From positions 448,001 to 512,000 of the forward strand of contig JAYFMW010000030.1 of assembly GCA_042408215.1 (NCBI GenBank): a stretch of 64,000 nucleotides of DNA, given 5' to 3'. This document shows positions 1-64,000 of the stretch, piece by piece. Origin of the DNA: Microcoleus sp. (GTDB lineage Bacteria; Cyanobacteriota; Cyanobacteriia; Cyanobacteriales; Microcoleaceae). The translations under genes and the position numbers were made by a program. Numbering within the stretch: the first letter of the stretch is position 1; each line of letters opens with the position of its first letter. The notes under the pieces are model-generated. The model did no database searches. It was not told the DNA's origin and saw nothing but the letters and a program-made list of their open reading frames with translations.

Positions 1-13
1 ATCGCTAGACGTA

Positions 14-880
14 TTAAACCATCATCAGGTTTAGCTCATCTTCCTCTTTCTTGACCACAGGTTGAACTGGATTTAAATAAAAATCTGACAACAAGGAGAA
101 TAATTCGCGATCGGGGGTGTCATTGGGCACTACTCCTTCGGGCATTGCCAAGATTTGGTCGGCGATGTTGAGGTAGTAATCGCAGACGTAGTTGAGGGAT
201 GGGTCAGACTCTGCCATTTCAAACAAAGTTTTGCCTTTGACGCGAGAAACGCGGATGTCTTCGATTAGGGGCAGCACTTCCAGCACCGGCATGGGTACTG
301 TGTCTATGTATTTGTCAATCAAGTCACGCTTGGAGGTGCGGTTGCCAATTAAACCAGCGAGTCGCAGGGGGTGAGTGCGGGCTTTTTCGCGGACTGAGGC
401 GGCGATGCGGTTGGCGGCAAATAGGGCATCAAATCCGTTGTCTGTCACAATCATGCAGTAGTCGGCATAGTTCAAGGGGGCGGCAAAACCGCCACACACT
501 ACGTCGCCTAGCACGTCGAACAGGATGATGTCGTATTCCTCGAAGGCGTTGAGTTCTTTTAGCAGTTTGACGGTTTCTCCGACGACGTAGCCGCCGCAAC
601 CAGCTCCTGCGGGGGGGCCGCCTGCTTCTACGCAGTCAACGCCACCGTAGCCTTTGTAGATGACATCTTCGGGCCAAACGTCTTCGTAGTGATAGTCCTT
701 TTCTTGAAGGGTGTCAATAATTGTGGGGATCAGGAAGCCCGTGAGGGTAAATGTGCTGTCGTGCTTTGGATCGCAACCGATTTGCAGAACTTTTTTGCCA
801 CGCTTGGCTAGAGCAACGGAGATGTTGCAGCTTGTTGTTGATTTACCGATTCCACCTTTTCCGTAAACTGCGAGTTTCAC
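14..880 (-). CDS. chlL: Dark-operative protochlorophyllide reductase Fe-S ATP-binding subunit
   Basis: [55 protein letters not shown]: ChlL/BchL signature. Confidence 0.97.
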
Positions 881-1468
881 TGTTTGTTCTCCTATAGGTT
901 TCTCTGAAAACGATCGGGGGCTGGGCTTTCGCGCTTTGATGTTGCGATCGCCCTTACTGCAATACCCAACTCCAATGCCCTTACTGCCATGCCCAACTGC
1001 AATGCTTTGTCTGTCAATTTGGGAGTCGGCTTTTTTGAGCTCGTTGAAAGCATTATTAGCTAACTTGCTGGGAAAAGAAAGGGGGCACCGAAATGAAAAC
1101 GCTAGTAAATTACGTTATTTTGCATCTTTGGGAATCTTAGCTGAGTTTTCAATTTACCAGTCTATTTTTAGGTTTTTTTTAGATTTTAAATTGATTTTAC
1201 ACTACTACTTTTAAATAAAGAGGTACAAAAATAAAATAAAAGTTTACTTCTGAAACCAGGGCTGTGAGCTTTGAGTCTAGGATGGAGGCAGTTGGGGACT
1301 GTTGTGGGGAATTACTACGGGTAAACAGGGGCTGATGGATGGGGCTAACTCGGAGTGAGTTCGACTAATTGGGTCTGCCGAAGGCAAAGTTAAGTTAGCA
1401 GAAAGCGATCGCCAGTGATTTTGATTGGCTTTCTGGGATTTTGTAAAATATTGTGAATTTTTAGGAAT

Positions 1469-1503
1469 GGTTGACGGTTGACGGTTGACGGTTGACGGTT
1501 GAC
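1469..1503. repeat. Heptamer tandem repeat (GGTTGAC)x5
   Basis: Direct reading. Confidence 0.9.
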
Positions 1504-1615
1504 AGTCCTGGATGCACTCCGACTAAAGAAACCGGGTTTTTTACCGAGTGTGCGGGATGCAACCTGTGTATTTTTGTAAAAAACCCGGTTTCTGGGCCCC
1601 CATGCGTCCAGGACT
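1504..1615. mobile_element. MITE-like element with internal AGAAACCGGGTTT...AAACCCGGTTTCT palindrome
   Basis: Ends AGTCCTGGATGCA / TGCGTCCAGGACT; the internal palindrome family recurs at about 4271-4340, 23460, 32035-32098 and 32811-33060. Confidence 0.65.
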
Positions 1616-1659
1616 ATGTTGACTAACGTTATTGGTTATTAGCAGCCCCAAGGGAGTAA

Positions 1660-1838
1660 CAAATAACAAATAACCAATAACTAATGACTAATGACCAATG
1701 ACCAATGACTACTGACTAATGACTAATGACTAATGACTACTGACTACTGACTACTGACTACTGACTACTGACTACTGACTACTGACTACTGACTACTGAC
1801 TACTGACTACTGACTACTGACTACTGACTACTGACTAT
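1660..1838. repeat. STRR heptamer array (TGACTAC/TGACTAA/TGACCAA)
   Basis: Direct reading; overlaps the stop codon of the upstream minus-strand kinase. Confidence 0.95.
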
Positions 1839-4010
1839 CGGAATTTCGATCGCAAACTCAGTACCCACTCCAGCCTCAGAAACGCATTCCAGTCGCCCCC
1901 CGTGTTGTTCCACAATTAAATGGTAAGAAATAGACAGCCCCAGCCCAGTGCCCTTACCGACAGGTTTGGTAGTAAAAAACGGGTCAAATAATTTACTGCG
2001 AATCTGAGCAGGTATGCCGCCGCCGTTGTCGGAAATGCGGATCGCCACAAAATTGCAGTCAATAACTTCAGTGCGAATTGTAACAGAGGGAACACTCAAT
2101 TGAGAACTAACAATTGGCCCCAGTGGATTTGTCCCATTTTCCCTTGCCCATTTACCATTCTTGATTTCCTGATCCAAAGCATCAATAGCATTACCGATAA
2201 TATTCATAAACACTTGATTTATCTGACCGGCACAGCACTCGATGCGGGGCAAATCGCCGTATTCTTTAATAATTTGAATAGCTGAATGTCCACCGTAAGC
2301 TTTGAGGCGGTGCTGCAAAATCAGCAAAGTGCTGTCAAGCCCTTCGTGAATGTCCACTAGCTTGATGTTAGCTTGATCCGATCGCGAAAAATTACGCATT
2401 GACAAAACTATTTGACGGATGCGATCGGTTCCTACTTGCATGGAAGACAGAATTTTAGATAAATCTTCCACTAAAAAATCGACATCAATATCTGCTGCTA
2501 CTGCTCGAATTTCCGACACTGGTTCGGGATAGTGCTTCTGGTAAAGTCCCAACAGTTGAATTAATTCTTTGATGTAATGACTGGTGTGGGAAAGATTGCC
2601 GTAGATAAAATTAACTGGATTGTTAATTTCATGGGCGATGCCGGCAATCATTTGTCCCAAAGAAGACATTTTTTCAGTTTGCACAAGTTGACTTTGAGTT
2701 TGCTGCAACTTCCGCACAGTTTCCTCTAATTGGTGCGCTTGATTTTTCAAGCTAGTTTGCGAGAGTCGCAGCACTTCTTCGACTCGCTGCCGCTTAATCA
2801 GATCTCGTCTTAACAATTCATTGGATTCTAAAAGTTGAGCAGTGCGTTCTTCAACTTGTCTTTTCAAGTCGTCGTGAGCTTGGCGTAGGGCTTCTTCTGC
2901 CCGCAGGCGCTCGAAAATTTCTTGCTGTAATTGCTCGTTGGCGAGTTGCAGTTGGGAGGCTCTATCGTCCACTGCTTGTTGCAAAATCTCGATCGTCCCG
3001 TACATTTCAGATTGATTAAAAACTGGCGGCAAACTCGCCTGAGACACAACGCCCAACAGTTCTCCCTGAGTACCAACTACTACCAAACGGCGCACGCAGT
3101 GCCGCTGTATTTCCTGGTGCGCCTTCCACAGGGAATCGGCGGGAGATAAACAAAATAGGGGCGCACTCATGGCCTGGGCCACGGATATTTGGGAGAAATT
3201 TAATTCGAGGGCGTGAAACTGTACGATGTCGCGCTCGGTGACTATACCCACAGGAATTAATAGTGGGGAATTGCTGGTGGGAAATTGACTATTTTCGGTG
3301 GCTGCGATCGCCCGTTGTGGATGGGGAATTTTTGCTTCGACGATCACGATGTAATTGACTTGATGCTTGACCATAAGCTGGGCTAAATCGAGGGCTGAGG
3401 CAGTTTTTGGGGCGTAAATGACTTCTTGAGTCATGACATCTGCTACAGTTCGCAAATTGCTCTGTAAGTTAACTGGTTGGAGAGCTTCGTAAATTGCTTC
3501 GCGGGTGATGATTCCCAAAAGTCGATCGTCCCTGTCCACTATCGGTAAATGCCGGATCTGGTGTTGGCGCAATAGGAAGATCGCGGTGAAAATATCTGGA
3601 GCCTCCGATTGTCTGAGAGTAATGGGCGATGGAGTCATCACCTCACCAATCGTCAGACCGATCGAACAAGCTTCGGCCGTGGTTAACTTGATGATATCCC
3701 GCTCAGTGAAAATACCGATTAGCCGCGATTCTTTGACTACTAAGACGCAACTGCGTTTGGCGGCGCTGACAACTGGGTTTTGTCGATCGCCCGAAATGTG
3801 ACAGGAGACGCGCATCGGGTTCATCAGAGCCAATACCCTGGCGATCGGAGTTTCTGGAGTAACTATTAGGGGATTAGGGTCGATCGCCCCATCTAAAGGT
3901 GACGAGTAGAGGGGGCGAGTTTTCGGTTCGATGGCTGGGCCTGATGATTTAATTGTTGGTTGTTGTGGGTCGAAATTTAGGAAATGCTGCAATTTTTGTT
4001 CCTGTAGCAT
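1821..4010 (-). CDS. CBS-domain sensor histidine kinase
   Basis: Four CBS repeats (LIGIFTERDI, IRHLPIVD), coiled coil, H-box AGIAHEINNP, N/G1/F/G2 boxes. Confidence 0.92.
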   Translation of the reverse strand: MLQEQKLQHFLNFDPQQPTIKSSGPAIEPKTRPLYSSPLDGAIDPNPLIVTPETPIARVLALMNPMRVSCHISGDRQNPVVSAAKRSCVLVVKESRLIGIFTERDIIKLTTAEACSIGLTIGEVMTPSPITLRQSEAPDIFTAIFLLRQHQIRHLPIVDRDDRLLGIITREAIYEALQPVNLQSNLRTVADVMTQEVIYAPKTASALDLAQLMVKHQVNYIVIVEAKIPHPQRAIAATENSQFPTSNSPLLIPVGIVTERDIVQFHALELNFSQISVAQAMSAPLFCLSPADSLWKAHQEIQRHCVRRLVVVGTQGELLGVVSQASLPPVFNQSEMYGTIEILQQAVDDRASQLQLANEQLQQEIFERLRAEEALRQAHDDLKRQVEERTAQLLESNELLRRDLIKRQRVEEVLRLSQTSLKNQAHQLEETVRKLQQTQSQLVQTEKMSSLGQMIAGIAHEINNPVNFIYGNLSHTSHYIKELIQLLGLYQKHYPEPVSEIRAVAADIDVDFLVEDLSKILSSMQVGTDRIRQIVLSMRNFSRSDQANIKLVDIHEGLDSTLLILQHRLKAYGGHSAIQIIKEYGDLPRIECCAGQINQVFMNIIGNAIDALDQEIKNGKWARENGTNPLGPIVSSQLSVPSVTIRTEVIDCNFVAIRISDNGGGIPAQIRSKLFDPFFTTKPVGKGTGLGLSISYHLIVEQHGGRLECVSEAGVGTEFAIEIPIVSSQ

Positions 4011-4458
4011 AGTTTTTTTTTAATTTTTCTTAATGAATTGTTACAATTTCGAGGAATTTTCTGGGCAGACTTATAGCTGAAGGAAGAAGGAAGTTCGGCA
4101 ACGGATTCGCTCCACGGATGTAACGGATGTAACGCCCGGAAGGAAGACGGAAAAAGGAAAAAGGAAAAAGGAAAAAGGCAGACGGAAGACGGAAAATGCT
4201 ATAGAATCAATGGTTTCAGCAATTAAAAACGCCCTAATTACCGAGAAGGTTGCTATATCCAAAAGCTATGAAAAAACTGGGTTTTTGAGTCTAGCGTTTG
4301 GCTTCAAGCAGAGAATTTTTGTTCATAAACCCGGTTCCTGAGTAAGTCTGAAGTAGTAGGTGAAAGATGTTCGATCGCCTCAAATCTCATTTCTAGCAAA
4401 ACCCATCCACCAAAGAGCGGTCACGCTCGCGAAGCCGAAGTGTTAATTTTTAATTTTT

Positions 4459-7062
4459 ATGTCGTGGACACCCTTAAGTCACCGGATTCATCATTTGCCG
4501 CTCATTCTGGCTGGCCCGATTTTACGCCGGACAGAAAGGAAGGCTGTGACAGTTTGGCTAGCTCTCAAAGCACCTCGCCAAGTCAAACTCAAGGTTTACT
4601 CGACGGAGGGCGGAACTGGCGAAATTGTCGATCGGCCCTTACTCCAAGGTACAGGTTCTACTGTGCAACTGGGCAAATACCTGCACGTAGTGGCCGTGAC
4701 TGCTATACCGATCGATAGCAATTGCTTGACATCCGGGCAAATTTATGCTTATGACATCGAGTTGGCCGATAGTCGCGAGTCGCGATCGGGAATTCCAGGA
4801 CTCGAAAATGAGAGAGAAAATCTCATTTCTTGTCTGTGGCCAGCCACCCCTGAGTTATCGCCGCCACAGCCACAGACAATCAGTTATTTCGATCACCAGT
4901 TGCCCACTTTTGCTCAGCCACCGGACGATTTAAACTATTTGCGGATTGTTCATGGTTCTTGTCGCAAGCCTCACGGAGGGGGACGAGATGCACTCCCAAT
5001 CTTGGATAGTTCGATCGAACAGTTCGCAGGTATGGCAAATTCCAGGCCTCACCAACTATTTTTAACGGGCGACCAAATTTACGGCGATGACGTAGCCGAT
5101 CCGATGCTGTGGGCTTTGACTGATGCTGGGGATACACTCTTGGGCTGGGAAGAGAATTTGCCCCTGATGGATGATGCCCAAATTAACAATAATTTGTGTA
5201 CCAGTATACCTGAAAATCCGGCAAAGGGAAAGATCATTCGCGAAACAAGGGAAAATTCTAGTGAGTCACCAATTCACAAGCAGGCTGATGCTGAGTCTAA
5301 ATACAAAAAACCAGTTCAATTAAAGCCTGGGAATCGCTGCGATATTGCGAGAGATTTTGGTGGCTTTACAGCAATGTTGGTGAATAAACCCGACAAGGCT
5401 AAAAGTCATTTGTTTAGCCTGGGGGAATATTATGCGATGTATTTGTTAGTTTGGTCGCCGATACTTTGGTGCGATAGTTTTCCGAAGGGTAAGGATATTT
5501 GTGAAAATGTCAAGCAGGCAAAAGTCTGGGATCGAGAAGCTTTTGAACTTGAAAGTTTTGCTAGGGATTTGTGGAGAGTCAGGAGGGCGATCGCCAATAT
5601 TCCTACTTATACCATTTGCGATGACCACGATGTTAGTGATGACTGGTATTTGAATCGAGAATGGTGTTACCGGGTGCTGGGTAAGCCGCTGGGCCGGCGG
5701 GTGGTGCAGAATGCTTTGCTGGCTTATGCTGTGTTTCAGGCTTGGGGAAATACGCCGGAACAGTTCGATCGCGGAGAAGTGGGAGATAAATTATTAACAA
5801 CTGCTGCAAAATGGTCTGAGTCGGCTGGTACTAATGTTGCTGTTTGGTCAGAGGCGGCTTCGTATTTGGGAATTCCGGGAATTGATATTGAGACTGGTTT
5901 GCCGAAGTTTAAATTAGATGAAGATGTTTTCATTTTTGATCGGGATGGCGAGGGCGTAAATGAGGTTTTGGATTGGCATTTTACTGTGAGAAGTTTTAAG
6001 CATGAGGTGATTGTGCTGGATACGCGGACTTGGCGGGGATATCCGACAGAAATGGCGATCGATCCGCCGATGCTTTTGACTCACAAAGCTTTTGAGGAGC
6101 AAATTCAGAAGCCTTTGCTGGAGACTGAATTATTGAATAAAACTGGGGAGTTTGATATTGAGGCGACGTTGGTAATTGTACCGACAAATTTGGTGGGTTT
6201 GTGGATTATTGATGCGGTTCAAAAGTGGGAAGTGGAGCACGGGAGGGTTTTTAATAGTGACGCGGGGGATGCTTGGAATTTTCATGAGTTGGCTTTTGTG
6301 AAGCTGTTGGCGGAGTTTTTTAAACAGCGCGCGAGGGTGATTGTGTTGACGGGGGATATTCACTATGCTGCTGCTGTGCGGTTGAGTTATTGGTCCGAGC
6401 GTCATTTTGGGGATTCTCCTACAGAAATTAACAGGCGGGACGCCTGTTCCACAGCAGAGGGGAAAGAGGGAGTTTTGGGTTTGAATGGGGCGAATTCTCA
6501 GTCAAATTTTCAATCTTCTGTGTTGGCGCAGTTGACTGCTAGTGCTTTGATTAATGAGGAGTGGAAAACGCATTTAATTCATACTAAGATTAAGTCGCTG
6601 CTTCCTGAGCGATCGCATGAGTGTTTGGGATGGAATGAGCCACTGGAATTAATGAAGGTTTCGAGGGTTAACAGAAAGAAGGCGATCGCGGCTGCTGTCA
6701 GAAACAGACAATCTCTGCCTGATTGGGGCTATCGGATTGATTGGATTAAACGACAAAAAGCTCGGCTATTCTTGCAGCATGAAAGTGGGATTTTGTCAAG
6801 TAAATCTGCCCAAAATAAGCAATTTTCATTGGTGCAAAGGTTGTGGCAGATTATATCGCTGTTGTGGCGCAATCGCTGGCTGCAAGAGGGTGATGAGATT
6901 GTGGGATATAGCAATATTGCGATCGTCAGTTTTCAGTGGCCTGCTGATGGTGATGGGGAGAAAGCGGTGATTCAAAATGTTTATTGGCGGCCTCTTTGGG
7001 CACCGGATAGTGTGGTTTATAGTCAATATTTTGTGTCGCTAGAAACAAATAAGGATGATTAG
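4459..7062 (+). CDS. PhoD-like metallophosphatase
   Basis: HGSCRKPH, LTGDQIYGDDV, ICDDHDVSDDW, LDTRT, LTGDIH motifs. Confidence 0.8.
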   Translation: MSWTPLSHRIHHLPLILAGPILRRTERKAVTVWLALKAPRQVKLKVYSTEGGTGEIVDRPLLQGTGSTVQLGKYLHVVAVTAIPIDSNCLTSGQIYAYDIELADSRESRSGIPGLENERENLISCLWPATPELSPPQPQTISYFDHQLPTFAQPPDDLNYLRIVHGSCRKPHGGGRDALPILDSSIEQFAGMANSRPHQLFLTGDQIYGDDVADPMLWALTDAGDTLLGWEENLPLMDDAQINNNLCTSIPENPAKGKIIRETRENSSESPIHKQADAESKYKKPVQLKPGNRCDIARDFGGFTAMLVNKPDKAKSHLFSLGEYYAMYLLVWSPILWCDSFPKGKDICENVKQAKVWDREAFELESFARDLWRVRRAIANIPTYTICDDHDVSDDWYLNREWCYRVLGKPLGRRVVQNALLAYAVFQAWGNTPEQFDRGEVGDKLLTTAAKWSESAGTNVAVWSEAASYLGIPGIDIETGLPKFKLDEDVFIFDRDGEGVNEVLDWHFTVRSFKHEVIVLDTRTWRGYPTEMAIDPPMLLTHKAFEEQIQKPLLETELLNKTGEFDIEATLVIVPTNLVGLWIIDAVQKWEVEHGRVFNSDAGDAWNFHELAFVKLLAEFFKQRARVIVLTGDIHYAAAVRLSYWSERHFGDSPTEINRRDACSTAEGKEGVLGLNGANSQSNFQSSVLAQLTASALINEEWKTHLIHTKIKSLLPERSHECLGWNEPLELMKVSRVNRKKAIAAAVRNRQSLPDWGYRIDWIKRQKARLFLQHESGILSSKSAQNKQFSLVQRLWQIISLLWRNRWLQEGDEIVGYSNIAIVSFQWPADGDGEKAVIQNVYWRPLWAPDSVVYSQYFVSLETNKDD

Positions 7063-7092
7063 ATTCCCCGGCGGTTTCCAACCGCCGAGTAA

Positions 7093-7420
7093 TACCAATT
7101 TAATGGGTCGTTGCATATATCTCGATCCCCCTCGCATCCCCCTTAATAAGGGAGTAGGGTGTGATCTTGTTTACGGTTGCATCGGAATGATTTAACCGCA
7201 GAGACCACAGAGGACACAGAGGAAGAGAGAGATGAATAATTCCGATACCAACGGATTTGATATAATGGGGTAGGGACACGACTGTCTTGTCACTCGGTAT
7301 CATTCCGATGCAACCGGAAACGATATGAGTAGGGGTTGACTTTGAGCAGAATCTTGTTCCCCCCTTATTAAGGGGGGTTAGGGGGGATCAGATTCTACGC
7401 AGCCTCATAAAAAACTGGTA
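7093..7420. mobile_element. MITE (TACCA...TGGTA ends, TAA TSD) carrying a nested insertion
   Basis: TAA at 7090-7092 and 7421-7423; reverse complement of 9101-9265 apart from the 7165-7325 insert. Confidence 0.85.
7165..7325. mobile_element. Nested 161-bp MITE, 27-bp imperfect TIR, TGA TSD
   Basis: TCTTGTTTACGGTTGCATCGGAATGAT ... ATCATTCCGATGCAACCGGAAACGATA; TGA at 7162-7164 and 7326-7328; the empty site is visible in the 9101-9265 copy. Confidence 0.85.
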
Positions 7421-7479
7421 TAACACGGACGTTTGTGTAGACGCGGTTTCCAACCGCCGAATCTACGAAACACGCCATC

Positions 7480-7650
7480 TTATCCCAACAAATCCAGAAA
7501 CCGCACATCACCCCGAATCCCATCAAAACCCGCATTAGTTTTCGCTAACTCTCGATATTCTTCCGGTTCCAATTCAATCGCGCGCCACAAATTTTTCTGA
7601 GATAGCTCAACATTAATTTGCAAGGCGTAAATGCAAGCTTTGTGATCATA
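7480..7650 (-). pseudogene. 3-prime remnant of a TPR-domain gene
   Basis: Manual translation YDHKACIYALQINVELSQKNLWRAIELEPEEYRELAKTNAGFDGIRGDVRFLDLLG*, resembling cyanobacterial TPR C-terminal ends; no start, cut by the element at 7649. Confidence 0.65.
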
Positions 7651-7914
7651 TAGCGGTTTTCAACCGCATGAGGTACAAGCCGATCGATGTCCTAGCCCTA
7701 GGGCGTGTTTTCAAACTCTAAGATCCCCCCGGCCCCCCTTAACAAGGGGGGAGAAAGAGTCTCTTTCGTCAACCCCTACTCACACCCTACTCCCTTTTTA
7801 AGGGGGATGCGAGGGGGATCTTCGAGAGATTCGGTTCATAATCAGTAGTTTGAAAACACGCCCTAGCCCTAGCCCAATCCCCAAGCGTACCTCATTGAAC
7901 AGAGAAGGGCTATA
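7649..7914. mobile_element. MITE-like shell (TATAGC...ATGAGGTAC / GTACCTCAT...GCTATA) containing a nested element
   Basis: Imperfect inverted ends; related element at 41913-42021. Confidence 0.55.
7701..7863. mobile_element. MITE with 17-bp TIR GGGCGTGTTTTCAAACT, flanked by TA
   Basis: Perfect TIR; TA on both sides; internal CCCCCCTT..AAGGGGGG hairpin core. Confidence 0.85.
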
Positions 7915-8028
7915 TATTGATTTACCTCAGTAGACGTATTCTCTGTATTTACTTGTTTTAACATAGTTGGTTTTTTTCGCGCCGACCTACTTATCCTAAA
8001 ATTCAACTATGGATTGTGTCTACCTACT

Positions 8029-8955
8029 TTAACTATAACTATCCTCAATATACTCAATAATACAGCCAGCCACATACTCAGCCAGCTTGACAGGAACAGC
8101 ATTACCAATCATTTGTTCTAAATCAGACTTATTTCCCTGAAACTTAAACGTCTTAGGAAATGTTTGAATATAACTCCGCTCAATAGTCGTCAAAGGGCGT
8201 AACCTCTCATCAATATCGCACAAATCTCCTTCATGCTTCTTGTACGTCTTGGGAATTGGACGATTAACACCTCGAACTGTCGGACTAGGTTCGTGGATGC
8301 TGAAAACTCCCCTTCTCTTATAGCTTCTCGGATGCCGATAAAAATACTCAATACCTAAATCATCACCTAAATATTCAAAAACATTCATAGGAGTTTTAGA
8401 CTGATTTTTGGTTAAATAAGAACTCAAAACACCATCTTCTCCATCCAATTGACCAATCAAAAAATATCGTTTCCTAGCTTGGGGAACCCCACAATAGCTG
8501 GCATTCAAAACGGAAGAACTTAAACCATAGCCACTGGTTCTAAATGTTTCTAAAACTTCCTCTAAAATTTGGCTTTTTTGAATTCTGGCAACATTCTCCA
8601 TGACAAACCATCTAGGCTTAATGCTAGTAATAATCTTCGCAAATGCTAAAGATAAATCTGCTCTCCCAAGATTTTCATCTCTTTTACCGGCGCTGGAAAA
8701 ATCTTGGCATGGAGGTCCACCAATAATGATATCTGGACTGAAATCACCGATCGATGAACAGACATCTGCTTGTGATAAGTCTTTCTCAAATATCGGATGT
8801 TGGAAGTTTTCTTTATATACTTGAATGGCTGGATGCCAGTAGTCAAAAGCTGCTACTACATTGAATCCAGCATTTTGAAATCCGAGTGATAAGCCTCCAC
8901 AGCCTGCAAATAAATCTACTGTTCTCATTTTTGTAAAGTTACTCTTAGAACCCAT
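8029..8955 (-). CDS. DNA (cytosine-5) methyltransferase, orphan, M.HgiDI-like (start possibly 8928)
   Basis: DLFAGCGG, GGPPCQDFS, MENV, PQARKR, IGNAVP; the TRD YRHPRSYKRRGVFSIHEPSPTVRGVNRP resembles GRCGYC-specific enzymes as recalled, not searched. Confidence 0.93.
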   Translation of the reverse strand: MGSKSNFTKMRTVDLFAGCGGLSLGFQNAGFNVVAAFDYWHPAIQVYKENFQHPIFEKDLSQADVCSSIGDFSPDIIIGGPPCQDFSSAGKRDENLGRADLSLAFAKIITSIKPRWFVMENVARIQKSQILEEVLETFRTSGYGLSSSVLNASYCGVPQARKRYFLIGQLDGEDGVLSSYLTKNQSKTPMNVFEYLGDDLGIEYFYRHPRSYKRRGVFSIHEPSPTVRGVNRPIPKTYKKHEGDLCDIDERLRPLTTIERSYIQTFPKTFKFQGNKSDLEQMIGNAVPVKLAEYVAGCIIEYIEDSYS

Positions 8956-8966
8956 GATATGTTAGT

Positions 8967-9274
8967 CAGGACTTACGCATTGTAATGGTGTTGTAAGGGC
9001 TTCGGCCGTGAGCTCAGCGTTCGACCGATCGCGCCGAAGTCCGAACCTGTGAGATGCTTCGCGACCCTCAGAATGAGATAATTACGTTGTTAATGCGTAA
9101 TACCAGTTTTTTATGAGGCCCCGTAGAATCTGATCCCCCCTAACCCCCCTTAATAAGGGGGGAACAAGATTCTGCTCTTTCGTCACCCCCTACTCACACC
9201 CTACTCCCTTATTAAGGGGGATGCGAGGGGGATCGAGATATATGCAACGACCCATTAAATTGGTATAAGTCCTA
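8967..9274. mobile_element. MITE with CAGGACTTACGCATT-type TIR and TTAGT TSD, right TIR split by another MITE
   Basis: AGGACTTACGCATT at 8968; AATGCGTAA|insert|GTCCT on the right; TTAGT at 8962-8966 and 9275-9279. Confidence 0.8.
9101..9265. mobile_element. MITE (TACCA...TGGTA ends, TAA TSD)
   Basis: TAA at 9098-9100 and 9266-9268; second copy at 7093-7420. Confidence 0.85.
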
Positions 9275-9311
9275 TTAGTCGAATAGATCGGGATAGTTAT
9301 AAATAATAGCA

Positions 9312-9625
9312 TCAAATTTTCTCTCTGGAATCAACATTTTTTTGCCACAGTCTCAAATAGTTTTTTGGGGAGGTGCGTTTGAAAGCGGAACTAAAACTAA
9401 CTTCCACGATGATTCCTCAATCAGTTGTCTCAGTTCGCTAATATGGTCGAAAAACTTCACCTCACCTTTTTGATGTTATACCTGCGATAACTTGAAGTTT
9501 TGATAGATCTGATCGTGGCGTTCTTCACGGATATATTGGTTCAACAACTGTTGAATTTCCTGCTTTTCATTTGTGGAAATATCTTTGATCGCTTCAACTA
9601 CATCATTAAAAGTTATCGTTGGCAA
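9312..9625 (-). pseudogene. Decayed type II toxin-antitoxin pair (antitoxin with internal stop; RelE/YafQ-like toxin truncated)
   Basis: Manual translation LPTITFNDVVEAIKDISTNEKQEIQQLLNQYIREERHDQIYQNFKLSQV*HQKGEVKFFDHISELRQLIEE, overlapped by GTG at 9407 giving MEVSFSSAFKRT and then divergence. Confidence 0.65.
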
Positions 9626-9809
9626 GACCTCATATTAATTGTCTATTCTCTAAGTTCATATTAACTATTTTGCTCCAAAAGTGCCGATCGCGACTACCAA
9701 TACCACCGGCGCGGGCACTTCCCCAAACACCAAATAACCCAAACCAGCAGCCCAGACAGAAGAAAACGCTAAAATAGTAATAGACATCCTACAATCTCGG
9801 AGTTAGTTC

Positions 9810-10454
9810 TTGGCACTTGCACCGCCCCAGCGCGAAAGCGTTCTAGCTTGGCTCTCAGACCGCGTTCCTGCTGCTCGCATCACACATATCCTCGGAGTCG
9901 AACAGGTAGCAGGTGACTTGGCTCGCCATTACGGCCTCGATGAAGCTAAAGCCCGATCGGCCGGATTGTTGCACGATTTGGCAAAATACTTCAAACCTCA
10001 ATTGCTGCTACAAATAGCCGCAGCCGAAGGTTTAGAGTTAGACTCAGTGTTGGAAGCACACCCGCACCTGCTACACGCAGACGCGAGCGCGATCGTCGCC
10101 AGATCCGAATTCGGGGTGGTCGATCGAGAAATTTTGGAAGCGATCGCCAATCACACCCTCGGAAGACCAAACATGAGTCAACTCAGTTGTACCGTATTTA
10201 TAGCAGACACTATAGAGCCGAGCCGTGGCAACACAGCCGAACTAGAAGCACTGCGGCAGGCGAGCGTGCAAAATCTTTATGCGGCAGTTTGGCAAACCTG
10301 TGATTATTCTCTGAAATTCTTGCTAGAAACTCGGTGCTACATCCACCCGCGCAGCGTACTCACCCGCAATTGGGCGCTGCAAATGGCTCGATCGAAAGAA
10401 ACAGGGAATTCGACGAGGGAATCGATCGCCACCTGCAATCAAACTGGTTTGTAG
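9810..10454 (+). CDS. yqeK: HD-domain bis(5-nucleosyl)-tetraphosphatase
   Basis: RITHILGV, GLLHDLAK, LLHADAS, IANHTLG, IADTIEP; synteny with rsfS. Confidence 0.85.
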   Translation: MALAPPQRESVLAWLSDRVPAARITHILGVEQVAGDLARHYGLDEAKARSAGLLHDLAKYFKPQLLLQIAAAEGLELDSVLEAHPHLLHADASAIVARSEFGVVDREILEAIANHTLGRPNMSQLSCTVFIADTIEPSRGNTAELEALRQASVQNLYAAVWQTCDYSLKFLLETRCYIHPRSVLTRNWALQMARSKETGNSTRESIATCNQTGL

Positions 10455-10512
10455 TCAGGACTTTAGTCCTCAGTGGCCGGACTGCCGCCGACGGAGGACT
10501 TTTCGTTTTCAC

Positions 10513-11961
10513 CGAAAAACGAGCCCGGCGTGCCCCTGGCTTTTAGACATGGGGAGGAAGTCGGTAGCGGTTTCAACCGCCTTCTATATTTTTTTTGGTA
10601 TTGGTTGTTTTGTAGTCATATTTGCATCTTCAATCAAGAATACTATGCTAATATAAACCAAGGAGGAAAACAGAATGTATGGATGCCAGCAAAATCTAAT
10701 TAGTCCAGACAAAGACTTAAAAGCAGTCTTAGAATTCTTGTGTAGTGAAGCCTCAAAGTTAATTAATTGTGGAACTTATTATGCCAGACAACTATTCTTC
10801 AAAACTGGAAGGATACCGAGTAGAGCCAAGCTACATAAAGTTTTAGGAACGGACAATCGAAACATTCATTATAAGGCTTTCTATTCAGATACCGCACAGC
10901 AGATACTGACTAGCATTGCTGAATCTTTCCAATCCTATTTGGGCTTGCTAGCTGGAATCAAAGAAGGGACAGTGACGCAACATCCAAGACTTCCTGGATA
11001 CAGACAAGGCGGATTAGCACTTGTAACTTTTACAGGTAGATCGGTCAAATTAAAAGATGGAATGTTGCGATTTCCTTTAGGGAAGCAAGTTAAAGCTTGG
11101 TTTGGCATAGATGCGTTCTATCTGACGATGCCATCTAACTTAGAATATGCTTCTATTCGAGAGTACAGAATTTTACCCAGAAACGGATGTTTTTATCTAG
11201 AATTGGTTGACCAAAAAGAAGCTGTTCAATCCGATGTCAACGTTGATTCTGTATTGATGATCGACCACGGGATGGACAACTGGATAACTTGTGTCAGCAA
11301 TATTGGAACTTCATTCATCGTAGACGGAAGGCATCTCAAGTCCATCAACCAAGGCTACAACAAACGAGTGGCAACCTTGAAGTCGGTCAAAAACAATGGA
11401 TTCTGGTCGAAAAGACTGGAACGGCTGACCGAAAGCAGAAATAGAACAATGCGGGATGCAGTTAATAAAGCTGCTCGTAAGGTCGTCAATCATTGTGTAT
11501 CATCCAAGATTGGTACAGTCATATTTGGATGGAACAAGAATCAGAAAGATTCAATAAATCTGGGTACAAAGACCAATCAAAAATTTGTTCAGATTCCCAC
11601 GGGCAGGTTAAAAGATAGAATTGCTCAACTCTGCGAACAGTCCGGAATCAAATTCGTCGAAACCGAAGAATCATATACTTCAAAAACTTCTTTTCTCGAT
11701 GCCGATCCACTGCCTAAAATCGGCGAAAAACCCGAGGGGTGGAAAGCTTCGGGAACGAGAATTAAACGTGGATTATATCGGACGGGGAAGGGGTGGCTAA
11801 TTAATGCAGATTGCAATGGTTGTGCAAATATTGGCCGTAAAGTAGCAACAATACTTGGACTCGATCTAAGTGGAGTTGGTAGAGGTGACTTGTCAGCACC
11901 TGTAAGACTTAAATTGTGGAATACATGAATCCCCACGCCTTTAGGCATGGGGAGATGTCAA
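10513..11961 (+). mobile_element. Non-autonomous IS200/IS605-family element (tnpB only)
   Basis: Left-end hairpin CCCCTGGCTTTTAGACATGGGG after TCAC; right end GAATCCCCACGCCTTTAGGCATGGGGAGATGTCAA; no TSD; no tnpA. Confidence 0.85.
10675..11928 (+). CDS. tnpB: RNA-guided endonuclease TnpB (zinc-finger-less cyanobacterial type)
   Basis: RuvC-I MIDHG, IFGWN at the usual RuvC-II position, ETEESYTSK, RIKRGLY, RuvC-III INADCNG. Confidence 0.93.
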   Translation: MYGCQQNLISPDKDLKAVLEFLCSEASKLINCGTYYARQLFFKTGRIPSRAKLHKVLGTDNRNIHYKAFYSDTAQQILTSIAESFQSYLGLLAGIKEGTVTQHPRLPGYRQGGLALVTFTGRSVKLKDGMLRFPLGKQVKAWFGIDAFYLTMPSNLEYASIREYRILPRNGCFYLELVDQKEAVQSDVNVDSVLMIDHGMDNWITCVSNIGTSFIVDGRHLKSINQGYNKRVATLKSVKNNGFWSKRLERLTESRNRTMRDAVNKAARKVVNHCVSSKIGTVIFGWNKNQKDSINLGTKTNQKFVQIPTGRLKDRIAQLCEQSGIKFVETEESYTSKTSFLDADPLPKIGEKPEGWKASGTRIKRGLYRTGKGWLINADCNGCANIGRKVATILGLDLSGVGRGDLSAPVRLKLWNT

Positions 11962-11981
11962 TACCAACTTAAAACTCAGGA
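11835..11981 (+). ncRNA. Predicted TnpB omega-RNA (3-prime scaffold plus guide TACCAACTTAAAACTCAGGA); 5-prime end uncertain
   Basis: Overlaps the tnpB 3-prime end and right end; homologous to protein-free copies at 38827 and 55655. Confidence 0.7.
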
Positions 11982-12049
11982 CTCTTCGTCCTGATGACCA
12001 ACTTTAAGACAGTTGTATCAATTGTATCAATTAGGAACTCAAACAATTA

Positions 12050-12472
12050 ATGTTAGATCAAACCCAACTCCAATACACCACCAACTCGCCTTCAACTGCC
12101 GGCACATCCCCGGATCAAACCCGCCCCCTAGCTTTGACAATTGCTCAAGCTGCCGAAGACCGCAAAGGCGATAATATCCTAATGCTGCGGGTATCAGAAG
12201 TATGCTACTTAGCAGACTACTTTGTGATTGTGACCGGATTTTCCAACGTGCAGGTACGAGCCATCTCCCAAGCGATCGCAGACCAAGTAGAAGAGGAATG
12301 GCAACGCTTACCACTACGCACAGAAGGGCAATCAGATGCAAGTTGGGTGGTGATGGACTATGGCGATGCGATCGTCCACATCTTGAAACCTCAAGAACGC
12401 GAATTCTACAATCTAGAAGCGTTCTGGGGGCACGCCGAACGCATTAACTTTTCCACCGAGCCCAGAGGATAG
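12050..12472 (+). CDS. rsfS: Ribosome silencing factor (iojap)
   Basis: AAEDRKG, ADYFVIVTGFSNVQVRAI, WVVMDYGDAIVHI, FYNLEAFW. Confidence 0.95.
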   Translation: MLDQTQLQYTTNSPSTAGTSPDQTRPLALTIAQAAEDRKGDNILMLRVSEVCYLADYFVIVTGFSNVQVRAISQAIADQVEEEWQRLPLRTEGQSDASWVVMDYGDAIVHILKPQEREFYNLEAFWGHAERINFSTEPRG

Positions 12473-12476
12473 CTAT

Positions 12477-12977
12477 GTGAAAGACGCTTCTGTTTCTATT
12501 TGTCCTGTTCCCCAAGAACAGCGACCGGTCAATGAATACCAAGAACTTAAAGAATCCTGGTTTTTTAGTTGGGGAACTCTCCATTGGCCCCAGTATCTGG
12601 CAAAACTTGCTTGGGTATGGGGTTGGAGTTGCCTGGTATCCGGGCCGATAGCTGCGGCTAGCTTTTCTCCTGTCAAATATCCAGCTCAGTTTGTCCTGTG
12701 CGCGATAGCTGGTGCCGGTTTTATTCTAGGATTAGCTTTGCTACGGCTGTACTTGGGTTGGTTCTACGTGCGATCGCGCCTATCCAATCCCACAGTCGTC
12801 TACGAAGAATCCGGCTGGTATGACGGTCAATCCTGGACTAAAACTCCCGAAGTCTTACTTCAAGACCAGTTGATTGTCAACTATCAACTAGAACCCATTC
12901 TGGGGCGTCTGCGGCAGACATTTTATGGTTTGGCGGTATTTCTGGTTGCCGGGGGAGTAATTTGGAATTGTTTGTAA
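12477..12977 (+). CDS. CGLD27/Ycf36 family membrane protein (DUF1230)
   Basis: CPVPQEQRPVNEY, RLYLGWFYV, YEESGWYDGQ. Confidence 0.9.
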   Translation: MKDASVSICPVPQEQRPVNEYQELKESWFFSWGTLHWPQYLAKLAWVWGWSCLVSGPIAAASFSPVKYPAQFVLCAIAGAGFILGLALLRLYLGWFYVRSRLSNPTVVYEESGWYDGQSWTKTPEVLLQDQLIVNYQLEPILGRLRQTFYGLAVFLVAGGVIWNCL

Positions 12978-13102
12978 TCAGGAATGGAAACAGGGGAGTT
13001 ATGAGTTATGAGTTTTGGCAGCAAGAATCGACTTTGTAACTGGCAACTGGCAACTCATCAATTACAACTCACAACTCATCACTTCCTCAGCTCAAATCTA
13101 CA

Positions 13103-14083
13103 ATGAAAAATCTAAAATCTAAAATTGATATGACAAGGGGAAAACGAACCCAAGCTCCAGAACTGGAAGTCAGATTGCTGCGCGAAGGTATTGTGGAATC
13201 TAAGCACCGCGTCCAGGCCGCTGTCTGTGACAATCGTGGCCGCGTTCTGTCCGTTGCTGGTAACTCGGAAACGGCCGCCTTTGTCCGTTCTTCACTCAAG
13301 CCTTTTCAAGCTTTGGCTGTGACTGCAAGCGGCACCTTAGAACGCTACGAACTCACCGATCGAGATTTAGCGATTATTTGCAGTTCTCATCAAGGTACGA
13401 TCGAGCAATCGCGACAAGTATTTAACGTCCTGTGGCGCTGCGACATTGACCCCTCTAAACTTCAATGCCCGATTCCAGAAGGCAAAAAAAGTTCCCTGCA
13501 ATACAACTGTTCCGGCAAACACGCCGGAATGCTCGCTGTCTGTCAGCAACTGCACTGGCCGCTGGAAAGCTATTTGCGCCGCAAACACCCCGTCCAGCAG
13601 CTCATTTTGGGCAAGGTGGCTGACTTACTGGCAATGCCAGCCGAAGAGTTTATCAGCGCTCGCGACGACTGCGGCGCTCCTACCTATTTATTGCAGTTGG
13701 GGCAAATGGCCTCTCTCTACGCTAAGTTGGCCAGTGGCGACAATGTGGATATGGAGCGGATTGTCCGCGCTATGACTCATCACCCGATGATGGTGGCTGG
13801 TGAGGGCAAATTTGACACGGAACTGATGCAATTGACCCAAGGGGAGTTGGTGAGCAAGTCCGGTGCCGAAGGCGTGCAGTGCATTGGCCGGGTTGGCGAA
13901 GGCATGGGTTTGGCAATTAAGGTCACTGATGGGGCAAAGCGGGCTCAATATGCTGTGGCGATTCATTTGCTCAAGCAGTTGGGGTGGATCACTGCGGCGA
14001 TCGCCGAAACTCTCTCGGAAACTTACCTCACTCTCAGCGAGTTCAAGCGCTTGGAGGTAGTCGGCGAAGTGTCGATGCTCTAG
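13103..14083 (+). CDS. L-asparaginase II family protein (likely start 13130)
   Basis: RSSLKPFQA, CSSHQG, NCSGKHAGML, DDCGAP, SKSGAEG. Confidence 0.9.
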   Translation: MKNLKSKIDMTRGKRTQAPELEVRLLREGIVESKHRVQAAVCDNRGRVLSVAGNSETAAFVRSSLKPFQALAVTASGTLERYELTDRDLAIICSSHQGTIEQSRQVFNVLWRCDIDPSKLQCPIPEGKKSSLQYNCSGKHAGMLAVCQQLHWPLESYLRRKHPVQQLILGKVADLLAMPAEEFISARDDCGAPTYLLQLGQMASLYAKLASGDNVDMERIVRAMTHHPMMVAGEGKFDTELMQLTQGELVSKSGAEGVQCIGRVGEGMGLAIKVTDGAKRAQYAVAIHLLKQLGWITAAIAETLSETYLTLSEFKRLEVVGEVSML

Positions 14084-14200
14084 TACAACCCTGATTGTCA
14101 GCCGATTTCAGCAACCCCTCCCACAATCTCAAAAGTTTTTTTGATTTAGGGGTTGCTATTTTCAGAAAGATGTGTTTATATTAGAGAAGAGATAAAGCGA

Positions 14201-14277
<77 letters not shown>

Positions 14278-14288
14278 AATTCAAGCGA

Positions 14289-14322
14289 ACCCTGTAATCG
14301 TTAAGGTTTCAGGGTTTTGTTT
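14289..14322 (+). terminator. Hairpin with T-tract after the first tRNA
   Basis: AACCCTG...CAGGGTTTTGTTTT. Confidence 0.6.
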
Positions 14323-14351
14323 TGGGAAACCACTAGAGAAAGACAAAGCGA

Positions 14352-14428
<77 letters not shown>

Positions 14429-14439
14429 AATTCGATCGG

Positions 14440-14477
14440 ACAAGCCTCGACAACTTTTGGTTGTGGAGGCTTGTTTT
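14440..14477 (+). terminator. Hairpin with T-tract after the second tRNA
   Basis: ACAAGCCTC...GAGGCTTGTTTT. Confidence 0.65.
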
Positions 14478-14527
14478 ATGACATTGTTTGATTGCATCTT
14501 TTAAAGTTCCCGACAAGTTGCCAATTG

Positions 14528-14719
14528 CTAAATCGGCTGGCCTTCGAGCCAATCAAAAATTAGGTTTAGCTGTTCTAGTGTAACCAACCCGTACTGCCAA
14601 AGAACCAGAGGCAGTTGGCTGGCATCTTGTTCCCCGTGTCGGAGAGCAACTGCGATCGCCGAATTCGAGATCGCCAACTCTCCCTGCAAATAATCGATTA
14701 GTTGAGCCTTTGCCATCAC
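14528..14719 (-). CDS. DUF2949 family small protein
   Basis: LPLVLWQYGLVTLEQLNLIFDWLE motif. Confidence 0.85.
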   Translation of the reverse strand: MMAKAQLIDYLQGELAISNSAIAVALRHGEQDASQLPLVLWQYGLVTLEQLNLIFDWLEGQPI

Positions 14720-14964
14720 CTTAACCGCCAGTTTTATACTCTTTTGTAAAGCTCTGTAGCTCCTTGGGTTGAGTCAGAAGTTTAATATTCCTAACTTTAG
14801 GTGAAAAATGGGGAATCCGCTGTGATGGAAAACCTACACAAGTTGTGATAATACTCATAGAAAAAAGCGATCACCATCACAAGATACCGGATGGTCATCG
14901 TTTCGTCATTCGGGGGAAGGCATTTATGCTGAATTTTCCCCATCTATTTATTGATTGAAAATTC

Positions 14965-15435
14965 CTACAATCCTAGCTGAATCTGAACTCCCGCTTCTGT
15001 GCCACTGTCGCTTGGTTTGGGAGGTAAAGGATTTCCTTGACGCTGGGCGTCCGAAGGAGTGGTGATAAATTCAAATTCGCGATCGATTTTGAGGCGAAAT
15101 CCGTCACGCAAGCGGTTATCTCTTCTAACAGAATTACCCGATGTTTCTAATTGACCAATAAAGTTTTGATAATCGGAGTCTACGGTTCTGTCCTCAACAG
15201 TTCTGAGGGAATCCCCAGATAAAGTTGTTTCCGAACTTTGAGCCACTGGTTGCAGTCTTGGTTGGGCTAGAACAGCAGGCATCAAACCGATTAAAATGGA
15301 ACTCAGTCCCAGAGCAGTGCCAAGAGTAGCAATAACTGCGTTCACGATCAATCCCTCCGCTAGTTGCATCCTCATATTCTGATTGTACCAGGAAAGCAGT
15401 TGCGATCTATCAAAAGTATTGGCTAGTTGAGACAT
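14965..15435 (-). CDS. Hypothetical secreted protein (true start probably downstream)
   Basis: Signal-peptide-like segment ending PAVLAQ. Confidence 0.55.
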   Translation of the reverse strand: MSQLANTFDRSQLLSWYNQNMRMQLAEGLIVNAVIATLGTALGLSSILIGLMPAVLAQPRLQPVAQSSETTLSGDSLRTVEDRTVDSDYQNFIGQLETSGNSVRRDNRLRDGFRLKIDREFEFITTPSDAQRQGNPLPPKPSDSGTEAGVQIQLGL

Positions 15436-15477
15436 TCATGTCCATTTCAATTCACCGAAGAGCACCATTCTCGCTTA

Positions 15478-15720
15478 ACAGGCAGGATGCCTGTTTCACA
15501 AAGATTGAATTTTATTGTGTGTGGGGTGGGCAAGTCAGGAACAGGCTTTCCGGCCTGTTCCACAACACATCAAGTTTCTTGTGGGGTGGGCCCTCCTAGC
15601 CCGCCAGTCAAAGGCTGATTGACAATGGTGCAAGCATCTCATTTGAAACTGAGATTAGCACCCGCGAGCTTTTGGGCCTGTTCCACAAAAAAAATATTTC
15701 TGATGCGGTGGAGCGTGCTA
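15478..15720. repeat. Cluster of REP-like palindromes (AACAGGC...GCCTGTTCCACA; GTGGGGTGGGC...GCCCGCC)
   Basis: Several imperfect hairpin units in tandem. Confidence 0.6.
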
Positions 15721-15940
15721 AGCTGCAACAATGGGAAAACTGCTAGGAAAGCTGGTGCAGCGAAGCTATCCCAGAGGGCATCGCCTCTGTTCCGAAAGCT
15801 CTCGATCGCGCTAAGATAACTGTGGCTGAATTTGAAAAATTTAATAGCAAGTGACCAAGTCCGAGTTTTTAACAGCAAATTGCCACAAAAAACTATCTCA
15901 ACTTCAAAATCTGCTGCATCTGTAGGGATACGGCATTGCC

Positions 15941-16148
15941 CATTGGTGTCAACTTAAGCCTGAAAGCCTTGAGAAATCTCGTTTTTAGCTGAGTCTAGAT
16001 CCCCCTAAATCCCCCTTAAGAAGGGGAGTAGGGGGTGACTTTGATCGGACTCTTATCCCCCCCTTCTTAAGGGGGGCTAGGGGGGATCTAGATTTAATGG
16101 TCAAACAGCAATCTGTGACTGGGTTTGAGCTGGTTGTTGACACCAATG
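15941..16148. mobile_element. MITE with TIR CATTGGTGTCAAC and 9-bp TSD GGCATTGCC
   Basis: TSD at 15932-15940 and 16149-16157; inserted in a GTAGGG REP-like hairpin; related inverted copy at about 36987-37205. Confidence 0.88.
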
Positions 16149-16193
16149 GGCATTGCCGTCTCCGTTGTGGCTTAGTAATAGTTATGCTCGATC

Positions 16194-19104
16194 ATGCCAA
16201 TTAAATATCTGACCAACCAGATGTTAAAAATGTCGGGAAAAGTACCAATTCGCATCGTCCTGGTTGTGCCTTTCGCCCTCCAGACTTTCGCCGCTGTAGG
16301 GCTGACGGGGTGGCTGTCGCTGCGGAACGGGCGCATAGCAGTTAATGATGTTGCTGCACAACTGCGGGCAGAAGTCACATCGCGTATCCAGCAACATATT
16401 AATAGTTATATTGAAACGCCACACCAAGTCAATCAGCTAAATGTCGATGCCATCCGTCTCGGCATTTTGAAGGTGCAGGATTCCGCTAGTTTGCGGCGCT
16501 ACTTTGCTCAACAAATTAAAACATTTAATAAAATTAGCTACATTCAATTCGGTTCGGAACAAAAAGGTTTTATTGGAGTTGAACGCCTTGATGACGGTAA
16601 ATTACAACCAGAGGTTTCTGGGAAATCTACTGGCTATAACTTTCAGACTTACGCAGCGTCGGAGTTGGGGGAACCAACCAAGCTATCACAAATTACTCCC
16701 AACTATGACCCCCGCATCCGCCCCTGGTACACAGCACCGGTGCAAGCAGGTAAACCGACGTGGAGCAAGATTTATACTTATTTAGACTTACCAAAACTGG
16801 CGATTACGGCGGCTGCACCGGTTTATGACGATCGCAATAAACTAATTGGAGTGGTGGGTTGTGACCTGCTACTTTCCCAAATAAATCAATTTTTGGACAG
16901 TCTAAAAATTGGGAAGTCGGGACAGACTTTTATTGTAGAAAGGTCGGGACAATTGGTGGCCAATTCTACTCCAGAACCGCCATTTATTATTAGTAACGGT
17001 GTGGCAAAACGGATTATGGCAACGAGCAGCAATAATGCTTTGATTCGATCGACTGCTCGCTATCTGACAAAACGCTTCGGGGATTTGAGCAAGATTGATG
17101 GCACTTATCAGCTAGATTTTACGATCGACGGGGAACGGCAATTTCTGCAAGTAACGCCCCTGTCTGACGGGAGGGGCCTGGACTGGCTGATTGTGGTGGC
17201 GGTTCCTGAAGCCGATTTTATGGAAAGAATTCACAGCAACACTCGCTACACTGTGTTGCTGTGTTTCGGTGCTTTGGTGGTGGCGATCGGAATTGGCTGT
17301 TTGACTTCGAGGTGGATTGTGGTGCCGATTCAGCGCCTGAGCAAGGCTGCGGAGGCTTTGTCGCGGGGAGAATGGGACTCGACGGCGCTATATCCGCAGT
17401 TGATGGCGTCTGTAGAGCGGGGGGATGAGGTGGGTGTTCTGGCCCGCTCTTTTAATCGGATGGCTTGTCAGTTGGAAGAGTCGTTTACTACTCTCGAAGA
17501 TCGGGTAGAATCGGCGATCGCTGACAAAAATCAATTAATTAGCTCTCTGAAAAACTCGCAGCAAAAACTCGCTCTCCACCTTCATCAAACTCCTTTGGGG
17601 GCGATTGAATGGAATCTAAATTTTGAAGTAGCGGACTGGAATCTTTCAGCGGAAAGAATTTTTGGATACAACCGTTTGGAAGCTGTGGGACGCCACGGAG
17701 TAGATCTAATAGTTCCTGAAAGTGCTAAGGAGTATGTCAGGAAACTCTCGATAAATTTGCTAACTAATCAAGGAGGAATTAGTAGCATTAACGAGAACGT
17801 CAGAAAAGATGGCAAAATTATTCTTTGTGAGTGGTACAATACGACTTTGGTCGATGCTAATGGTTGTATAATCGGAGTGGCATCCCTGGTTCAAGATGTG
17901 ACTGATTTTCACATTGCTATGGAGCAGTTGCGGGCTAGCGAGGAGCGGTTTCGCCAGTTAGCAGAAAATATTCATGAGGTATTTTGGATTAGAGAACCCC
18001 ATCACAAACAGATAGTTTATGTGAGTCCTGCTTGTGATAAAATATGGAATCGGAGCAGTCAGATTTTGTACTCAGAACCGGAATCTTTTTGGGATGCGAT
18101 TCACCCGGAGGATCGCGATCGCGTCAAGGCTGCTTTTGAGAAACAGGTGCGGGGCGATTATGATGAGGAGTATCGAGTAGTGCGATCCCCTACGGGGGCT
18201 ACGCCAACGGACGGCTCGATTTGTTGGGTGCGCGATCGGGCATTTCCGGTACGCAGCGAAACAGGAGAAATTTACCGCATCGTCGGTATTGCTGAAGACA
18301 TTACCCAGCGCAAATTAGCAGAAGAATTCCAAAAAGTCGCTCAAACCGCTCAAGCTGCAAACCAAGCAAAAAGCGCATTTTTAGCCAATATGAGCCACGA
18401 ATTGCGAACTCCCCTCAACGCGATTATCGGTTACAGCGATCTGCTCAAAGAGGATGCTGAGGATTTAGGCTGCGAAGATTTTATCCCCGATTTGCTGAAA
18501 ATTCAAACAGCAGGAAAACACTTGCTATCTTTAATTAGTGACATCCTCGATATTTCTAAAATAGAAGCGGGGCGGATGGAACTTTATTTGGAAACTTTTA
18601 ACCCTGCTCATTTAATTGATGACGTAGTTTCGACTGTCGAATCCCTGGTGCAGAAAAATTCTAATAAGTTTGAAGTTGATTGTGCTAGCGACTTGGGATT
18701 GATGAATGCTGATATTACCAAAACTCGGCAAATATTACTCAACCTGCTGAGCAATGCAGCCAAATTTACGGAAGGTGGCACTATTAAAATCAGCGTTGAA
18801 AGAGTTACAAATGAAAGCTCAAAGCTGCAAGAAACCAGAAGAGTGTTCCGAATGGATAATTTTCCGTGTATTTGATACAGGTATTGGGATTCCCCCCGAA
18901 CAAATGCAGCATTTATTTCAAGCTTTCATGCAGGGCGATGCCTCAACTACGCGCAAGTATGGCGGCACGGGTTTGGGATTAACCATTAGCCGTCACTTTT
19001 GCTTGATGATGGGTGGCGATATGGAAGTCGAAAGTCAGTTAGGTTTCGGTTCTATTTTTACTGTGCGCTTGCCGGCGCGCGTTGAATTAAAGAGAGAAAA
19101 CTAG
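16194..19104 (+). pseudogene. Cache-HAMP-PAS-PAS histidine kinase, frameshifted inside the ATPase domain
   Basis: ORF 16194-18875 has YDPRIRPWY, HAMP, 2 PAS, SHELRTPLN and the N box; the G1/F/G2 boxes (DTGIG, GGTGLGL) lie in frame 18754-19104. Confidence 0.85.
18188..18208. repeat. 21-nt SDR5-like insertion in a HIP1-like site, in frame
   Basis: GCGATC|CCCTACGGGGGCTACGCCAAC|GG; removal restores the PAS motif VRSDGSI. Confidence 0.7.
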
Positions 19105-19204
19105 GGAGTGTTTTTAAACCCGGAGATCCCCCCCAGCCCCCCTTAATAAGGGGGGAGCAAGAGCATTCTTTCGTCGCCCTTATTAAGGGGGATTTAGGGG
19201 GATA
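19103..19204. repeat. Partial MITE with the CCCCCTT..AAGGGGG core
   Basis: Similar to the left part of 7701-7863. Confidence 0.6.
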
Positions 19205-19261
19205 TGGCTCTGATTGGAAAGACAAGAAAAGATGCCCTCAATTCCTCACTACCAACTTATT

Positions 19262-19933
19262 TTAATTGGGAATTTCCCGTTTTTGTCGCCCCAAAAGTTG
19301 AGCTGTTAAGACACCGCCGGCAAAGCCAAAGAAATGTGCTTGCCAAGAAACTCCGGGCTGGGATGGCAAAACTCCCCAAATGAAACTGCCGTAGAAGAAA
19401 CCGACAATTAAAGACATTAAAATTGAAGTAAAGCTACGTTCAAATAAGCCGCGCAGTAGCAAAAAGCCGAAGTAGCCAAAGATTAATCCGCTGGCACCAA
19501 TGTGCACGGAATGGGGCGCGCCTGTCAGCCAAACTCCCAATCCGCTAACTAGGATTGTGACGGCACTCACGACAAAAAAGTCGCTAATTTTTCGCAGCAT
19601 AATCAACCAACCAAATGTTAAAAAAGGAAGGGTATTACTGGCTAAGTGGGCAAAACTGCCGTGCAGAAAAGGCATCCACAGGATGCCTTGAAGTCCGTCG
19701 AGGCTGCGGGGGTGCACTCCGTAGGAATTCAGCCTGCCTCGGAAGAGGAATACATCGACAATCTCTATCATCCAGAGTAGGGCGACGAAGCCGCCGAGAA
19801 TGGCGGCGTGGCTTTGCAATTCGCTGGTGATAGTTTTGGTTTCTGGGTTGCTCATGGTTTGTGAGGGCGGTATAACAGAAGGAAAGGGAAATGGAAGTCG
19901 GAAGAAGGGAAATGGAAGATGCAACAATAGCAA
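19262..19933 (-). CDS. Rhomboid intramembrane serine protease (likely start about 19855)
   Basis: HGSFAHLASN, HIGASG, SWQAHFFG. Confidence 0.92.
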   Translation of the reverse strand: MLLLHLPFPFFRLPFPFPSVIPPSQTMSNPETKTITSELQSHAAILGGFVALLWMIEIVDVFLFRGRLNSYGVHPRSLDGLQGILWMPFLHGSFAHLASNTLPFLTFGWLIMLRKISDFFVVSAVTILVSGLGVWLTGAPHSVHIGASGLIFGYFGFLLLRGLFERSFTSILMSLIVGFFYGSFIWGVLPSQPGVSWQAHFFGFAGGVLTAQLLGRQKREIPN

Positions 19934-20343
19934 TGGTTTCAGAAATTAAGAACGTCCTAACCGTCAGGCGTGGTTGCGGTACTTTGGTTATTTATAATTG
20001 TATGAGTTTTTGGCGATCGCTCAGGGAAGAGTTGGGGCGGGGTTTCAGGGGTTTTTGCAGTAGAGCTTGTATTTGTAACTGTTATAACTTTTATAGAAAA
20101 TTCCGCATTTTCACGTATGGAATAATTCACATAAATGCGTCAGAATCATTAAGGAACTGCAAGAGGAGAGTAAACTAAAGATACGTTACAAACTCAAGGA
20201 ACTAATTTTTTCGCAGAAAGTCATTAATTCGAGAAGTTCAATCCGGTAAAGCAAAACGGGATGCTGTAGATACTGATTGTAGATAATCTCGCAACTCTAC
20301 AGAGAGTTCTAGGCACCTCGTTGTAAAAGAGGAACAGAGTAAA

Positions 20344-20721
20344 ATGAATGTATTTGAGCATACAGTGCCCTACCTAAATCTGCCAATTTGGTTAGGGGTT
20401 GGCAAACAAGAAACCGCCGTTAGTGTCGCTACAAATTCTCAACCTTACGGTAAAAAGCCGCGCTTTGACTTATTATATCCGCTGAAACAGTGGCTGGATA
20501 ACAGAGAAATTCAAAGTCAAAAATTGGCTCGATTGTTGTGTAAATTTATTCCTAGCCAGTGTCCTTTTGAGCGGGTAGTTAAAATTGGCGATCGCACTTT
20601 ATTTCGCATTCCGCCGCTGTGCAAGTTAAATCCGCTTTACGAACAAGTGGTGGGGCTTCGGTTTCGAGCTTTGTGTTATTTGGCTGACGAGTGTGGTGAG
20701 GATGTGACTCCTTATTGTTGA
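20344..20721 (+). CDS. Mo-dependent nitrogenase C-terminal domain family protein
   Basis: IPSQCPFER, IPPLCKLNPLYEQVVGLRFRALCYL. Confidence 0.88.
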   Translation: MNVFEHTVPYLNLPIWLGVGKQETAVSVATNSQPYGKKPRFDLLYPLKQWLDNREIQSQKLARLLCKFIPSQCPFERVVKIGDRTLFRIPPLCKLNPLYEQVVGLRFRALCYLADECGEDVTPYC

Positions 20722-20914
20722 TTCTCCAAAAAGCTTAATTTCTCACTCTATTTTTACCCTTCCTTTCCTTGTTGGGGAGGTTTTTTTATTTTCAGATCGT
20801 GTGGCGGTTGAAACCGCAACTACACAAAGGAATTCTGCCTCCGCAGACTAAGAGATCGAGTAGGGACAGGAGATATCCTGTCCCTAGGGTGTTGATTGTG
20901 CGATCGCACTTTTG

Positions 20915-21158
20915 GGCAATGTTAAAAACGATTCCGACATTTCAAGAGTATATTCTGATTGACCAATCTCAGGTTTATGTAGAACAGTATTGTAAGTTGG
21001 CAAACAAGCGGTGGTCGTATCGTCAGTATGATGAGGAGGATGCGGCGCTAGTTTTTAGTTTTTTTCAGGTTGAAGTGCCGCTGGCTGATGTCTATGAAAA
21101 GGTGGATTTTGAGGCGGAGAATGAGGAAACTGAACCAGAAGAGAGTGAGGGGGAATAA
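20915..21158 (+). pseudogene. C-terminal fragment of a Uma2 family protein
   Basis: IPTFQEYILIDQ...LADVYEKV; N-terminal half missing, upstream part of the ORF is repeat DNA. Confidence 0.7.
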
Positions 21159-21175
21159 GGGCGATCGCTCTTGGT

Positions 21176-21682
21176 TTATTCAAGCACTTTGATGATGGTG
21201 GCGATCGGGATAAACAGTGAAAGCTCATCATCTTCTAACGGTATGAAACCATATTTCAAATAAAATTCTTTAGCTGGCTGATTTTTACTATCGACTATCA
21301 CCGCAAATATCCCCACCTCAGAGGAGAGGCGAACTGAAGATCGAAATGACTCCATTAACAGTTCTCTTCCTAATCCTCTCCCCTGCATTGAGATAGCCAC
21401 AGCAAGTTTGCCTAGACGTATTGCTGGTACTGGATAGCGAGGTAATCCTCTGCGATAATTTTCAGGTAAAGATTCGCGTTTAATTTCGGCCGTACTGACA
21501 GAATAATAGCCTGCTACATCTCCAGTTTCATCTTCTGGAATTGCCACAAAGGTTTTAGCGATTCCTCTTCTATCATTCTGTCGGGCATATTTTTTGAGGT
21601 ACTCATTTAACTCTGGTATACCGCAGTCAAAAGCTTCTCTTTTTAATCGGCTATCATCTATTGCACAAAAAATCCATTTCAT
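21176..21682 (-). CDS. GNAT acetyltransferase toxin (AtaT/TacT-like)
   Basis: FDCGIPELNEYL, PAIRLGKLAV, QGRGLG, FYLKYGF. Confidence 0.92.
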   Translation of the reverse strand: MKWIFCAIDDSRLKREAFDCGIPELNEYLKKYARQNDRRGIAKTFVAIPEDETGDVAGYYSVSTAEIKRESLPENYRRGLPRYPVPAIRLGKLAVAISMQGRGLGRELLMESFRSSVRLSSEVGIFAVIVDSKNQPAKEFYLKYGFIPLEDDELSLFIPIATIIKVLE

Positions 21683-21685
21683 TGT

Positions 21686-21970
21686 TTACCAGTTCCCGTA
21701 CTTTTCCTGATGCTCTTTGATAGCTGCTTTGAGGGCGGGGTTAGGTTCCGGTGGATTTTCGATGGCGGATGCAAAGATTTCCCAGTCGCGATCGCTCAAT
21801 ACAATTTGCTCTACTTCTAGAGGTGGCTGTTTGGCTGCATTCAGAGCGATTTCTAGCAGATACTCACCTAGATTCATAGACTTTGCTGCGGCTGCTTTTT
21901 CTAGGATTTCTTTATCTGTTTGGCTGAGGGTTAACTCTATTTTTGTTGGGGTATCGGTTGGTGTTGACAT
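21686..21970 (-). CDS. DUF1778 ribbon-helix-helix antitoxin
   Basis: KEILEKAAA, IVLSDRDWEIF...IENPPEPNPALK; directly upstream of the GNAT toxin. Confidence 0.9.
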   Translation of the reverse strand: MSTPTDTPTKIELTLSQTDKEILEKAAAAKSMNLGEYLLEIALNAAKQPPLEVEQIVLSDRDWEIFASAIENPPEPNPALKAAIKEHQEKYGNW

Positions 21971-22035
21971 TGTTTTGTTATAAAATGGCGATCGACTAAT
22001 TTTATTGTAGCAATATTGATGAGAGCAACATTGGC

Positions 22036-22599
22036 TCATCTCTGAATTACCCGATTCACTTCTGCTAACGGCAGTTCTAAAGATTCTGCAATTTGTTCGG
22101 CACTCAAACCCAGTTTTGCCAATTTAGGGACTGCTTCTAACTTAGCTTTGCGTTCGGCTTCTTCTAAAAGTTTTTGATAATTTGGATATCCTTTGACATC
22201 ATTATCACTTTTATTGTCTGATGCCGATCGTTCTGACGAAAGTGATTCAGATTCTTGTGCGGGATTGGTACAAAAATTAATATGCCCAATTTGTACCGGA
22301 TTCCCACTATTTGAGAAATTTACTATTCGCCATCTTTCTACCGTAGCGCGAAAGTTTGATTTGTTAATGTCTGCGCCCAGCGCAGTTGAGAGTATCTGCC
22401 ATAGCTCATAGCTAGCATCCCTTACATGACCCTGACTACAGTGATATTCTTCCGCAATTTGCGCGTATTTCCGATTATTCAAGACTCCTTTGAGGATTGC
22501 TACTTGCAGGGTGTCGAGGTGTTTGCCAGTCTTGGAAAAAACTAGCTCATCAATAGACTTTAAGACATCTTGGGTATCCATCAGCATATCTGAATACAA
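22036..22599 (-). CDS. Stand-alone HTH protein (cyanobacterial NB-ARC N-terminal-type HTH plus Rpn-like C-terminal helix)
   Basis: YAQIAEEYHCSQGHVRDASYELWQILS...INKSNFR; KLEAVPKLAKLGLSAEQIAESLEL. Confidence 0.7.
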   Translation of the reverse strand: MYSDMLMDTQDVLKSIDELVFSKTGKHLDTLQVAILKGVLNNRKYAQIAEEYHCSQGHVRDASYELWQILSTALGADINKSNFRATVERWRIVNFSNSGNPVQIGHINFCTNPAQESESLSSERSASDNKSDNDVKGYPNYQKLLEEAERKAKLEAVPKLAKLGLSAEQIAESLELPLAEVNRVIQR

Positions 22600-22614
22600 A
22601 ACTATTTTAGTATA

Positions 22615-22653
22615 ACCCGTTTTTTTCCGACTTTATCCGCTTTTTTCCGACTT
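22615..22653. promoter_or_regulatory. Four CCG-core direct repeats at exact 10-bp period, putative operator
   Basis: CCG at 22617, 22627, 22637 and 22647 between divergent genes. Confidence 0.5.
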
Positions 22654-22792
22654 GCCAAAGCTGCGATCGGTTGACATTATAAGTAGTATCAAGTTGATTA
22701 AATTACTTGCCGAATTATCGATGGGTATATTTGGAGCGTCAGCCACAATACCGAATTGATATAGCCAACAGCTATTACTTCACTTTGTCAAT

Positions 22793-23266
22793 ATGAACAA
22801 GTTATTTCCCTTCGTTTTCCTCTCGTCTGTTCTCCTCCTTGCTACAACTGAAAGCACTTTTTATAAAAGTGTTAACGCTCAGTCATTCCAACGTAATCGC
22901 CCCGATTTAAACGGTCTGCTAGTTAGAAATCCGGGTAATGGTATGATTTTCTGGGTTGACCGTGGTCAGCGCCGCCATATCGCAGGTCCCAGTATATATA
23001 CAAGATTGTTTGTACCCAAACATCGAGATTATTTAGAAACCGATGTCATTGAACCCGGACCATCTATAACAAATGATAACAGACTTGTCCGTTGTGGAGA
23101 AAACGGACATCCTTTGAAAAACCGTATATACCTTTTAGACGAGGGTACAAAAAGGCACGTCACCTCTCCAACTGTTATGGATAAGAATAACTTTAACGGG
23201 AAAGGGGTTAATACTATTGATTGTCCGGTTCTGGCTACGATACCAGACGGAGCTTCTATCCGGTAG
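22793..23266 (+). CDS. Secreted protein with two internal repeats
   Basis: Signal peptide ending VNAQ; IFWVDRGQRRHI / IYLLDEGTKRHV repeat. Confidence 0.75.
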   Translation: MNKLFPFVFLSSVLLLATTESTFYKSVNAQSFQRNRPDLNGLLVRNPGNGMIFWVDRGQRRHIAGPSIYTRLFVPKHRDYLETDVIEPGPSITNDNRLVRCGENGHPLKNRIYLLDEGTKRHVTSPTVMDKNNFNGKGVNTIDCPVLATIPDGASIR

Positions 23267-23381
23267 AGTAGTCAAAAAGAAGCAAGGTTGCAGACTTCAT
23301 AACTGTCATTTTTCGCTGAACCTTTTAGCTACCACTAGAAAAGCGATCGCGCATTTATTTCAGGAAACCTCAACAGATACC

Positions 23382-23446
23382 GTAGGGTGCGTCGCTATCG
23401 AAAATCTCCGAACTAAATCGAAAATCTCATAGCGACGCACCCTACC
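23382..23446. repeat. GTAG-type REP-like inverted repeat (GTAGGGTGCGTCGC...GCGACGCACCCTAC)
   Basis: Related copies at about 31845-31908 and 55330-55395. Confidence 0.75.
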
Positions 23447-23503
23447 AGATATTATCGTCAAAAACCCGGTTTCTAGACTCGTCTGTGTACTCCGCAATCC
23501 AAA

Positions 23504-25030
23504 CTACGCGCCGACCGCTTCCTTGGCCGCGTACAACACCTCAGCATTAATTAGAGCAATCCCCCGATCGCGCGCGAACTTCTCAGTATTTCGCTTGACT
23601 TTCCCGCGCACAAAACCAGGAATTTTATTCAACTCAGCTTGTCCATCCTTCGTCCAATTCATATCAGAATCAGCCGAAATTCCCTTAGTAATCACTTCCT
23701 TGGTATCGTGGCCACCGAAGATTTCCAGCAAGTGGTCTTCCATGCCCAAAGTAAAGGAATTGTACACCAAATCTACGCACTGATTCGTGCCTTCATAACC
23801 CAAAAATGGCTTGTAGCCGATCGGGAAATTTTGGACGTGAATCGGCGCAGCAATTACCCCGCAAGGAATATCCAACCGCTTACCGACGTGACGTTCCATT
23901 TGTGTACCGAAAATTGCGGAAGGTTCCGCTTTCGCGATCGCATCTCCGATCGCCCCATGATCCTCCGTCACCAGCACTTCATCGCAATACCCTTTTACCT
24001 CTTCCCGGAACCAATCAGCATCGTGTTTGCAGTAGGTTCCTGCCCACACAACGTGAATTCCCATCTCGCGAGCCAAAATCTTCGTCATCGCCGCTGCGTG
24101 GGTATTATCGCCAAATACGACCGCTTTTTTGCCTGTTAAGTTTTGGCAGTCGATCGATCGCGAAAACCAAGCAGCCTGCGACACAAATCGAGTTTGTTGA
24201 TCGATGAAATCTTCATAATCAACATCAGCACCTTGAGCATTCAAAACTTGCTGAATCTTGCGAATACAGCGCGCAGTTTCCACCACACCCATCGGTGTAA
24301 TATCCACCATCGGCGTGCCGAATTCTTTTTGCAAATACTCCCCGGCCATCATCCCTAATTCCCGATAAGGAACCAGATTAAACCAAGCGCGCGGCAGTCT
24401 TTTCAAGTTATGAACCGAAGCACCTTCGGGAATAACTTCGTTGACTTCTATGCCCAAATCTGCCATCAAACGCTTCAACTCAGTGCAGTCGTGCTGGTTG
24501 TGGAAACCCAGCGTTGACATCCCGATGATGTTGACAGATGGTTTTTCGCTTTTGGCTTCTACTAAATCGCCTTTTTTGCGGGATTTGTTGATGTAAAATT
24601 GGACGATTTGATCCAAAGTGCGATCGGCAGCTTGGAGTTCGTTTACGCGATAATGGTTAACATCCGCCAGCAAAACATCGCCTTTGGCTTCCAATTGAGC
24701 TCGCTCCACGAAGTTTTCCAAGTCTTCTTGCAGAATGCTGGAAGTGCAAGTCGGAGTCAACACGATTAAATCTGGGTGTTCTTCTCTGTCTTTGCGGGTG
24801 ATGTTGTCCACCACTCTTTCTTGGGAACCGCGCGCGAGTACGTGTCTGTCAACGACGCTGGTAGTTACCGGGGTGAAGTCCCGTTCCCTCTCCAGCATGG
24901 AACGCATGACGTTAAAATAGTCGTCTCCGATGGGTGCGTGCATGATCGCATGGACGTTTTTGAAGGAAGTCGCAACGCGCAGAGTGCCGATGTGGGCTGG
25001 CCCTGCGTACATCCAATAAGCCAATTTCAT
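23504..25030 (-). CDS. chlB: Dark-operative protochlorophyllide reductase subunit B
   Basis: [28 protein letters not shown]-terminal [15 protein letters not shown]. Confidence 0.98.
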
Positions 25031-25404
25031 AAAAAATACTCGGTAAGTGGGAAACTCAGAGTTTTTAGACCTGAGAGGAAAACGACTTGGCGGTTTTAAC
25101 CGCCTTGAATCCCCTCCGGCGAGGGGTGGAGGGGTATGGTTGCCCCTCCGGTGAGGTATGGTTGCCTCGATCTCCCTTGCGGGGTAATGTTAGCTTCGCC
25201 AATGTTATAAGAGCTTTTTAGACCTGCAACACTGCCTCAGTGACTTTAAGACTGTTTAATTGCAGATGACAGGGCTCTTTACTAGCTTCGCATCCACAGG
25301 GTGTCATGACTCAAATAACGTAGACCTCTAAGGTCTTAGGCTGGTCAGCACAGCTTGCTCGATCGCTCTAACAAGCTCAGTCCCTTTAGGGCTGAGTTAC
25401 TGAC
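25031..25404 (-). mobile_element. Protein-free IscB-type IS200/IS605 mini-element
   Basis: Minus strand starts GTCAGTAAC plus hairpin and ends TTCCTCTCAG...CTGAGTTTCC...TTTTTT immediately before ATGA of chlB; removal restores AGGAAAAATACCT-ATG. Confidence 0.85.
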
Positions 25405-25425
25405 AGGTATTTTTCCTGATGCTGG
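25170..25425 (-). ncRNA. HEARO / IscB omega-RNA with 5-prime guide from flanking DNA
   Basis: Ordered motifs GACCAGCCTAAG, CTACGTT, GACACC, GGATGCG, GCTAGT, CTGTC, TTAAACAG, CAGTG, AACATTGGCGAAGC. Confidence 0.85.
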
Positions 25426-25749
25426 TTGAGATTTGCCCGATCGGGCTATTACTGCTAGATTTTAGAGTTGTTTCTGATTCTCTCACCGGATGAATCCTTT
25501 AGAAATAATGACTTTCTGAAGATTTACAGATGGCTGCGATCGCTCAAACCCTTTGCTGAACAGGGATTTGACTCCACACTAAAACAACTTTGCGGTTGTT
25601 TTACTGCAATAATTCTTAATTTATTGTCAATTTTCCGCCTGTCACCGCCCGATGCACAATTAACAGTCAAAGTCAAGTTTACTGCCAGATTTTCCGCTGC
25701 TGAGTTTGTATTGATAGTTGATATCAATTCCGGTTGCACCGTCAGGTGA

Positions 25750-25825
25750 TGTTGGCTGTTGGCTTTTGGCTGTTGACTGTTGGCTGTTGACTGTTGGCTG
25801 TTGACTGTTGGCTGTTGACTGTTGA
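25750..25825. repeat. STRR heptamer array (TGTTGGC/TGTTGAC)
   Basis: Direct reading. Confidence 0.9.
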
Positions 25826-26303
25826 TGGTTTGAACAATACCGATGCAACGGTCAACGATATGAGACAACACAAAATAGACCATTAGTGAAAGCAGAATTT
25901 TCCCATATTCTCATATTCAAATCTTCAATCTCAAATCTCAAATCCCTCGGCTGTTTAACCTTGGCAATTGGCTAATAATTCAGTCCACAAAATTAATATT
26001 TCATGACTTGCGTATTTTCATGTAATATGGTGGCGATCGGTCTTCAATCCAGCAATTTCCTGAAAGCTGAGATTGTTTTGTGGTCAGCTTGGCGATCGAT
26101 ACGCTACAGTAAACCCTTGCACAACTCCTATATTTGTAGCTTTCTTTACCCAACTGCATAACTGCGACTTCATCAACAGCGCGCGCAGACAGCAGCATTC
26201 GCCGTCTGCTGTCAAGGCCTTTCCCACACATCCCAAAAGATAACTCTTGAGCGATAATGGAGGATGATATTGACCAAGCACCTAATTTGAGAGAACTTTT
26301 TTT

Positions 26304-27092
26304 ATGATGGCAATTCCCGGCGTTGCAGTTCTCGCTCTTATTTATGAAAGCAGCACCTCCCTAGTTTACCGTGGTCGCAATGAGCTGGACAATCAACCTG
26401 TTATTATCAAACTGATCAAAGAAGAATATCCGACTCCTGAAGAACTGAATAGATACAGACGCGAACATGAAATTACTGCCAACTTAAACCTAGAGGGAGT
26501 TGTTAAAGTCTACAATTTGCAGCCTGTTAGAAACAGTCTGGCAATGATCTTAGAAGATTTTGGCGGCGAATCTTTAAGAATATTCATGGCTTCCCAAAAA
26601 TTGACAATTTTAGGATTTCTGACTACTGCGATCGAAGTTGCTGAAACCTTGGGAGAAATTCACGCAAACAATGTAATTCACAAAGATATTAACCCCTCAA
26701 ATATCGTTTTTAATCCGGCTACAGGACAAGTAAAACTCATCGACTTTAGCATTTCAACAGCATCAGAGCAGGCCAACATTCCCAATAAAAATCCAAATTT
26801 TTTAGAAGGTACTTTAGCCTATATGTCGCCCGAACAAACGGGCAGAATGAACCGGGTAATAGATTACCGCACCGACTTTTATTCCCTCGGCATCACCTTC
26901 TATGAATTGCTGGCAGGAAAACTTCCTTTTAGCACTTCCGATCCAATGGAGTTAGTTCACTGTCACATCGCCAAACAGCCAGTACCTCTCAATGAAATAG
27001 CACCTGAAATTCCTAAAGCTGTTTCAGATATTGTGATGAAATTGCTAGCCAAAACCGCTGAGGACATCGCTATCAAAGTGCCTGGGGAATGA
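26304..27092 (+). CDS. Ser/Thr kinase domain, N-terminal part of a split kinase-AAA-GAF-HK gene
   Basis: IHKDINPSN, LIDFS, YMSPEQTGRMN; frameshift at about 27065. Confidence 0.85.
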   Translation: MMAIPGVAVLALIYESSTSLVYRGRNELDNQPVIIKLIKEEYPTPEELNRYRREHEITANLNLEGVVKVYNLQPVRNSLAMILEDFGGESLRIFMASQKLTILGFLTTAIEVAETLGEIHANNVIHKDINPSNIVFNPATGQVKLIDFSISTASEQANIPNKNPNFLEGTLAYMSPEQTGRMNRVIDYRTDFYSLGITFYELLAGKLPFSTSDPMELVHCHIAKQPVPLNEIAPEIPKAVSDIVMKLLAKTAEDIAIKVPGE

Positions 27093-30000
27093 AAGCAGAT
27101 TTGGAATCTTGTCTGTTTCAGTTGCAGACATCCGGGTTTATTTCCGAGTTTGATCTCGGCAGTCAAGATATTTCTGATAAATTTCAAATTCCTCAAAAAC
27201 TTTACGGCAGACAGCGAGAAGTCGAAACTCTTTTAGCCGCATTTGAACGGGTAGCAGCCACAAATAATCGCTCTTACCCGCTGGAATTTTCCCAAGTTTA
27301 TGCAACCAAAAATAATTTCAAATTTGCCAGCGAAATTTCCCATTCAGTGCGAACAATAGGGGAACATAAATCCCGCAGCGAGATGATGCTGATTGCCGGT
27401 TATTCCGGTATTGGAAAATCGGCAATGGTCAAGATTTTAGCAAAACCTATTACCCGCAGGCGGGGCTATTTTATTTCGGGCAAGTTTGACCAGTACAAAC
27501 GGACTATTCCTTACTCTGCTGTTGTCAGCGCTTTTTCCGAATTGGTGCGACAACTGTTAACTGAAAGCGCAGCTCAATTAGCAGTTTGGCGCGAAAAACT
27601 CCGCACTTCCTTTGGCCAAAACGGGCAAATTATTATTGATGTAATTCCTGAAGTAGAACTGATTGTTGGGGCTCAGTCTCCTGTAGCTGAATTGGGACCG
27701 ACGGAATCTCTCAACCGCTTTAATTTAGTATTTCAAAATTTTATTCGCGTATTTTGTCAGCCAGAACAACCCCTGGTAATTTTTCTCGACGATTTGCAGT
27801 GGGCTGATTCTGCTACTCTCAAGCTGATCGAATTGATGATGACAGATGAAGCGACGCAATATCTGTTTTTAATTGGCGCTTATCGGGATAACGAAGTTAG
27901 TCCCACTCATCCTTTAATGATGACTGTGGAGACGCTGCGAAATCAAGCAGCTATTATTAATCAGATTGCTTTGTCGCCGCTGGGAGTGGAACAGATCGCT
28001 CATTTGATTGCAGAAACTTTGCATAGCGATCGAGAATCTGTTAAACCTTTGGCTGAACTGGTTGTCAGCAAAACTGACGGGAATCCTTTTTTTGTTAATC
28101 AATTTCTCCAAACCTTGTATCAGGAAAACCTGCTAGTTTTTCACCCGCCACAGTCGGGGAGCAAGGGCGGCTGGCATTGGGATATGAATCAAATCGAGCA
28201 GTGTGCCATCACTGACAATGTAGTAGATTTGATGGTACAAAAATTGAGGAAACTGCCCATTTCAACTCAGCAAGTTTTGCGTTTAGTTGCTTGTTTGGGC
28301 AATGAATTTGATTTAAACACTCTGTCTCTCATCAATGAAAAGGAAGCCTCAGAAACTTTTTCGCATTTGCTGCCAGCAATTAAGTCTGGATTAATCTTGC
28401 CAACTTCTGAATTGGAAAGTAAGTCATTAGATTATGTACTTTTTCCGCTGTTAATTCTCAATTATAAATTTTTGCACGATCGGGTACAACAAGCAGCTTA
28501 TGCTTTGATTGACGACTCGCAAAAAAAAGCTGTTCACCTGAAAATCGGGAGACAAATACTAGAAAATACTCCGGCCCAGTACCGGGCCGACAGAATCTTT
28601 GAGTTAGTCGATCATTTGAATGTGGCTCGATCGCTCATTATGGACGATCGAGAATTAATCCAACTAGCAACCCTGAATTTAGACGCGGCTCACAGAGCAA
28701 AAGATGCCACAGCTTATGTTGCTGCATTGCAATATTTGACAGCGGGAATGGACGGTTTGAGCGATGATATTTGGGACTCCCACTATGACTTAGCCTTTGC
28801 ACTGCACATAGAGCGCGCAAACGTTGAGTATTTAAACGGCTATTTCGAGAATTCAGAAGAATTTATTAATATAACTTTAGAAAAAGCCCGATCGCCCTTA
28901 GAAAAAGTAGAAATTTACAACCTGCTCATCGTACAGTACACCCTGCGCGCCAAGTACGAGGAAGCAGTCAAAGCCGGCATCAAAGCTTTGAATTTACTAG
29001 GCATTGACTTGCCCCTAGACGGGCTGGAAACAGTGATTTCTGAAGAATTTGCCGTCGCGAAATCTATTTTAGGCGATCGAGAAATTGCTTCCCTGATCGA
29101 CGAACCCGCCATGACAGTACCCGACAAAAAAGTTGCAGTTAAATTAATCACAAACTTGTTAACACCTGCGTACCTCAACAATCCAGATTTGTGGAAACTC
29201 AGCGTTTTAAAAGGACTGAATCTTTCTCTCAAATACGGTTTGGTTCCCGAAGCATCTCTTTGCTACGCGGGCTACGGTATGTTCTTAAACGCAGTTTCGG
29301 GAGACTACAAAGCAGCTTATCAATTTGCATTGCTGTCCCTAAAAGTGAGCGAAAAATCTGGAAATATCGGGTTGAAGTGCAGAGCTTGTTCATCGCTAGT
29401 CAGTATTTTTTATTACTGGTTCAACCATATCAAAGATTCCCATGCTATTAGCAATGAAGGATATCAAGCAGCTTTAGAATCAGGAGATTTAGAATATGCA
29501 GGTTATATTCTATCCAACCGCATAGCCAATTCATTCTTTCAAGGTAAAGAAATCGCGGTAGTTCTTGCCGATACAAGCAGATTTTTGCAGTTCAGCCAAA
29601 AAACCAAAAATCAGCTCGTCACCGATACATTATTAGGGGCAGAATTAATTCTACGTAACTTGAGCAAACTTACTCCTGAAAAGTTTGTATTTGAAAACGA
29701 AGAAATCAGCGAATCGCAATATGTACATAACTGCCAAGTCCATCAAAACCTGTACTCGCTCTGCCTTTATCAGATTCGCAAATGTCAGGTATTGTACTTG
29801 TATGGAAACTTTAATGAAGCATTGCAACTAGCTTTACAAGTGGAAAAACAGCTCTCTTTTATTACAGGAGCAATACCGGCTACCGAATGGAATTTTTTCT
29901 TTTCTCTAGTCTTACTCGCTGTCTATCCCAATGTTTCTCAAGACAAGAAAAAGCAATATTTGGAGAAGTTAGATACAAATCAAAAACAAATGAAAATTTG

Positions 30001-31816
30001 GTCAGACAACTGTCCCGAAAATTTTCTACACAAGTACGTTTTAGTACAAGCAGAAATAGCCAGAATTTCCAGGAAAGACTCAGAAGCTGTAGAGTTGTAC
30101 GACTTCGCCATAACTTTAGCTCAAGACAATGAGTTTGTCCAAAATGAAGCCTTGGCTAATGAATTAGCAGCCAAATATTGGTTAAATAAAGGCAAATATC
30201 AATATGCCAAAATCCACTTGCGCGAAGCTCACTCGTGCTACTTGCGCTGGGGTGCATTCCGAAAAGTTGAAGATTTAGAAGAGAAGTATCCGCAGTTGCG
30301 GGAAATGAGGCCTTTGAGCGGAAGTTTTGCCCAAAACGAAACTACAACAACTATTCATACTTCTACTGGTAGCGATGCGAGAGTGCTGGATTTAGCGACG
30401 GTAATGAAAGCATCTCTGGCGATTTCGAGCGAAATTGTTCTCGACAAGTTGCTGGCTTCTTTGATGAGGATATCCCTGGAAAATGCGGGAGCTCAATTAG
30501 GTTTTTTGATTTTAGTTAAAGATGGCAAACTTTTAATTTTAGCGAAAGCATCAGTATTTGATGAAGATGTAGCGATGTTGCCATTTACACCTCTTGAAGA
30601 ATGTCAAGATTTACCTGTGACGGTGATTAATTATGTGGAAAGGACTCGATCGGACCTGGTGTTGAGCAATGCGGCGGCTGAGGGACTATTTACCGCCGAT
30701 CCTTATGTCATCAGACAGCAACTCAAATCTATTTTGTGTACGCCAATTGTGAATCAAGGCAAACTGATCGGCATTCTTTATTTAGAAAATAACTTAACTA
30801 TCGGGGCATTTACTGCCCAAAGATTGGAAGTTTTAAGGCTGCTTTCTTCCCAAGTTGCTATTTCTTTAGAAAATGCTCTGCTTTATAATTCAGTCGAACA
30901 GAAAGTGCTAGATCGGACGCAGGAGTTAAATGAAAAGAACGAGCGTTTAGAACAAACTTTGCGCGAGCTGAAACTGACTCAGGCTCAATTAATTCAAACT
31001 GAAAAGATGTCGAGTTTGGGACAAATGGTAGCAGGTGTAGCTCACGAGATTAATAATCCTGTAAGTTTCATTTACGGCAATCTTACGCCAGCGAGCGAAT
31101 ATGTCAAAGACTTACTGAAATTAATTGAACTGTATCAGCAGCACTATCCAGAACCGGTGGATGAAATTACCGAGGAAATAGAAACAATTGAACTGGACTT
31201 TTTGATAGAAGATTTGCAGAAACTGCTGGCTTCTATGAAAGTGGGAGCGGAAAGAATCCGCGATATTGTGCTGAGTTTGCGGAATTTTTCGCGACTTGAT
31301 GAAGCGGAAATGAAGTCGGTTGATATCCATCAAGGGATAGATAGTACGGTGATGCTGTTACAACCGCGTCTGAGAAAACAGGGCGGGCGTTTGGGGATTG
31401 ATGTGATTAAAAATTACGCGAAGTTGCCGCTAATTACTTGTTATGCGTCGCAGTTGAATCAGGTATTTATGAATATCTTGACAAATGCGATCGATGCGCT
31501 GCTGTTGGCGAGGGATTACCCGGAAAATTATCAACAAAAGCCTGCTATTACTATTACTACGGAGGTGACATACCGGAATTCTGTGAGAATTAGAATGGCG
31601 GATACGGGGCCTGGGATGACGACGGAGGTGCTGCACAAGATTTTTGACCCGTTTTTTACTACTAAGCCGGTGGGTTCTGGTACTGGTTTGGGGCTGTCTA
31701 TTTCCCACTCGATTGTTGTTAGTTCTCACGGTGGTAAATTGACTTGTGTTTCTGCACCGGGTGAGGGGAGTGAGTTTATTATTGAAATTCCGATCGCCCC
31801 CAAGCAAGTTTTGTAA
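27089..31816 (+). CDS. AAA ATPase-TPR-GAF-histidine kinase, C-terminal part of the split gene
   Basis: GYSGIGKS, FLDDLQWAD, FLHDRVQQAAY, GAF (YLENN), AHEINNP, GTGLGL. Confidence 0.9.
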   Translation: MKADLESCLFQLQTSGFISEFDLGSQDISDKFQIPQKLYGRQREVETLLAAFERVAATNNRSYPLEFSQVYATKNNFKFASEISHSVRTIGEHKSRSEMMLIAGYSGIGKSAMVKILAKPITRRRGYFISGKFDQYKRTIPYSAVVSAFSELVRQLLTESAAQLAVWREKLRTSFGQNGQIIIDVIPEVELIVGAQSPVAELGPTESLNRFNLVFQNFIRVFCQPEQPLVIFLDDLQWADSATLKLIELMMTDEATQYLFLIGAYRDNEVSPTHPLMMTVETLRNQAAIINQIALSPLGVEQIAHLIAETLHSDRESVKPLAELVVSKTDGNPFFVNQFLQTLYQENLLVFHPPQSGSKGGWHWDMNQIEQCAITDNVVDLMVQKLRKLPISTQQVLRLVACLGNEFDLNTLSLINEKEASETFSHLLPAIKSGLILPTSELESKSLDYVLFPLLILNYKFLHDRVQQAAYALIDDSQKKAVHLKIGRQILENTPAQYRADRIFELVDHLNVARSLIMDDRELIQLATLNLDAAHRAKDATAYVAALQYLTAGMDGLSDDIWDSHYDLAFALHIERANVEYLNGYFENSEEFINITLEKARSPLEKVEIYNLLIVQYTLRAKYEEAVKAGIKALNLLGIDLPLDGLETVISEEFAVAKSILGDREIASLIDEPAMTVPDKKVAVKLITNLLTPAYLNNPDLWKLSVLKGLNLSLKYGLVPEASLCYAGYGMFLNAVSGDYKAAYQFALLSLKVSEKSGNIGLKCRACSSLVSIFYYWFNHIKDSHAISNEGYQAALESGDLEYAGYILSNRIANSFFQGKEIAVVLADTSRFLQFSQKTKNQLVTDTLLGAELILRNLSKLTPEKFVFENEEISESQYVHNCQVHQNLYSLCLYQIRKCQVLYLYGNFNEALQLALQVEKQLSFITGAIPATEWNFFFSLVLLAVYPNVSQDKKKQYLEKLDTNQKQMKIWSDNCPENFLHKYVLVQAEIARISRKDSEAVELYDFAITLAQDNEFVQNEALANELAAKYWLNKGKYQYAKIHLREAHSCYLRWGAFRKVEDLEEKYPQLREMRPLSGSFAQNETTTTIHTSTGSDARVLDLATVMKASLAISSEIVLDKLLASLMRISLENAGAQLGFLILVKDGKLLILAKASVFDEDVAMLPFTPLEECQDLPVTVINYVERTRSDLVLSNAAAEGLFTADPYVIRQQLKSILCTPIVNQGKLIGILYLENNLTIGAFTAQRLEVLRLLSSQVAISLENALLYNSVEQKVLDRTQELNEKNERLEQTLRELKLTQAQLIQTEKMSSLGQMVAGVAHEINNPVSFIYGNLTPASEYVKDLLKLIELYQQHYPEPVDEITEEIETIELDFLIEDLQKLLASMKVGAERIRDIVLSLRNFSRLDEAEMKSVDIHQGIDSTVMLLQPRLRKQGGRLGIDVIKNYAKLPLITCYASQLNQVFMNILTNAIDALLLARDYPENYQQKPAITITTEVTYRNSVRIRMADTGPGMTTEVLHKIFDPFFTTKPVGSGTGLGLSISHSIVVSSHGGKLTCVSAPGEGSEFIIEIPIAPKQVL

Positions 31817-32152
31817 GGAAGGAAAGAAAGACAGGGCGAATATAGTAAGGTGCGTCGCCCTAGAGAATCTCCAAGTTTCATTTTTTATCATAGGGCGACG
31901 CACCCTACAATTTAGCACCACACTAGAATGACAAAAAGATGCCGATCGCATTTCATAGAAAAAGTGGAATAAGTGCGATCGACAATTAAGCTGAGTTTTG
32001 CTAAGATGTAATCAGACTGACGCATCAAAATCCAAGAAACCGGGTTTTTAGCCATTTTTGCAAGCTGTGACGAAGTATCTCCCAAAAACCCGGTTTCTAA
32101 CCACCAGTGCGTCGAAGACTAAATAAACAAGCTAAAAAGCAAGCAGGTAGCC

Positions 32153-32797
32153 ATGACAGCCACCCTAATTCAAAGTCAAACTTCTGGAGTTTTGCTTACA
32201 AACATTAGCTGGCAAACTTACGAATCTCTGGTAAACGAGCTAGCAGAACAGCGGGGAATTCGTTTAACTTACGATCGAGGTACATTAGAAATTATGACTC
32301 CATCAGATCCACATGAGGGGAACAAACAAATCTTAGGACGTTTTGTAGAAACTGTCACCGAAGAATTGAATGTAGAAATTCGCAGCCTGGGTTCGAGAAC
32401 TTGCAAACGCGAGGATTTAGAACGCGGATTAGAACCGGATCAGTGCTACTACATTGAGAATGAGGGAATTGTCCGCAGCCTCAAGCAAATTGACTTGAAT
32501 CAAGATCCGCCACCCGATTTAGTAATTGAAATTGACATTACTAGCAGTTCTATTAACCGCATGGAATTGTATGCGAGTTTGGGCGTACCAGAGCTTTGGC
32601 GTTATGACGGTTCGCGTTTAATATTCTATCAGTTAGAAGGTCAGGAATATGTAGAACGAGAGGTTTCTCCCCACTTTCCTTTTTTGTCACCCTCTGAGAT
32701 TATGGGATTTGTGGAAACGCAAAAAGATGTGGGAGAAACATCGATGATTCGAGGGTTTAGGCAGTGGGTGAGGAGTAGGATTCAGTCAGGGGAATGA
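32153..32797 (+). CDS. Uma2 family putative endonuclease
   Basis: ISWQTY, EPDQCYY, PPDLVIEIDITS, LGVPELWRYDG. Confidence 0.92.
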   Translation: MTATLIQSQTSGVLLTNISWQTYESLVNELAEQRGIRLTYDRGTLEIMTPSDPHEGNKQILGRFVETVTEELNVEIRSLGSRTCKREDLERGLEPDQCYYIENEGIVRSLKQIDLNQDPPPDLVIEIDITSSSINRMELYASLGVPELWRYDGSRLIFYQLEGQEYVEREVSPHFPFLSPSEIMGFVETQKDVGETSMIRGFRQWVRSRIQSGE

Positions 32798-32810
32798 AAT
32801 GAAAAGCGCA

Positions 32811-33066
32811 CTTGGATTGGGGGCGGGGTTCAGAAACCGGGTTTCTTCGGAACATCTCGTGAGGATGCGTAAATTCTCGTAGAAACCCGGTTTCTTGGAT
32901 TGGGGGCGGGGTTCAGAAACCGGGTTTCTTCGGAACATCTGGTGAGGATGCGTAAATGCTCCTAGAAACCTGGTTTCTTGTATTGGGGGCGGGGTTCAGA
33001 AATCGGGTTTCTTCGGAACATCTGGTGAGGATGCGTAAATGCTCGCAGAAACCCGGTTTCTTGGAT
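32811..33066. repeat. Three tandem 83-bp palindromic units
   Basis: Units start at 32811, 32894 and 32977; each contains AGAAACCGGGTTTCT...AGAAACCCGGTTTCT. Confidence 0.9.
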
Positions 33067-33155
33067 GGTTGGGCGATCATCGCCTGTGGGATTAATTCAC
33101 CCACAATCGCCAAAAATATCGCATTCCCCCCTTTTGAAGAATGGGAATCTATTAA

Positions 33156-33344
33156 TTAAGGACAGTGATATGTGTTGCCATGCTTGTCTATGCAAATGTT
33201 TTGAGCTACGCTATGCTTCAACATCATCTTCATTGTAGCTCTTGGGGTAGTTGAGGTCGTCGCAACTTTGACCAATACCAAAGTCGAAGGGGCGATCGCC
33301 GAAATTAGTATAAATAAGCAGGAAATCAAGATTTTGCAATTCAT
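33156..33344 (-). CDS. Small secreted peptide precursor with C-terminal Cys pair
   Basis: Hydrophobic N-terminus; ends VAQNICIDKHGNTYHCP; divergent from the HTH-NB-ARC-TPR gene. Confidence 0.55.
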   Translation of the reverse strand: MNCKILISCLFILISAIAPSTLVLVKVATTSTTPRATMKMMLKHSVAQNICIDKHGNTYHCP

Positions 33345-33444
33345 TCTCGTGTCACCTAGTCAATTTTTTGAGTAGGGAACAAACGAGTTAGCGCTAACTG
33401 CTGTCTCCATAATTCCAGCATGAGGCAGGCCAAAAGGCTTTCGG

Positions 33445-33482
33445 GGTCACATCTAGGTCATTATTTGGTCATTTTGGGTGCT
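33445..33482. promoter_or_regulatory. GGTCA direct repeats at 11-bp period, putative operator
   Basis: GGTCA at 33445, 33456 and 33467; GGTGC at 33478. Confidence 0.5.
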
Positions 33483-33534
33483 AGATAAGTGAACCAGAAC
33501 AAAACAAAGAAAAAACCTAAGTAGAAAATAATTT

Positions 33535-36183
33535 ATGGCTGTGACTCTCAGAGCTTCTGACAAGGGGTTAAAAAAGATCGATCGCCTTAGAATTATCAAA
33601 GGCTGGTCAAAAAGAGAAAAGGCTTGGTATGAGTTGGCATATACTTCAGAATCTACTTTAAGGAGGTTTTGGAAAAAACAGCCAATTTCCTATGAAAATT
33701 TTGTCAAAATTTGCACAGTTATAGATGCAAACTGGCAAGATATTTTTGATGATAGTCATATCCCCGTAGGGACACAGCATTGCCGTGTCCCTACCTCTGC
33801 TCACCCCTTTGCACTTCCTGAAAAAATCGCACCAGTCAGGAATTGGGTAGGCCGATCGCGTGAAATCGACACCCTCAAATCCCAGATCCTCGATCCAGAA
33901 ACTAGAGCAATTACCATCACCGCCGTTTGTCTGGTAGGCTTAGCTGGAATTGGCAAAACCACTCTCGCCAGTCAGCTAATCCGCCAGCTACAAGCGGAAA
34001 ACGCCCCTTTTGCCGTTGCTGCTTGGGAAACTCTGCGATCGCCCACGGGCAAAGCACCTCAATTTGATAGCATTATTGATTCCCTATTGCTCACTCTTTC
34101 TCATGGCGAAATTTCTGCGGCTACTACTCAAAATGACTATCGCCAAAAAACAGAAATTTTGGTGAGATTACTAAAGGAAAAACCTTGTCTAGTTGTACTA
34201 GATAATGTCGAAACTGTATTGCAAACTGGGCAAGCTCAAAAAACGGGGTATTTTGCCGATGACTGTCTTGAGTATAAGTGGTTATTCAACCAGCTAGTCG
34301 AAACGGAACATCAAAGCAAAGTAATTTTTACCAGTCGGGAAAGTTTGGCAGAATTGTCCGCGATCGCGGTTAGAGAACTCCCTCTCAAAGGACTAGAAAA
34401 AGAGGATGCCGTGAACTTGCTGGAATCTCATCAGCAATGTTTGAATTTGACAACGACTTCAGAAGAATTAGCACAGTTGGCGGAACGCTATCAAGGACAT
34501 CCTAAAGCCTTGGAAGTAGTTTCAGCTTTGATTCGGGATGAACCCAAATTTAAAGGACAAGTAGGTAAATTTTTAGGCGATCGTCAATGGCTATTGATTA
34601 ATACCATCGATCGACTCATTGATGAAGTTTTTATTCGTCTCAGTGACTTAGAAAGAACTTGCTTGAGTCGGATTTCTGTTTATCAAACATCGGAATATCC
34701 ACTAGATACAGCCGGAATTGCAGCGCAGATGCCAGAGGTAAGCAAGTATGAGTTAGAAGAGAGCATTATTCAAGGACTTAGACGCAGGCAATTATTAGAC
34801 TATGACGATCAGCAAGAATCTTATCAAATGCACCCGTTAATTCAAGAAAAGGCTCATCGCGTCCTACGCCCTGATCCAAAATTTGCCACTTCAGAATGTC
34901 AAATTGCTAATCGCCAAGCCTATCGCTATTTCCTCAGTATCCAACTCAAAACTGAAGCTGAATGGCAAGAAATTGAGGATATTAAACCACTTCTGAGAGC
35001 GCACTATCACGCCTGTTGTGCAGAAGATTGGGATGAAGCGACAGGGGCAATTTTGGGAGTCTATGATTTCCTGCGTCTGGGATTTTTATTTCAGCTTTTG
35101 AAAGATTTATATACCAAACCAATCCCGCCTGACTGGAGAGATGGTAAACAATTAGTCACCTCTCCCGAAGTTCACGCAGATATTCTCCGATACCTGGGAG
35201 TAGCCTGTATTTATTTAGGTCAATATCAAGCGGCTCTTGAATATCTATCTGTCAGTTTGTCTACAGCCAGTAAAATTAGATATCGCGAAGGTGAAGCAGC
35301 AGCATTATGCGAGATAGGAGATGTTTACATAGAGACAGGAGACTACCAAATATCTTTAGACTATTTAAAACAAAGCTTAGTCATAGCTAGAGAAATTACA
35401 GCTAAGAAAATAGAATGTAAAGCTTTGATTTATCAAGGAACTAACCAATATTATTTAGGAGATTACTATCTAGGTAGAGCCACCTACAAGCAAGCTTTAA
35501 AAATAGCACGTCAAATTGGGTATATTGAAATAGAAGGAAGTAGCCTTAAGGATTTAGCTTTCTTTTATAATGTTTTAGGTGACTATCAATCAGCACTTGA
35601 CTATATTCAAAAATATTCATCTCTTCCTGATTCATATAAAGGAATCAGCTCTCTTAAAGAAGTTCAAGTCTATTTAGCTAATATATATTTTAATAAGGGT
35701 GAAGCTGAAACAGCCCAAAAATTTGCTAACGAAGCTTTACGCTTAGAGGGAAATATTGGAAAAAATTGCGGTACAGATTCATTTATTTCTTTTGGCATTA
35801 GCTACAGATTTTTTGAAGATTTACAACAAAGCTTTGAGTATTTTGACAAACGGTTTAAGAGAGCCAAGGAAATTGCTGTTAAATTCGATGAAGCCTGGGC
35901 TTTATATCAAATAGGCATGACTTATCTGCAATTAGGACAGCATGATTTATCTTTAGAGTATTTTCACCAAAGCCTTAATATTTTTCATAAAATAGGTACT
36001 CGTGCTTATGAGGCTGAGTCATTGTTGGAATTAGCAAAAACCAGTTTACTCATCAATAAAATCCCTTTAGAAACTATCCAAGATTACTGCGATCGCGCGG
36101 AAAACATTTGTCTCGATCTCAAGCTGCCACTATTAACAGAAGTACAAAAACTCCAAGCAAATTTACCGGAAAATCGCGACTAA
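33535..36183 (+). CDS. HTH-NB-ARC(STAND)-TPR protein
   Basis: N-terminal XRE-like HTH (TSESTLRRFW), GLAGIGKT, LVVLDNVE, FTSRE, GHPKAL, MHPLIQE, TPR array. Confidence 0.9.
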   Translation: MAVTLRASDKGLKKIDRLRIIKGWSKREKAWYELAYTSESTLRRFWKKQPISYENFVKICTVIDANWQDIFDDSHIPVGTQHCRVPTSAHPFALPEKIAPVRNWVGRSREIDTLKSQILDPETRAITITAVCLVGLAGIGKTTLASQLIRQLQAENAPFAVAAWETLRSPTGKAPQFDSIIDSLLLTLSHGEISAATTQNDYRQKTEILVRLLKEKPCLVVLDNVETVLQTGQAQKTGYFADDCLEYKWLFNQLVETEHQSKVIFTSRESLAELSAIAVRELPLKGLEKEDAVNLLESHQQCLNLTTTSEELAQLAERYQGHPKALEVVSALIRDEPKFKGQVGKFLGDRQWLLINTIDRLIDEVFIRLSDLERTCLSRISVYQTSEYPLDTAGIAAQMPEVSKYELEESIIQGLRRRQLLDYDDQQESYQMHPLIQEKAHRVLRPDPKFATSECQIANRQAYRYFLSIQLKTEAEWQEIEDIKPLLRAHYHACCAEDWDEATGAILGVYDFLRLGFLFQLLKDLYTKPIPPDWRDGKQLVTSPEVHADILRYLGVACIYLGQYQAALEYLSVSLSTASKIRYREGEAAALCEIGDVYIETGDYQISLDYLKQSLVIAREITAKKIECKALIYQGTNQYYLGDYYLGRATYKQALKIARQIGYIEIEGSSLKDLAFFYNVLGDYQSALDYIQKYSSLPDSYKGISSLKEVQVYLANIYFNKGEAETAQKFANEALRLEGNIGKNCGTDSFISFGISYRFFEDLQQSFEYFDKRFKRAKEIAVKFDEAWALYQIGMTYLQLGQHDLSLEYFHQSLNIFHKIGTRAYEAESLLELAKTSLLINKIPLETIQDYCDRAENICLDLKLPLLTEVQKLQANLPENRD

Positions 36184-36205
36184 ATATATCATGAATTAGA
36201 TTTAC

Positions 36206-36925
36206 CTACTCCCCCAAAGCTTGCCGCTGAGCCTCCAACAATTCCTGAATCCCAGTTTCCGCCAAATCCAAAATTTGATTCAACTGACTCCGACTAAAAC
36301 TTCCCTCTTCCGCAGTTCCCTGAACTTCAATAATATTCAAATCCCCATTCATCACCACATTACAATCAATTTCCGCCGCCACATCTTCCACATAATTCAA
36401 ATCTAAAAATAGCTCACCTTCCAAAAGACCCACAGACACGGCCGCCACTTGACGCACAAGGGGCGATCGCACTAAATCACCTTTTTGCACCAACTTATTC
36501 AAAGCATCAGCCACAGCGAGAAACGCGCCATTAATAGAAGTCGTCCGAGTCCCCGCGTCCGCTTGCAAAACATCAGCATCGACAAGTATTGTGCGATCGC
36601 CCAATAGTTGCATATCCAAGCACGATCGCAAACTCCGGCCAATCAACCGCTGAATTTCCTGAGTGCGCCCCGATAACTTCATAAATTCCCGCTCTTGTCG
36701 CTGCGGCGTAGATCCCGGTAACATTCGATACTCCGCAGTCAGCCAACCTTTTCCGGTATTCTCCAGAAACCTAGGCACTCCCGGCTTAATCGTAACGCTG
36801 CACAGTACCTGAGTATCGCCACTTTTCGCTAGCACCGAACCGCTAGCAAATTTGGTAAATTCGCGATCGAAACTAATCGGACGCAGTTGATTTGGTTGTC
36901 TACCATCGGCACGTTTTATGGACAT
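36206..36925 (-). CDS. rph: Ribonuclease PH
   Basis: [40 protein letters not shown]; the ORF-track extension is repeat-derived. Confidence 0.96.
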
Positions 36926-36986
36926 AAGTAATTGGGAATTGGGAATTGGGAATTGGGAATTGCGAATTGGGAATTGCGAATTGCGA

Positions 36987-37205
36987 ATTGGTGTCAACTT
37001 AACTTCTAACCCAGTCACAGACTGCGGTTTAACTATTAAACTTAGATCCCCCCGACGCCAAGAGGGCGGGCACGGGGGCACCGCCCCTACAAGGGGGGGA
37101 CAAGAGTCTGCTCAAAGTCCCCCTTCTTAAGGGGGATTTAGGGGGATCTAGACTGAGGTAAAAACTAGATTTCTCAAGGCTTTTAGTCTTAACTTGACAC
37201 TCCTT
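36987..37205. mobile_element. Degenerate copy of the CATTGGTGTCAAC MITE inside an STRR array
   Basis: Inverted homolog of 15941-16148; carries an extra GGGCGG...CCGCCCCTAC REP-like hairpin. Confidence 0.75.
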
Positions 37206-37256
37206 GGGCATTGGGCATTGGGTATCCATCGATAAATAACAACTAACTAATAACAA

Positions 37257-37808
37257 CTAATTATTAACAACTTTAAGAATATCCTGCTGCACTTGTTCAG
37301 GAGATCGATCGCCGTTGACAGTTAACAGCTTGTTGCGATGCTCGTAATAATCTAAAATCGGGAGCGTTTGCTCCTCAAACAAATCGAGCCGGCGCTGCAA
37401 AATTTCTGGACTATCATCCGATCGCGATCGATCGCTCGATCGACTCAACAACACCTCCGTCGGCACCTTCAACCAAATCGCCCAATCTAGCTCTTGTCCC
37501 AAATCAAAGAGCAAAAAATCCAACTCCTCAGCTTGAAAAGCCGTGCGCGGATAGCCCTCCAACACCCAGCCATTAAAGACATCCCACAGCAGCAGTCTCT
37601 GGCGAAAGAATTGAATCATCGTGGCGTCGGGCACTAATTCCCCTGTTTCCACATAAGGCATCGCCAACTTGCCCAAATCTGTTTCAGAGGCGATCGCACC
37701 CCGCAGAATGTCCCCCACAGCCAGCAAAGGAATGCTCAAATTACTGCACAGTAGTTCAGCCTGAGTTCCCTTGCCCGCTCCAGGCCCTCCCAGAATCACC
37801 AATCTCAC
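37257..37808 (-). CDS. adk: Adenylate kinase family protein
   Basis: GGPGAGKGTQ, GELVPD, EGYPRT, RSDD. Confidence 0.9.
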   Translation of the reverse strand: MRLVILGGPGAGKGTQAELLCSNLSIPLLAVGDILRGAIASETDLGKLAMPYVETGELVPDATMIQFFRQRLLLWDVFNGWVLEGYPRTAFQAEELDFLLFDLGQELDWAIWLKVPTEVLLSRSSDRSRSDDSPEILQRRLDLFEEQTLPILDYYEHRNKLLTVNGDRSPEQVQQDILKVVNN

Positions 37809-37949
37809 TGTGCTCTGCTCCTAGCGCTGCGACATTCAAAGTTTACCCGTTATTGAGATAGATCGGGCAAAATGGCTGCGATCGCCACTACAGCCAGCTT
37901 TAGACAATTTGTATATCTAGCGTGCGATCGGATGTACACTAAGTCCAGT

Positions 37950-37965
37950 ACACTATATATTGTCA
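37950..37965. promoter_or_regulatory. NrdR box-like site
   Basis: ACACTATATATTGTCA fits the consensus acaCwAtATaTwGtg. Confidence 0.55.
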
Positions 37966-38032
37966 ATCAGGCTTCATCCTCGTCAAGGTCGGAGCCGCCC
38001 CCAAGACTTAGTTGCTGATTAGATATTGCCCT

Positions 38033-38569
38033 ATGATTGCCCAGTTAAAAACCCCTACCCTCAATTTAACCCACAGCTTGCCCTACACTGTTGAAGGGCT
38101 GGTGCAAGTCTTTACAGGCCCGCACCGCAGCTTTTTTACAACTGTCATGGCTCAGACGCTCCGAATTGCAGGACAGGGGACTCCGGTGCTAGCGGTGCAG
38201 TTCCTCAAAGGAGGAATTAATCAAGGACACAAGCATCCGGTGCGGCTAGGGCAGAATTTAGATTGGGTGCGGTGCGATTTGCCACGCTGCATTGACAAAG
38301 CCGATTTAGACGAGCTGGAGATGCGATCGATTCGGGAATTGTGGCAGTATGTTCAAGATGTTGTACGCCAAGGCCGTTACGCCCTAGTCATTCTCGACGA
38401 ATTGAGTTTAGCGGTTAATTTGGGTTTGATTCCCGAAGCAGAAGTATTAGCATTGATTGACAGCAAGCCACACCATTTAGAGATTATTTTTACCGGGCCA
38501 TCTATGCCGCAAGGAATTTTGGATGTAGCCGACCAAATTACAGAAATTCGCCGCACTCAAGGACAATAA
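38033..38569 (+). CDS. CobO/BtuR-like P-loop NTPase (cob(I)alamin adenosyltransferase family)
   Basis: GLVQVFTG, VQFLKGG, LVILDEL, ADQITE. Confidence 0.82.
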   Translation: MIAQLKTPTLNLTHSLPYTVEGLVQVFTGPHRSFFTTVMAQTLRIAGQGTPVLAVQFLKGGINQGHKHPVRLGQNLDWVRCDLPRCIDKADLDELEMRSIRELWQYVQDVVRQGRYALVILDELSLAVNLGLIPEAEVLALIDSKPHHLEIIFTGPSMPQGILDVADQITEIRRTQGQ

Positions 38570-38633
38570 TTCAAGTTGCGATCTCGCCTCCCAAAACTTG
38601 TCCGATCGGGCGATCGCGATCGCCTCTAATCCT

Positions 38634-38798
38634 GAGACATTTCCCACAAATAATCTCAAGCTTTTTTACAGATATATGGGTGAAGCTTGGGGGCGACAAT
38701 TCCTATTGAAAACCTCTTATTTTATGCCCAAATGCTTCACCCTCCCCAAAAGCGGGGATCGCACTCCTACGCGATATTTTATTTGTGGGAGATGTCTA
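38634..38798. mobile_element. MITE with 19-bp TIR AGACAT(T/C)TCCCACAAATAA
   Basis: Inverted ends at 38635-38653 and 38779-38797; internal GGGTGAAGC...GCTTCACCC. Confidence 0.75.
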
Positions 38799-38804
38799 TT
38801 GAAT

Positions 38805-39125
38805 TATTGGACAAATGTGGGCAAGTTTGACACTCTCCGGGAATCAACGCCACGGAGATTCTTAAGACCACAATTTGAGTCTTAAAGGCGCTGACAAATC
38901 GCCTCTACACGCTCAAAACAACTACTAACACGAGAAGTATTGCAATTGCGCTTACTTTGATCTTTTTATACTTTCAGAGTCCATCACGCCCGCCAGTTAG
39001 GTACGCTCAACAATTCACTATTACTTGTTTAACCAGACTCGATCGAGTCGAGGCGAGCTAAATCAGGAGTTACACCTTTTGAAATTGTTTCAACACGTAG
39101 ATAGTTGTTCTTACTTGCCTTTCTA
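38805..39125 (-). ncRNA. Protein-free TnpB omega-RNA cassette with IS605 right end at 38827
   Basis: GTAGAGGCGATTTGTCAGCGCCTTTAAGACTCAAATTGTGG...GAATCTCCG...CGGAGAGTGTCAA is homologous to 11879-11961; extended -10 TGTTAGAAT at about 39130-39138. Confidence 0.75.
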
Positions 39126-39151
39126 AATATTCTAACACGAAGCCGTCAATC

Positions 39152-39268
39152 GATTTTAGATTTTAGATTTTAGATTTTAGATTTACCCCACGGATAAATG
39201 CGGGGGCTTGAGGATTTTAGATTTGGGATTTTGGATTGATTCCACGGATCAATCCGGGGGCTTGTACC
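39152..39268. repeat. GATTTTA heptamers with two CCACGGAT.AAT.CGGGGGCTTG hairpins (IS605 end/REP-like)
   Basis: Direct reading. Confidence 0.65.
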
Positions 39269-39461
39269 ACCTTTGAAATTATTGGTCAAGCGAAGGACGG
39301 GTCTTGGGCCCTGCGCTTCGCTCCGCCCATTTTTTTGGTGAATCACCCACAAACGTAGACCTTTTCACGGTCATAGGCTGGCTATCTCTCCTCAAAACGA
39401 TCGTGTTTTCCACTTTTGTCTTAAGTTCGGCGGATAGCACCAAATCAATTTAGCAGGAATA

Positions 39462-39641
39462 TCACGCTTGAATTACCGGATCGAACACAACAGTCAACCG
39501 ATCGGCCGGAACCATCCGCTTGAGAATTTGCAAGTGACCGTCTGCATCAGACCAACTGCGAAACTGACCCACAACCACCTTTTCCAGATTCGGAAGCGCT
39601 CGAACTACAGTCCACGGCTTGAGACGTTTTTCTTGCAGCAT
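39462..39641 (-). CDS. Small conserved-looking cyanobacterial hypothetical protein (59 aa)
   Basis: Strong AAAGGAG RBS; RLKPWTVVRALP...FRSWSDADGHL motif. Confidence 0.7.
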   Translation of the reverse strand: MLQEKRLKPWTVVRALPNLEKVVVGQFRSWSDADGHLQILKRMVPADRLTVVFDPVIQA

Positions 39642-39829
39642 AATAGATATATCTCCTTTTTGAATTGGAGCCAAAGCCAGTCAACCATGCTTGGCCACGG
39701 CAGAATACTGGCTTTTGACTTGATAAACTTGCCCTTCTCTCAAAACATATCACAAAAAAAATAGTTTGTGATTAGATCTTATTTTTCATTTTTTTATAGC
39801 TATTTTCTACATAACACATCATTTATGGT

Positions 39830-40188
39830 AATTGGTCATTGGTCATTGGTCATTGGTCATTGGTCATTGGGGAATTGGTCATTGGTCATTGGGAATAACA
39901 ACTAACAACTAACAACTAACAACTAACAACGAACTAATGACTAATAACTAATAACTAATGACTAATAACTAATGACCAATGACTAATGACTAATAACTAA
40001 TGACCAATGACTAATGACTAATAACTAATAACTAATGACTAATGACTAATGACCAATGACTAATGACCAATGACTAATGACTAATGACTAATGACTAATG
40101 ACTAATAACTAATGACCAATGACCAATGACCAATGACTAATGACTAATGACTAATGACTACTGACTAATGACTACTGACTAATGACTA
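39830..40188. repeat. Long STRR heptamer array (TTGGTCA, then TGACTAA/TAACTAA)
   Basis: Direct reading. Confidence 0.95.
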
Positions 40189-41685
40189 CCAATCTCCCCT
40201 CGACAGCAGAAACCAGATCCCACCCAAACCCAAAACACCACCCAAAACCCCACCTTCCCACCCAAAAACAGTCCCTCCCGGTAAATGTCCCGGCGAAGCC
40301 TTAGAAGTAAAATTCACATCAGAATAGTACACCCACTGATTATTGACCCGCCAGCCCACTCGATCGCCAAACTTATCCCAAACTGTAGCATCGTAAACTC
40401 CCGGCTTTCCCCCTGACTTTAGCCACAAACCCCTTTGCACAGAAAAGCCGAACCTGCGGTGACTGTGCCGCACCCAAAGTCGATCGATAGTCTGCAAATC
40501 CTTAGCCGGAAACTTCCCAATATCTTCCTCAGTCAAATAACCTCGGGAAACTTGCTGCATCACCTCCAGCATCTTAGCAGAAGTTTCCCGATCGGCCCCA
40601 CGCCATTTTTGAGCAGCCAGCAGTCTTTCTAAGTCAGAATAATCAATCCCTTTTTCCGACTCTAACTTCACCGAAACTAGGGGAGTCTGAGTAACAGGTT
40701 GAGTCGGTACAGAAGCACTAACCACTGTCACCTCCTGCAACTTTTGTGGCAGCGGTTCAACAACAGCAGCAGGTTTTAAAGCTGACAAAACTTCCTCAGC
40801 AGACTTGTAACGGTCTTTAACATATTCCTGAATCAACTTGTCCAAAACCTGACCTAAATCCTCACTAATCTTTGTGCCTTTCGGCAAAGCCTCCCTCCAC
40901 AGCCAGCGACCTTCCAGCGGGTCATAAAGGTCATCGTGAATGTCCCCGTAGATATCCAAATAAGGCATAACAGAAGTCAACAAGCGAATGCAAGTCACCC
41001 CCAAACTGTAAAGATCGCTAGCAGGAACAGCCCTCCCGTACCGCTGTTCTAGAGCCACATAGCCGGGAGTTCCCAACTTAGTTCCCGCTTGGCTCGGAGC
41101 AGCAGCTACTACCTGTTTAGAAACCCCAAAATCTATCAGCACCAATTTGCGATCGCGATGGCGGCGGATCACATTCTCAGGCTTAATATCCCGGTGAATT
41201 ACATTGCGCTCATGCACAAAATTCAGCAAAGGCAACAAATCTAACAGCAGTTCCCTAGTTTTAATTTCGCTATAAGCACCGTACTTTTCTAACTCATCCT
41301 TTAAATTATTACCGTCTATAAACTCTTGCACCAAATACAATCGCCCGTCTTCCTCAAAATAAGAAATTAACTGAGGAATTTGCGGATTTTTCAGTTCATA
41401 AAGTCGCCTTGCCTCTTGTTCAAACAGTCGGACATACTTGTTAAAATGACTGGTATTCCGCTGAAATTCCTGCGGTGGCGACAACTGTTTGATCACGCAC
41501 AGTTCCTCAAATTTTCCGTGATTAACAGCTATAAAAGTCCTGCCAAATCCCCCGTCGAGCAGCGGTTCAGTTGCTGCATAAAGGTCTTTTAGCAGCAACT
41601 TTGAACCGCAATTAAGACAATACTTTGTGCCTGGTGGGTTCTGACGCTTGTCTCTTGGGCAATCGAGATTAAGGCAGTATGTCAT
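40186..41685 (-). CDS. Ser/Thr protein kinase with C-terminal GUN4 domain
   Basis: N-terminal CLNLDC..CLNCG, IHRDIKPEN, LIDFG; IDRLWVRHSHRRFGFSVQ, PGHLP. Confidence 0.93.
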   Translation of the reverse strand: MTYCLNLDCPRDKRQNPPGTKYCLNCGSKLLLKDLYAATEPLLDGGFGRTFIAVNHGKFEELCVIKQLSPPQEFQRNTSHFNKYVRLFEQEARRLYELKNPQIPQLISYFEEDGRLYLVQEFIDGNNLKDELEKYGAYSEIKTRELLLDLLPLLNFVHERNVIHRDIKPENVIRRHRDRKLVLIDFGVSKQVVAAAPSQAGTKLGTPGYVALEQRYGRAVPASDLYSLGVTCIRLLTSVMPYLDIYGDIHDDLYDPLEGRWLWREALPKGTKISEDLGQVLDKLIQEYVKDRYKSAEEVLSALKPAAVVEPLPQKLQEVTVVSASVPTQPVTQTPLVSVKLESEKGIDYSDLERLLAAQKWRGADRETSAKMLEVMQQVSRGYLTEEDIGKFPAKDLQTIDRLWVRHSHRRFGFSVQRGLWLKSGGKPGVYDATVWDKFGDRVGWRVNNQWVYYSDVNFTSKASPGHLPGGTVFGWEGGVLGGVLGLGGIWFLLSRGDW

Positions 41686-41912
41686 ATATTAAAAACAGGT
41701 GCACAAAATTATACTTAGGGTGTCATTTTATTCAGGAGCGATCGCCCGAACTTTTGTTGTCGAGGCGAAACCCGGAGCCTCTTCTGGGCGGCAGCGACTG
41801 AGCGAGCAGAAGGGGAACTCTAGCCAGACAGCCCCACAGCAAGTATAACTCTCAAGAGGGTTTGACCTCAAACTCGAAGAGTCAGTCTCACCTCAAACTG
41901 CGATCGACACAA

Positions 41913-42021
41913 TACAGCAGTTCCCGCTGTTATGAAACACGGTAGGGACACTCCAAGAGCCGTGTCCCTAGGAGGATTGAACGATAAGTGGGTGTACCTC
42001 ATAACAGCGGTTTCCGCTGTA
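41913..42021. mobile_element. MITE-like element with internal GTAGGGACAC REP-like hairpin
   Basis: TACAGC...CCGCTGTTATGA / TCATAACAGCGG...GCTGTA ends. Confidence 0.6.
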
Positions 42022-42452
42022 TATTCGACAAAGAGGTAACATAGCAAGCACATTAAACAAAGTCAACTAATTGATCGATAGTAATTTATTACCGCCCAGC
42101 TACCTCTGCAACTTCTCAAAGAAACTTAGGATTCCGCCTGAGATATAATTTTACTAGCAGAGAGAAGCTGTCTAACTCGACCACAGCTTCCGTCAAGTCC
42201 ACGCGAGCGAAGCTATCCCGAAGGGAATCCCCCCGTGATATTTTCCCTGGAAAATTTTTACACCGAACCCAGGCGAAATCAACCATCCAAAACCCCCAAA
42301 TAAACGCACATGAAAATCAAAGACTAGCCGCTCGAACTCAACCCGACCTCAACCAGAACGCCACCCAATAATTAGCCAGTTTTTCAGATTTCCAACCACA
42401 GCCATCACCAGTTACATTAAATTTGACCGATCTACTTAATTAGGAACTACCA

Positions 42453-43904
42453 GTGACACCAAAACTTCAGCCCTCTCCCACTCCAAATTCCCGCAAAGAA
42501 TCTCCCAAAGTACCCTGGTTCGAGCGGTTCATAGCCTTGGTAGCCCTAGGAAATTTAAGCCTAGTATTATTTGACATCAGCTACGTCCCTTGGCGAGATT
42601 TCTACTTCCGGAAACTGCCAGTCCTTACTCAAATATACGATCCATTTAAAGGAATTAAACCTCACCGAGACACCCAGAAATATCTAGAAACCTTAGAAGA
42701 CTTAAAAATTCAAGTAGTGCAAACAGGCTTACCCTCTCCCCAAGTAGCAGCTAAATTGCAGGAACTAGACAATCTCAGCGCGAAAATGATCGACGAAGAC
42801 CCCTTTCGAGTAGCATCAAAAAGTGGTAGCCTCGAAAAAATCAAAGACCGGCTCCGCCAGCGTATTCCGAACCCACAAGACTCCGCCAAACAATCATTCC
42901 AAACATTCTGGAGCCAAGACTATTTAACCAGAAAAGGCTGGCCACAAGAAATCAACTGGTTTGAGCGCAAAATCAAGCCATTAATCGCCATCAACTATTT
43001 CCGCGAAATCGGAGAAAACGGGGAATTCATCGACAATTTTTGGGTCATTGACCTGCCATTTATTGCCATATTTGCGATCGAATTTCTAGCCCGCACCTAC
43101 TTCATCAGCCGCCGCCACCGCAGCGTCACATGGCGGCAAGCCATGCTCTGGCGGTGGTACGACATCTTCATGCTCCTCCCATTCTGGCGGTTATCGCGAG
43201 TATTAACCATCACAATTCGCATCCACCAAGCAAAAATGCCCGATCTCCAACCCATACGCAGTCAAATCAGCCGAGGTTTCGTCGCCAACTTCGCCCAAGA
43301 ATTAACCGAAGTAGTAGTAATTCAACTGATCAACCAGATGCAACAATCCATTAGCAGCGGCGAACTAGCAAAGCAACTTTTCCAATCTCAAAAACAGCGA
43401 TATTTAGACATTAATAATATCAACGAAATAGAAGCGATCGCCACCCATTTAGTTCAAATCACCGTTTACAAAGTCCTCCCTCAACTCCAGCCCGACCTAG
43501 AAGCTCTCCTCCGCTACAATATAGAAATGTTTCTCAAACAATCCCCCCTCTATCAAGGATTCCAGCAAGTACCCGGACTCGGAAACCTCCCCGCACAGCT
43601 AGCAGAGCAATTAGTTGCAGAACTGTCAAAATTAGCCACACTCGGCCCGCAAAATGCCTACGAAGCCTTCAAAATCGCTAGCGAAGATCCCAAAGGCATC
43701 CAACTCTCAAACCAGCTAGTCCAACATTTCGGGCAAGCTTTAGGAGCTGAACTGCAACAGCAGCAAACCTGGCAAGAAATACAACTACTACTGTGCGACT
43801 TCCTAGAAGAGTTCAAAATCAACTACATCCAGCGGTTGAGCGAAGAAGACTTCGAGAAAATTTTAGAACAAGCCAAAGAACTGCAACAAATAGCTCCGCG
43901 TTAG
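42453..43904 (+). CDS. Conserved hypothetical membrane protein
   Basis: 483-aa ORF with transmembrane segments and WRWYD motif. Confidence 0.8.
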   Translation: MTPKLQPSPTPNSRKESPKVPWFERFIALVALGNLSLVLFDISYVPWRDFYFRKLPVLTQIYDPFKGIKPHRDTQKYLETLEDLKIQVVQTGLPSPQVAAKLQELDNLSAKMIDEDPFRVASKSGSLEKIKDRLRQRIPNPQDSAKQSFQTFWSQDYLTRKGWPQEINWFERKIKPLIAINYFREIGENGEFIDNFWVIDLPFIAIFAIEFLARTYFISRRHRSVTWRQAMLWRWYDIFMLLPFWRLSRVLTITIRIHQAKMPDLQPIRSQISRGFVANFAQELTEVVVIQLINQMQQSISSGELAKQLFQSQKQRYLDINNINEIEAIATHLVQITVYKVLPQLQPDLEALLRYNIEMFLKQSPLYQGFQQVPGLGNLPAQLAEQLVAELSKLATLGPQNAYEAFKIASEDPKGIQLSNQLVQHFGQALGAELQQQQTWQEIQLLLCDFLEEFKINYIQRLSEEDFEKILEQAKELQQIAPR

Positions 43905-43909
43905 GAAGC

Positions 43910-44247
43910 AGTCATTAGTTATTAGTTATTAGTCATTAGTCATTAGTCATTAGTCATTAGTCATTAGTTATTAGTTATTAGTTATTAGTTATTAGTTATT
44001 AGTTATTTGTGAGTTGCTCCCAATAACGAATGATCCGTTACCAATAACCAATAACCAATAACCGATGCCCCATGCCCCATGCCCCATGCCCCATGCCCCA
44101 TGCCCCATGCCCCATGCCCCATGCCCCATGCCCCATACCCCATGCCCCATGCCCTATGCCCCATGCCCCATGCCCCATGCCCCATGCCCCATGCCCCATG
44201 CCCGATGCCCCATGCCCCATGCCCCATGCCCCATGCCCCATGCCCCA
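43910..44247. repeat. STRR arrays (GTCATTA/GTTATTA, ACCAATA, ATGCCCC)
   Basis: Direct reading. Confidence 0.95.
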
Positions 44248-44381
44248 CTCCCCCTCCGCGAATGGGCGAGATCCGAAGAGGTTTGTCACTGGGCGGGCGA
44301 TCGAGCTAAACTGAGGACTGAGGAAAACTTCGATCGGAGGAAGCCTTCAAACTTCTTGGAAGAAATTGTTTCACCTAGGAG

Positions 44382-45647
44382 CCAGACTCAATCGCCAAAA
44401 AGCTTGCTAAACTTATCCATAGTCAATCGTAAAAACAGGTTTGTATGTTTGCCATCAAGCGAGCGCTCAAATTGAATAACCAAGCTTGCACCTTGCTGGC
44501 AAAACACGCAGGATTCAGACGGGTCGTCTTCAATATGGGACTATCCCTGCGGACTCAAATGTATAGCGAAGGCAAGCTTACCGACTCAAAAGTAATTAAC
44601 GAAGTCAAAAAAGTTTTGACCAATCACGTCAAGAAACAACCTGAATTTAACTGGATGAATCAACTATCCAGCCGAGTATATCAAAACGCATTAATCGACT
44701 TGAAAGATGCGTTCAGTCGTTACAGAGCCGGAAAGTCAGGTCATCCAAGATTCGCAAGTCGCAGAAACGGGCAATCCTTCACAGTAGATTCATCAAACGG
44801 AAAAGTTTTACTTGCTGCTGGAAATACAATTAAAATTCCCACCCTCGGAACATTCCGACTGCACGAACCACTGGAAAGTAGCTTTGTTTCCCAGACTTTC
44901 ACCCTGTCAAAAGAAGGAAGTCGATGGTTCGTCTCCTTCTGCGTTGACGCCGAACGCTTGCCCGGGAAGCAACTGCAAGAATCCGTAGGCATTGATGTCG
45001 GAGTTAAATCCTTTGCCACCCTGTCAAACCATCAAGTGTTTGATGCGCCCAAACCGTTAAAGCAAGCGAAAACCAAGCTAGCAAAATTACAACGCAAGGC
45101 TTCAAAACAGGTAAAAGGTTCCAACAATCAGCGCAAAACTGAAGATAAAATTAGCCGCATTCACTCGCGGATATCCGCGATCCGCTCAGATTTCCTCCAT
45201 AAGTTAACAACTTACTTGGCGAAAACTTTCAAGCGAATTAAGATAGAAGACTTAAACGTGAAGGGAATGATGGCTAATCATAAAATTGCCGGAGCCATAT
45301 CGGACTTAGGTTTTTACAAATTCAAGCGCCAACTCGAATACAAATGTCAGATGTATGGAGCAAATTTAGTGCTAGTAGACCAATGGTTTCCTAGTTCCAA
45401 AACCTGCTCCAACTGCGGACACAAAAAAGATCTGCCACTGAGTCTCAGGACTTATGATTGCCCTGTTTGTGGTAGATCGATTGACAGAGACTTAAATGCC
45501 AGTTTGAACATTTTAAACTGGGAACCTTCGGCTTGAGGGGGATAGCCTGCCGATCTTGGGATGGCCGACCACCCAACAGCGCAGGAAGTAAACACTAATT
45601 GTTCAAAGTCTAACTTTGAACAAGTCTAGATAAGTTTTATAGAGCAG
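44382..45647 (+). mobile_element. Non-autonomous IS607-like element (tnpB only) in the rimP leader
   Basis: AG dinucleotide at both junctions (44380-44381, 45646-45647); right end GTCTAGATAAGTTTTATAGAGCAG; removal restores TAGGAGTGGGTCAAGCCCACTTTTTTT. Confidence 0.75.
44445..45536 (+). CDS. tnpB: RNA-guided endonuclease TnpB with intact D-E-D triad and zinc finger
   Basis: VGIDVG, IEDLNVKGM, CSNC..CPVC, DRDLNASLNI. Confidence 0.95.
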   Translation: MFAIKRALKLNNQACTLLAKHAGFRRVVFNMGLSLRTQMYSEGKLTDSKVINEVKKVLTNHVKKQPEFNWMNQLSSRVYQNALIDLKDAFSRYRAGKSGHPRFASRRNGQSFTVDSSNGKVLLAAGNTIKIPTLGTFRLHEPLESSFVSQTFTLSKEGSRWFVSFCVDAERLPGKQLQESVGIDVGVKSFATLSNHQVFDAPKPLKQAKTKLAKLQRKASKQVKGSNNQRKTEDKISRIHSRISAIRSDFLHKLTTYLAKTFKRIKIEDLNVKGMMANHKIAGAISDLGFYKFKRQLEYKCQMYGANLVLVDQWFPSSKTCSNCGHKKDLPLSLRTYDCPVCGRSIDRDLNASLNILNWEPSA

Positions 45648-45670
45648 TGGGTCAAGCCCACTTTTTTTTG
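45648..45670 (+). promoter_or_regulatory. rimP leader hairpin with T-tract
   Basis: (G)TGGG-TCAAG-CCCAC-TTTTTTTT upstream of rimP. Confidence 0.6.
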
Positions 45671-45761
45671 TTGCATCGATCGCAGGAAAAGGGCTGAGTA
45701 CATCACACTTGCGAGTCCAAGACCTGATTTTTCCTTGCTTGTTTTAACTCAAAAATTCCAT

Positions 45762-46229
45762 ATGACTCATCCCCTAATCCCACAAATCATTGACTTAGCT
45801 ACCCCCGTTGCCGAAACACTGGGATTGGAAGTAGTGGGAGCAGTGTTTCACACCAACCAAAATCCTCCCGTCTTACGGGTAGATATTCGCAACCTCCAGC
45901 AAGACACCGGTTTAGCCGACTGCGAGCGGATGAGCACAGCCCTCGAAGCCGAATTAGAGGTAGCCGACATCATACCCGACGCCTACGTGCTAGAGATTTC
46001 CAGTCCCGGTATATCCCGATTGCTCAGCAGCGATCGAGAATTCATTACCTTTAAAGGTTTCCCGGTGACAGTCAAAGCCGCCGAACCGGATTCGCGAATC
46101 AAAGAGTGGAAAGGACAACTGGTCTGCCGCGATGAAACAACAGTTTATCTCAATCAAAAAGGGCGACAGATTAAAATTCCCCGCCCTCTGATTGCCCAAG
46201 TAGAACTAGACGAAGGAAAGGAGATGTAA
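45762..46229 (+). CDS. rimP: Ribosome maturation factor
   Basis: [10 protein letters not shown]; first gene of the nusA-infB cluster. Confidence 0.95.
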
Positions 46230-46363
46230 AAGGAAGTTTTGAGTCTTGAGTTCTACTAATCCCTCATCACTCATAATTTACCCTCGGCAATTGCCGATGA
46301 CCGATGCCCCATGACCGATGCCCTGTTTGGCCGATTACCCAATTACAAAAAGGAGTTTTTTAT

Positions 46364-47647
46364 ATGTCAATGGTTCCTCTGCCCGGACTAAAAGAAATGG
46401 TCGAAGGTATTAGCAAAGATCGCAATTTACCCAAACACGCCGTCCAAGCAGCCTTGCGAGAAGCCCTGCTCAAAGGATACGAACGCTACCGCCGTACCCA
46501 AAAACTCGACCACTTCAGCGAAGAATACTTCGACAATTTTGATGTAGAACTCGACGCAGAACAAGAAGGTTTCCGCGTTTTAGCCAACAAAACTATTGTT
46601 GAAGAAGTTAACAATCCCGATCACGAGATCGCACTCTCTGAAGTGCAGGAAGTGGCCACCGAAGCTCAACCGGGTAGCATTGTTCTCGTAGATGTAACAC
46701 CCAATCAAAAAGAATTTGGTCGGATGGCTGCCATCCAGACTAAACAAGTGCTGGCTCAAAAACTGCGCGACCAACAGCGCAAAATGATTCAAGAAGAATT
46801 CAAAGATTTAGAAGAAACTGTTCTTCAAGCAAGAGTTCTCAGGTTTGAGAGGCAGTCGGTAATTTTAGCAGTCACCAGCAGTTTCGGTCAGCCAGAAGTA
46901 GATGCCGAACTCCCCAAACGTGAACAGTTGCCCAATGACAATTACCGCGCCAACGCTACATTTAAGGTCTACCTCAAACAAGTAGGCGAAGGCTCTACTA
47001 GAGGCCCACAGTTACTCGTCTCTAGAGCCGATGCAGGTTTGGTGGTTTACCTGTTTGCGAATGAAGTCCCCGAAATAGAAGACGGAGTGGTGAGAATTGT
47101 TGCCGTAGCTAGAGAGGCAAATCCCCCTTCCCGCCATGTCGGCCCCCGGACTAAAATAGCTGTTGATACTCTCGATCGCGACGTAGACCCCGTAGGAGCC
47201 TGCATCGGAGCGCGGGGATCGCGGATTCAGGTAGTAGTCAACGAATTGCGCGGAGAAAAAATCGACGTGATCCGCTGGTCTCCAGACCCATCAACTTATA
47301 TTGCTAACGCTCTGAGTCCAGCTAGGGTAGATGAAGTGCGTTTAGTTGCCCCAGAAGGCAGACGGGCACACATTTTGGTCGCTGAAGACCAACTCAGTCT
47401 CGCCATTGGCAAAGAAGGTCAGAACGTCCGCCTCGCAGCCCGCCTGACCGGTTGGAAAATCGATATCAAAGATATTGCCAAGTACGATCGCGCCTCCGAA
47501 GATAGCAAATTAGCAGCAGAAGAGACCAGGCTTGAGGAACTAGCAGCCGCAGAGGAGGAAGCCGCCGAATTTGAGGGAGACAGAGAAACCGCAGAATTTG
47601 AGGCAGAGGAAGCCACAGCAATGGACGAAACCGCAGCCGGGATCTAA
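46364..47647 (+). CDS. nusA: Transcription termination/antitermination factor
   Basis: FGRMAAIQTKQV, S1 and KH domains, DPVGACIG, AIGKEGQNVRLA. Confidence 0.98.
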   Translation: MSMVPLPGLKEMVEGISKDRNLPKHAVQAALREALLKGYERYRRTQKLDHFSEEYFDNFDVELDAEQEGFRVLANKTIVEEVNNPDHEIALSEVQEVATEAQPGSIVLVDVTPNQKEFGRMAAIQTKQVLAQKLRDQQRKMIQEEFKDLEETVLQARVLRFERQSVILAVTSSFGQPEVDAELPKREQLPNDNYRANATFKVYLKQVGEGSTRGPQLLVSRADAGLVVYLFANEVPEIEDGVVRIVAVAREANPPSRHVGPRTKIAVDTLDRDVDPVGACIGARGSRIQVVVNELRGEKIDVIRWSPDPSTYIANALSPARVDEVRLVAPEGRRAHILVAEDQLSLAIGKEGQNVRLAARLTGWKIDIKDIAKYDRASEDSKLAAEETRLEELAAAEEEAAEFEGDRETAEFEAEEATAMDETAAGI

Positions 47648-47776
47648 AAACCTGTGACATTTACAAGACTTGCCCCAGGGGGAGACCAGGAGGACTTCTC
47701 CCCCATTCCCACACTCCCCCACTCTCCTCCAACTGTGCGAGATCACGGACTATTCCCCCTCTCCCCCTCCCAAGTG

Positions 47777-48103
47777 ATGAAACCGAACTACCGATGCTGT
47801 GCCTGTTGTCGCAAAATAGCTCTCAAAGAAGATTTTTGGCGAGTAGTCAGGGTCTATCCTTCTCATCAGGTACAATTAGATAGTGGCATGGGTCGTTCAG
47901 CTTACCTTTGTCCGCAAGTAGAATGCCTCAAAGCAGCTCAGAAAAAAAATCGACTTGGGCGATCGCTCAAAGCACCTGTGTCTGACGAACTCTACCAAAC
48001 ACTTTGGCAGCGTTTAGCCAGATCAGACATGACCAGCTCCCGGCTTAAAGCCGACAAGAGTGAGCGTGTAAACTGTTGGCCTATAGTAAACGAATTTTTG
48101 TAA
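47777..48103 (+). CDS. ylxR: YlxR family protein
   Basis: RCCACC, GRSAYLCP; located between nusA and infB. Confidence 0.9.
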   Translation: MKPNYRCCACCRKIALKEDFWRVVRVYPSHQVQLDSGMGRSAYLCPQVECLKAAQKKNRLGRSLKAPVSDELYQTLWQRLARSDMTSSRLKADKSERVNCWPIVNEFL

Positions 48104-49078
48104 ATTCCGAGCACTTCGAATTCGCGAGCGTGACCAGCGGTAGAAATTGGTAGTATGTCCTATGGACGCTACCGTTTAAAATGACCGCGTTGAAGCATCG
48201 GGCTTTTAAGAAAGTTTCGTAGTCAGCGCCACGGCTGTGCCCCCAAAACTTCGACTTCGCTCTGTTACCGTTTTTATATAGCGCTTTCAGTATTTTGTTG
48301 ACAGCTTTGAGAGATACCTCCCGATCCGTCAGGCTAAAAGCTTGATAGATCTGCCATACACAGTAGATTTAGGCGCAATCCTGGATTTACCGGGTTAAAT
48401 GTATCTGTTGATTAATATCTGGGTATATTTAGGCAATTATCTGCATAAATGCCTAGATATTAGTTGTAACATGGGATTACGCCTGATTAGTGCGGGTTGT
48501 TAAAGCTTAGAGGAGTGTGAAAACCTAGAAACACTTGACACAAACTAATCATCCAAATAACTTAATGCCTTCAGTCCTTTGCTGTTAACAGCAATCTCTA
48601 ACTGGGAAGATCAGGTCAAACTGAGTAATCGGTAAGCCCCCTGGCGCTTGATCGAGGCCTCTTATACACCGCTGACTTTCCTCTACCCATATTTGCGGAC
48701 TAGCGCCTAGATATGCGTAGGTTTTTATAAGCGGCTAGAACTAAAACCCCAATCCGATCTGCCCACCAGTCTGGAAAGATTTGTGTCAGATTAGATAAGG
48801 GTAGGGTACTAGCAGAGGTATCCTCAAAGTGGAAAGGCGAACTTTGAAGCTTGAGAGAGTGGCTTGAGCCAAAACTCAGACTTCTAATTTATAAGTTCCC
48901 AAACAGACTTGAGAATTCTCCGAACGCAGACTTCAGCGGGTTGCATCTTCTAGAGCAAACTGCTGAGCAAGTACCAAAACCCCGATTCCTGACACTGAAT
49001 CTAAACAGCGAATGATGTCGTCATTAGAACAAAAAATCACAATGTAAAAACTGGTTGGCACAAAAGAGGGCAGAGTGG

Positions 49079-52000
49079 ATGAACAACGGCAAAGTAAGAA
49101 TTTACGAATTATCACGGGAACTAAATTTGGATAATAAAGACATCTTGGCAGTTTGCGAGCGGCTCAATATTTCAGTCAAGAGCCACAGCAGCACAATTAC
49201 AGAATCCGAAGCAGAACGTATTCGCAAAACAGCGGAAAAATACGTCGCCAGCCACTCTTCCCCCGGCAAGCCAGCTCCTTCTGAGAGAGCAGCAGCGCCA
49301 TCGAGAGAATCTGGCCCTCATCCTAACGATCAACAAAAAAAGCAGCAAATTTTAGAAATACGCAGTCCAAAAGTACGACCCCAGGCTGGTGCAAACTCCC
49401 AGCAGTCGGGGAATGAGGAGAGAAAAAAACCGCAGGCAACCGTCGCCACTCCTCCCAAATCACCCGTCGCTCAACAGCTCCAGCCTCCGGCTAAACCAAA
49501 TATCAATCGACCCGTACTGTCGAAGCCTACTGTTCCATCAGCAACGGCTTCGTCAGAAACAGTGTCAGAAACAGTGTCAGAAACAGTAGGTGCGATCGCC
49601 TTAGAAACAGACACCCAGGCTGCTGCATCGACAGCACCCCAACCGTCGTCGGAAAAGGCTCCCGAACGAAAAGAGCGCATGGCGATCGCTCCCGGGCCGT
49701 CGGCAAAACTGACCTCGCCACCAGTCAGACCCGCCGGAGAGTCGGCTAACCGCACCCAACTGAATCAGGGGAATCGGCCGGTACTCAAACTTGCCAAAAC
49801 TGAGCAAGAACAATCAGAACAGGCAGAAAGTCTGGAAGCACCTGCTAAACCGACTCGACCGAGCCGACCCGCCCCCGGTGGTACCGAATCTCGCCCGCAA
49901 AGACCGCGCCTGGATGGGCCCGCAAGCGTCAAAACTCAACTTGCCGCTCGACCCCAGCCTGGTGGCGGCCCACGGCGGAGCCTGGCCCCGGCAACGTCAG
50001 CTACCGGGCTGCGTAGCCGCGGTGGTGACACCGGAGCGGCTGGGGATGACAGTGACGATAATGAAGAAGATAATACGCCGTTGCTGGGGATTACTCTCCT
50101 CGAAAGGCCCTCCCTCCCTCGTCCGGCCAAAAAGACTCAGGTCATTTGGGAAGAAGATGACGAAGAAAACTCAGATGCTGCCAAAGCCGCCAAGGCTGGC
50201 AAGGTCAAGCGTTCTCGACTAAAACCCATAGACGAAGACGACGATGACCTAGAAAATGGCTTGGATATGCCAGCACCAGTAATGGTCAGCCTGTCCCTAG
50301 CCCGACCTGCTAAGGCGAAGTCACAAGCAGCACCCAAATCAACACCAACTCCGGGCGCACCCGGCAGCAGTGGCAAAAATAAGAGACCGGGCCCTTCTCA
50401 CGATAAAAGCTCGTCTGGTTCGACCGGCGGACGTGGTAGCCGTGGCAAAACAGCCGAAGCTAAGGTAGAACGTCCAGAAACACTGGTACTCAGCAGGCCG
50501 ATGACCGTTCAGGAACTCGCAGGTACTCTGGCTGTTCCCGAAACCGAAATTATCAAGCGGCTGTTCTCTAAAGGCATTGCGGTTAACATTACTGAAACCC
50601 TGGACATTGCAGCGGTGAGAATGGTAGCTGAAGAAATGGGCATAGAGGTGGAAACCCCTGAAAAAGTAGCCCCAGCTATCAAAGTCATCGAGATGCTGGA
50701 CGAGGCAGATATGGAATACCTCCAGCGCCGTCCGCCAGTAGTAACGATTATGGGTCACGTGGATCACGGTAAAACTACCTTGCTCGACTCGATCCGCAAA
50801 ACCAAGGTGGCTCAAGGAGAAGCTGGGGGCATTACCCAGCACATCGGTGCTTACCACGTGGATGTGGTACACGAAGGCAAGAGCCAGCAGGTCGTATTTT
50901 TGGATACTCCAGGTCACGAAGCCTTTACAGCGATGCGGGCTCGCGGAACGCGGGTGACAGACATCGCTATCTTGGTGGTGGCGGCCGATGACGGTGTGCG
51001 ACCCCAGACAATTGAAGCTATCAGTCACGCCAAAGCGGCTAAAGTGCCAATTGTTGTGGCGATTAATAAAATTGACAAGGAGGGCGCTCAGCCGGAACGG
51101 GTGAAGCAAGAGCTTACAGAGTACGGCTTGGTTGCAGATGACTGGGGCGGCGATGTCACGATGGTTCCTGTCAGCGCTATCCGAGGGGAAAACCTCGATA
51201 CGCTGTTGGAAATGATTCTGACAGTCGCGGAAATGGAAGACCTCAACGCCAACCCGAACCGAGCGGCTAAGGGTACTGTAATTGAAGCTCACCTCGACAA
51301 GGCAAGGGGGCCTGTGGCAACTCTGCTGGTGCAAAATGGCACTCTGCGAGTGGGCGATATTGTGGTCGCAGGCTCGGCCTTGGGTAAGGTGCGGGCAATG
51401 ATTGACGATCGCGGCGATCGCGTCGATCAAGCAACTCCATCCTTTGCGGTGGAAGTGCTGGGGCTGCGGGAAGTTCCTCGCGCCGGAGACGAGTTCGATG
51501 TCTTCGGGAACGAAAAAGAGGCGGCGGCGATCGCCTCTGCTCGCTCTACATCCCAACGAGATTCCCGTCTGCTGCAAGGCGGCAGGATCAGCCTCAGCGG
51601 CTTCTCTCAACAAGCTAAGGAAGGCGTTCTCAAGGAACTCAACTTGATCTTGAAGGCAGATGTCCAAGGCTCCCTCGAAGCAATTGTCGGCGCTCTGACC
51701 CAACTTCCTCAAAAAGAAGTTCAACTCCGACTGCTGCTATCTGCTCCTGGGGAAGTCACAGAAACCGACATTGACCTCGCAGCCGCTAGTAATGCCGTGA
51801 TTATCGGGTTCAATACTACTCTCGCCACCGGCGCTCGCCAAGCGGCCGACCAAGCAGGGGTAGACGTGCGGGAATACAGCATCATCTACAACCTCTTGGA
51901 TGACATTCAAGGGGCGATGGAAGGCCTGCTGGAACCTGAATTGGTGGAAGAACCTCTGGGTGAAGTGTCAGTCCGCGCTGTCTTCGCGATCGGTCGTGGG

Positions 52001-52246
52001 GCTGTGGCTGGATGTATGGTACTCTCTGGCAAAGTCATCCGTAACTGCAAGGTGCGGGTGCGCCGGGGCAACAATGTCATTTACGAAGGTATCCTAGACT
52101 CCCTGAAACGGATGAAGGAAGATGCCAAGGAAGTCAATGCTGGCTACGAATGCGGTATTTCCTTGAGTGGCTTTAGCGACTGGGCGGAAGGCGACCTGAT
52201 TGAAGCCTACCGGATGGTGACTAAACGCCGGACTCTATCTCAATAG
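49079..52246 (+). CDS. infB: Translation initiation factor IF-2
   Basis: [31 protein letters not shown]. Confidence 0.99.
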
Positions 52247-52471
52247 TTGCTAGTGATGAGTTTTGAGTTTTGAGTTGGAAGAGAAGTTTTGAGTTTCGGA
52301 ACTAAATTGCCGTGAGCTCGTAACTACTCTCTTCTCTCAATACTGCAAACCTCATCACTCGCAACTTGTTTTTTACTCAAAATTTCCAACTTCAAATTCA
52401 CAACTCAAAACTCATCACTTAAAATTCGCTCCCTCTCTGACTCGCTCACTCAAAACTCAAAACTATTTAAA

Positions 52472-53086
52472 GTGCGTTATTTTTGGTCTGAACCTTTTTT
52501 GTGGATTCACCTGGCTGGGGTGGCGGCACTGCCGATTTTCCTGGGACTGTGCTTGCTGGGACTGGCAGTGGGTTCTCCGCTACTCCCTGTGTGGGTAGAA
52601 CTATTTTTAGTTGGGGCGATCGGTATTGCTCCTGTGCTGTGGATGCAGTGGTTTCGCCCTTTTTACATTTTTAGTATTTTAGTGGTGGCGGTGAAACCCC
52701 AGAATTTAACGAATGCACAGCAGCGGATTCTTGCTGGGTTTAAATCTCGCTTAAATAAGGGATTAGCTCTGTTTGTGGCTGTTGTGCTGGCAGTAATTTT
52801 GTGGCAACTATACCGATTTGCTCCCCTCGCTGCCCTATTGGCTCCGTTTCCTCCTCAATGGCGATTAGCTGGATTGTTGTTGGCTGCCTTAGCTTTTCTC
52901 GCTAGCAATTTGTTCTTGCAGGTGCCTGTGAGTGTCATTGCTGTTTTGCTGATGCCGGAATCAGAATTTGCAGCGATACAGCCTGATGTTTTAGAAAAAA
53001 TTGGGCTGGATTTTACGATCGCAGGCTGGCCAGTCGATCGAATTTTGCCGAATTTTGTCGGCGAGATCAAAGAAGACGGAAGGTAG
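52472..53086 (+). CDS. Cyanobacterial low-complexity tail membrane protein
   Basis: EPFLWIHLAG, LWMQWFRPF, SNLFLQVPVS. Confidence 0.8.
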   Translation: MRYFWSEPFLWIHLAGVAALPIFLGLCLLGLAVGSPLLPVWVELFLVGAIGIAPVLWMQWFRPFYIFSILVVAVKPQNLTNAQQRILAGFKSRLNKGLALFVAVVLAVILWQLYRFAPLAALLAPFPPQWRLAGLLLAALAFLASNLFLQVPVSVIAVLLMPESEFAAIQPDVLEKIGLDFTIAGWPVDRILPNFVGEIKEDGR

Positions 53087-53110
53087 AAGGCAGAATTATC
53101 AACTAGGGGG

Positions 53111-53233
53111 CATTGGGAATTGGGAATTGGGAATTGGGCATTGGGCATGGGGCATCGGGCATGGGGCATGGGGCATCGGGCATTTGTAACAAATGACTAA
53201 TGACTAATGACTAATGACTAATGACGAATGACT
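53111..53233. repeat. STRR arrays (TTGGGAA/TGGGGCA, ATGACTA)
   Basis: Direct reading. Confidence 0.9.
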
Positions 53234-53239
53234 TAAATT

Positions 53240-53253
53240 GTATTTAAAGATAC
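53240..53253. promoter_or_regulatory. Possible NtcA site GTA-N8-TAC
   Basis: (T)GTATTTAAAGATAC about 200 bp upstream of a small gene. Confidence 0.35.
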
Positions 53254-53451
53254 TGCGGATTTAAGGCTATTGTGCTAGAAAATCAATACTTATTAAGAGA
53301 GATTTATTGAGATTATTAAGATTTAATATCAAATTTTCAATGGGAGGTTATTTGTATTTTTTATTGGCTATTTGGAGAGGAGAATATATAATGGGAATTG
53401 TCCAGGTAAGATTTAAATCCTCATAGGGGATTAAAACAGAGGTATAAAAAT

Positions 53452-53676
53452 ATGGCGAATTCACGAACGATCGCACCAGAACCTCAAGTCGCAGAGCCGA
53501 TCGATCTTAAGGAAGATTCTCAAATCTGGGCCAGTCTCAAAAAAGCGATCGGTGCTAGTTCTGGATTTCAACGCTGGCAGCTAGAACTCAATTTTGAGAG
53601 TCAGCAGGCTCCGGTCAGCATCGACCACCAGGTTCGCTCCTATCTGCGGGAAACTTTAGAAACTTTGGCTTACTGA
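53452..53676 (+). CDS. Conserved small cyanobacterial protein
   Basis: GAGG RBS; WASLKKAI.ASSGFQRW...YLRETLETLAY. Confidence 0.8.
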   Translation: MANSRTIAPEPQVAEPIDLKEDSQIWASLKKAIGASSGFQRWQLELNFESQQAPVSIDHQVRSYLRETLETLAY

Positions 53677-53858
53677 GTGCAGCCAGACTAGCTCCTGTAA
53701 CGGTTTGTAAATTTTACCGTCAAATTCCGCCGAATCCCCTTCAAGATGCGATCGTGAGTGCGTAACTTCGGAACTCAAATTGCAGGGGAGAATATTTCTG
53801 CTTACGGAGTCTTGACTAATTCAAACACCTTAATTCCAACACCAGCGAAAAAATCCAT

Positions 53859-54026
53859 AAAAAAAGCCGGAAACCCCCGACGTAAAACGAATGCGGGGGA
53901 ATTCGACTCACCCGTATCTTACCCAAACTCTTGATAATAGGACTGAAGCAAAATAACAGTAACAGCGCTTGACTAGCGGTGAAGAAAACCGTCAAAATCA
54001 ATCTGATACAAATATTTTGTACCATC
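53859..54026 (-). mobile_element. Possible decayed 3-prime end of an IscB element
   Basis: End hairpin TTCCCCCGC...CGGGGGTTTCC then a T-run and ATGG; upstream FTAS resembles IscB C-termini. Confidence 0.35.
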
Positions 54027-54063
54027 AGTCCTATTAGACATTTTAGAGCAAAAGTTAAGCAAA

Positions 54064-55247
54064 ATGCATTTAGTGATAGTTCAGTATGCAGTCGATTACC
54101 GAGAAGCCTATGAGCAGCTAAAGGTGGCCGTGAAACATACTACGCTCAAAAATATTCTGTTGATACCGTTACCGAGATGGGGAAACGAGTTGAGTCAGTA
54201 GCGGTGATTTGTGCATGACCTCCAGAACCTTACAATCAGGTTCTAGAAAACGGGGTACGGGCGATAGGTGCAGGATTTAATCAACAATTGAAGGTTCAAG
54301 AATTAATCGAGTTAATAGCGCAGCAAAATCCAACTCATCTCGTCATGCGCACACCTGTTAGAGAAGTTTTTAATTGGGCTATCACAAATAAAGTTAGAAC
54401 GATCGCGACCTTTGCCGAATCTTTTTTTACAACCACTTGGCGCAATAAAATCCGCAACTATGTACTTGCTAAGTTATTGAATAACAAGCAAATAGAATGG
54501 GTTGGTACTTACGGTCTTACTTCTTCCCTACTCTTCCAAGAAATCGGAGTTAAACCTAATACAATCATGCCTTGGGATTTTCTCATAGATAGTGACCCAG
54601 GCTCTTTGCCACCCAAAGAACCACCAGATAGCGTCAAAAGTTTGAAATTATTTTAGGCTGGTTTGTTAATACAAAGTAAGGGGGTTGGTGATATTTTAGA
54701 AGCGGTAGCAAAGTTGAAAGACCAGAATATATCAGTGCATTTAAAACGGGCTGGTAAAGGCGAAGAAGAGTTTTTGACCTAGCGAGTGGAACAGTTGCAA
54801 ATTCAAGATTCTGTAGAGTTTCTCGGAATAGTGCCAACTCAGACTTTAGAACCTTTAATGAGAGAAGCTGATCTTGTCCTAGTTACTAGCAGGCACGAAT
54901 ATCCAGAGGGTTTTCCCCTGACAATTCAGCACGCTTTGCGGACGAGAACGCCGATCGTAGCTTCGGATCGCCCGATGTTTACAACCCACTTGCACCCCGG
55001 CGCTAATGCCATGATTTTTGAGGCTGGGAACTCTTAGGCTTTAGCAGAATGTATTGAAAAACTGGTTTCCGATGCACCGCTTTACCGCAATATTTCTCTA
55101 GGTTCTCATGCAACGTGGCATCAGTTGCGTCTGCCCGTCAAAGGGGTACAACTGATCGATCGCTGGCTGGATGATGCTCCTGAAAGCAAACAGTGGTTAT
55201 TTGAACAACGACTAGCTTCTGGGGCCTACAACTCAAGACCAAGTTAA
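54064..55247 (+). pseudogene. GT4-type glycosyltransferase pseudogene
   Basis: MHLVIVQYA.DYREA start, SRHEYPEGFPL motif; several frameshifts and TAG stops at 54654 and 55035. Confidence 0.85.
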
Positions 55248-55275
55248 TAATTAGGTCGCTCTAATTAAACTTGAG

Positions 55276-55466
55276 TAGGACTTACAGCATATTCCATGTA
55301 TATGTGGTACACACAAGAAGAGAGACGCGAGTAAGGTGCGTTACCACCCGTCAATCTGCAATCTTTATCAAATATGAAGCCGCGACGCACCCTACCGATT
55401 AAGACCACATAATATAGCTGCTACTGTACTTCATGAACCACCGAATATGCTGTATATCTAGTCCTA
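55276..55466. mobile_element. MITE-like element (AGGACTTACAGCATATTC / GAATATGCTGTA..AGTCCT) with internal REP-like unit
   Basis: Inverted ends. Confidence 0.6.
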
Positions 55467-55576
55467 AGCTTTTGTGCATTTAAATTGAATGTAAAAAAAT
55501 AATCTAAGTCTTGTGGGGAGTAGGGGTTGGGCGTCTCGCCCGCCCTGAATATGCAATTTAAATGCGTGACAGCTTA
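55465..55576. mobile_element. MITE with TAAGCT....GCATTTAAATTG TIR
   Basis: Inverted ends; abuts the truncation point of the minus-strand glycosyltransferase. Confidence 0.7.
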
Positions 55577-55654
55577 TCATATAACCCCTTTGCGGACGCA
55601 GGCATAACCGAGGAAAAGGACGTTAATTTCCTCTGAGGGCGGTTTGTGGGATTG

Positions 55655-55943
55655 TTGACACTCCCCGGTCTGAAGACGCGGGGATTCTTAAGGACAAACA
55701 TTGGGGGATGAATCCGCCCAAAGTTGAATGCTTAAAGGGTAAGTCAGATACCCACTACCCACTCGCTCATGACTGAGTCTATGGCTACTTTTTTGCCTAA
55801 CGGCTTGCAACTGTCGGGTTTTTCACCAACTAAGTTTCAACAACTTTATCAAACCAAAATCAGTTTGTCAAGATGGGCAGGATAAATCCTGCAACGCCCT
55901 TTCATCCCTGGACTAAAGTCGCAGGGTTTTCAGGGTATTTCTT
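55655..55943 (-). mobile_element. 289-bp protein-free IS605 mini-element (left end, promoter, omega-RNA, right end)
   Basis: Inserted after TTAT without TSD; left-end hairpin CCCTGCGACTTTAGTCCAGGG; right end GAATCCCCGCGTCTTCAGACCGGGGAGTGTCAA. Confidence 0.9.
55843..55871 (-). promoter_or_regulatory. Sigma70-type promoter inside the mini-element
   Basis: TTGACA-17 bp-TAAAGT with extended TG. Confidence 0.7.
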
Positions 55944-57132
55944 ATAATTGGGGAAATGCTCTGGCGACCAACCTTCAGTCGTTAAAAGCAGTTTCTCTTC
56001 AGAAACTCCGGCTTGTTGAAAGGATTTTACTACTGTCGGACTAGGACAAAACAGAAAGTCAGCTACCTTAAGTTCTTGCTCTTCCTTCTGAATTTTTTCT
56101 GGGGTAATGTCGTGTTGAGGTTGCAATCCCAAGCGAGAGTAAGCATCGTCAAGGATACTCTTAGCTTGCCTTTGACAAGTATTAACTCGCTCCAAAAAAA
56201 TCGGCTTGTTGTGCTTGTTAACGCTCTTGACAGTATCAGATGAGGTACCGGGCCACAAGTAGGCAACATCAAAATCTTTGAGATCTTTGAGAAAACGCTT
56301 CTCTGCCTTGATTTTGGGAAGAGTAGGGCTACAGTAATACAGTTTTTTCAGAAATGACGGAATTGCTTCAAGCATATTGGAGCCGCGGCACGAGCAATCG
56401 CAACTCGGGACAACCATGCGAGCATTCAGCTCAGAGTTGTGCCATTCTTTGCACACTGAAAAAAATACGTGGCTAATGGCTCGGTCACTGCAATGAATTG
56501 GGAATAAAGCACTCAGTTTTAACATAGCATTAATCTTCTATTAACTAGAGTTTTTCGGTTTTTATCTAAACATTGACATTGGACAGTGATGCTCAGTTTG
56601 CAGAGCAGTCTCGTTTTATTTAAAAGCAGATTCCGTAACCTGAATGTGATTGTATTCTGCAAGTATAACACTTCAGTAAAATCACTGACAAGACCCTGAG
56701 AAAAAACTATGTATTTTGGCTGTAAATGATTAAAGTGTAGCAGCCAAAACGCAGTTAAAATTTTTTAACTATGTTTAGCGTCCTAATTAATAGGGGTTTT
56801 CAACCCTGTGTTCTAACTGAGTGATTGAAATTTCTGCTACACATAGTCTCCTCCGGGATATTACTGACTAAAAAAACTGACCGGGTGTTAAGCCAGGATT
56901 TGGTAAGTAAGCCCACGTAAAAAAACAGAATACCCAGCACCCCGACTTCGCAGTTGTCGGGACTCTAAAAGCGATCGGATTTTACGTTTAATTAAAGCGA
57001 CTTGCCGATCATTACCTTGTAAAGGGCGTTGTGGATCAAAAAAACATCGAAAAAAAACATCGAAAAAAAACATCATAGCTGCTTTTCTGAAAAAACAGCT
57101 AGGATGTTTTAATGACAAGCTATTTCAGGACT

Positions 57133-58338
57133 TTAGCCTGCTGTTGCCAAAACTGGATTCTGAATTTTGCCGATCGCCAAACACTTTTTAACACCAGCAA
57201 TCACATCTTCAACATCTGCATCTGTTAATTTTGCCGAAATGGGTAAACTCACTGTTTGCTGTCCAATCCGCATCGCATTCGGATAGTCTTCCGGCCGCCA
57301 TCCAAATCTTTCCTGATAGACAGGATGTTCGGAGAGGCTCTGATAATGAACGCCGATACCGATGTTTTCAGCAGTCATCGCGCCTAGAAAAGCATCACGG
57401 CTAATACCGGCTTTCGCTTCATCAACTAAAATCGTGTACAAGTGATACCCATGAATAGTTTCTGGTTCTGGATCTGCTGGTACTGTAATCGGCAAATCGG
57501 CAAATGCTTGATTGTAGCGCTGCCAAATCTGCTCGCGGCGGTGCCAATAAGGGGTGACTCGTTCCAGTTGATGAATGCCGATCGCAGCTTGCAGATCCAT
57601 CATATTGTATTTAAAGCCGACTTCCACTACTTGATAGTGCTTGTAACCTGAGTCGCTGAAGCGCTTCCAAGCATCTTTGCTCATCCCGTGCAGCCCCAAT
57701 ATTTTCAGGCGATCGGCATCTTCTTGACTGCGAGCTAAAATCATGCCGCCTTCGCCCGTCGTGATGTTTTTGGTGACATAAAAGCTGAAGCATCCAAAGT
57801 CGCCAAATGTGCCTGCTTTCCGTCCCTTGTACTCTGTTTCGATGGCGTGAGCACAGTCTTCGATTAACTTCAAATTATGGCGTTCAGCCAGAGCGCACAG
57901 CGCATCCATATCGCAAGGACGGCCTGCAAAGTGAACTGGCAAAATTGCCTTAGTTTTTGGAGTTATTTTAGCTTCGACTTTCGCCGGATCGATATTCATT
58001 GTCAGCGGGTCTACATCCGCCAGTACCGGTGTGGCCCCTGCGTGAATAATCGCATTAACTGTGGCACAAAAAGTCATAGGAGTAGTGATGACTTCATCCC
58101 CTGGTTTCAACCCAGCAGCGAGGATACTTAAGTGCAGTGCCGCCGTACAGGAATTGACTGCAACCGCATAGGGAGAGCCCTTATAAGCTTTGAATTCGTT
58201 TTCAAAGCGCATGACTTTAGGCCCTGTACCCAACCAGCCTGTTTTCATGGTTGCTACCACTTCCTGAATTTCAGCATCTTCGATCGCAGGAGCGCCGAAA
58301 ACCAGGAAACGGTCTTTAGAACGAATAGGATTGTTCAT
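57133..58338 (-). CDS. DegT/DnrJ/EryC1/StrS sugar aminotransferase
   Basis: NSCTAALH, PVHFAG, IEDCAH, SFYVTKNITTGEGG. Confidence 0.95.
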   Translation of the reverse strand: MNNPIRSKDRFLVFGAPAIEDAEIQEVVATMKTGWLGTGPKVMRFENEFKAYKGSPYAVAVNSCTAALHLSILAAGLKPGDEVITTPMTFCATVNAIIHAGATPVLADVDPLTMNIDPAKVEAKITPKTKAILPVHFAGRPCDMDALCALAERHNLKLIEDCAHAIETEYKGRKAGTFGDFGCFSFYVTKNITTGEGGMILARSQEDADRLKILGLHGMSKDAWKRFSDSGYKHYQVVEVGFKYNMMDLQAAIGIHQLERVTPYWHRREQIWQRYNQAFADLPITVPADPEPETIHGYHLYTILVDEAKAGISRDAFLGAMTAENIGIGVHYQSLSEHPVYQERFGWRPEDYPNAMRIGQQTVSLPISAKLTDADVEDVIAGVKKCLAIGKIQNPVLATAG

Positions 58339-58770
58339 TTTGCTAGTTGTTACCCAGTAAATAAAGTCTATCTGCTAAAAATGTACTACCCTAACTATGG
58401 TCTTATTTTCAACCCAGATGCTTTAGGCATTGCGTCCTAGCATCTGTTGTGGCAGGACATTACCACTAACAAGCTGTTTTTTTTGGCAACGGCCTTACTT
58501 TCACAGCATTTCTCGATCTTAAGATAAATAATCAGCAATGTCTACAGCACAATGTTTCAGTTTATGACGGCTACAGTAGCACTTGCTTTGCCCGCTTTTT
58601 TTAGATCAAATATTGTTCTCAGTAAAGATACGGAGATTTTATTTTACAAAATTTGTTAAACATCTAACATCTATCGCAAGACTTAACTTACAGCCAAGTT
58701 TAAATCAGGAGAAACTTACACAAAAAATATAGTTTTGGAGAATAAATATATGGCGCGCTGAGATAATTTC

Positions 58771-59346
58771 CTAGAATCTAGGAAGGCGAATTTTATGCAA
58801 AATGTCTTGTACCCGTTCCGAGACTCCGCCCAATTCTTCTGACACAGCTACAAGTTTGCTGTAAGCTTCAACTAAGCGATCGCCCTCAACGTCAACCTCG
58901 GTCGTCGGATAATTCTTGATGGTTTCGAGCAATGTAATTTCATTATCATTACTCGCCGACAGCACCAAAGCCGCGCGCAAAGCCTCTCTATTGGCATTCC
59001 CAGAAGGAGTATGAATTACCTGACCCACCTGATCGAGAACAATTTCCCCTACTTTACTATTTAAAGTTTGATCCAAAAACCTGTGACTGACTTTCACCGG
59101 TCTCGTCAGATTGCGGCGCACCGCTTCCGGGTCTTTTTTGGCTTGTCCCAAGAGCATTTCTAAGCCAGACGACATTTGTCCAGTTTCGGCGAAAATTTCT
59201 AATTCGCTGACTGGTAAAGTCATCCGTATCACACTGTATTTGAGCACTACCTTTTCGGCGGCTTCCGCAGCAGTGCTGTAAAATACAATTCCCGCGCCTG
59301 CTGCTAAAAACAACGTCCACCGCCGTTTGAACAATGACCAGCCCAT
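58771..59346 (-). CDS. DUF1400 family protein (secreted)
   Basis: Signal ending AEAAEKVVLKY; LEIFAETG, ALRAALVLSA, ITLLETIKNYP. Confidence 0.85.
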   Translation of the reverse strand: MGWSLFKRRWTLFLAAGAGIVFYSTAAEAAEKVVLKYSVIRMTLPVSELEIFAETGQMSSGLEMLLGQAKKDPEAVRRNLTRPVKVSHRFLDQTLNSKVGEIVLDQVGQVIHTPSGNANREALRAALVLSASNDNEITLLETIKNYPTTEVDVEGDRLVEAYSKLVAVSEELGGVSERVQDILHKIRLPRF

Positions 59347-59565
59347 AGTAAAACTCCTTAAACATCTGTTTCTACTTAGACTATAGCGACATCTAATTAA
59401 TGACTGCACCGGTAAATCTGTTCGGGAAACGCCTTCGGGATTCGTGAGCCTCAGTACACAGGTATAAAATCCCACCTAAAACTGGCACCAATCCCAGATT
59501 CCCACACAAACACCCAGCGCCAGCTCTTCTATAAATGAAGGCTGGCGCGGGGCTTAAAGTTATTT

Positions 59566-59659
59566 TGTATATTTAGGGTCTTTATCAAGGCTGACCCCTA
59601 TTGAACAGACTAAAAAGGATGTATGATTAGGGCCTTTAAATTGGCTGACCCCAATTGAA
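59566..59659. repeat. Two imperfect 40-bp direct repeats, 54-bp period
   Basis: 32/40 identical by manual alignment. Confidence 0.75.
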
Positions 59660-59775
59660 TCCATACACCCATAATCACAGGGATCGATCGCAAACCAGGA
59701 TTTCGTAATAATTTCTTTATCTTTATAACTTTTCCTTACCTCACATATAATTTTATTTCGATTTGTAAATTTTTG

Positions 59776-60084
59776 TTACTTAAGTTTCGGGGATCGGTTG
59801 CCGGCGCGCTGCTCAAGACGAAACAGCAGCACCATCAGAGCTACGACTCCGACTTGGAGGGCAAAATTGGGCAAAGCGGAGCTAACTTCCCGCCCGGAGG
59901 CAATTTTAGCGAGGAAAACCAAGCCACCGATGAAGCCAGAGGCCCCGCAAGCTACATAAACCACCTGTCGCAGAGGCCGATAAGGAGCAGCCATCTCTGC
60001 TGTTAAACGCTCGTATTGTTGGGGAGTGAGGTGGCGGGGGTTTTTTGGGCTGTAAGGGCGATCGGGCGAATTGGGAGTTGGCAT
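59776..60084 (-). CDS. DUF3493 family membrane protein
   Basis: RLTAEMAAPYRPLR, two transmembrane segments. Confidence 0.8.
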   Translation of the reverse strand: MPTPNSPDRPYSPKNPRHLTPQQYERLTAEMAAPYRPLRQVVYVACGASGFIGGLVFLAKIASGREVSSALPNFALQVGVVALMVLLFRLEQRAGNRSPKLK

Positions 60085-60144
60085 GGATTTATGAAATAAA
60101 TGAATATTACGCTAAAACAAATATCTCATAAAAGTCAAAATAAA

Positions 60145-61377
60145 TCATCGCTGCACCAAAAGCACAACTGTCTGCAAACAGCCTACCAAAACACCCAAAA
60201 TCCCACCTAAATTGACAATTCCCTGCAACTCGCTTTTCACAATTCCCTGAATTGCTAACTCCAAGTCTTCAGGAGAAGTACCTTTAACTCGATCGACAAT
60301 TACCTGGTCGATATTTAAAATCGGGATCGCCTGAGCCACAATATTTTCTAAATCCCGCTCCAGATAGCGCTCTAAAACCAAAGCCAGTTCTTTGCTGATC
60401 ATTCCCAGGGAAGTATTCATCACTGCTGAAGTCTGCAATCGATTCAGAATTAACTTGGAAATATTTTCCCAGTCAATAGACTTGCTCAATCCCTGAAGTA
60501 GATCTGTACCCCGTTCTTGAACATAGCTGCGAACGCTGTCGCGCATAGTTTTTCGCAACTGTCGCACTGTCGAAACTGGTAAGTTTTGCATCGACAAATT
60601 TTGCAGCCACTCCTGAATCCGCCCGCGAATTCCCAAAGCAATAGTTAATTCTGCTAACCGCTGATTTGTCGCCTCTTTGTCATCCAGACAAAAAGTCCGC
60701 AGGCGAGTTAAAGTGTTCCGCAAACCAAACAAATTGGCGACTACCCAATAAGTGCCGCTGGTTTTTTCTCGAAACCCTTCATCGATGATCGAAATATTGC
60801 GATCGGTCAAAAAGTCAATCAAAGTCTGCCGCAGCACTTCCGGCGGTATTACTACCTGCAATAACCAATCAGCCAACTGACCCGCCTGAGCTTCAGTGAG
60901 TTGAATTTCCAGCAAAACTTGGTCAAAAATTTGATTGAGCTGAGCTTCTAAAAAATATTCCCGGCGCGCAAAAACCTTGAGAATTCTTGGCACTGATTCC
61001 CCCAGTAAATCTCGCAGAATGTTAGCGAGAATTTTAGCAGTTTTTTGCTCTGCGTCTGCTTTAACTTGATCTAATGCTAACTGTAATAACCAGAGAATCA
61101 CCGACTGCATTCGCTCTGTTTGCAGCAGGCGGCGGGCTAAATTTTGTAACTCCTCTGGCGTCAGCAGCGAACCCATAATTGTGTCAGAAATTCGCAGGGC
61201 TAAGCGCTCTTGATTGCGGGGTATCAAGCCGGGAGTGAATGGCAATTGCCGGCCTTTGAAATAAATAGCTCGATAGGGGCGGAATAACATTTTGATGGCT
61301 ATATCATTAGTGAAATAGCCAATAATTCCTCCCACTACAGGTGGGGCAAAAAACAGCCAAATATCAGACTGGTTCAT
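60145..61377 (-). CDS. DUF445 family membrane protein
   Basis: [38 protein letters not shown]; the ORF-track extension is repeat-derived. Confidence 0.92.
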
Positions 61378-61382
61378 CAATA

Positions 61383-61630
61383 ATTGGGAATTGGGAATTG
61401 GGAATTGGGAATTGGGAATTGGGAATTGGGCATTGGGAATTGGGCATTGGGCATTGGGCATTGGGAATTGGGCATTGGGCATTGGGAATTGGGCATTGGG
61501 CATTGGGCATTGCAAGCAATAACAACTAACCAATAACAACTAACTAATGACTAATGACTAATGACTAATGACTAATGACTAATGACTAATGACTACTGAC
61601 TACTGACTACTGACTACTGACTAATGACCA
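61383..61630. repeat. STRR arrays (TTGGGAA/TTGGGCA, TGACTAA/TGACTAC)
   Basis: Direct reading. Confidence 0.95.
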
Positions 61631-62315
61631 ATACTCCCATCATAGCTCCAGCAATAGGATAGTGTGTGGCTGTGGTAAATCCGGCTTGGTGGGCGATCGC
61701 GACTTGTTCCGGGCCGATCGGGAATTTTTCTAAACTAGGATTGATATAGGCATATTCTTGAGTCATGCCAAATTGCTGAGCGATCGGCACTACGAGAGTT
61801 TCCAGATACAACTGCTGAAAACTGCGCATCAGGGAATTACTGGGGCGGTGGAGGTCGAGAATAGCTGCTTTTGCACCGGGTTTGAGCACGCGGTGCAATT
61901 CCTGAAGACTGCGGGGGATGTCAGTCACGTTACGGAGGCCGTAGCCCATTGTCGCGCAGTCGAAGTAGTTGTCGGGAAAAGGCAAGTCTAGGGAGTCAGC
62001 TTCTACCCAGGAAATGGGACTTGAGGGGGTGAGAAAAGGTCGATCGCGACGGGCTGCAACGGCCAATTGTGCGACGGAAAAATCTACTCCAAATACAGAA
62101 CCGGTAGGGCCTGCTTGCTGTGCTAAAAGTAGAGCTAGATCCCCGCTACCACAACACAAGTCTAAACAAGTATTACCGGGGCCTGCATTGCTCCACTTCA
62201 GGGCCATTTGCTTCCAAATCCGGTGTTGCCCCAAGCTCAACCAGTCGTTCATTTGGTTGTAAACTGGTGCAATTCGATTAAATATAGTTTTAATTTGTTC
62301 TGGGTTATTAGTCAT
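61614..62315 (-). CDS. menG: UbiE/MenG quinone methyltransferase
   Basis: FNRIAPVY, LDLCCGSGD, GYGLRNV, RVLKPG. Confidence 0.88.
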   Translation of the reverse strand: MTNNPEQIKTIFNRIAPVYNQMNDWLSLGQHRIWKQMALKWSNAGPGNTCLDLCCGSGDLALLLAQQAGPTGSVFGVDFSVAQLAVAARRDRPFLTPSSPISWVEADSLDLPFPDNYFDCATMGYGLRNVTDIPRSLQELHRVLKPGAKAAILDLHRPSNSLMRSFQQLYLETLVVPIAQQFGMTQEYAYINPSLEKFPIGPEQVAIAHQAGFTTATHYPIAGAMMGVLVISQ

Positions 62316-62647
62316 TGGTTATTAGTCATTAGTTAGTAGTCATTAGTCATGAGTCATTGGTCATTAGTCATTGGTCATTAGTCATTTGTATTGGCGATCG
62401 GTCATGAATCCGGAGAAATAAATAATTAATCCGCTCATTGGTGTCGTACTGTCGCTAGTGATTAAGGTATTGTTATCTGTTAGCGATCGGTTATCTTTTC
62501 TCTTGAATCATTGGTCAGCTCTCATTTTCACATCAAGACTGACAGCCCACTAATAACTAATGACCAATGACTAATGACTAATAACTAATAACTAATGACT
62601 AATAACTAATAACTAATGACTAATGACTAATGACTAATGACTAATAA

Positions 62648-63592
62648 CTACTGACCCTGCAAACTCGTCAGTACCAAAGCAACTTGTTGAGCCGCGAGGT
62701 GAAGGGTTGTGATTTCATCTGGGCGGAGAGAACAGGGCTGCTTCCACTGGAGAGACATCAGGGCGATCGATCGACCTCCGTGAACCACCGGGATGCTCAG
62801 ATGGGATTGAATGCCGGATTTTTGATAGTGTGGCAGGCTCGCTAAGGCTGTGTCGGTGGCAATGTTCACAGCACCCTGAATCGTTCCAGAGGCGATCGCC
62901 TTTTGAGCCAGGGGGTCATCGGCCAGCCAATTTTCCACAGTTTGGCCGCTGGTGTGAATGCCTTGTGCTGGCATTAAAACATTCCCTTCCACCAGTTGCA
63001 AAATGCAAGCATCGGCCAAAAAATTGTCGCTAATAGCAGTAGCAATTGGCTCTAAAGTTGCCTCCAAACTCGGAAATTCCATAGCCGTTTGCATGATAGT
63101 TGCTAACAGTTGTATTTGATTTTGGGCGCGATGCAACTCCTCAGTCCGCTGCTTGAGAACTTCATAAGTCTCCGCAGCCTTTTGCACCACCATTTTTAAT
63201 TCGTTCGGGTCCCAAGGCTTAGTGATATACTTGTAAACCTGTCCAGAGTTAATCGCATCCACCAAGTCTTCAATATCCGTAAAACCAGTCAAGATAATTC
63301 TGACCGTATTCGGAAACTGAGGCACTGTTTTGCTAAGAAACTCGGTTCCCTTCATTTCTGGCATCCGCTGATCGGAAATGATGACAGCAACTTCGCCCTC
63401 AAGGCCCAAGACTTCCAGGGCGCGAATCCCGCTCTCAGCTTTGAGCACGTTAAAATCTCGTCGGAAAGTGCGGTAGAGTAAATCCAGATTGTCTGGTTCG
63501 TCGTCTACTACCAGCATTTTGGGCTTTTTCGGTCGGTGTAGGGTCATGAGCTGGCGTTTAATTTGATCTAGCTCTGGAATGGCATTATCCAT
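62648..63592 (-). CDS. Response regulator with C-terminal GAF-like domain
   Basis: VVDDEPD, ISDQRMP, LTG, KPW. Confidence 0.9.
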   Translation of the reverse strand: MDNAIPELDQIKRQLMTLHRPKKPKMLVVDDEPDNLDLLYRTFRRDFNVLKAESGIRALEVLGLEGEVAVIISDQRMPEMKGTEFLSKTVPQFPNTVRIILTGFTDIEDLVDAINSGQVYKYITKPWDPNELKMVVQKAAETYEVLKQRTEELHRAQNQIQLLATIMQTAMEFPSLEATLEPIATAISDNFLADACILQLVEGNVLMPAQGIHTSGQTVENWLADDPLAQKAIASGTIQGAVNIATDTALASLPHYQKSGIQSHLSIPVVHGGRSIALMSLQWKQPCSLRPDEITTLHLAAQQVALVLTSLQGQ

Positions 63593-63743
63593 AACAATAC
63601 GATAAACTCCCCAAATTCAGGCGAGGGATTATTCTGCAACAATAGTCTGATCGTTCACATAGTATCAATCAATAGCTCTGCCGCGACATGAGCCTTGCTG
63701 GTATCTAATCAAACATAACTTAGCGCTGGTTTTTGACACAATT

Positions 63744-64000
63744 ATGACTGACACACCGCAAGATTTCTCGCCCCCCGCATCTCAAGCCTCTATTAATGCT
63801 GTGGATGTCGAAACATTAGTCCGATCGCTCCGCCGCAAAGAAGGCAGTTGGGTAGAATGGGGACAAGCATGCACGGAATTGCAAAAAGCTGGCTACAACT
63901 CTCAGAGGATTTTTGAGGAAACTGGTTTTGAGCCAATTCAGCAAAATCAAGTTGGCGTCGCAGCCCAAGTGTACACCAGCATGGTAAACGCTGGAACTTC
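63744..64000 (+). CDS. raf1: RuBisCO accumulation factor 1 (5-prime part, runs off the window)
   Basis: Manual translation LRRKEGSWVEWGQAC..LQKAGY...IFEETGFEPIQQNQV.VAAQVY. Confidence 0.88.
   Translation, partial: MTDTPQDFSPPASQASINAVDVETLVRSLRRKEGSWVEWGQACTELQKAGYNSQRIFEETGFEPIQQNQVGVAAQVYTSMVNAGT

Follow-up and report, generated by a model that had tools for sequence, protein, structure and literature searches.

The IS200/IS605 family of insertion sequences includes accepted members that carry tnpB alone, and the described elements ISHp608 and ISDra2 offer the closest comparison for the locus reported here. Both lack terminal inverted repeats, carry subterminal hairpins, insert 3' of a fixed motif of 4-5 nt, leave the target unduplicated and finish in TCAA at the right end. 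The same features occur in a TnpB-only element of 1449 bp at positions 10513..11961 (+ strand) of the window, the 64,000-nucleotide stretch of a Microcoleus sp. genome that was analysed. This element, which we take to be of the IS1341 type with an ISHp608/ISDra2-like geometry, has its hairpins 20 nt (left) and 9 nt (right) inside the ends and is filled by tnpB, but it differs from ISHp608 and ISDra2 in its target (T[C/G]AC versus TTAC or TTGAT) and in having no tnpA. The element is a TnpB insertion sequence of an ordinary kind, present in a single copy and lodged in a worn unit of a short palindromic repeat.

No second copy above 71% identity was found in this genome, so the ends were defined from other genomes, where kin copies lose similarity exactly at both of them. 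The left flank runs to ...GGAGGACTTTTCGTTTTCAC at 10512, the element opens with CGAAAAACGAG at 10513 and closes with ...GGGGAGATGTCAA at 11961, and the right flank begins with TACCAACTTAAAACTCAGGA at 11962. All 13 distinct right ends from this and related genomes stop at ...TCAA, after which come 13 different flanks, while all 25 distinct left ends open with C(G/A)AAAAACGAG. Upstream of these left ends, the bases are T (24/25), C (18/25) or G (6/25), A (24/25) and C (24/25), a consensus of T-[C/G]-A-C for the clade with TTCAC in the closest kin; a C at position -5 was present at only five of the 25 natural sites. The original prediction of a TnpB-bearing element inserted at TCAC agrees with this logo, with the mapped ends and with the tnpB ORF. 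DNA folding placed a left-end subterminal hairpin, CCCCTGGCTTTTAGACATGGGG, at 10533..10554 (+), 20 nt from the left junction and conserved in the 25 left ends, and a right-end hairpin, CCCCACGCCTTTAGGCATGGGG, at 11931..11952 (+), with the terminal TCAA (11958-11961) 9 nt later. The stem of the latter features a G-C to C-G swap that divides the 13 copies five to eight. Imperfect subterminal hairpins are therefore present at both ends, and terminal inverted repeats at neither.

Pfam analysis found no Y1 (HUH) TnpA among the ORFs within 10513-11961. The genome as a whole gave 20 Y1 transposase matches, 19 of them over the Pfam cut-off and all outside the element. One Y1 gene (on C20) belongs to an element that shares 85% identity with the window element at the left end; no other related element in the genome carries tnpA, and this one has TGAC upstream and a disrupted tnpB. 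Gaps of ~450 nt between left end and tnpB point to further kin with tnpA in the genus. Mobilisation of the window element would presumably occur in trans, by one of the Y1 transposases of the genome.

The tnpB ORF (10675..11928, +) is uninterrupted and encodes 417 aa with a Pfam OrfB_IS605 match (1.6e-15), stopping five codons earlier than the 422-aa proteins of 92%-identical relatives. Its RuvC-I and RuvC-III Asp residues lie in the expected motifs (IDHG and NADxNG), whereas the Glu is found at an alternative position (E332, ETEESYTSK) and G285 occupies the canonical one; none of the residues D197, E332 and D379 varies among 50 homologues (29-50% identity). This arrangement matches the 'Ealt' with D-Phi-G group in PMC10711439, which also describes a C-terminal CxxC...CxxC zinc finger in many but not all TnpBs. 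None of the 50 clade members has two or more CxxC motifs in the last 130 aa, all four cysteines are missing, and PF07282 (the Pfam TNB domain) scored 24.2 bits, under its cut-off of 26.3. The pN/pS ratio was 0.10-0.30 against eight kin copies. A single-sequence search of the PDB with the TnpB gave no matches, but a profile search did succeed, and the predicted structure (pLDDT 92.9) matched TnpB/Cas12f folds in Foldseek (E 1e-18 to 4e-10; TM up to 0.72, normalised to 8H1J). Judged by its triad, pN/pS and predicted fold, the TnpB looks intact and conserved.

A putative omega-RNA scaffold, comprising the 3' end of tnpB and the right end (11762..11961, +), was folded as a consensus of 13 copies. 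The fold has 54 pairs, of which 10 are compensatory; most of these stem from a single distant copy, and coding sequence confounds the signal. No known omega-RNA family was matched in Rfam at E up to 1. Two contigs from RNA libraries (X14 and X16) proved to be ~95%-identical kin copies with 64-73 differences and other flanks; they contain no transcript from this locus and so are uninformative on it. Omega-RNA expression, guide length and nuclease activity are presumed here by analogy with other TnpBs.

If this copy were an inactive fossil without a functional RNP, the targeting question would be moot. Its single-copy state, the missing tnpA and zinc finger, the shortened C-terminus and the results from Rfam and the RNA libraries are consistent with such decay, but the uninterrupted ORF, the invariant triad, the low pN/pS, the confident Cas12f/TnpB-like model and the intact hairpins at both ends argue against it, and we consider a fossil unlikely.

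To examine the insertion site, the intergenic region between the HD-domain gene and rsfS was fetched from 30 loci, 28 of which contain both flanking genes. The element is absent from the matching site in all 28 of these compared loci from other genomes, and in three of them (L014, L015 and L016, from three related genomes) the empty spacer is homologous to the window flanks. The empty site reads ...TTTTCAC joined directly to TAC(A)AACTTAAAAC; the joint in L015 is ...GAGGACTCTTCGTTTTCAC followed by TACAAACTTAAAAC..., and both L015 and L016 have ...TCAC joined to TACAAAC. Insertion therefore took place 3' of a fixed short motif without a duplicated target, and the junction, and with it the start of the guide, lies exactly where the original prediction, which named empty alleles as a possible refutation, had placed it. 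One contig of environmental DNA runs across the occupied allele, with six differences. The empty-allele joint was not seen in the DNA contigs X3 and X5; contigs drop rare variants, so its lack there is no evidence of absence.

At the insertion site lies a cluster of three repeat units, and the target is the middle, degenerate one. A strict search for AGGAC-N3-6-GTCCT located 55 loci in the genome, which form a palindrome of ~36 nt with the consensus GTTTGTAGT-N-AGGACTTTAGTCCT-N-ACTACAAAC. Neighbouring loci are separated by fewer than 100 bp in 14 cases, and pairs or clusters are often 21-89 bp apart. Within the window, just two units pass the strict search, one on either side of the element. 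Unit 1, GTAGTCAGGACTTTAGTCCT (10451..10470), is one of the 55 strict loci, has 10 exact copies of its 20-mer in the genome and contains the hairpin core AGGACTTTAGTCCT at 10457-10470. The left half of the degenerate unit 2, GGAGGACTTTTCGTTTTCAC, spans 10493..10512 (+), and the empty alleles match the arm consensus GTCCT-C-AC joined to TACAAAC; its last bases, TTCAC (10508-10512, +), constitute both the insertion target and, from the logo of 25 left ends, the transposon-adjacent motif (TAM). Unit 3, with the hairpin TCAGGACTCTTCGTCCTGA (11976..11994), overlaps the distal part of the guide template. The proposed insertion into a degenerate GTAGTCAGGACTTTAGTCCT-palindrome unit is thus borne out by both the empty alleles and the arm consensus.

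The predicted guide template, TACCAACTTAAAACTCAGGA, comprises the first bases after the right end (11962..11981, +), with a length of 20 nt assumed. Positions 1-7 correspond to the right half of unit 2, and only these positions (up to position 10 in a small sub-variant) fall within the arm consensus GTCCT-N-AC joined to TACAAAC. At position 4, the window guide has C, in contrast to the A of the repeat consensus and of all three empty alleles. A start of TAC(A/C)AAC was found in none of 12 other right-end flanks, so landing in the repeat was incidental to the TCAC motif, and the repeat-directed homing that had been suggested finds no counterpart in these other copies.

The genome-wide count of copies and match lengths proposed in the original prediction was carried out on the 7.36-Mb genome. 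Among 38,890 TCAC sites, at least seven guide bases were matched at four (10 nt at two sites and 7 nt at two), more than 10 contiguous bases at none, and the fewest mismatches at any site were three in 16 nt; with TGAC as the TAM, the longest seed match was 9. Sites with up to two mismatches to guide bases 1-12 number 1054, which by our own estimate is about random, and uninformative. On both strands together, TCACTACCAAC occurs four times, with roughly 3.5 occurrences expected. The repeat is multicopy, as predicted, but the match to TAM plus guide is not. The two genomic copies of TCACTACCAACTTA do exceed chance for unique DNA (0.05-0.07 predicted by Markov models of order 3-6). However, 21% of TCAC 14-mer sites have another copy in this repeat-rich genome and 10% have two or more, so that recurrence is unremarkable for repeat-derived DNA. 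A further 22 repeat-derived TCACTACAAAC sites, 18 of them CTCAC, all mismatch guide position 4 and diverge after position 7-10, and one-mismatch TCACTACAAACTTA sites exist at two places.

The first of the two 10-nt matches is present as predicted at 19246..19259 (+), with TCAC (in a CTCAC context) at 19246-19249 and TACCAACTTA at 19250-19259. It lies just 3' of the stop (19262) of a rhomboid gene (19262-19933, minus strand) and is 3' of both convergent neighbours, this gene and a HATPase-domain ORF that ends at 19104, and so does not occupy a promoter position. G008, whose HD-rsfS site is empty, also has the sequence, which therefore predates the insertion. Transfer of 10 nt of flank with the element from a former site at 19249 was considered and rejected, because the empty HD-rsfS alleles already contain TAC(A)AACTTAAAAC. 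The second match, C17:288393, directly follows the hairpin AGGACGGTCGTCCT; other repeat arms continue ...ACTACAAACTTA. Pure coincidence, unrelated to the repeat, could be invoked for the 14-nt match at 19246, given that it was sought after the fact and that no intact AGGAC...GTCCT hairpin exists at 19225-19260. Such an origin is nonetheless quite unlikely: two sites were observed where far less than one is expected, the second adjoins a bona fide hairpin, the 18-mer TCCTCACTACCAACTTAT is common to both, and 13 of 15 bases at 19246 fit the repeat arm GTCCTCACTACAAAC by our own reading against the consensus.

Both sites diverge from the guide after base 10 and so are not expected to be cut. PMC13507860 reports that ISDge10 TnpB with 10-nt guides engages DNA without cleavage or double-strand breaks, whereas 20-nt guides cleave. 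The RNP might accordingly bind two to four TAM+10 sites, the exact ones at 19246 and C17:288393 and the two with one mismatch, without cutting, with a side effect such as a roadblock or weak regulation. We give this little credence, given that the 19246 sequence has no promoter position and is older than the insertion, that a full-length guide with 10 distal mismatches differs from a 10-nt guide, and that CTCAC is the weaker TAM. The fuller proposition, in which a nuclease-competent TnpB with a repeat-derived seed binds 19246, C17:288393 and the two one-mismatch relics without cutting, is very improbable. If true, however, these relics would offer a natural instance of the partial-match engagement shown by engineered 10-nt guides, and their binding could start a TldR-like regulatory domestication.

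Recognition, cutting or homing into many repeat copies by a repeat-derived guide, with consequent self-targeting, was the outcome originally envisaged; although the target is indeed a repeat unit, with 22 TCACTACAAAC sites and two exact TAM+10 sites in the genome, it is extremely improbable, as contiguous matches never exceed 10 bases and mismatches never fall below three in 16 nt, the 22 consensus arms mismatch position 4 and diverge early, both 10-nt sites are CTCAC with a C at -5 that is rare in natural sites, none of the 12 other copies lies in this repeat, and the occupied allele persists in environmental contigs although selection would act against a chromosome that is cut at multiple sites. 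Self-cutting elsewhere in the genome is not likely, with the proviso that the length thresholds applied are those of other TnpBs.

Very probably, then, the locus is a non-autonomous IS1341-like element (tnpB, no tnpA) in a worn repeat, and the 10-nt sites are uncut relics or sub-variants. A TTCAC target would have arisen in the worn middle unit of the three-repeat cluster through decay of GTCCT to GTTTT, and the single-copy element would have inserted 3' of it, between the HD-domain gene and rsfS. With the target inside a worn repeat unit, the first 7-10 bases of the guide template are those of the repeat arm (...CAC joined to TAC[A/C]AAC(TTA)). If this TnpB behaves like characterised ones, an omega-RNA with the guide TACCAACTTAAAAC... 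would be transcribed from the 3' end of tnpB and the right end, and the RNP would cut only the exact joint of TTCAC and guide that is created by excision, which would favour retention of the element. The sequences at 19246 and C17:288393 would be relics or sub-variants of the repeat, bound weakly at most.

The locus implies no new biology. It is a clean worked example, in which the junction is known to the base from empty alleles, which also show how decay of a host repeat can give rise to a TAM, and in which a repeat-derived seed of 7-10 nt is not expected to create cleavable self-targets. Among the matches listed in a literature search, there was no TnpB guide derived from a host repeat. There is also a gain for annotation, in that the T[C/G]AC TAM logo, the end hairpins and the guide position are now available for a large TnpB clade that is common in the genus.

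The repeat itself is comparable to REP/REPIN-like sequences as a short palindrome of ~36 nt with 55 strict loci in pairs and clusters, but unlike them it has no associated RAYT-type Y1 gene: it was found within 2.5 kb of only one of the 18 Y1 places examined. To our knowledge, no member of this exact TnpB clade has been assayed, and the activity of an alternative-Glu, zinc-finger-less, Microcoleus-rich clade might differ from that of assayed TnpBs. Compared with the TnpBs of ISDra2 (8H1J/8EXA) and ISFba1 (8IAZ) and with Cas12f, the clade has Gly at the canonical Glu site, with the Glu instead at E332, and lacks the zinc-finger cysteines in 50 of 50 members, whereas the overall fold and the RuvC-I and RuvC-III Asp motifs are alike.

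The tnpB open reading frame (10675–11928, plus strand, 417 aa) lies between an HD-domain gene (9810–10454) and rsfS (12050–12472) in a 7.36 Mb genome of 30 contigs (G000, with the window at C30:448001–512000); homologous proteins carry the source name Microcoleus. Its product matches Pfam OrfB_IS605 (E 1.6e-15) and, weakly, a Cas12f1-like TNB domain (24.2 bits, under the 26.3 cut-off). As this genome holds no second copy of the element above 71% identity, its ends were defined from other genomes of the genus. Matches were found in 35 of the 41 genomes searched, and similarity ends at the same two points in all of approximately 12 near-full-length copies (79–95% identity). All 13 distinct right ends finish in ...GGGGAG(A/T)TGTCAA (window 11961) and are followed by 13 unrelated flanks, and all 25 distinct left ends begin with C(G/A)AAAAACGAG (window 10513). 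The four preceding bases are T (24/25), C (18/25) or G (6/25), A (24/25) and C (24/25), while position -5 is T in 15, C in five, A in four and G in one; TTCAC is found at all six closest left ends (the window and loci L056, L058, L059, L081 and L082 from related genomes).

The rsfS region was compared across 30 loci of 41 matching genomes. Both flanking genes are present in 28 of the 30, and none of these 28 carries the element at the HD–rsfS site. Three close relatives have a spacer homologous to the window flanks: the empty joint falls between ...CCGACAGAGGACTCTTCGTTTTCAC and TACAAACTTAAAACAGAGGACTCTGAGTCCTGAC... in G008 (L015, flanks 97% identical) and between ...GTCATCAC and TACAAACTTACTAT... 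in G020 (L016), and G005 (L014) is as G008 except for two N. These alleles define the element as 10513–11961 (1449 bp), with the guide template from 11962, and place the junction where the original prediction, which had named them as its possible refutation, put it. Comparison with them shows insertion 3' of TTCAC with no target duplication, and guide position 4 is A in the empty alleles versus C in the window. The element has the same orientation as both neighbouring genes (10454–12050) and ends 88 nt before the start of rsfS, which it may part from an upstream promoter; alternatively, read-through from the element may drive rsfS. At L022 (G009:C196), the HD–rsfS intergenic region is 486 nt rather than 111–163 nt and contains ...CCCCTTTTCTTGATTACAGGGGAGTGTCAA, resembling an IS200/IS605 right end, which may mean that a small related element inserted independently at nearly the same position.

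The sequence GTAGTCAGGACTTTAGTCCT has 10 exact copies in the genome, and the strict hairpin pattern AGGAC-N3-6-GTCCT occurs at 55 loci, whose flanks yield the palindrome GTTTGTAGT-N-AGGACTTTAGTCCT-N-ACTACAAAC. Repeat units are often clustered, since 14 neighbour distances are 21–89 bp. The window contains only two strict units, at 10457 and 11978, one on each side of the element, and in the empty allele a degenerate third unit lies between these two, AGGAC-TCTTC-GTTTT-C-AC, continuing across the joint as TACAAAC. Its right stem has decayed from GTCCT to GTTTT, by which CCTCAC became TTTTCAC, and the insertion point lies in its right arm between ...CAC and TACAAAC, bearing out the proposal that the element had entered a degenerate repeat arm. 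The other right-end flanks, 12 in number, all lack an initial TAC(A/C)AAC, so the element family does not seek this repeat; its target is T[C/G]AC, not the palindrome. Another multicopy sequence, starting TACCAATTTAAT(G/A)GGTCGTTGCA(C/T)ATAT(C/T)TCG, has at least 15 copies spread over many contigs (for example C30:658705 and C6:754592) and probably marks the terminus of a different mobile element.

TnpB guides are encoded by DNA lying 3' to the right end, and the TAM is identical to the motif at which the element inserts. Contiguous guide matches were counted at TAM-like sites. With TCAC upstream (38,890 sites), two sites matched over 7 nt, none over 8 or 9 nt, two over 10 nt and none over more than 10 nt; with TGAC upstream (58,882 sites), the counts were two, one, one, zero and zero. 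TCAC sites have a minimum of 3 mismatches in 16 nt, reached at two non-repeat sites. The 22 sites with TCACTACAAAC, 18 of them as CTCAC, differ from the present guide at position 4 and lose the match after 7–10 nt. At position -5 both 10-nt sites carry C (CTCAC), which is less common there. The anatomy originally described stands, but self-targeting, with the RNP binding or cutting many repeat copies, does not, as no TCAC site has a seed above 10 nt or fewer than 3 mismatches in 16 nt. According to PMC13507860, ISDge10 TnpB with a 10-nt guide engaged DNA without double-strand breaks, and cleavage was restored at 20 nt. By analogy, the two 10-nt sites might be bound and not cut.

One of these, TCAC followed by TACCAACTTA at 19246, is present as reported. 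Genome-wide and on both strands, TCACTACCAAC has four copies (approximately 3.5 expected) and TCACTACCAACTTA has two, at window 19246 and C17:288393, where Markov models of order 3–6 predict 0.05–0.07. The repeat accounts for this excess: the C17 site directly follows a hairpin (AGGACGGTCGTCCT-CAC-TACCAACTTA), several repeat arms run on as ...ACTACAAACTTA, the two sites share the 18-mer TCCTCACTACCAACTTAT, and by our reading the sequence around 19246 agrees with the arm consensus in 13 of 15 bases. The genome is rich in repeats: another copy exists for 21% of TCAC 14-mer sites, and two or more for 10%. G008, with its empty HD–rsfS site, also carries the 19246 sequence, which thus owes nothing to the element, and a regulatory effect is unlikely because both neighbouring genes converge on the site, which is 3' of each. 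Nearby, a MITE-like repeat containing a long palindrome (19105–19238, ...CCCCCCTTAATAAGGGGGG...) sits between an HATPase-domain ORF and a rhomboid gene. Related genomes have dozens of copies of it at 80–90% identity, G005 and G008 giving 55 matches each.

The last 200 nt of the element adopt a consistent fold across 13 copies (54 pairs, 10 compensatory changes), although the covariation comes mostly from one distant copy and the region is coding; the predicted omega-RNA had no Rfam match. Two RNA-library contigs (X14, X16) represent kin elements with other flanks. The occupied allele is present in a DNA contig (X5) that reads across it with 6 differences; the contigs did not show the empty joint. 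Y1-transposase matches number 20 in the genome, 19 of them above the cut-off. The best (C20:691681–692034) lies inside an element with an 85% identical left end, TGAC upstream and a disrupted tnpB. Trans-mobilisation is thus plausible.

Among kin, locus L077 (G007:C3, minus strand, near locus position 1488) has a right end (...GGGGAGTATCAA) joined directly to a left end (CGAAGAACGAG). The structure is either a tandem insertion or a fixed arrangement resembling a circle junction, and the TCAA of the right end mimics the TCAC target, sharing three of its four bases. Many matches in several genomes are a 75–90-nt left end alone (for example G019:C1:203578–203666 and G013:C13:12243–12319). Some belong to tnpA+tnpB kin with a gap of approximately 450 nt between left end and tnpB (for example G006:C62, G022:C434 and G008:C335), and others might represent solo ends or miniature derivatives. 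Between subfamilies, the left end (80–96%) is more conserved than tnpB (64–71%).

A library-wide search with the TnpB protein returned 4231 representatives (E ≤0.001), 49 of which (29–50% identity) were aligned with it. D197 (IDHG), E332 (ETEESYTSK), D379 (NADxNG) and G285 are invariant, G285 holding the canonical RuvC-II Glu position, and the zinc-finger CxxC...CxxC cysteines are absent from all 50 sequences. This clade, with E332 and without the zinc finger, is abundant in the genus; we know of no assayed member. The window tnpB stops five codons before its 92% relatives, and pN/pS against eight kin copies is 0.10–0.30. E332 occupies the same place as the alternative Glu described in PMC10711439, six residues ahead of the first zinc-finger Cys position. 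The confident AlphaFold model (pLDDT 92.9) matches AsCas12f (E 1e-18), ISFba1 TnpB and a Fanzor2 by fold, and ISDra2 TnpB (8H1J) with a TM of 0.72 by target; the profile matches Cas12f-type chains by sequence too. The element belongs to a known kind; with a left hairpin 20 nt from the junction, a right hairpin 9 nt from the end and a TCAA right terminus, its end geometry resembles that of IS608-type elements.

Follow-up and report, generated by a model that had tools for sequence, protein, structure and literature searches.

Two tnpB-only elements and three protein-free IS200/IS605 derivatives with predicted guide-RNA scaffolds in a Microcoleus genome

The window analyzed here, a stretch of 64,000 nt of a Microcoleus sp. 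genome (C30:448001-512000), contains five insertions of the IS200/IS605 family (Table 1). Two are tnpB-only elements and three are protein-free elements, in the following called PATEs. PATE38 and PATE55 are TnpB-type, and the third PATE, located at the start of chlB, is IscB/HEARO-type. This agrees with a previous sequence-only reading, which had proposed two tnpB-only elements, two protein-free TnpB-type cassettes and one protein-free IscB omega-RNA. Both tnpB elements are supported by protein profiles and their sites are empty in relatives, and the IscB omega-RNA is a match to RF02033 inside a 374-bp element. The edges of four of the five insertions were set by empty sites in related genomes, those of PATE38 by a family alignment.

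Table 1 Features of the five insertions and their surroundings (positions in the window).
Feature	Position	Strand	Details and basis
tnpB-only element 1	10513..11961	+	1449 bp, IS200/IS605 family; empty site in G008 and G005
tnpB1 CDS	10675..11928	+	417 aa; PF01385 57.8 bits, NF040570 144.8 bits (cut-off 100)
Element 1 predicted omega-RNA scaffold (to 11961) plus 16-nt guide from flank	11757..11977	+	alignment A1 and covariation test
chlB ORF	23504-25030	-	PF00148 and PF08369
chlB start codon, also the ATG of the ATGA target motif	25028..25030	-	junction read directly
Protein-free IscB-type (HEARO) PATE	25031..25404	-	374 bp, between ...AAATACCT and chlB ATG; repeat-unit boundaries
HEARO / IscB omega-RNA scaffold	25184..25404	-	RF02033 135.7 bits, cut-off 83, E 4.9e-28, model positions 1-211
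Predicted guide of HEARO PATE	25405..25420	-	native chlB leader with AGGAAA Shine-Dalgarno-like motif; guide role inferred
PATE38, protein-free, TnpB-type right-end scaffold	38827..39337	-	six-copy family alignment; nhmmer 208 bits
Unrelated ~145-bp repeat nested in PATE38	39145..39290	.	repeated many times in the genome (96-99% identity), partly in tandem
tnpB-only element 2	44382..45647	+	1266 bp, boundary ambiguous by 2 nt; empty site in G005
tnpB2 CDS, zinc-finger domain	44445..45536	+	363 aa; PF01385 104.1 bits, PF07282 86.1 bits, NF040570 294.4 bits
Native terminator-like hairpin and T-run, straight after right end	45647..45669	+	hairpin present at G005 empty site
PATE55, protein-free	55655..55943	-	289 bp; empty site in G008, G003 and G002
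Predicted guide of PATE55, former 3' coding sequence of ORF 55902-56525	55639..55654	-	flank sequence

Comparison of empty and filled sites showed for element 1, the tnpB2 element, the HEARO PATE and PATE55 that a specific 4-nt motif adjoins the element and that the target is not duplicated. The three motifs TCAC, TTAT and ATGA had already been assigned correctly from the letters. The PATEs adjoin such a motif and lack target-site duplications and terminal inverted repeats, which for PATE38 is judged solely from the TCAC(C) flanks of its family. They carry subterminal imperfect hairpins at both ends, common to full-length elements, and no protein-coding gene, and the genome encodes the Y1 transposase (TnpA). 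Mobilization by TnpA may be indicated indirectly by insertion polymorphism among congeners and by copies at 90-99.7% identity.

Element 1 is preceded by TCAC at 10509-10512 and its right end terminates in ...GATGTCAA. Copies with 86-95% identity lie at different loci in five congeners, and an autonomous tnpA+tnpB element (C20) shares 85% identity with element 1 at the left end. PF01385 is the sole Pfam match of the TnpB1 protein; a match to the zinc-finger (TNB) domain is absent. Its RuvC D/E/D motifs look intact in the translation, as judged by eye. The tnpB2 element follows ...GGAG and terminates in ...GCAG, ends that are also defined by the flanks of other family copies. The adjoining terminator-like hairpin sequence would be the guide of the predicted tnpB2 omega-RNA. 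The cassette previously placed in a "rimP leader" is the right end of this element; it lies upstream of the native terminator, and the rimP ATG at 45762 is 114 nt away. Of the two expression-critical sites proposed from the letters, the chlB start is therefore retained and the rimP leader is not.

The edge of the HEARO PATE directly adjoins the chlB ATG and splits the leader from the start codon. The site is empty in all 12 congeners searched; the uninterrupted sequence, ...AAATACCT joined to ATGAAA, was read base by base in six congeners, was also seen in G008, and was deduced from adjacent alignment pieces in the rest. Given this absence, the insertion is recent rather than a regulatory device under conservation. 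The native AGGAAA motif is now 374 nt away from the chlB ATG, and the Shine-Dalgarno context was lost to the insertion. The sequence fits the full HEARO model above its gathering threshold and is followed by a 153-nt segment with the transposon's other end and then by chlB, which takes the place of an adjacent IscB (HNH/RuvC) ORF. The chlB-side end matches the ends of iscB elements, and no ORF longer than 45 aa lies within the element. A possible IscB remnant had also been suggested for the window. We compared a profile of 16 IscB proteins with all six-frame fragments of the window and obtained a best E-value of 0.64, and PF14239 had no match there, so this suggestion was not confirmed. The sole hint of expression comes from two contigs of the RNA libraries of one study, a kind of library that can contain DNA; they bridge chlB and the element up to position 25201 with ~98% identity.

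PATE38 is flanked by TCAC at its left end and terminates in ...GAGTGTCAA. Five further copies with 82-91% identity are present in the genome, and the nested ~145-bp repeat is missing from all of them. The locus measures 861 bp in this genome versus 75-98 bp in five congeners. ORFs overlapping 38827-39345 have only TTG starts and do not exceed 60 aa, and a tblastn search returned just a 14-aa TnpB tail at 38865-38906. A close tnpB-linked scaffold for PATE38 was not found in the genome; identities over the last 141 columns were 50-56%.

PATE55 adjoins TTAT at 55947-55944 and has the same right-end terminus, ...GAGTGTCAA. The end coordinate 55943 given by the sequence-only reading is exactly its left-end boundary. 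There are 15 other full-length copies with at least 90% identity in the genome and 14 at ~75%. Compared with dozens of full-length tnpB elements, PATE55 has 87-92% identical right ends and 94-100% identical left ends. PATE55 derives from a tnpB family other than that of element 1, one whose full-length genomic copies number in the dozens. A relationship of both cassettes to the element 1 scaffold, as previously claimed, thus exists at the level of architecture but does not extend to sequence, with PATE38 only 54% identical over the last 141 alignment columns and PATE55 coming from a different tnpB family.

We then considered the genome as a whole. It contains 219 tnpB-like loci, 174 of which are at least 900 nt long, and 20 matches to the TnpA domain PF01797, 19 of them over the cut-off. 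None of these 20 lies in the window, as the earlier reading had noted. Its description of few nucleases applies within the window but not genome-wide, given the 219 tnpB-like loci and 25 iscB-linked HEARO copies. The 69 HEARO copies include 41 short protein-free ones in addition to these 25, which adjoin a PF14239 match, and one class of TnpB right ends comprises 97 scaffolds, 58 orphan and 39 linked to tnpB. In both classes the protein-free guide carriers exceed the nuclease-linked ones (58 versus 39 and 41 versus 25).

The analysis establishes the insertions with their exact edges and target motifs, shows that the scaffolds are intact and locates partner genes in other parts of the genome. 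We consider it likely that the five are separate IS200/IS605-family insertions, none of them self-mobile, and that the three PATEs are internal-deletion derivatives which retained only both transposon ends and the scaffold of the guide RNA. The presence of five elements in 45 kb, four of them co-oriented with the upstream host gene, might instead point to a special local hotspot or coordinated system that exceeds the background load. However, the 7.36 Mb of the genome contain 219 tnpB-like loci, 69 HEARO copies and, for one class, 58 orphan scaffolds, a similar load of ~1 element per 20 kb, and the five elements belong to different families with four different TAM classes, making a hotspot extremely improbable.

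To characterize the scaffolds, we aligned 20 right ends (alignment A1; 7 tnpB-linked and 13 orphan) and evaluated 16 predicted pairs against 500 shuffles. Pairing reached 93.1% versus 76.0% in shuffles, and the covariation score was 0.563 versus 0.242, a value attained by none of the 500 shuffles, with slid controls at 0.07-0.20. Compensatory changes occurred in 11 of the 16 pairs, including covariation in the right-end hairpin (helix 4), in line with the conserved right-end secondary structure of TnpB omega-RNAs. The orphan scaffolds have a shared non-coding module in place of the coding half. A second alignment (A2) was near-invariant in sequence, with compensatory change in 3 of 42 pairs.

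These data also bear on the possibility that the cassettes are mobilizable but guide-inert, with TnpA copying the ends and the omega-RNA module being a passenger that is intact since it is young and that no nuclease uses. The covariation of the terminal hairpin may not reflect RNA function because this hairpin is also a DNA signal for TnpA. In the PATE55 family, identity is 93.4% in the scaffold half and 95.3% in the remainder, so the scaffold shows no added constraint and its integrity could stem from recent copying instead of selection on the RNA. For PATE38, the genome has no close scaffold linked to tnpB. The PATEs themselves yielded no promoter, and near the HEARO element consensus matches occurred only in the flank, at chance level (3 versus 1.8 +/- 1.2 expected). 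On the other hand, helices 1-3 of A1, beyond the terminal TnpA hairpin, still covary across orphan lineages, and the protein-free HEARO copies score level with the iscB-linked ones (median 130.5 bits, 40 of 41 over the cut-off, versus 133.1 bits). Moreover, a comparison of PATE55 with its 75% sub-family and with the parent elements shows ~139 columns conserved at 85%, versus 33% upstream. TnpA end recognition in IS608 and ISDra2 is not known to need as much as these ~139 columns. Passenger modules therefore appear unlikely overall, if by no means negligible, and we continue with the reading of the PATEs as derivatives that retain guide-RNA scaffolds.

As they have no ORF longer than 60 aa and the window lacks tnpA, the three protein-free elements must depend on enzymes from other loci. 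The previous proposal that RNA-only elements borrow their enzymes is supported in this respect, with partners available in the genome; only its premise of few nucleases does not hold. We infer scaffold transcription, nuclease loading in trans and homing as follows. TnpA (Y1) from elsewhere in the genome would insert the elements beside the 4-nt motif without target duplication. After excision, the scaffold, with the adjoining flank as guide, would direct the TnpB or IscB of a full-length sister element to cut the empty site, and recombination after the cut would restore the element, as in the homing model proposed by Meers et al.

Consistent with such a role, each of the five guides matches the genome perfectly only once, at its own flank, and TAM-flanked sites with up to 2 mismatches were found nowhere else in the genome. 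The same result bears on the idea, also raised previously, of a co-opted library of regulatory guides, in which nuclease-RNA complexes bind host loci such as chlB and rimP and control their expression in the fashion of TldR. TldR proteins are exapted TnpB-like RNA-guided transcription factors with an inactive nuclease, whose guides match host promoters. The displacement of the native AGGAAA from the chlB ATG and the location of most HEARO elements at start codons would fit such regulation, and a TnpB-family protein with an omega-RNA-like guide is common to both systems. However, none of the five guides is complementary to another host locus, the chlB insertion is recent, in the filled allele the element separates the TAM from the guide-matching sequence, and the supposed rimP item lies before a terminator. 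Unlike TldR, moreover, TnpB1 appears to have intact RuvC D/E/D residues. A regulatory library is therefore highly improbable.

In ISDra2/IS608-type elements, the TnpB omega-RNA (reRNA) has a scaffold overlapping the tnpB 3' end and the right end, the 3' flank is the guide, and the TAM equals the target motif at the left-end flank. The scaffold layout, 3'-flank guide and left-flank TAM described here are alike; the differences are TnpB1 without a zinc-finger TNB match and the orphan scaffolds with their non-coding module. The sequence at chlB fits the HEARO RNA RF02033 but, unlike HEARO RNAs with IscB, is not followed by an HNH/IscB ORF.

Protein-free guide-RNA mini-transposons are an element kind already described. 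According to the Discussion of the preprint, PATE-like elements of Geobacillus stearothermophilus encode omega-RNAs that need TnpB in trans (Meers et al., bioRxiv 10.1101/2023.03.14.532601). Like the elements reported here, they are protein-free IS200/IS605 derivatives of left end, right end and omega-RNA, which use TnpA and TnpB from other elements, have the flank as guide and the empty donor joint as target. The present elements, known from sequence, differ in their cyanobacterial host, in a far larger load with four TAM classes side by side, and in that the genome offers no close nuclease-linked counterpart to the PATE38 scaffold. Cyanobacterial IscB elements with N|ATGA target sites and 5'-GT termini have also been reported (Kapitonov et al. 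2016, PMC4810608). As far as the consulted sections of that article describe them, ISC1-1_MA and related ISC (IscB) transposons resemble the HEARO copy of the window in starting with 5'-GT(CA) directly 5' of ATGA without target duplication, in occurring in cyanobacteria, in having ends common to tnpB-only elements and in being antisense to the TnpA-defined polarity, but the window copy lacks an iscB gene. Dependence on enzymes supplied in trans is plausible and already in print in these two sources; since the concept is published, the value of the present data lies mainly in annotation.

The position of the HEARO element at chlB is explained by ATGA being its target motif. The HEARO-type elements of the genome mostly lie directly before start codons in sense orientation, and a start-codon-like ATGA adjoins 30 of the 54 elements with defined ends, versus 16% expected among tolerated sites. 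This start-codon bias is a modest new result; the phrase "start codon" does not occur in PMC4810608, and no such bias is reported in the sections considered. The excess beyond tolerance bears on how guides outside their element are transcribed. With the guide outside the element, only a host promoter could drive its transcription, and this might be why HEARO elements are retained at start codons, with the sense 5' UTR supplying the promoter for the guide and host translation starts being rewired. We regard this retention as rather improbable. If true, dozens of host genes, chlB included, would have their ribosome-binding region replaced by the element's U-rich end. Guide-RNA mini-transposons would then have rewired translation starts throughout the genome, possibly under control of IscB binding to the leader RNA. 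In a cyanobacterial genome crowded with IS200/IS605 elements, as here, the proposed dispersed guide network is the ordinary condition.

Five elements lie in the window, largely at the coordinates and in the classes assigned by the sequence-only reading (table below). Both tnpB-only elements are borne out by empty sites in congeners. The two protein-free TnpB-type cassettes are PATEs, IS200/IS605-family derivatives that keep the transposon ends and a guide-RNA scaffold, and are confirmed by the family alignment of PATE38 and the empty sites of PATE55. The window genes are cyanobacterial in type (chlB, CGLD27, a GUN4-kinase gene, the rimP-nusA-ylxR-infB operon), and an Rfam search of the window returned one HEARO RNA (RF02033, the IscB omega-RNA) plus two tRNA-Met genes.

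Mobile elements in the window and the evidence delimiting them (a slash marks the insertion point)
Feature	Position	Strand	Basis
Element 1 (tnpB-only)	10513-11961	+	Flanks directly joined in congeners G008 and G005
HEARO element, 374 bp	25031-25404	-	Repeat-unit comparison of copies within the genome
HEARO RNA scaffold	25184-25404	-	Rfam, 135.7 bits
PATE38	38827-39337	-	Six genome copies aligned, TCAC(C) to ...GAGTGTCAA
Element 2 (tnpB-only)	44382-45647	+	Empty site in congener G005, ...CCTAGGAG/TGGGTCAAGCCCACTTTTTTT
PATE55, 289 bp	55655-55943	-	55654 joined directly to 55944 in congeners G008, G003 and G002

The tRNA-Met (CAT) genes (14201-14277 and 14352-14428) lie in a 109-nt direct duplication of 95% identity. 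At 21176-22039 on the minus strand, a GNAT acetyltransferase gene and the adjoining gene for a TacA-like antitoxin probably form a TacAT-type toxin-antitoxin pair. The self-matches of the window come mostly from long 7-nt tandem-repeat arrays (1657-1837, 39826-40189, 43901-44253, 53104-53233, 61383-61633 and 62293-62656), which also give rise to spurious ORFs, 44065-44475 and 25524-25883 among them. The former, considered as the N-terminal part of TnpB2, was rejected as a translation of CCCCATG heptamer repeats; the latter (minus strand) spans heptamer repeats and matches no Pfam family.

The left end of element 1 is preceded by TCAC and its right end terminates in ...GATGTCAA. Its coding sequence (10675-11928) matches PF01385 and NF040570, the zinc-finger TNB domain not being matched. 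The element is single-copy in the host genome, where its nearest relative shares 71% DNA identity, and copies of 86-95% identity occupy other loci of five congeners. From the empty-site sequence it follows that element 2 inserted at the base of a terminator-like hairpin, and the true rimP ATG, placed at 45762 by a RimP profile match (positions 1-151), is 114 nt from the element; this is what the earlier item described as lying in the rimP leader amounts to. Other copies of its family have the left flank ...RGAG and the right end ...GCAG. At the homologous site upstream of rimP (44336-45740) the congener G009 (contig C139) has just the final ~211 nt of a tnpB2-type element, comprising right end and scaffold, and the closer relative G005 is empty there; the G009 copy may have arisen by deletion in place or by a second hit on the same target.

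The six copies of PATE38 in the host genome have unrelated flanks, and its locus spans 75-98 bp in five congeners versus 861 bp in the host. The left end of ~50 nt (39293-39345) recurs beside zinc-finger-type tnpB genes of another clade (e.g., C30:529609, C28:374290), and PATE38 therefore combines ends seen with different nuclease families. The window copy holds a nested ~145-bp repeat (39145-39290) with GATTTTA heptamers and two CCACGG..CCGGGGG motifs, present in dozens of genome copies of 96-99% identity and in tandem arrays (e.g., five at C20:664098-664837), which resembles a recently active MITE of no assigned family. Directly against PATE38 on its guide side lies a separate ~165-bp dispersed repeat (38635-38800; ~8 genome copies, 74-82% identity), whose plus strand ends GTGGGAGATGTC, resembling an IS605 right end. 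PATE55 is preceded by TTAT at its left end, and it is 94-100% identical to full-length tnpB elements over the leftmost 72 nt and 87-92% over the rightmost 138 nt. On a reading of the sequence, 13 PATE55 codons stand in place of the final 25 codons of a conserved minus-strand ORF (55902-56525, 207 aa) that has no Pfam or NCBIfam match.

In the HEARO element at chlB the repeated unit extends from the 5′ end of HEARO up to the base preceding the chlB ATG, and it corresponds to the protein-free IscB omega-RNA that the sequence-only reading placed at the chlB start. The empty site ...CAGGAAAAATACCT/ATGAAATTGG was read in six congeners, likewise in G008, and in the remaining ones the two alignment pieces flanking the site abut; the insertion is therefore absent from 12/12 congeners. 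The element starts 5′-GTCA and ATGA follows directly, these being the termini and the N/ATGA target described by Kapitonov et al. (PMC4810608) for cyanobacterial ISC elements. In the Meers preprint (10.1101/2023.03.14.532601) the right end, as TnpA defines it, is the one with the omega-RNA; the chlB-side end, which is similar to the left end of element 1, fits that polarity. The possible IscB remnant was not recovered: tblastn with one IscB against the window and a genome search with PF14239 gave no match inside the window, and a 16-protein IscB profile against all six-frame window fragments reached a best E of 0.64. A promoter scan near HEARO gave 3 consensus matches, at chance level (1.8 ± 1.2 expected). 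A terminator-like transposon-end hairpin (25089-25104, minus strand, GGCGGTTAAAACCGCC) with a weak T-run behind it sits downstream of the HEARO scaffold and ahead of the chlB ATG, and could attenuate chlB transcription.

The expression data consist of contigs (X1, X2, X19, X20) from metatranscriptomes and unlabelled runs, which carry no starts, ends or strand information. Two RNA-library runs of one study each have one contig spanning chlB into the HEARO element up to 25201 (902 nt with 17 differences; 665 nt with 12 differences), at most a weak hint of co-transcription, and the filled site appears in two unlabelled runs with 0-4 differences. No contig joins 25030 directly to 25405, so that an empty allele was not seen, which is uninformative either way as contigs drop rare variants.

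The chlB position is the rule for HEARO elements, not the exception. The genome has 70 HEARO matches, 64 above the cut-off; the weakest (32.6 bits) was excluded from all counts, leaving 41 short protein-free, 25 iscB-linked and 3 unclassified copies. When copies were paired with their other end, a first end family was found in 34/69, all with the junction ...T/ATGA; one pairing (C6:211266), whose end is shared with a neighbouring element, was dropped. In 25 of the remaining 33 the junction ATG opens an ORF of 60 codons or more, and 20 are start-like, with 100 or more codons in the ORF and fewer than 40 open in-frame codons in the upstream flank (binomial p ~8e-9 for this family only). The expectation is 5.2% of sampled ATGA sites (n=1016), or 16% of sites outside long ORFs. 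A second end family, defined post hoc, contributes a further 21 elements with 10 start-like cases among them, which brings the count to 30/54; the 14/69 elements with no definable end stand outside it. No mention of this bias was encountered in the accessible text of the Meers preprint or of Kapitonov et al., and a literature search on HEARO with ATGA returned no relevant paper.

For each of the five elements, the 16-nt guide (the flank adjoining the scaffold) has itself as its sole perfect genomic match, and no TAM-flanked match with up to two mismatches exists elsewhere in the genome. Such self-only matches fit a homing model, whose target arises only upon excision, and leave the regulatory guide library proposed from sequence alone with nothing to act on. 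Use of PATE-encoded omega-RNAs in trans is already stated in the Discussion section of the Meers preprint.

An nhmmer profile census of the genome gave 97 TnpB1-type scaffolds reaching the right end, 39 adjoining a tnpB and 58 orphan. For 20 aligned right ends (7 tnpB-linked, 13 orphan), RNAalifold predicted four helices, whose predicted pairs are 93.1% paired versus 76.0% in shuffles. The covariation score was 0.563 versus 0.242 in shuffles (reached by 0/500; slid controls 0.07-0.20). Median HEARO scores are similar for protein-free (130.5 bits) and iscB-linked copies (133.1 bits). Together, these results count against decay of the protein-free scaffolds. Three further comparisons count against a strong claim of function. 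In the PATE55 family the scaffold half (93.4% identity) shows no extra conservation over the remainder (95.3%), and its integrity could be due to the young age of the copies alone. When PATE55 is compared with its 75% sub-family and the parent elements, identity is ~85% over the last 139 columns and 33% upstream of them; the upstream parts may be non-homologous. The PATE38 scaffold reaches only 50-56% identity with the tnpB-linked scaffolds of the host genome. Orphan cassettes of the right-end alignment (e.g., C5:345356-345546, C20:243841-244020) share a conserved non-coding 5′ module, GAGCGTACCTA..CTGG...GATGGACTC.GAAAGC...AAAAGTAAGCGCAATTGCA, and over the final ~85 nt they are almost identical to right ends belonging to different tnpB elements (contigs C14, C3), which suggests modular or recombinant PATEs.

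The host assembly (7.36 Mb, 30 contigs) contains 219 tnpB-like loci, 174 of them at least 900 nt long, and 31 PF14239 matches, which adjoin 25 HEARO copies; the paucity of nucleases noted earlier thus holds within the window and not for the genome. None of the 20 genomic PF01797 (TnpA) matches falls in the window, in agreement with the sequence-only reading. The window shows PATE and IS200/IS605 behaviour of an ordinary kind, described before, in a genome with a heavy load of such elements.

Follow-up and report, generated by a model that had tools for sequence, protein, structure and literature searches.

A protein-free IscB omega-RNA mini-element between leader and start codon of chlB in Microcoleus, and the start-codon positions of its relatives

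The IscB nuclease is the ancestor of Cas9. HEARO RNAs, as reportedly noted by Weinberg and colleagues in 2009, are said to occur in many copies per cyanobacterial genome, many of them without an HNH ORF. For the cyanobacterial ISC elements the target given by Kapitonov, Makarova and Koonin 2016 (PMC4810608) is N/ATGA, the slash marking the point of insertion, and that paper and Meers 2023 (10.1101/2023.03.14.532601) describe for this class a guide that is the 5' flank of the element, a TAM that is the target site, the need for transcription from outside, and cleavage of the empty donor joint. In Geobacillus stearothermophilus, according to Meers 2023 (10.1101/2023.03.14.532601), the TAM is the TnpA target TTCAT (ATGAA on the other strand), the elements need outside transcription and are biased in their orientation relative to the upstream gene, and PATEs that consist of a protein-free omega-RNA are expected to rely on proteins supplied in trans, with homing on the empty donor joint presented as a model.

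The element described here, which lies directly before chlB in a Microcoleus sp. genome, has much in common with these systems. It resembles ISC1-1_MA of Microcystis aeruginosa (PMC4810608) in its IS200/IS605-superfamily ends, its 5'-GTCA start and its cyanobacterial host, and transposons of the ISC1-1_MA type in its duplication-free insertion just upstream of ATGA. Like other ISC transposons, it is non-autonomous, would need a Y1 TnpA in trans and has termini shared with TnpB elements, but those transposons encode IscB or IsrB, whereas the chlB element has lost the gene (PMC4810608). With the IscB elements and PATEs of G. stearothermophilus (10.1101/2023.03.14.532601) it shares a right end that bounds the omega-RNA and a guide that would lie outside the element; it differs from that system in phylum and element family, and in being known as a sequence. 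At the RNA level, the sole difference from HEARO (RF02033), which it matches at full length, is one weakened stem.

At gathering score the window, i.e., the whole 64,000-nucleotide stretch that was analysed, contained HEARO and two tRNAs only. The HEARO match scored 135.7 bits (gathering score 83) at an E-value of 4.9e-28, and on both strands within the element no ORF longer than 45 aa was found, except a 107-aa antisense ORF that enters from chlB. Because no iscB ORF lies directly downstream of the omega-RNA, the chlB copy is an orphan scaffold, a form for which the published model has room. The gene itself is intact, its product matching Pfam Oxidored_nitro (3.6e-77) and PCP_red (2.7e-19) and beginning with MKLAYWMY, an N-terminus common to all relatives. 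On the minus strand, on which element and gene are co-oriented, the occupied locus reads ...CAGGAAAAATACCT / GTCAGTAAC...(374 nt)...CCGAGTATTTTTT / ATGAAATTGGC, i.e., the element has ...CAGGAAAAATACCT on one side and ATGAAATTG, the start of chlB, on the other (Table 1).

Table 1. Features of the chlB locus (window coordinates)
Feature	Position	Strand	Basis
chlB, light-independent protochlorophyllide reductase subunit B, intact 508-aa ORF	23504..25030	-	ORF list and Pfam
ATGA, chlB start codon and next base; target site, putative TAM	25027..25030	-	genome-wide ends; published N/ATGA
Whole 374-bp non-autonomous ISC (IS200/IS605) element, without protein gene	25031..25404	-	boundaries: 20 empty alleles; composition: BLAST against full-length copies
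Left-end segment, last 80 nt of full-length IscB element, downstream of iscB stop	25031..25111	-	BLAST
Subterminal imperfect left-end hairpin CTCAG-GTCT..GAC-T-CTGAG; presumed TnpA binding site	25055..25075	-	read from sequence; centroid fold
Terminator-like hairpin GGCGGTTAAAACCGCC then AAGTCGTTTT	25089..25104	-	consensus scan
G+C-rich hairpin filler, about 60 nt, no homology to the full-length elements compared	25112..25171	-	gap between two BLAST segments; hairpins predicted
Omega-RNA scaffold; 5' end = transposon right end	25184..25404	-	single HEARO (RF02033) match, 25404..25184, Rfam cmscan, model positions 1-211 of 211
Last 20 nt of native chlB leader, putative omega-RNA guide	25405..25424	-	flank begins exactly at scaffold boundary
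Promoter-like GTGAGA-16 nt-TAAAAT	25459..25486	-	consensus scan only; region conserved in genus

The origin of the element was evident from BLAST comparisons with full-length copies. Its nucleotides 1-233 (to approximately window position 25172) matched one end of the 1.6-kb IscB elements at 80%, and nucleotides 294-373, the left-end segment, matched the other, i.e., the terminal 80 nt of C8 and C3, both full-length elements, at 86-89%. In both of these the counterpart of the terminator-like hairpin follows the iscB stop, and the left-end hairpin is kept in the type-A ends of the genome. The chlB element is therefore a PATE-like, protein-free derivative of an ISC (IS200/IS605) IscB transposon by internal deletion, in which the right end and complete omega-RNA scaffold are retained, followed by about 60 nt of filler and the last 80 nt of the parent. 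In the window copy a five-nucleotide cluster (CCCCT to AAAGA) breaks 3-4 pairs of one stem of the omega-RNA, and since this copy also scores below its orthologue in the congener G013 (147.1 bits), its guide RNA may be weakened; the orthologue in the congener G023 has a separate scaffold lesion of its own.

The history of the site was read from 24 congeneric genomes, from 23 of which the chlB start was obtained. Twenty of these had the empty junction ...AGGAAAAATACCT / ATGAAATTGGC, with minor variation in the leader and nothing duplicated at flank/ATGA, and the 5' boundary of the scaffold coincided with that junction. Insertion of the element, which lacks terminal inverted repeats, at N/ATGA without duplication has thus placed 374 nt between chlB and its native leader, including an SD-like AGGA (25417..25414) within the last 20 nt of that leader; in the empty alleles of the genus and of five other genera such a motif, GGAG or AGGA, stands 7-10 nt before the ATG. 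The sequence-only reading of this locus had proposed a protein-free IscB omega-RNA, co-oriented with chlB and inserted exactly between the SD-like motif and the start codon, and the full-length covariance-model match, the absence of a longer ORF and the junction of the 20 relatives, which removal of the element restores, have now borne it out. In the other three congeners (G013, G023 and G024) the same position was occupied, in G024 by a different omega-RNA variant. The site is empty in the closest relative (98.7% identity across the first 600 chlB nucleotides), and on the chlB tree the four occupied rows are scattered such that at least three changes of occupancy are required under well-supported branches, which fits an element that is still moving.

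A consensus scan of 24900-26000 placed a promoter-like site 55 nt upstream of the element and found no minus-strand promoter-like site inside it. The predicted transcription start, near 25452, gives a native leader of about 48 nt. By the same type of scan the terminator-like hairpin stands 60-70 nt before the chlB AUG and could reduce read-through, and in the centroid fold the AUG and the ~27 nt of element sequence immediately before it are predicted to be unpaired. Contigs from four runs of environmental RNA libraries, which may include DNA or relatives and so are no proof of transcription, bridge leader and omega-RNA (X5, 25139-25452) and element and chlB (X1 and X2, 24600-25201), and one of 3,387 nt (X4) covers 24600-25531; their depth cannot rank expression, and uncovered parts carry no weight. 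That one contig ends at 25452, the predicted start, is a weak hint. Contig joints were present at 25059>25181, 25452>25116 and 25531>25606, all of which fit other copies or assembly effects, and a joint skipping 25404..25031, as expected of splicing or of an empty form, was found in none of the four runs, a result that, coming from contigs only, establishes nothing firm.

At E<=0.001, HEARO matches the genome 70 times, in 64 cases above the cut-off, which is far beyond chance, and the 5' flanks of the 70 copies are unrelated up to an exact GTCAG or GTCAA start. At the other end ATGA directly followed all 37 type-A/A2 element ends, and conservation stopped there. An IscB-like ORF lies downstream of 20 of the 70 matches (401-445 aa in 18 cases), and in the two copies with scaffolds nearest to that at chlB the product is a 423-aa protein containing RRXRR and HNH domains. 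A PDB comparison of one of them, the C8 protein, gave matches to solved IscB structures. Since no IscB-linked scaffold exceeds 79% identity to the chlB copy, the pairing of an IscB with the chlB omega-RNA as its cognate is an assumption. Potential sources of transposase were found in 20 Y1_Tnp (PF01797) matches, 13 of which are near full-length over the profile, in a frame that stays open for 124 aa or more and is free of internal stops, and a search by eye for a TnpA guide tetranucleotide pairing with TCAT yielded none that could be assigned. The type-B-like hairpins that abound in the genome, with ATAA, GTAA or GTCA after them, are members of other families.

Far from being the unusual single case that it had first seemed, the chlB element is one of approximately 40 similar mini-elements in the genome. 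The earlier suggestion that an ATGA preference would make start codons systematic targets fared better: a start-like ATG adjoins 26 of 38 protein-free copies (a count that leaves out 10 heterogeneous 'solo' ATGA-flanked ends, some beside TnpB-like ORFs or nested repeats), compared with 1,055 of 9,800 sampled ATGA sites (10.8%; p 5e-17), and with an ORF of at least 100 aa as the criterion the figures were 21 of 38 versus 6.25%. The genes concerned include rpsP, rplS, fusA, petM, petL and psb27, and profiles align from position 1-6 for EF-G, S16, L19, PntA, DAHP synthase, PcxA, Psb27, PetM, PetL and others. Most protein-free copies thus sit at start codons, as at chlB, including those of ribosomal protein genes. 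The N/ATGA target, trans-acting omega-RNA PATEs and the dependence on outside transcription are already published. As for start codons, the accessible text of Kapitonov 2016 (PMC4810608) was found to make no mention of them, that of Meers 2023 (10.1101/2023.03.14.532601) reports co-orientation with upstream genes, not start-codon docking or displacement of the ribosome-binding site, and no statement of systematic docking was found in the literature searched, supplements apart.

Based on these precedents and the anatomy of the locus, the explanation that we favor, and hold to be probably correct, is that an ISC mini-element was moved in trans to the chlB start, where its omega-RNA, guided by the chlB leader, is used by an IscB made elsewhere and chlB is translated independently of an SD. 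The steps that we infer beyond the insertion itself are guide use, cleavage of empty alleles by IscB in trans and SD-independent translation. The mobilizing enzyme would be one of the genome's Y1 TnpA transposases. The chlB promoter would transcribe through the leader into the element. In the resulting omega-RNA, to which IscB from a full-length copy would bind in trans, the leader's final 16-20 nt would act as the guide. Chromosome copies without the element, in which leader and ATGA constitute guide and TAM, would be cut, and repair from an occupied copy would restore the element, a form of restorative homing. The occupied site would be spared, since there the match to the guide is followed by GTCA instead of ATGA; the 14-20-nt chlB-leader flank occurs once in the genome, and the combination of guide and ATGA is absent from this assembly. 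Translation of chlB could persist from the stretch that the left end places before the AUG, a U-rich leader free of structure at which initiation would potentially need no SD.

The most serious competitor is an inert relic, i.e., one insertion tolerated as a dead passenger, its RNA unused by any IscB and chlB expression merely lower, a loss that would be affordable because a light-dependent enzyme can stand in for DPOR whenever there is light. The broken scaffold stem of the window copy and the lesion in the G023 orthologue are what such a relic would be expected to show, as is the absence of the element from 20 of 23 relatives, and any omega-RNA function of the chlB copy is read from its sequence. 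However, both ends are intact and the HEARO score is far over the family cut-off, the repeated changes of occupancy on the chlB tree suit an element still on the move, and among three species the element is 96.8-97.1% identical, compared with 92-94% for the adjoining chlB coding sequence. On balance we consider a relic unlikely, though it deserves to be taken seriously.

That the element is better conserved than the coding sequence beside it would equally suit a domesticated cis-regulator, whose leader RNA, alone or bound by IscB, controls read-through or translation of chlB, and the element does part chlB from a conserved SD-like motif and supplies a terminator-like hairpin. The idea had originally been framed as a switch that might control chlorophyll synthesis in the dark, for which no support was found, and no link to light or oxygen signals emerged. 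Because the same family precedes unrelated genes (those for ribosomal proteins, EF-G and PetM/PetL), a role specific to chlB is argued against, and presence among close relatives is patchy, such that we regard regulation of this kind as improbable. Removal at the RNA level by IStron-like splicing or precise processing, rejoining SD and AUG, would be a neat answer to the ribosome-binding-site problem with a parallel in the IS200/IS605-group I intron fusions reported from other bacteria, but Rfam at E<=1 over 24900-25600 gave HEARO alone and no intron family, the element is made of omega-RNA and transposon-end sequence only, and this proposal of the sequence-only reading, having gained no support, is hardly credible.

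For the family as a whole, the start-codon bias could reflect selection for sites at which an insertion can be borne or kept, and not adaptation. We tentatively raise a further, rather doubtful reading, that IscB mini-elements in these cyanobacteria make their living by using the start codon itself (ATG+A) as both target and TAM. An element docked there would capture a host promoter, which the guide needs because it must be transcribed from outside, and would disturb only the leader; the left end would serve as a portable SD-independent leader, such that even ribosomal-protein and EF-G genes tolerate the element; and IscB would drive docked copies through all copies of the chromosome. If this were true, dozens of genes, chlB among them, would have received a common element-borne leader in place of their native ribosome-binding sites, the replacement being a by-product of docking and the spread assuming polyploid cells.

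Taken alone, the chlB insertion is a typical case of an already known class of transposon, and it is the family pattern that is useful. It offers a natural test set of approximately 40 guide RNAs that lack a nuclease gene and are fused to host leaders, with empty alleles in sister species. Three questions can be put to it: whether orphan omega-RNAs truly work in trans, whether a dependence on transcription from outside accounts for where IscB elements persist, and how translation proceeds in cyanobacterial genes, some of them essential, whose Shine-Dalgarno region now lies 350-580 nt away. There is also a warning for annotation, in that a structured 0.4-kb repeat right before an ATG need not indicate a wrong start. 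Reconstructed empty sites are not always ancestral, since fusA lacks a 154-nt leader found in relatives and its history was not one of simple insertion; at rpsP, the empty sites were clean and seamless in all four relatives fetched.

On the minus strand, the window reads ...ATCAGGAAAAATACCT, then a 374-nt block running from GTCAGTAACTCAGCC to CCGAGTATTTTTT (25404..25031), and then ATGAAATTGGCTTATTGG, where an ORF begins that is identified as ChlB by its Pfam matches. The sequence-only reading had described this block as a protein-free IscB omega-RNA inserted between the ribosome-binding site and the start codon of chlB, and the description proved right to the base. The block matches the full HEARO covariance model, and no ORF of more than 45 aa lies inside it. 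The observation of the element at the chlB start is confirmed and the core of that reading is right. Besides HEARO, the Rfam search returned a single match at E<=1 in 24900-25600, a chance-level microRNA.

Features of the element, its surroundings and the rest of the window
Feature	Position	Strand	Details
chlB ORF, 508 aa	23504..25030	minus	Pfam Oxidored_nitro and PCP_red; begins at ATGAAATTGGCTTATTGG
Complete HEARO RNA	25404..25184	minus (chlB strand)	Rfam, 135.7 bits against a cut-off of 83; model 1-211 of 211
Terminator-like hairpin	25104..25089	minus	within the terminal 80 nt
Imperfect subterminal hairpin	25075..25055	minus	within the terminal 80 nt
Promoter-like site GTGAGA-16-TAAAAT	25486..25459	minus	in a stretch conserved across the genus
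TGAGA-N-AATC-A/T-GAAAC motif	25465-25500	minus	upstream of chlB; same place in loci L036-L064
Short GGCTGTTGAC-like tandem repeats	25740-25800	plus	upstream of the chlB region
tRNA gene	14201-14274	plus	Rfam, 63.3 bits
tRNA gene	14352-14425	plus	Rfam, 63.3 bits (identical score); the two genes are 78 nt apart

The composition of the element became apparent from BLAST comparison with two IscB-encoding copies, each 1.6 kb long, from this genome. Nucleotides 1-233 correspond to the start of the full-length element, ending just before iscB (80% identity), and nucleotides 294-373 to the final 80 nt after the iscB stop (86-89% identity), and the ~60 nt of G+C-rich hairpins between these segments had no counterpart in the full-length copies compared. 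The layout of the terminal hairpins is the usual left-end form of IS200/IS605 elements. Since its two ends match those of a full-length IscB element and it has this left-end form, the element is, judged by its sequence, an internal-deletion derivative of an ISC transposon resembling a PATE (protein-free mini-transposon). It agrees with the cyanobacterial ISC elements of Kapitonov et al. (2016, PMC4810608), which begin with GTCA and have N|ATGA as their insertion site, and its composition with the IscB elements and PATEs of a preprint by Meers et al. (2023, 10.1101/2023.03.14.532601). In the latter, the omega-RNA directly adjoins the right end and takes its guide from outside the element, TTCAT (ATGAA on the opposite strand) serves both as IscB TAM and as TnpA target, and PATEs bearing an omega-RNA are expected to be served in trans.

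The genome has 70 HEARO matches at E<=0.001 (64 over the cut-off), and their 5' flanks all differ up to the first scaffold base. An IscB-like ORF follows the scaffold in 20 of the 70, 18 of these ORFs being 401-445 aa long. The two scaffolds nearest the chlB copy (79-80% identity) precede 423-aa proteins with RRXRR and HNH domains, and the one compared with the PDB, from full-length copy C8, matches solved IscB structures at ~1e-27. Y1 TnpA gave 20 matches; 13 of them cover nearly the whole profile, with an open frame, free of internal stops, of 124 aa or more. A genome search with three kinds of 3' end yielded 51 ends flanked by ATGA: 38 protein-free copies (scaffold <700 nt upstream of the end; element 335-580 nt), three full-length copies with an IscB ORF between scaffold and end, and 10 solo ends with no scaffold nearby. 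In a count made without the ATGA filter, ATGA directly followed 37/37 type-A/A2 ends, with no conservation beyond it. TnpB-like ORFs stand just upstream of some of the ATGA-flanked ends that have no HEARO scaffold (e.g., C6:1057934, C12:73846 and C30:313144), and several of these ends also abut the start codons of HisG, a GH57 branching enzyme and a response regulator. The type-B end of the IscB mini-elements also has relatives with different 4-nt junctions: over 60 hairpin ends with the pattern GGACGGGG(T/C)TT..ACCC..TTTCTG are followed by ATAA, GTAA or GTCA (e.g., C30:248779, C6:800673 and C17:207417) and presumably represent other IS200/IS605 or PATE families.

That start codons would be systematic targets had also been proposed, and the fraction of protein-free copies abutting them bears this out against background ATGA sites. 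For these counts, both flanks of each protein-free copy were joined in silico, and a site was scored as start-like when its ATG opened at least 50 codons and was the first ATG after an in-frame stop.

Start-like sites among protein-free copies and background ATGA sites
Rule	Copies	Background ATGA	p
ORF >=50 aa, first ATG (start-like)	26/38	1,055/9,800 sampled (10.8%)	5e-17
ORF >=100 aa, first ATG	21/38	3,082/49,307 (6.25%)	5e-16
ORF >=200 aa, first ATG	15/38	3.9%	5e-12
ORF >=100 aa, no upstream test	23/38	15.5%	3e-10

The start-like ATGs are real starts: within the first 16 residues, NCBIfam profiles align there, beginning at profile position 1-6 (EF-G, S16, L19, PntA, DAHP synthase, PcxA, Psb27, IsiD, HpsJ-like, SDR and caspase-like proteins). 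PetL and PetM (33-34 aa), missed by the 50-codon rule, likewise align from the profile start, as does ChlB (Pfam); one counted case, a 56-aa ORF ahead of metK, is probably false. For most other protein-free copies, a co-oriented ORF follows 36-290 nt downstream. Ends of the main full-length IscB family read ...CCAAGGGGGAAGACAG|ATGA, with an ORF of 72 aa or more opening at 7 of the 11. HEARO is also abundant in five genomes from other families of the order (9-44 matches each), in which, by a rough count with ends judged by eye, at least 8 of the 16 protein-free loci fetched end directly at an ATGA (one GTGA) opening an ORF of at least 62 aa. A non-adaptive account of the bias is possible: if elements persisted only at ATGA sites that are co-oriented, transcribed and non-coding, start codons would, by rough estimate rather than computation, make up a large share of such sites. 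The element class, its target ATGA, omega-RNAs without a nuclease gene and the dependence on outside transcription are already in print; the main texts searched contained no description of systematic start-codon docking with displacement of the RBS, essential genes included.

The chlB locus was searched in 40 relatives, and the loci returned provided the chlB start for 23 of the 24 genomes of the genus (the 24th, G020, is 84% complete and matched the repeat alone). The empty junction predicted by the sequence-only reading, ...CAGGAAAAATACCT|ATGAAATTGGC, was found in 20 of the 23 congeners, with few leader substitutions and neither duplication nor loss. The other three hold an insertion: in G013 and G023 it is the same element as in the window (96.8-97.1% identity), and in G024, another species, a clearly different omega-RNA variant with a different inner 3' part sits at the same junction (G024:C172:1-386 and G024:C263:1-187; loci L103 and L040), the G024 assembly breaking inside the repeat. 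Either the site was hit independently, or one family member was replaced by another through recombination. The site is empty in five genomes of other genera, where a GGAG-like motif lies 7-10 nt before the ATG, and so the AGGA that is now 374 nt off is probably the native Shine-Dalgarno element of chlB. On the chlB tree the four occupied rows require at least three gains or losses, even when only well-supported branches are trusted, and the element is missing from the closest relative (98.7% identity over chlB nt 1-600); as the tree traces one gene in related genomes rather than the species, no order of events is drawn from it. Between species the element is ~97% identical versus 92-94% for the adjoining chlB coding sequence, which fits either recent spread or constraint.

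At rpsP, a clean empty site (...GTGCAAGAAG|ATGATCAAA) was present in 4/4 relatives fetched; CAACTGA/CAGCGAA runs similar to the tandem repeats upstream of the chlB region occur upstream of rpsP in relatives. The fusA locus (G000:C9:14586-15365, L137; relatives' loci L140 and L141) has a more complex history. In G005 and G016, ~154 nt separate an upstream TACA|ATGA from the fusA ATGA; in the window's own genome this leader is absent and the element spans from TACA to the fusA start, seemingly through insertion at the upstream ATGA and then leader loss up to the next one. In several further relatives, 22-51 nt matching the 3' end of this genome's element stand directly before fusA. Hence, some docked copies did not arise by a single insertion at a start codon, and the empty sites made in silico are not always the ancestral state. 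The fusA-linked element itself harbours a ~197-nt repeat (query positions 522-719 of L137), another high-copy mini-element that occurs many times in this genome and in relatives, in part as tandem arrays ~250 nt apart (e.g., G000:C5:178634-179836 and C6:427791-429692).

The anatomy, target, trans factors and mobility of the element are shown; the rest of our working model is inferred from the published one. The mechanistic part of the sequence-only reading is a plausible proposal, and the switch on dark chlorophyll synthesis that it envisaged is without support. From the promoter-like site, an RNA would start near 25452 and consist of a 48-nt leader, scaffold, tail and chlB. The TGAGA-N-AATC-A/T-GAAAC motif, conserved across the genus and partly in five other genera, overlaps the -35 part of the promoter-like site and may bind a regulator. 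Environmental RNA libraries contain contigs that cross the leader/scaffold boundary (25139-25452) and the element/chlB boundary (24600-25201; two runs, one study), and one that spans 24600-25531, though they possibly derive from relatives or DNA and are only a hint of transcription. In run X5, a 350-nt RNA-library contig joins 25452 back to ~25116 (going back 337; window 25116-25452), which could come from assembly across CAACCATACC repeats or reflect a circular or tandem form.

The last 14-20 nt of the chlB leader, the proposed guide, are unique in the genome, and leader plus ATGA is absent from this assembly, so that an RNP would find a target only after excision of the element. Several points speak against this model: a 5-nt cluster in the window scaffold (AAAGA for CCCCT) breaks one stem, this scaffold scores 11 bits below its G013 orthologue, the closest scaffold linked to an IscB gene shares only 79% identity with the chlB copy, and the terminator-like hairpin may limit read-through. 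As for translation, many cyanobacterial genes have no Shine-Dalgarno sequence. The same U-rich ends precede essential genes, from which it would follow that the end of the element must allow initiation, and the centroid fold leaves its last ~27 nt and the AUG unpaired.

Follow-up and report, generated by a model that had tools for sequence, protein, structure and literature searches.

According to the openly available text of Dyall-Smith et al. 2011 (PMC3119063), the PATEs of Haloquadratum walsbyi, which that study defined, carry palindromes close to their termini, have no terminal inverted repeats and insert at a target oligonucleotide of 4-6 nt without duplicating it. They form 'homogeneous' families of >90% identity, are too short for a transposase, and reflect a deletion of the core of IS605-type elements; in one of them, HqIRS71, the retained terminal segment is longer and takes in C-terminal coding sequence. 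In the accessible part of Meers et al. 2023 (10.1101/2023.03.14.532601), PATEs are said to "often encode" omega RNAs, which would need TnpB in trans, and OMEGA systems include standalone omega RNAs working in trans (Altae-Tran et al. 2021, as summarised in PMC10691335). The IS200/IS605-type element of Meers et al. inserts 3' of a tetranucleotide that also serves as the TAM, has a TCAA right end and subterminal hairpins, leaves a scarless donor joint and takes its guide from the right flank. In cyanobacteria, the MITE Nezha (Zhou et al. 2008, in the part reviewed in PMC3184786) is small and non-autonomous, with terminal inverted repeats and flanking direct repeats, and its mobility was demonstrated by comparing filled and empty sites.

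Here we describe a 289-bp element of Microcoleus sp., hereafter the mini, which is very probably a non-autonomous, PATE-type member of the IS200/IS605 group that arose by internal deletions of a tnpB-only (IS1341-type) IS and kept the omega RNA scaffold. Such a PATE, equipped with a guide RNA and belonging to a tnpB-only IS family specific for TTAT, is of a kind already described. The contrast with plain end-only PATEs drawn in an earlier note on this DNA is right in kind but not new, as both omega-RNA-bearing PATEs and trans-acting standalone omega RNAs are in the literature, as far as the sources quoted above are available. The mini has all the features listed above for the H. walsbyi PATEs, the extended terminal segment of HqIRS71 included. 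Unlike them, as far as the available text describes them, it resides in a cyanobacterial host, and its deletion went beyond a simple fusion of the two palindromes through repeats, since its middle still contains a diverged piece of tnpB. The features listed for the element of Meers et al. hold for it as well, with TTAT as the presumed TAM, except that, by comparison with the accessible part of that source, the mini itself has neither tnpA nor tnpB and its cognate TnpB has a glycine at RuvC-II and no cysteine zinc finger. As in the summarised accounts of standalone omega RNAs and omega-RNA-bearing PATEs, it is mobilised without encoding an effector or a transposase and its scaffold adjoins the transposon boundary; also as in those accounts, effector-bearing copies are present in the same genome and use of TnpB in trans is expected. 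Three of its details are not mentioned in the available portions of the sources on standalone omega RNAs, namely a near-consensus sigma-70 promoter match in a tnpB-derived spacer, a scaffold boundary common to two families, and a sharp synonymous-site boundary in the parents. With Nezha, as reviewed, it shares small size, non-autonomy and evidence of mobility from filled versus empty sites, but it has neither terminal inverted repeats nor flanking direct repeats. In the openly readable literature we came across no account of such minis in Microcoleus-type cyanobacteria, nor of a dedicated promoter in an omega-RNA PATE.

The mini occupies positions 55655-55943 on the minus strand (289 bp) of the window, that is, the whole 64,000-nt stretch of DNA that was analysed (C30:448001-512000). 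On the minus strand the order is ...CCCCAATTAT / AAGAAATACCCT ... GGGGAGTGTCAA / CAATCCCACAAACCGCC...: the element starts with AAGAAATACCCT at 55943, immediately 3' of TTAT (55947-55944), and ends with GGGGAGTGTCAA at 55655. The features of the locus are, in minus-strand order:

55948..56525, minus strand: host gene for a GT4-type glycosyltransferase, 5' part up to the insertion; the gene is now a pseudogene
55944..55947, minus strand: TTAT target tetranucleotide, the TnpA left-end cleavage site and presumed TAM of the cognate TnpB
55872..55943, minus strand: left end, element positions 1-72, with two hairpins
55843..55871, minus strand: sigma-70-like promoter match (TTGACA, 17 nt, TAAAGT, with TGn before the -10)
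55794..55842, minus strand: leader, a diverged tnpB coding remnant (part encoding ..VGEKPDNWQP..)
55655..55793, minus strand: right end, presumed omega-RNA scaffold; its 139 nt are the last 106 nt of tnpB plus 33 nt
55638..55654, minus strand: right flank adjoining the right end, the would-be 16-17-nt guide CAATCCCACAAACCGCC

To compare this site with its relatives, the interval 55000-56700 of the window was used as a query against 30 related genomes, and the glycosyltransferase gene was found in 9 genomes of the same genus (L032-L040). All nine orthologous loci were empty at the insertion point, with neither element nor target duplication: ...CCCAATTAT joins CAA(T/A)(C/T)CC... directly, and TTAT is retained in every one. 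An environmental contig (run X14, 811 nt) skips exactly 55655-55943 and joins 55654 to 55944. In the window, the host ORF (55902-56525) reads into the element; on in silico removal of the element, a frame of 223 codons runs across the junction, and the L032 ortholog is open for 379 codons, through ...EHFPNY/QTHKPPSEE.... The limits of the element, its precise insertion after TTAT without TSD and the restoration of the host frame on removal had been claimed in the earlier note, and our analysis arrived at the same 289 bp and at the same view of the junction. The element is a real, precisely delimited and complete unit. Further along, the downstream part of the host gene has been replaced by two other small repeats (~55465-55576 and 55283-55454).

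The flank CAATCCCACAAACCGCC was found after TTAT in the empty orthologs with 0-3 differences in eight of the nine and with more in L033. The predicted guide does match the empty site, as had been pointed out before, but this is so by construction for any IS200/IS605 right-end flank. When the genome was scanned for TTAT plus guide with up to 2 mismatches, the only match was the occupied junction of the window copy itself, where TCAA replaces TTAT; owing to this TCAA right end, the occupied site differs from TTAT plus flank at 2 positions.

Alignment to long elements divides the mini into three parts: the first ~70 nt of a parent, a middle of ~80 nt, and the last 139 nt of a parent. The left end is 95-100% identical to that of most full-length tnpB elements (83-91% for a few diverged ones). 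It contains the hairpins CCCTG..CAGGG (~55906-55926) and GCAGGAT..ATCCTGC (~55877-55892), and as single-stranded DNA it has a predicted fold of -13 kcal/mol (z = -3.45). The right end shares 86-92% identity with the corresponding end of most full-length copies and contains the TnpA hairpin CCCCG..CGGGG (~55663-55683) and the terminal TCAA. Two of these hairpins are near-identical (left CCCTG-CGAC-TTTA-GTC-CAGGG, right CCCCG-CGTC-TTCA-GAC-CGGGG) and lie 17 nt inside the left terminus and 8 nt inside the right one, which is the IS200/IS605 arrangement. Terminal inverted repeats are absent, the ends AAGAAATACC... and ...GGAGTGTCAA not being inverted copies of each other. The longest frame inside the 289 bp has 40 codons and runs through the remnant of the TnpB C-terminus. 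As to the middle, an origin from tnpB could be traced for only 24-30 nt, in its 3' half. There, 22 of 24 bases of the leader match a full-length copy ~260 nt from its right end, and a 16-nt exact leader match recurs at 8 other places in the genome, at least 6 of them inside full-length copies. For the other, 5' half, where the promoter-like site lies, a search of the rest of the genome found no source.

A BLAST comparison of the region with its own genome (7.36 Mb, 30 contigs) gave 113 matching segments, which were resolved into families. The form of the window copy, miniA, has 16 copies of 289-295 bp at 89.6-100% identity, among which the leader is the stretch of lowest variation (pi 0.016). 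A sister family, miniB, has 14 copies of 298-299 bp; it has the same left and right segments with an unrelated middle, and because the middle differs, its overall identity is 74-76%. The other relatives are 4 elements of 318-321 bp, one of 481 bp, and 31 full-length elements of 1446-1616 bp. Insertion directly after TTAT was seen for all 16 miniA and all 14 miniB copies, for 30 of the 31 full-length elements and for all four elements of 318-321 bp; the GTCAA terminus was found in 30/30 miniA and miniB copies, and across families each copy had flanks of its own.

At C21:25109-25401 stands a miniA copy that is a single base away from that of the window, and thus the mini moved recently and as a unit. 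The mini form itself is mobile, and recently so. This is what the earlier note had supposed, and the copies bear it out: near-identical elements do stand after TTAT elsewhere, in distinct flanks, and the same genome does hold a TnpB with TTAT junctions, 15 of the 31 full-length copies being open over at least 430 codons. The other history that might be imagined, in which the window copy is the remnant of a single in situ deletion of a tnpB IS and never moved as a mini, found nothing in its favour and is next to inconceivable in the face of 16 copies that share one internal structure amid 16 different flanks, with one a single base away, and of an orthologous site that is empty in each of the nine relatives. 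Of 60 other genomes of the genus, only 5 contained the mini-specific middle, one of them as a weak match; the family is young.

We then considered what the long right end of the mini might be kept for. Across the 13 intact copies of tnpB, 0 of 1378 pairwise comparisons at four-fold degenerate sites of codons 396-431 showed a difference, versus a fraction of 0.23-0.36 over codons 1-395. At the level of single codons, synonymous differences remain frequent through codon 396 and end at codon 397 (TCA AAA GTA GCC...), 141 nt from the right end, beyond which only a few positions vary. The segment retained by miniA and by miniB starts at this same point within a few nt (AAAGTAGCCATAGACTCA). Since synonymous variation stops at ~141 nt and the retained segment starts there, the minis appear to keep the whole of the constrained unit, presumably the guide-RNA scaffold. 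By this measure, the last ~140 nt of the parents are constrained as nucleotides, for a function other than coding for protein, and this stretch is retained whole in the minis, with hardly anything beyond it.

Recognition by TnpA requires only the terminal hairpin region, as established for IS608. A guide-RNA scaffold is therefore the best explanation of the extra ~100 nt. A consensus fold of 38 distinct right ends had 37 pairs, with 98.8% of cells paired, and a covariation score of 0.066 as compared with 0.047 in column shuffles (0/500 reached it). Covariation was weak, as changes on both sides occurred in only 2 of the 37 pairs, a number also reached by 112 of 500 shuffles. Rfam covariance models run over the element gave no family at the gathering score and, for E up to 10, two chance snoRNA matches only.

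An alternative is that the mini is a mobile PATE whose RNA is inert: it would be moved by TnpA alone, its long right end would be an accident of deletion, and the promoter-like site would be a chance product of the tnpB remnant. The elements of 318-321 bp fit such a history, since they share only ~40 nt of the miniA right end and yet are found after TTAT in 4 copies, and so do 52-bp PATEs made of termini only, which still seem to move, according to the available text of Dyall-Smith et al. 2011 (PMC3119063). What an accident of deletion would not account for is that two mini families with unrelated middles have the same 139-nt segment, with its left limit where synonymous variation in tnpB stops. 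That TnpA requires only the terminal hairpin region likewise speaks against it, and so do the sizes of the families: those that bear the scaffold have 16 and 14 copies, versus 4 in the family without it. On balance we regard an inert RNA as quite improbable, and we favour the reading in which the mini carries a functional omega RNA scaffold.

The presumed partner of the scaffold is the TnpB encoded by the parents. Among the 31 full-length elements, the open frame has at least 430 codons in 15, 405-413 codons in 10, and is broken in 6. The 431-aa TnpB (P0001) matched the Pfam models OrfB_IS605 (61.5 bits) and Cas12f1-like_TNB (32.9 bits). Median pN/pS was 0.13 and median pS 0.43 (78 pairs among 13 intact copies); by these values, the parent tnpB copies are under purifying selection. 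Relatives of P0001 at 83-88% identity were found in Microcoleus, Kamptonema and other Oscillatoriales, which account for 17 of the 18 loci returned; the 18th, in Vibrio, was set aside as a spurious match. This distribution points to a filamentous cyanobacterium of that order as the most likely host. In P0001, the position of the RuvC-II glutamate is occupied by G (LVFGWNK), and the cysteine zinc-finger motif is absent. Large TnpB clades with the same replacement of the glutamate, together with a predicted compensating glutamate, are described in the accessible portion of Altae-Tran et al. 2023 (PMC10691335). We infer that P0001 belongs to such a rearranged clade, and its nuclease activity is assumed by analogy. 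A search of solved structures by sequence with TnpB returned none at E <= 0.001.

The window has a tnpB of its own, at 10675-11928, and the scaffold had been described as collinear with its 3' end (11839-11961). The collinearity stands. The kinship that it might suggest does not, as this tnpB is a single-copy gene of a separate lineage, with at most ~70% DNA identity to any other locus; from these comparisons, it is not the cognate of the mini, whose true parents lie outside the window.

The origin of the transposase is a separate matter. Y1_Tnp matches number 20 in the genome; 11 cover the whole model and contain no stop, and none of the matches is an intact tnpA between TTAT-type ends. A class of parents of 1548 bp retains a remnant of ~70 nt from the 3' end of a divergently oriented tnpA, whose translation is closest to the TnpA at C1:21234. 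The element at C1:21234 shares its right-end foot (CTTAAGAATCCCCG..CGGGGAGTGTCAA) with this family and is collinear at the left end, but the shared sequence starts with CTAT. A relative of the C1:21234 type could plausibly mobilise the mini in trans.

A guide RNA also requires transcription towards the right end. The TTGACA-17-TAAAGT site in this direction, to which the earlier note had drawn attention, is present: TTGACA lies at 55871-55866, followed by a 17-nt spacer and by TAAAGT at 55848-55843 after TGn, with 10 of 12 matches to the consensus. The predicted start would be near 55835-55837, ~7 nt beyond TAAAGT, and would yield an RNA with ~182 nt from the element followed by the guide, close to the transcript of about 200 nt named in the earlier note. 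With its extended -10 box, such a near-consensus site would be expected to be active with a primary sigma factor. The motif alone is no more than what chance provides, since a promoter scan counted 2 such sites in 1 kb versus 1.6 +/- 1.1 in shuffles. Among the 16 miniA copies, the -35 box is intact in all, and the -10 box reads TAAAGT in 9, TCAAGT in 2 and TCGAGT in 5, the A at position 2 being missing in seven. The diversity of the promoter stretch (0.052) is not below that found elsewhere in miniA and gives no sign of purifying selection, in a family too young to decide. The consensus promoter is absent from the 14 copies of miniB. The scan and the degenerate -10 box of the seven copies are what one would also expect if the RNA were inert.

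The RNA data at hand were assembled Logan contigs from four metatranscriptome-type runs, which may contain DNA and from which no start, end, strand or level can be read. Contigs from three of the four runs cover the mini-specific middle, which is a weak hint only. Summed contig depth was much higher over the element than over its flanks (e.g. 8124 vs ~8 in run X14), again a weak hint only, because the element is multi-copy and common to many organisms. In run X14, a 121-nt contig extends across the promoter region, at a depth similar to that of the contigs downstream. A 178-nt contig of run X15 that ends at 55832 was considered as a transcript start and rejected, as position 55833 is polymorphic among copies and an assembly bubble is more likely.

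These data bear on a further alternative, in which a functional guide RNA arises solely through read-through from neighbouring host promoters, the internal TTGACA-17-TAAAGT having no role; it departs from our preferred explanation in the source of the transcript only. The X14 contig across the promoter region would agree with it, as would the lack of a consensus promoter in miniB and the orientation of the window copy, which is that of the host glycosyltransferase gene. Against it stands the near-consensus promoter of the window copy with its extended -10, for which activity is expected on general grounds. So would a spanning-frame test of the miniA copies, which placed 6 on the same strand as the frame, 2 on the opposite strand and 8 in intergenic-looking positions; this test is crude, and it was set aside as biased, since TTAT read on the complementary strand includes the stop codon TAA. 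We see read-through as the sole source as a serious contender, if a somewhat improbable one. In the window copy, the transcript could come from the internal TTGACA-17-TGnTAAAGT promoter, towards which we lean slightly, and/or from read-through of the host gene.

Putting these elements together, and borrowing from the mechanism of IS608 and ISDra2, we propose the following cycle for a mini with a functional scaffold. Provided in trans, a Y1 TnpA would recognise both of the near-identical subterminal hairpins and cut the top strand after TTAT on the left and after TCAA on the right, releasing a single-stranded circle that would be pasted after another TTAT with no duplication. Transcription, started at the internal promoter and/or reaching the element by read-through of the same-orientation host glycosyltransferase gene, would proceed through the 139-nt right end into the flank and produce an RNA made of scaffold and 16-nt guide. 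This RNA would be bound by one of the intact 431-aa TnpB proteins made from full-length copies. When a mini is excised, TnpB would cut the TTAT-flanked donor joint, and recombination with another copy of the chromosome would restore the mini; the occupied site would be spared because it has TCAA in place of TTAT.

One may go further and suppose that a lineage reduced to its guide RNA evolved a strong promoter of its own out of leftover tnpB, so as to express the guide independently of the host, and that it parasitises the TnpA and TnpB of its full-length relatives. We find this rather unlikely and offer it tentatively. If true, it would mean that selection acts on a selfish element consisting of a guide RNA only, and the many chromosome copies per cell of filamentous cyanobacteria would be the repair template for TnpB homing.

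The current picture of IS200/IS605 biology is unchanged by these findings. The locus contributes a neat case in which the scaffold is sharply bounded and a candidate self-promoter derived from tnpB occurs in several natural variants. The synonymous-site boundary in tnpB offers a simple way, from sequence only, to delimit an omega-RNA scaffold. Lastly, 30 scaffold-bearing minis in two families, 4 relatives without this scaffold and at least 15 full-length tnpB copies whose frame is completely open are united in one genome, with a clear TAM (TTAT) and with promoter variants among the copies (TAAAGT, TCAAGT, TCGAGT), which makes this Microcoleus a natural test case for the use of TnpB in trans.

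The terminal module CTTAAGAATCCCCG-loop-CGGGGAGTGTCAA was found at about 115 loci across the window's own genome (for example C5:345032, C6:423249, C6:849497, and C20:265480). Upstream of this module lay at least five or six unrelated scaffolds, with 47 clusters at 93% identity. A single right-end recognition module seems to be common to many IS605-type families, some of them apparently gene-less.

Within the family of the 289-bp gene-less element (mini), the 5' part of the scaffold, that is, the presumed omega-RNA portion of the right end, occurred in two forms, ..TGAGCGAGTG.. and ..CTCGCTGTGTG.., located in mini at window ~55760-55775 (-) and at the corresponding position of other copies. 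These forms are approximate reverse complements of one another. Both were present among the copies of mini (miniA), and some right ends of the family that do not belong to mini elements also had ..CTCGCTGTGTG... This suggests either exchange between copies or the flipping of a short segment.

One 735-nt contig from X15, an RNA-library run whose assembled contigs may contain DNA, carried the right-end terminus and the left end in direct succession, separated by three letters (window 55655 and 55940). This junction could be that of a head-to-tail pair, or that of an excised circle, of a related copy in an environmental sample. On searching the window's own genome for end-to-end patterns, allowing up to 12 nt between right and left ends, the sole close arrangement was at C8:96191, and it read right end, 3 nt, TTAT, left end. 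In the same genome, the TnpA copy at C20:33421-33771 has DPVH in place of the HUH-type DHVH motif of its relatives, and is probably inactive.

The window itself contained the following features:

10675-11928 (+), intact TnpB gene, 417 aa, with OrfB_IS605 and TNB domains
14201-14274 and 14352-14425 (+), two tRNA genes, 63.3 bits each
25184-25404 (-), HEARO RNA (Rfam RF02033), strong full-length match, 135.7 bits
55465-55576 and 55283-55454, two further small repeats in the same glycosyltransferase pseudogene as mini

The tnpB gene was present in one copy in this genome, its closest relative showing ~70% DNA identity, and its right end (...GGGGAGATGTCAAT) was similar to that of mini. The two tRNA genes, 151 bp apart, were identical in alignments and had the anticodon loop CUCAUAA. 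The two small repeats replaced the 3' part of the pseudogene; the ~112-bp one was widespread in many genomes of the genus, and the ~172-bp one had ~6 matches in this genome, counting the window's own copy. HNH/IsrB-type OMEGA nucleases are known companions of HEARO RNA. The HEARO locus would be a second guide-RNA system in the window, and an unrelated one.
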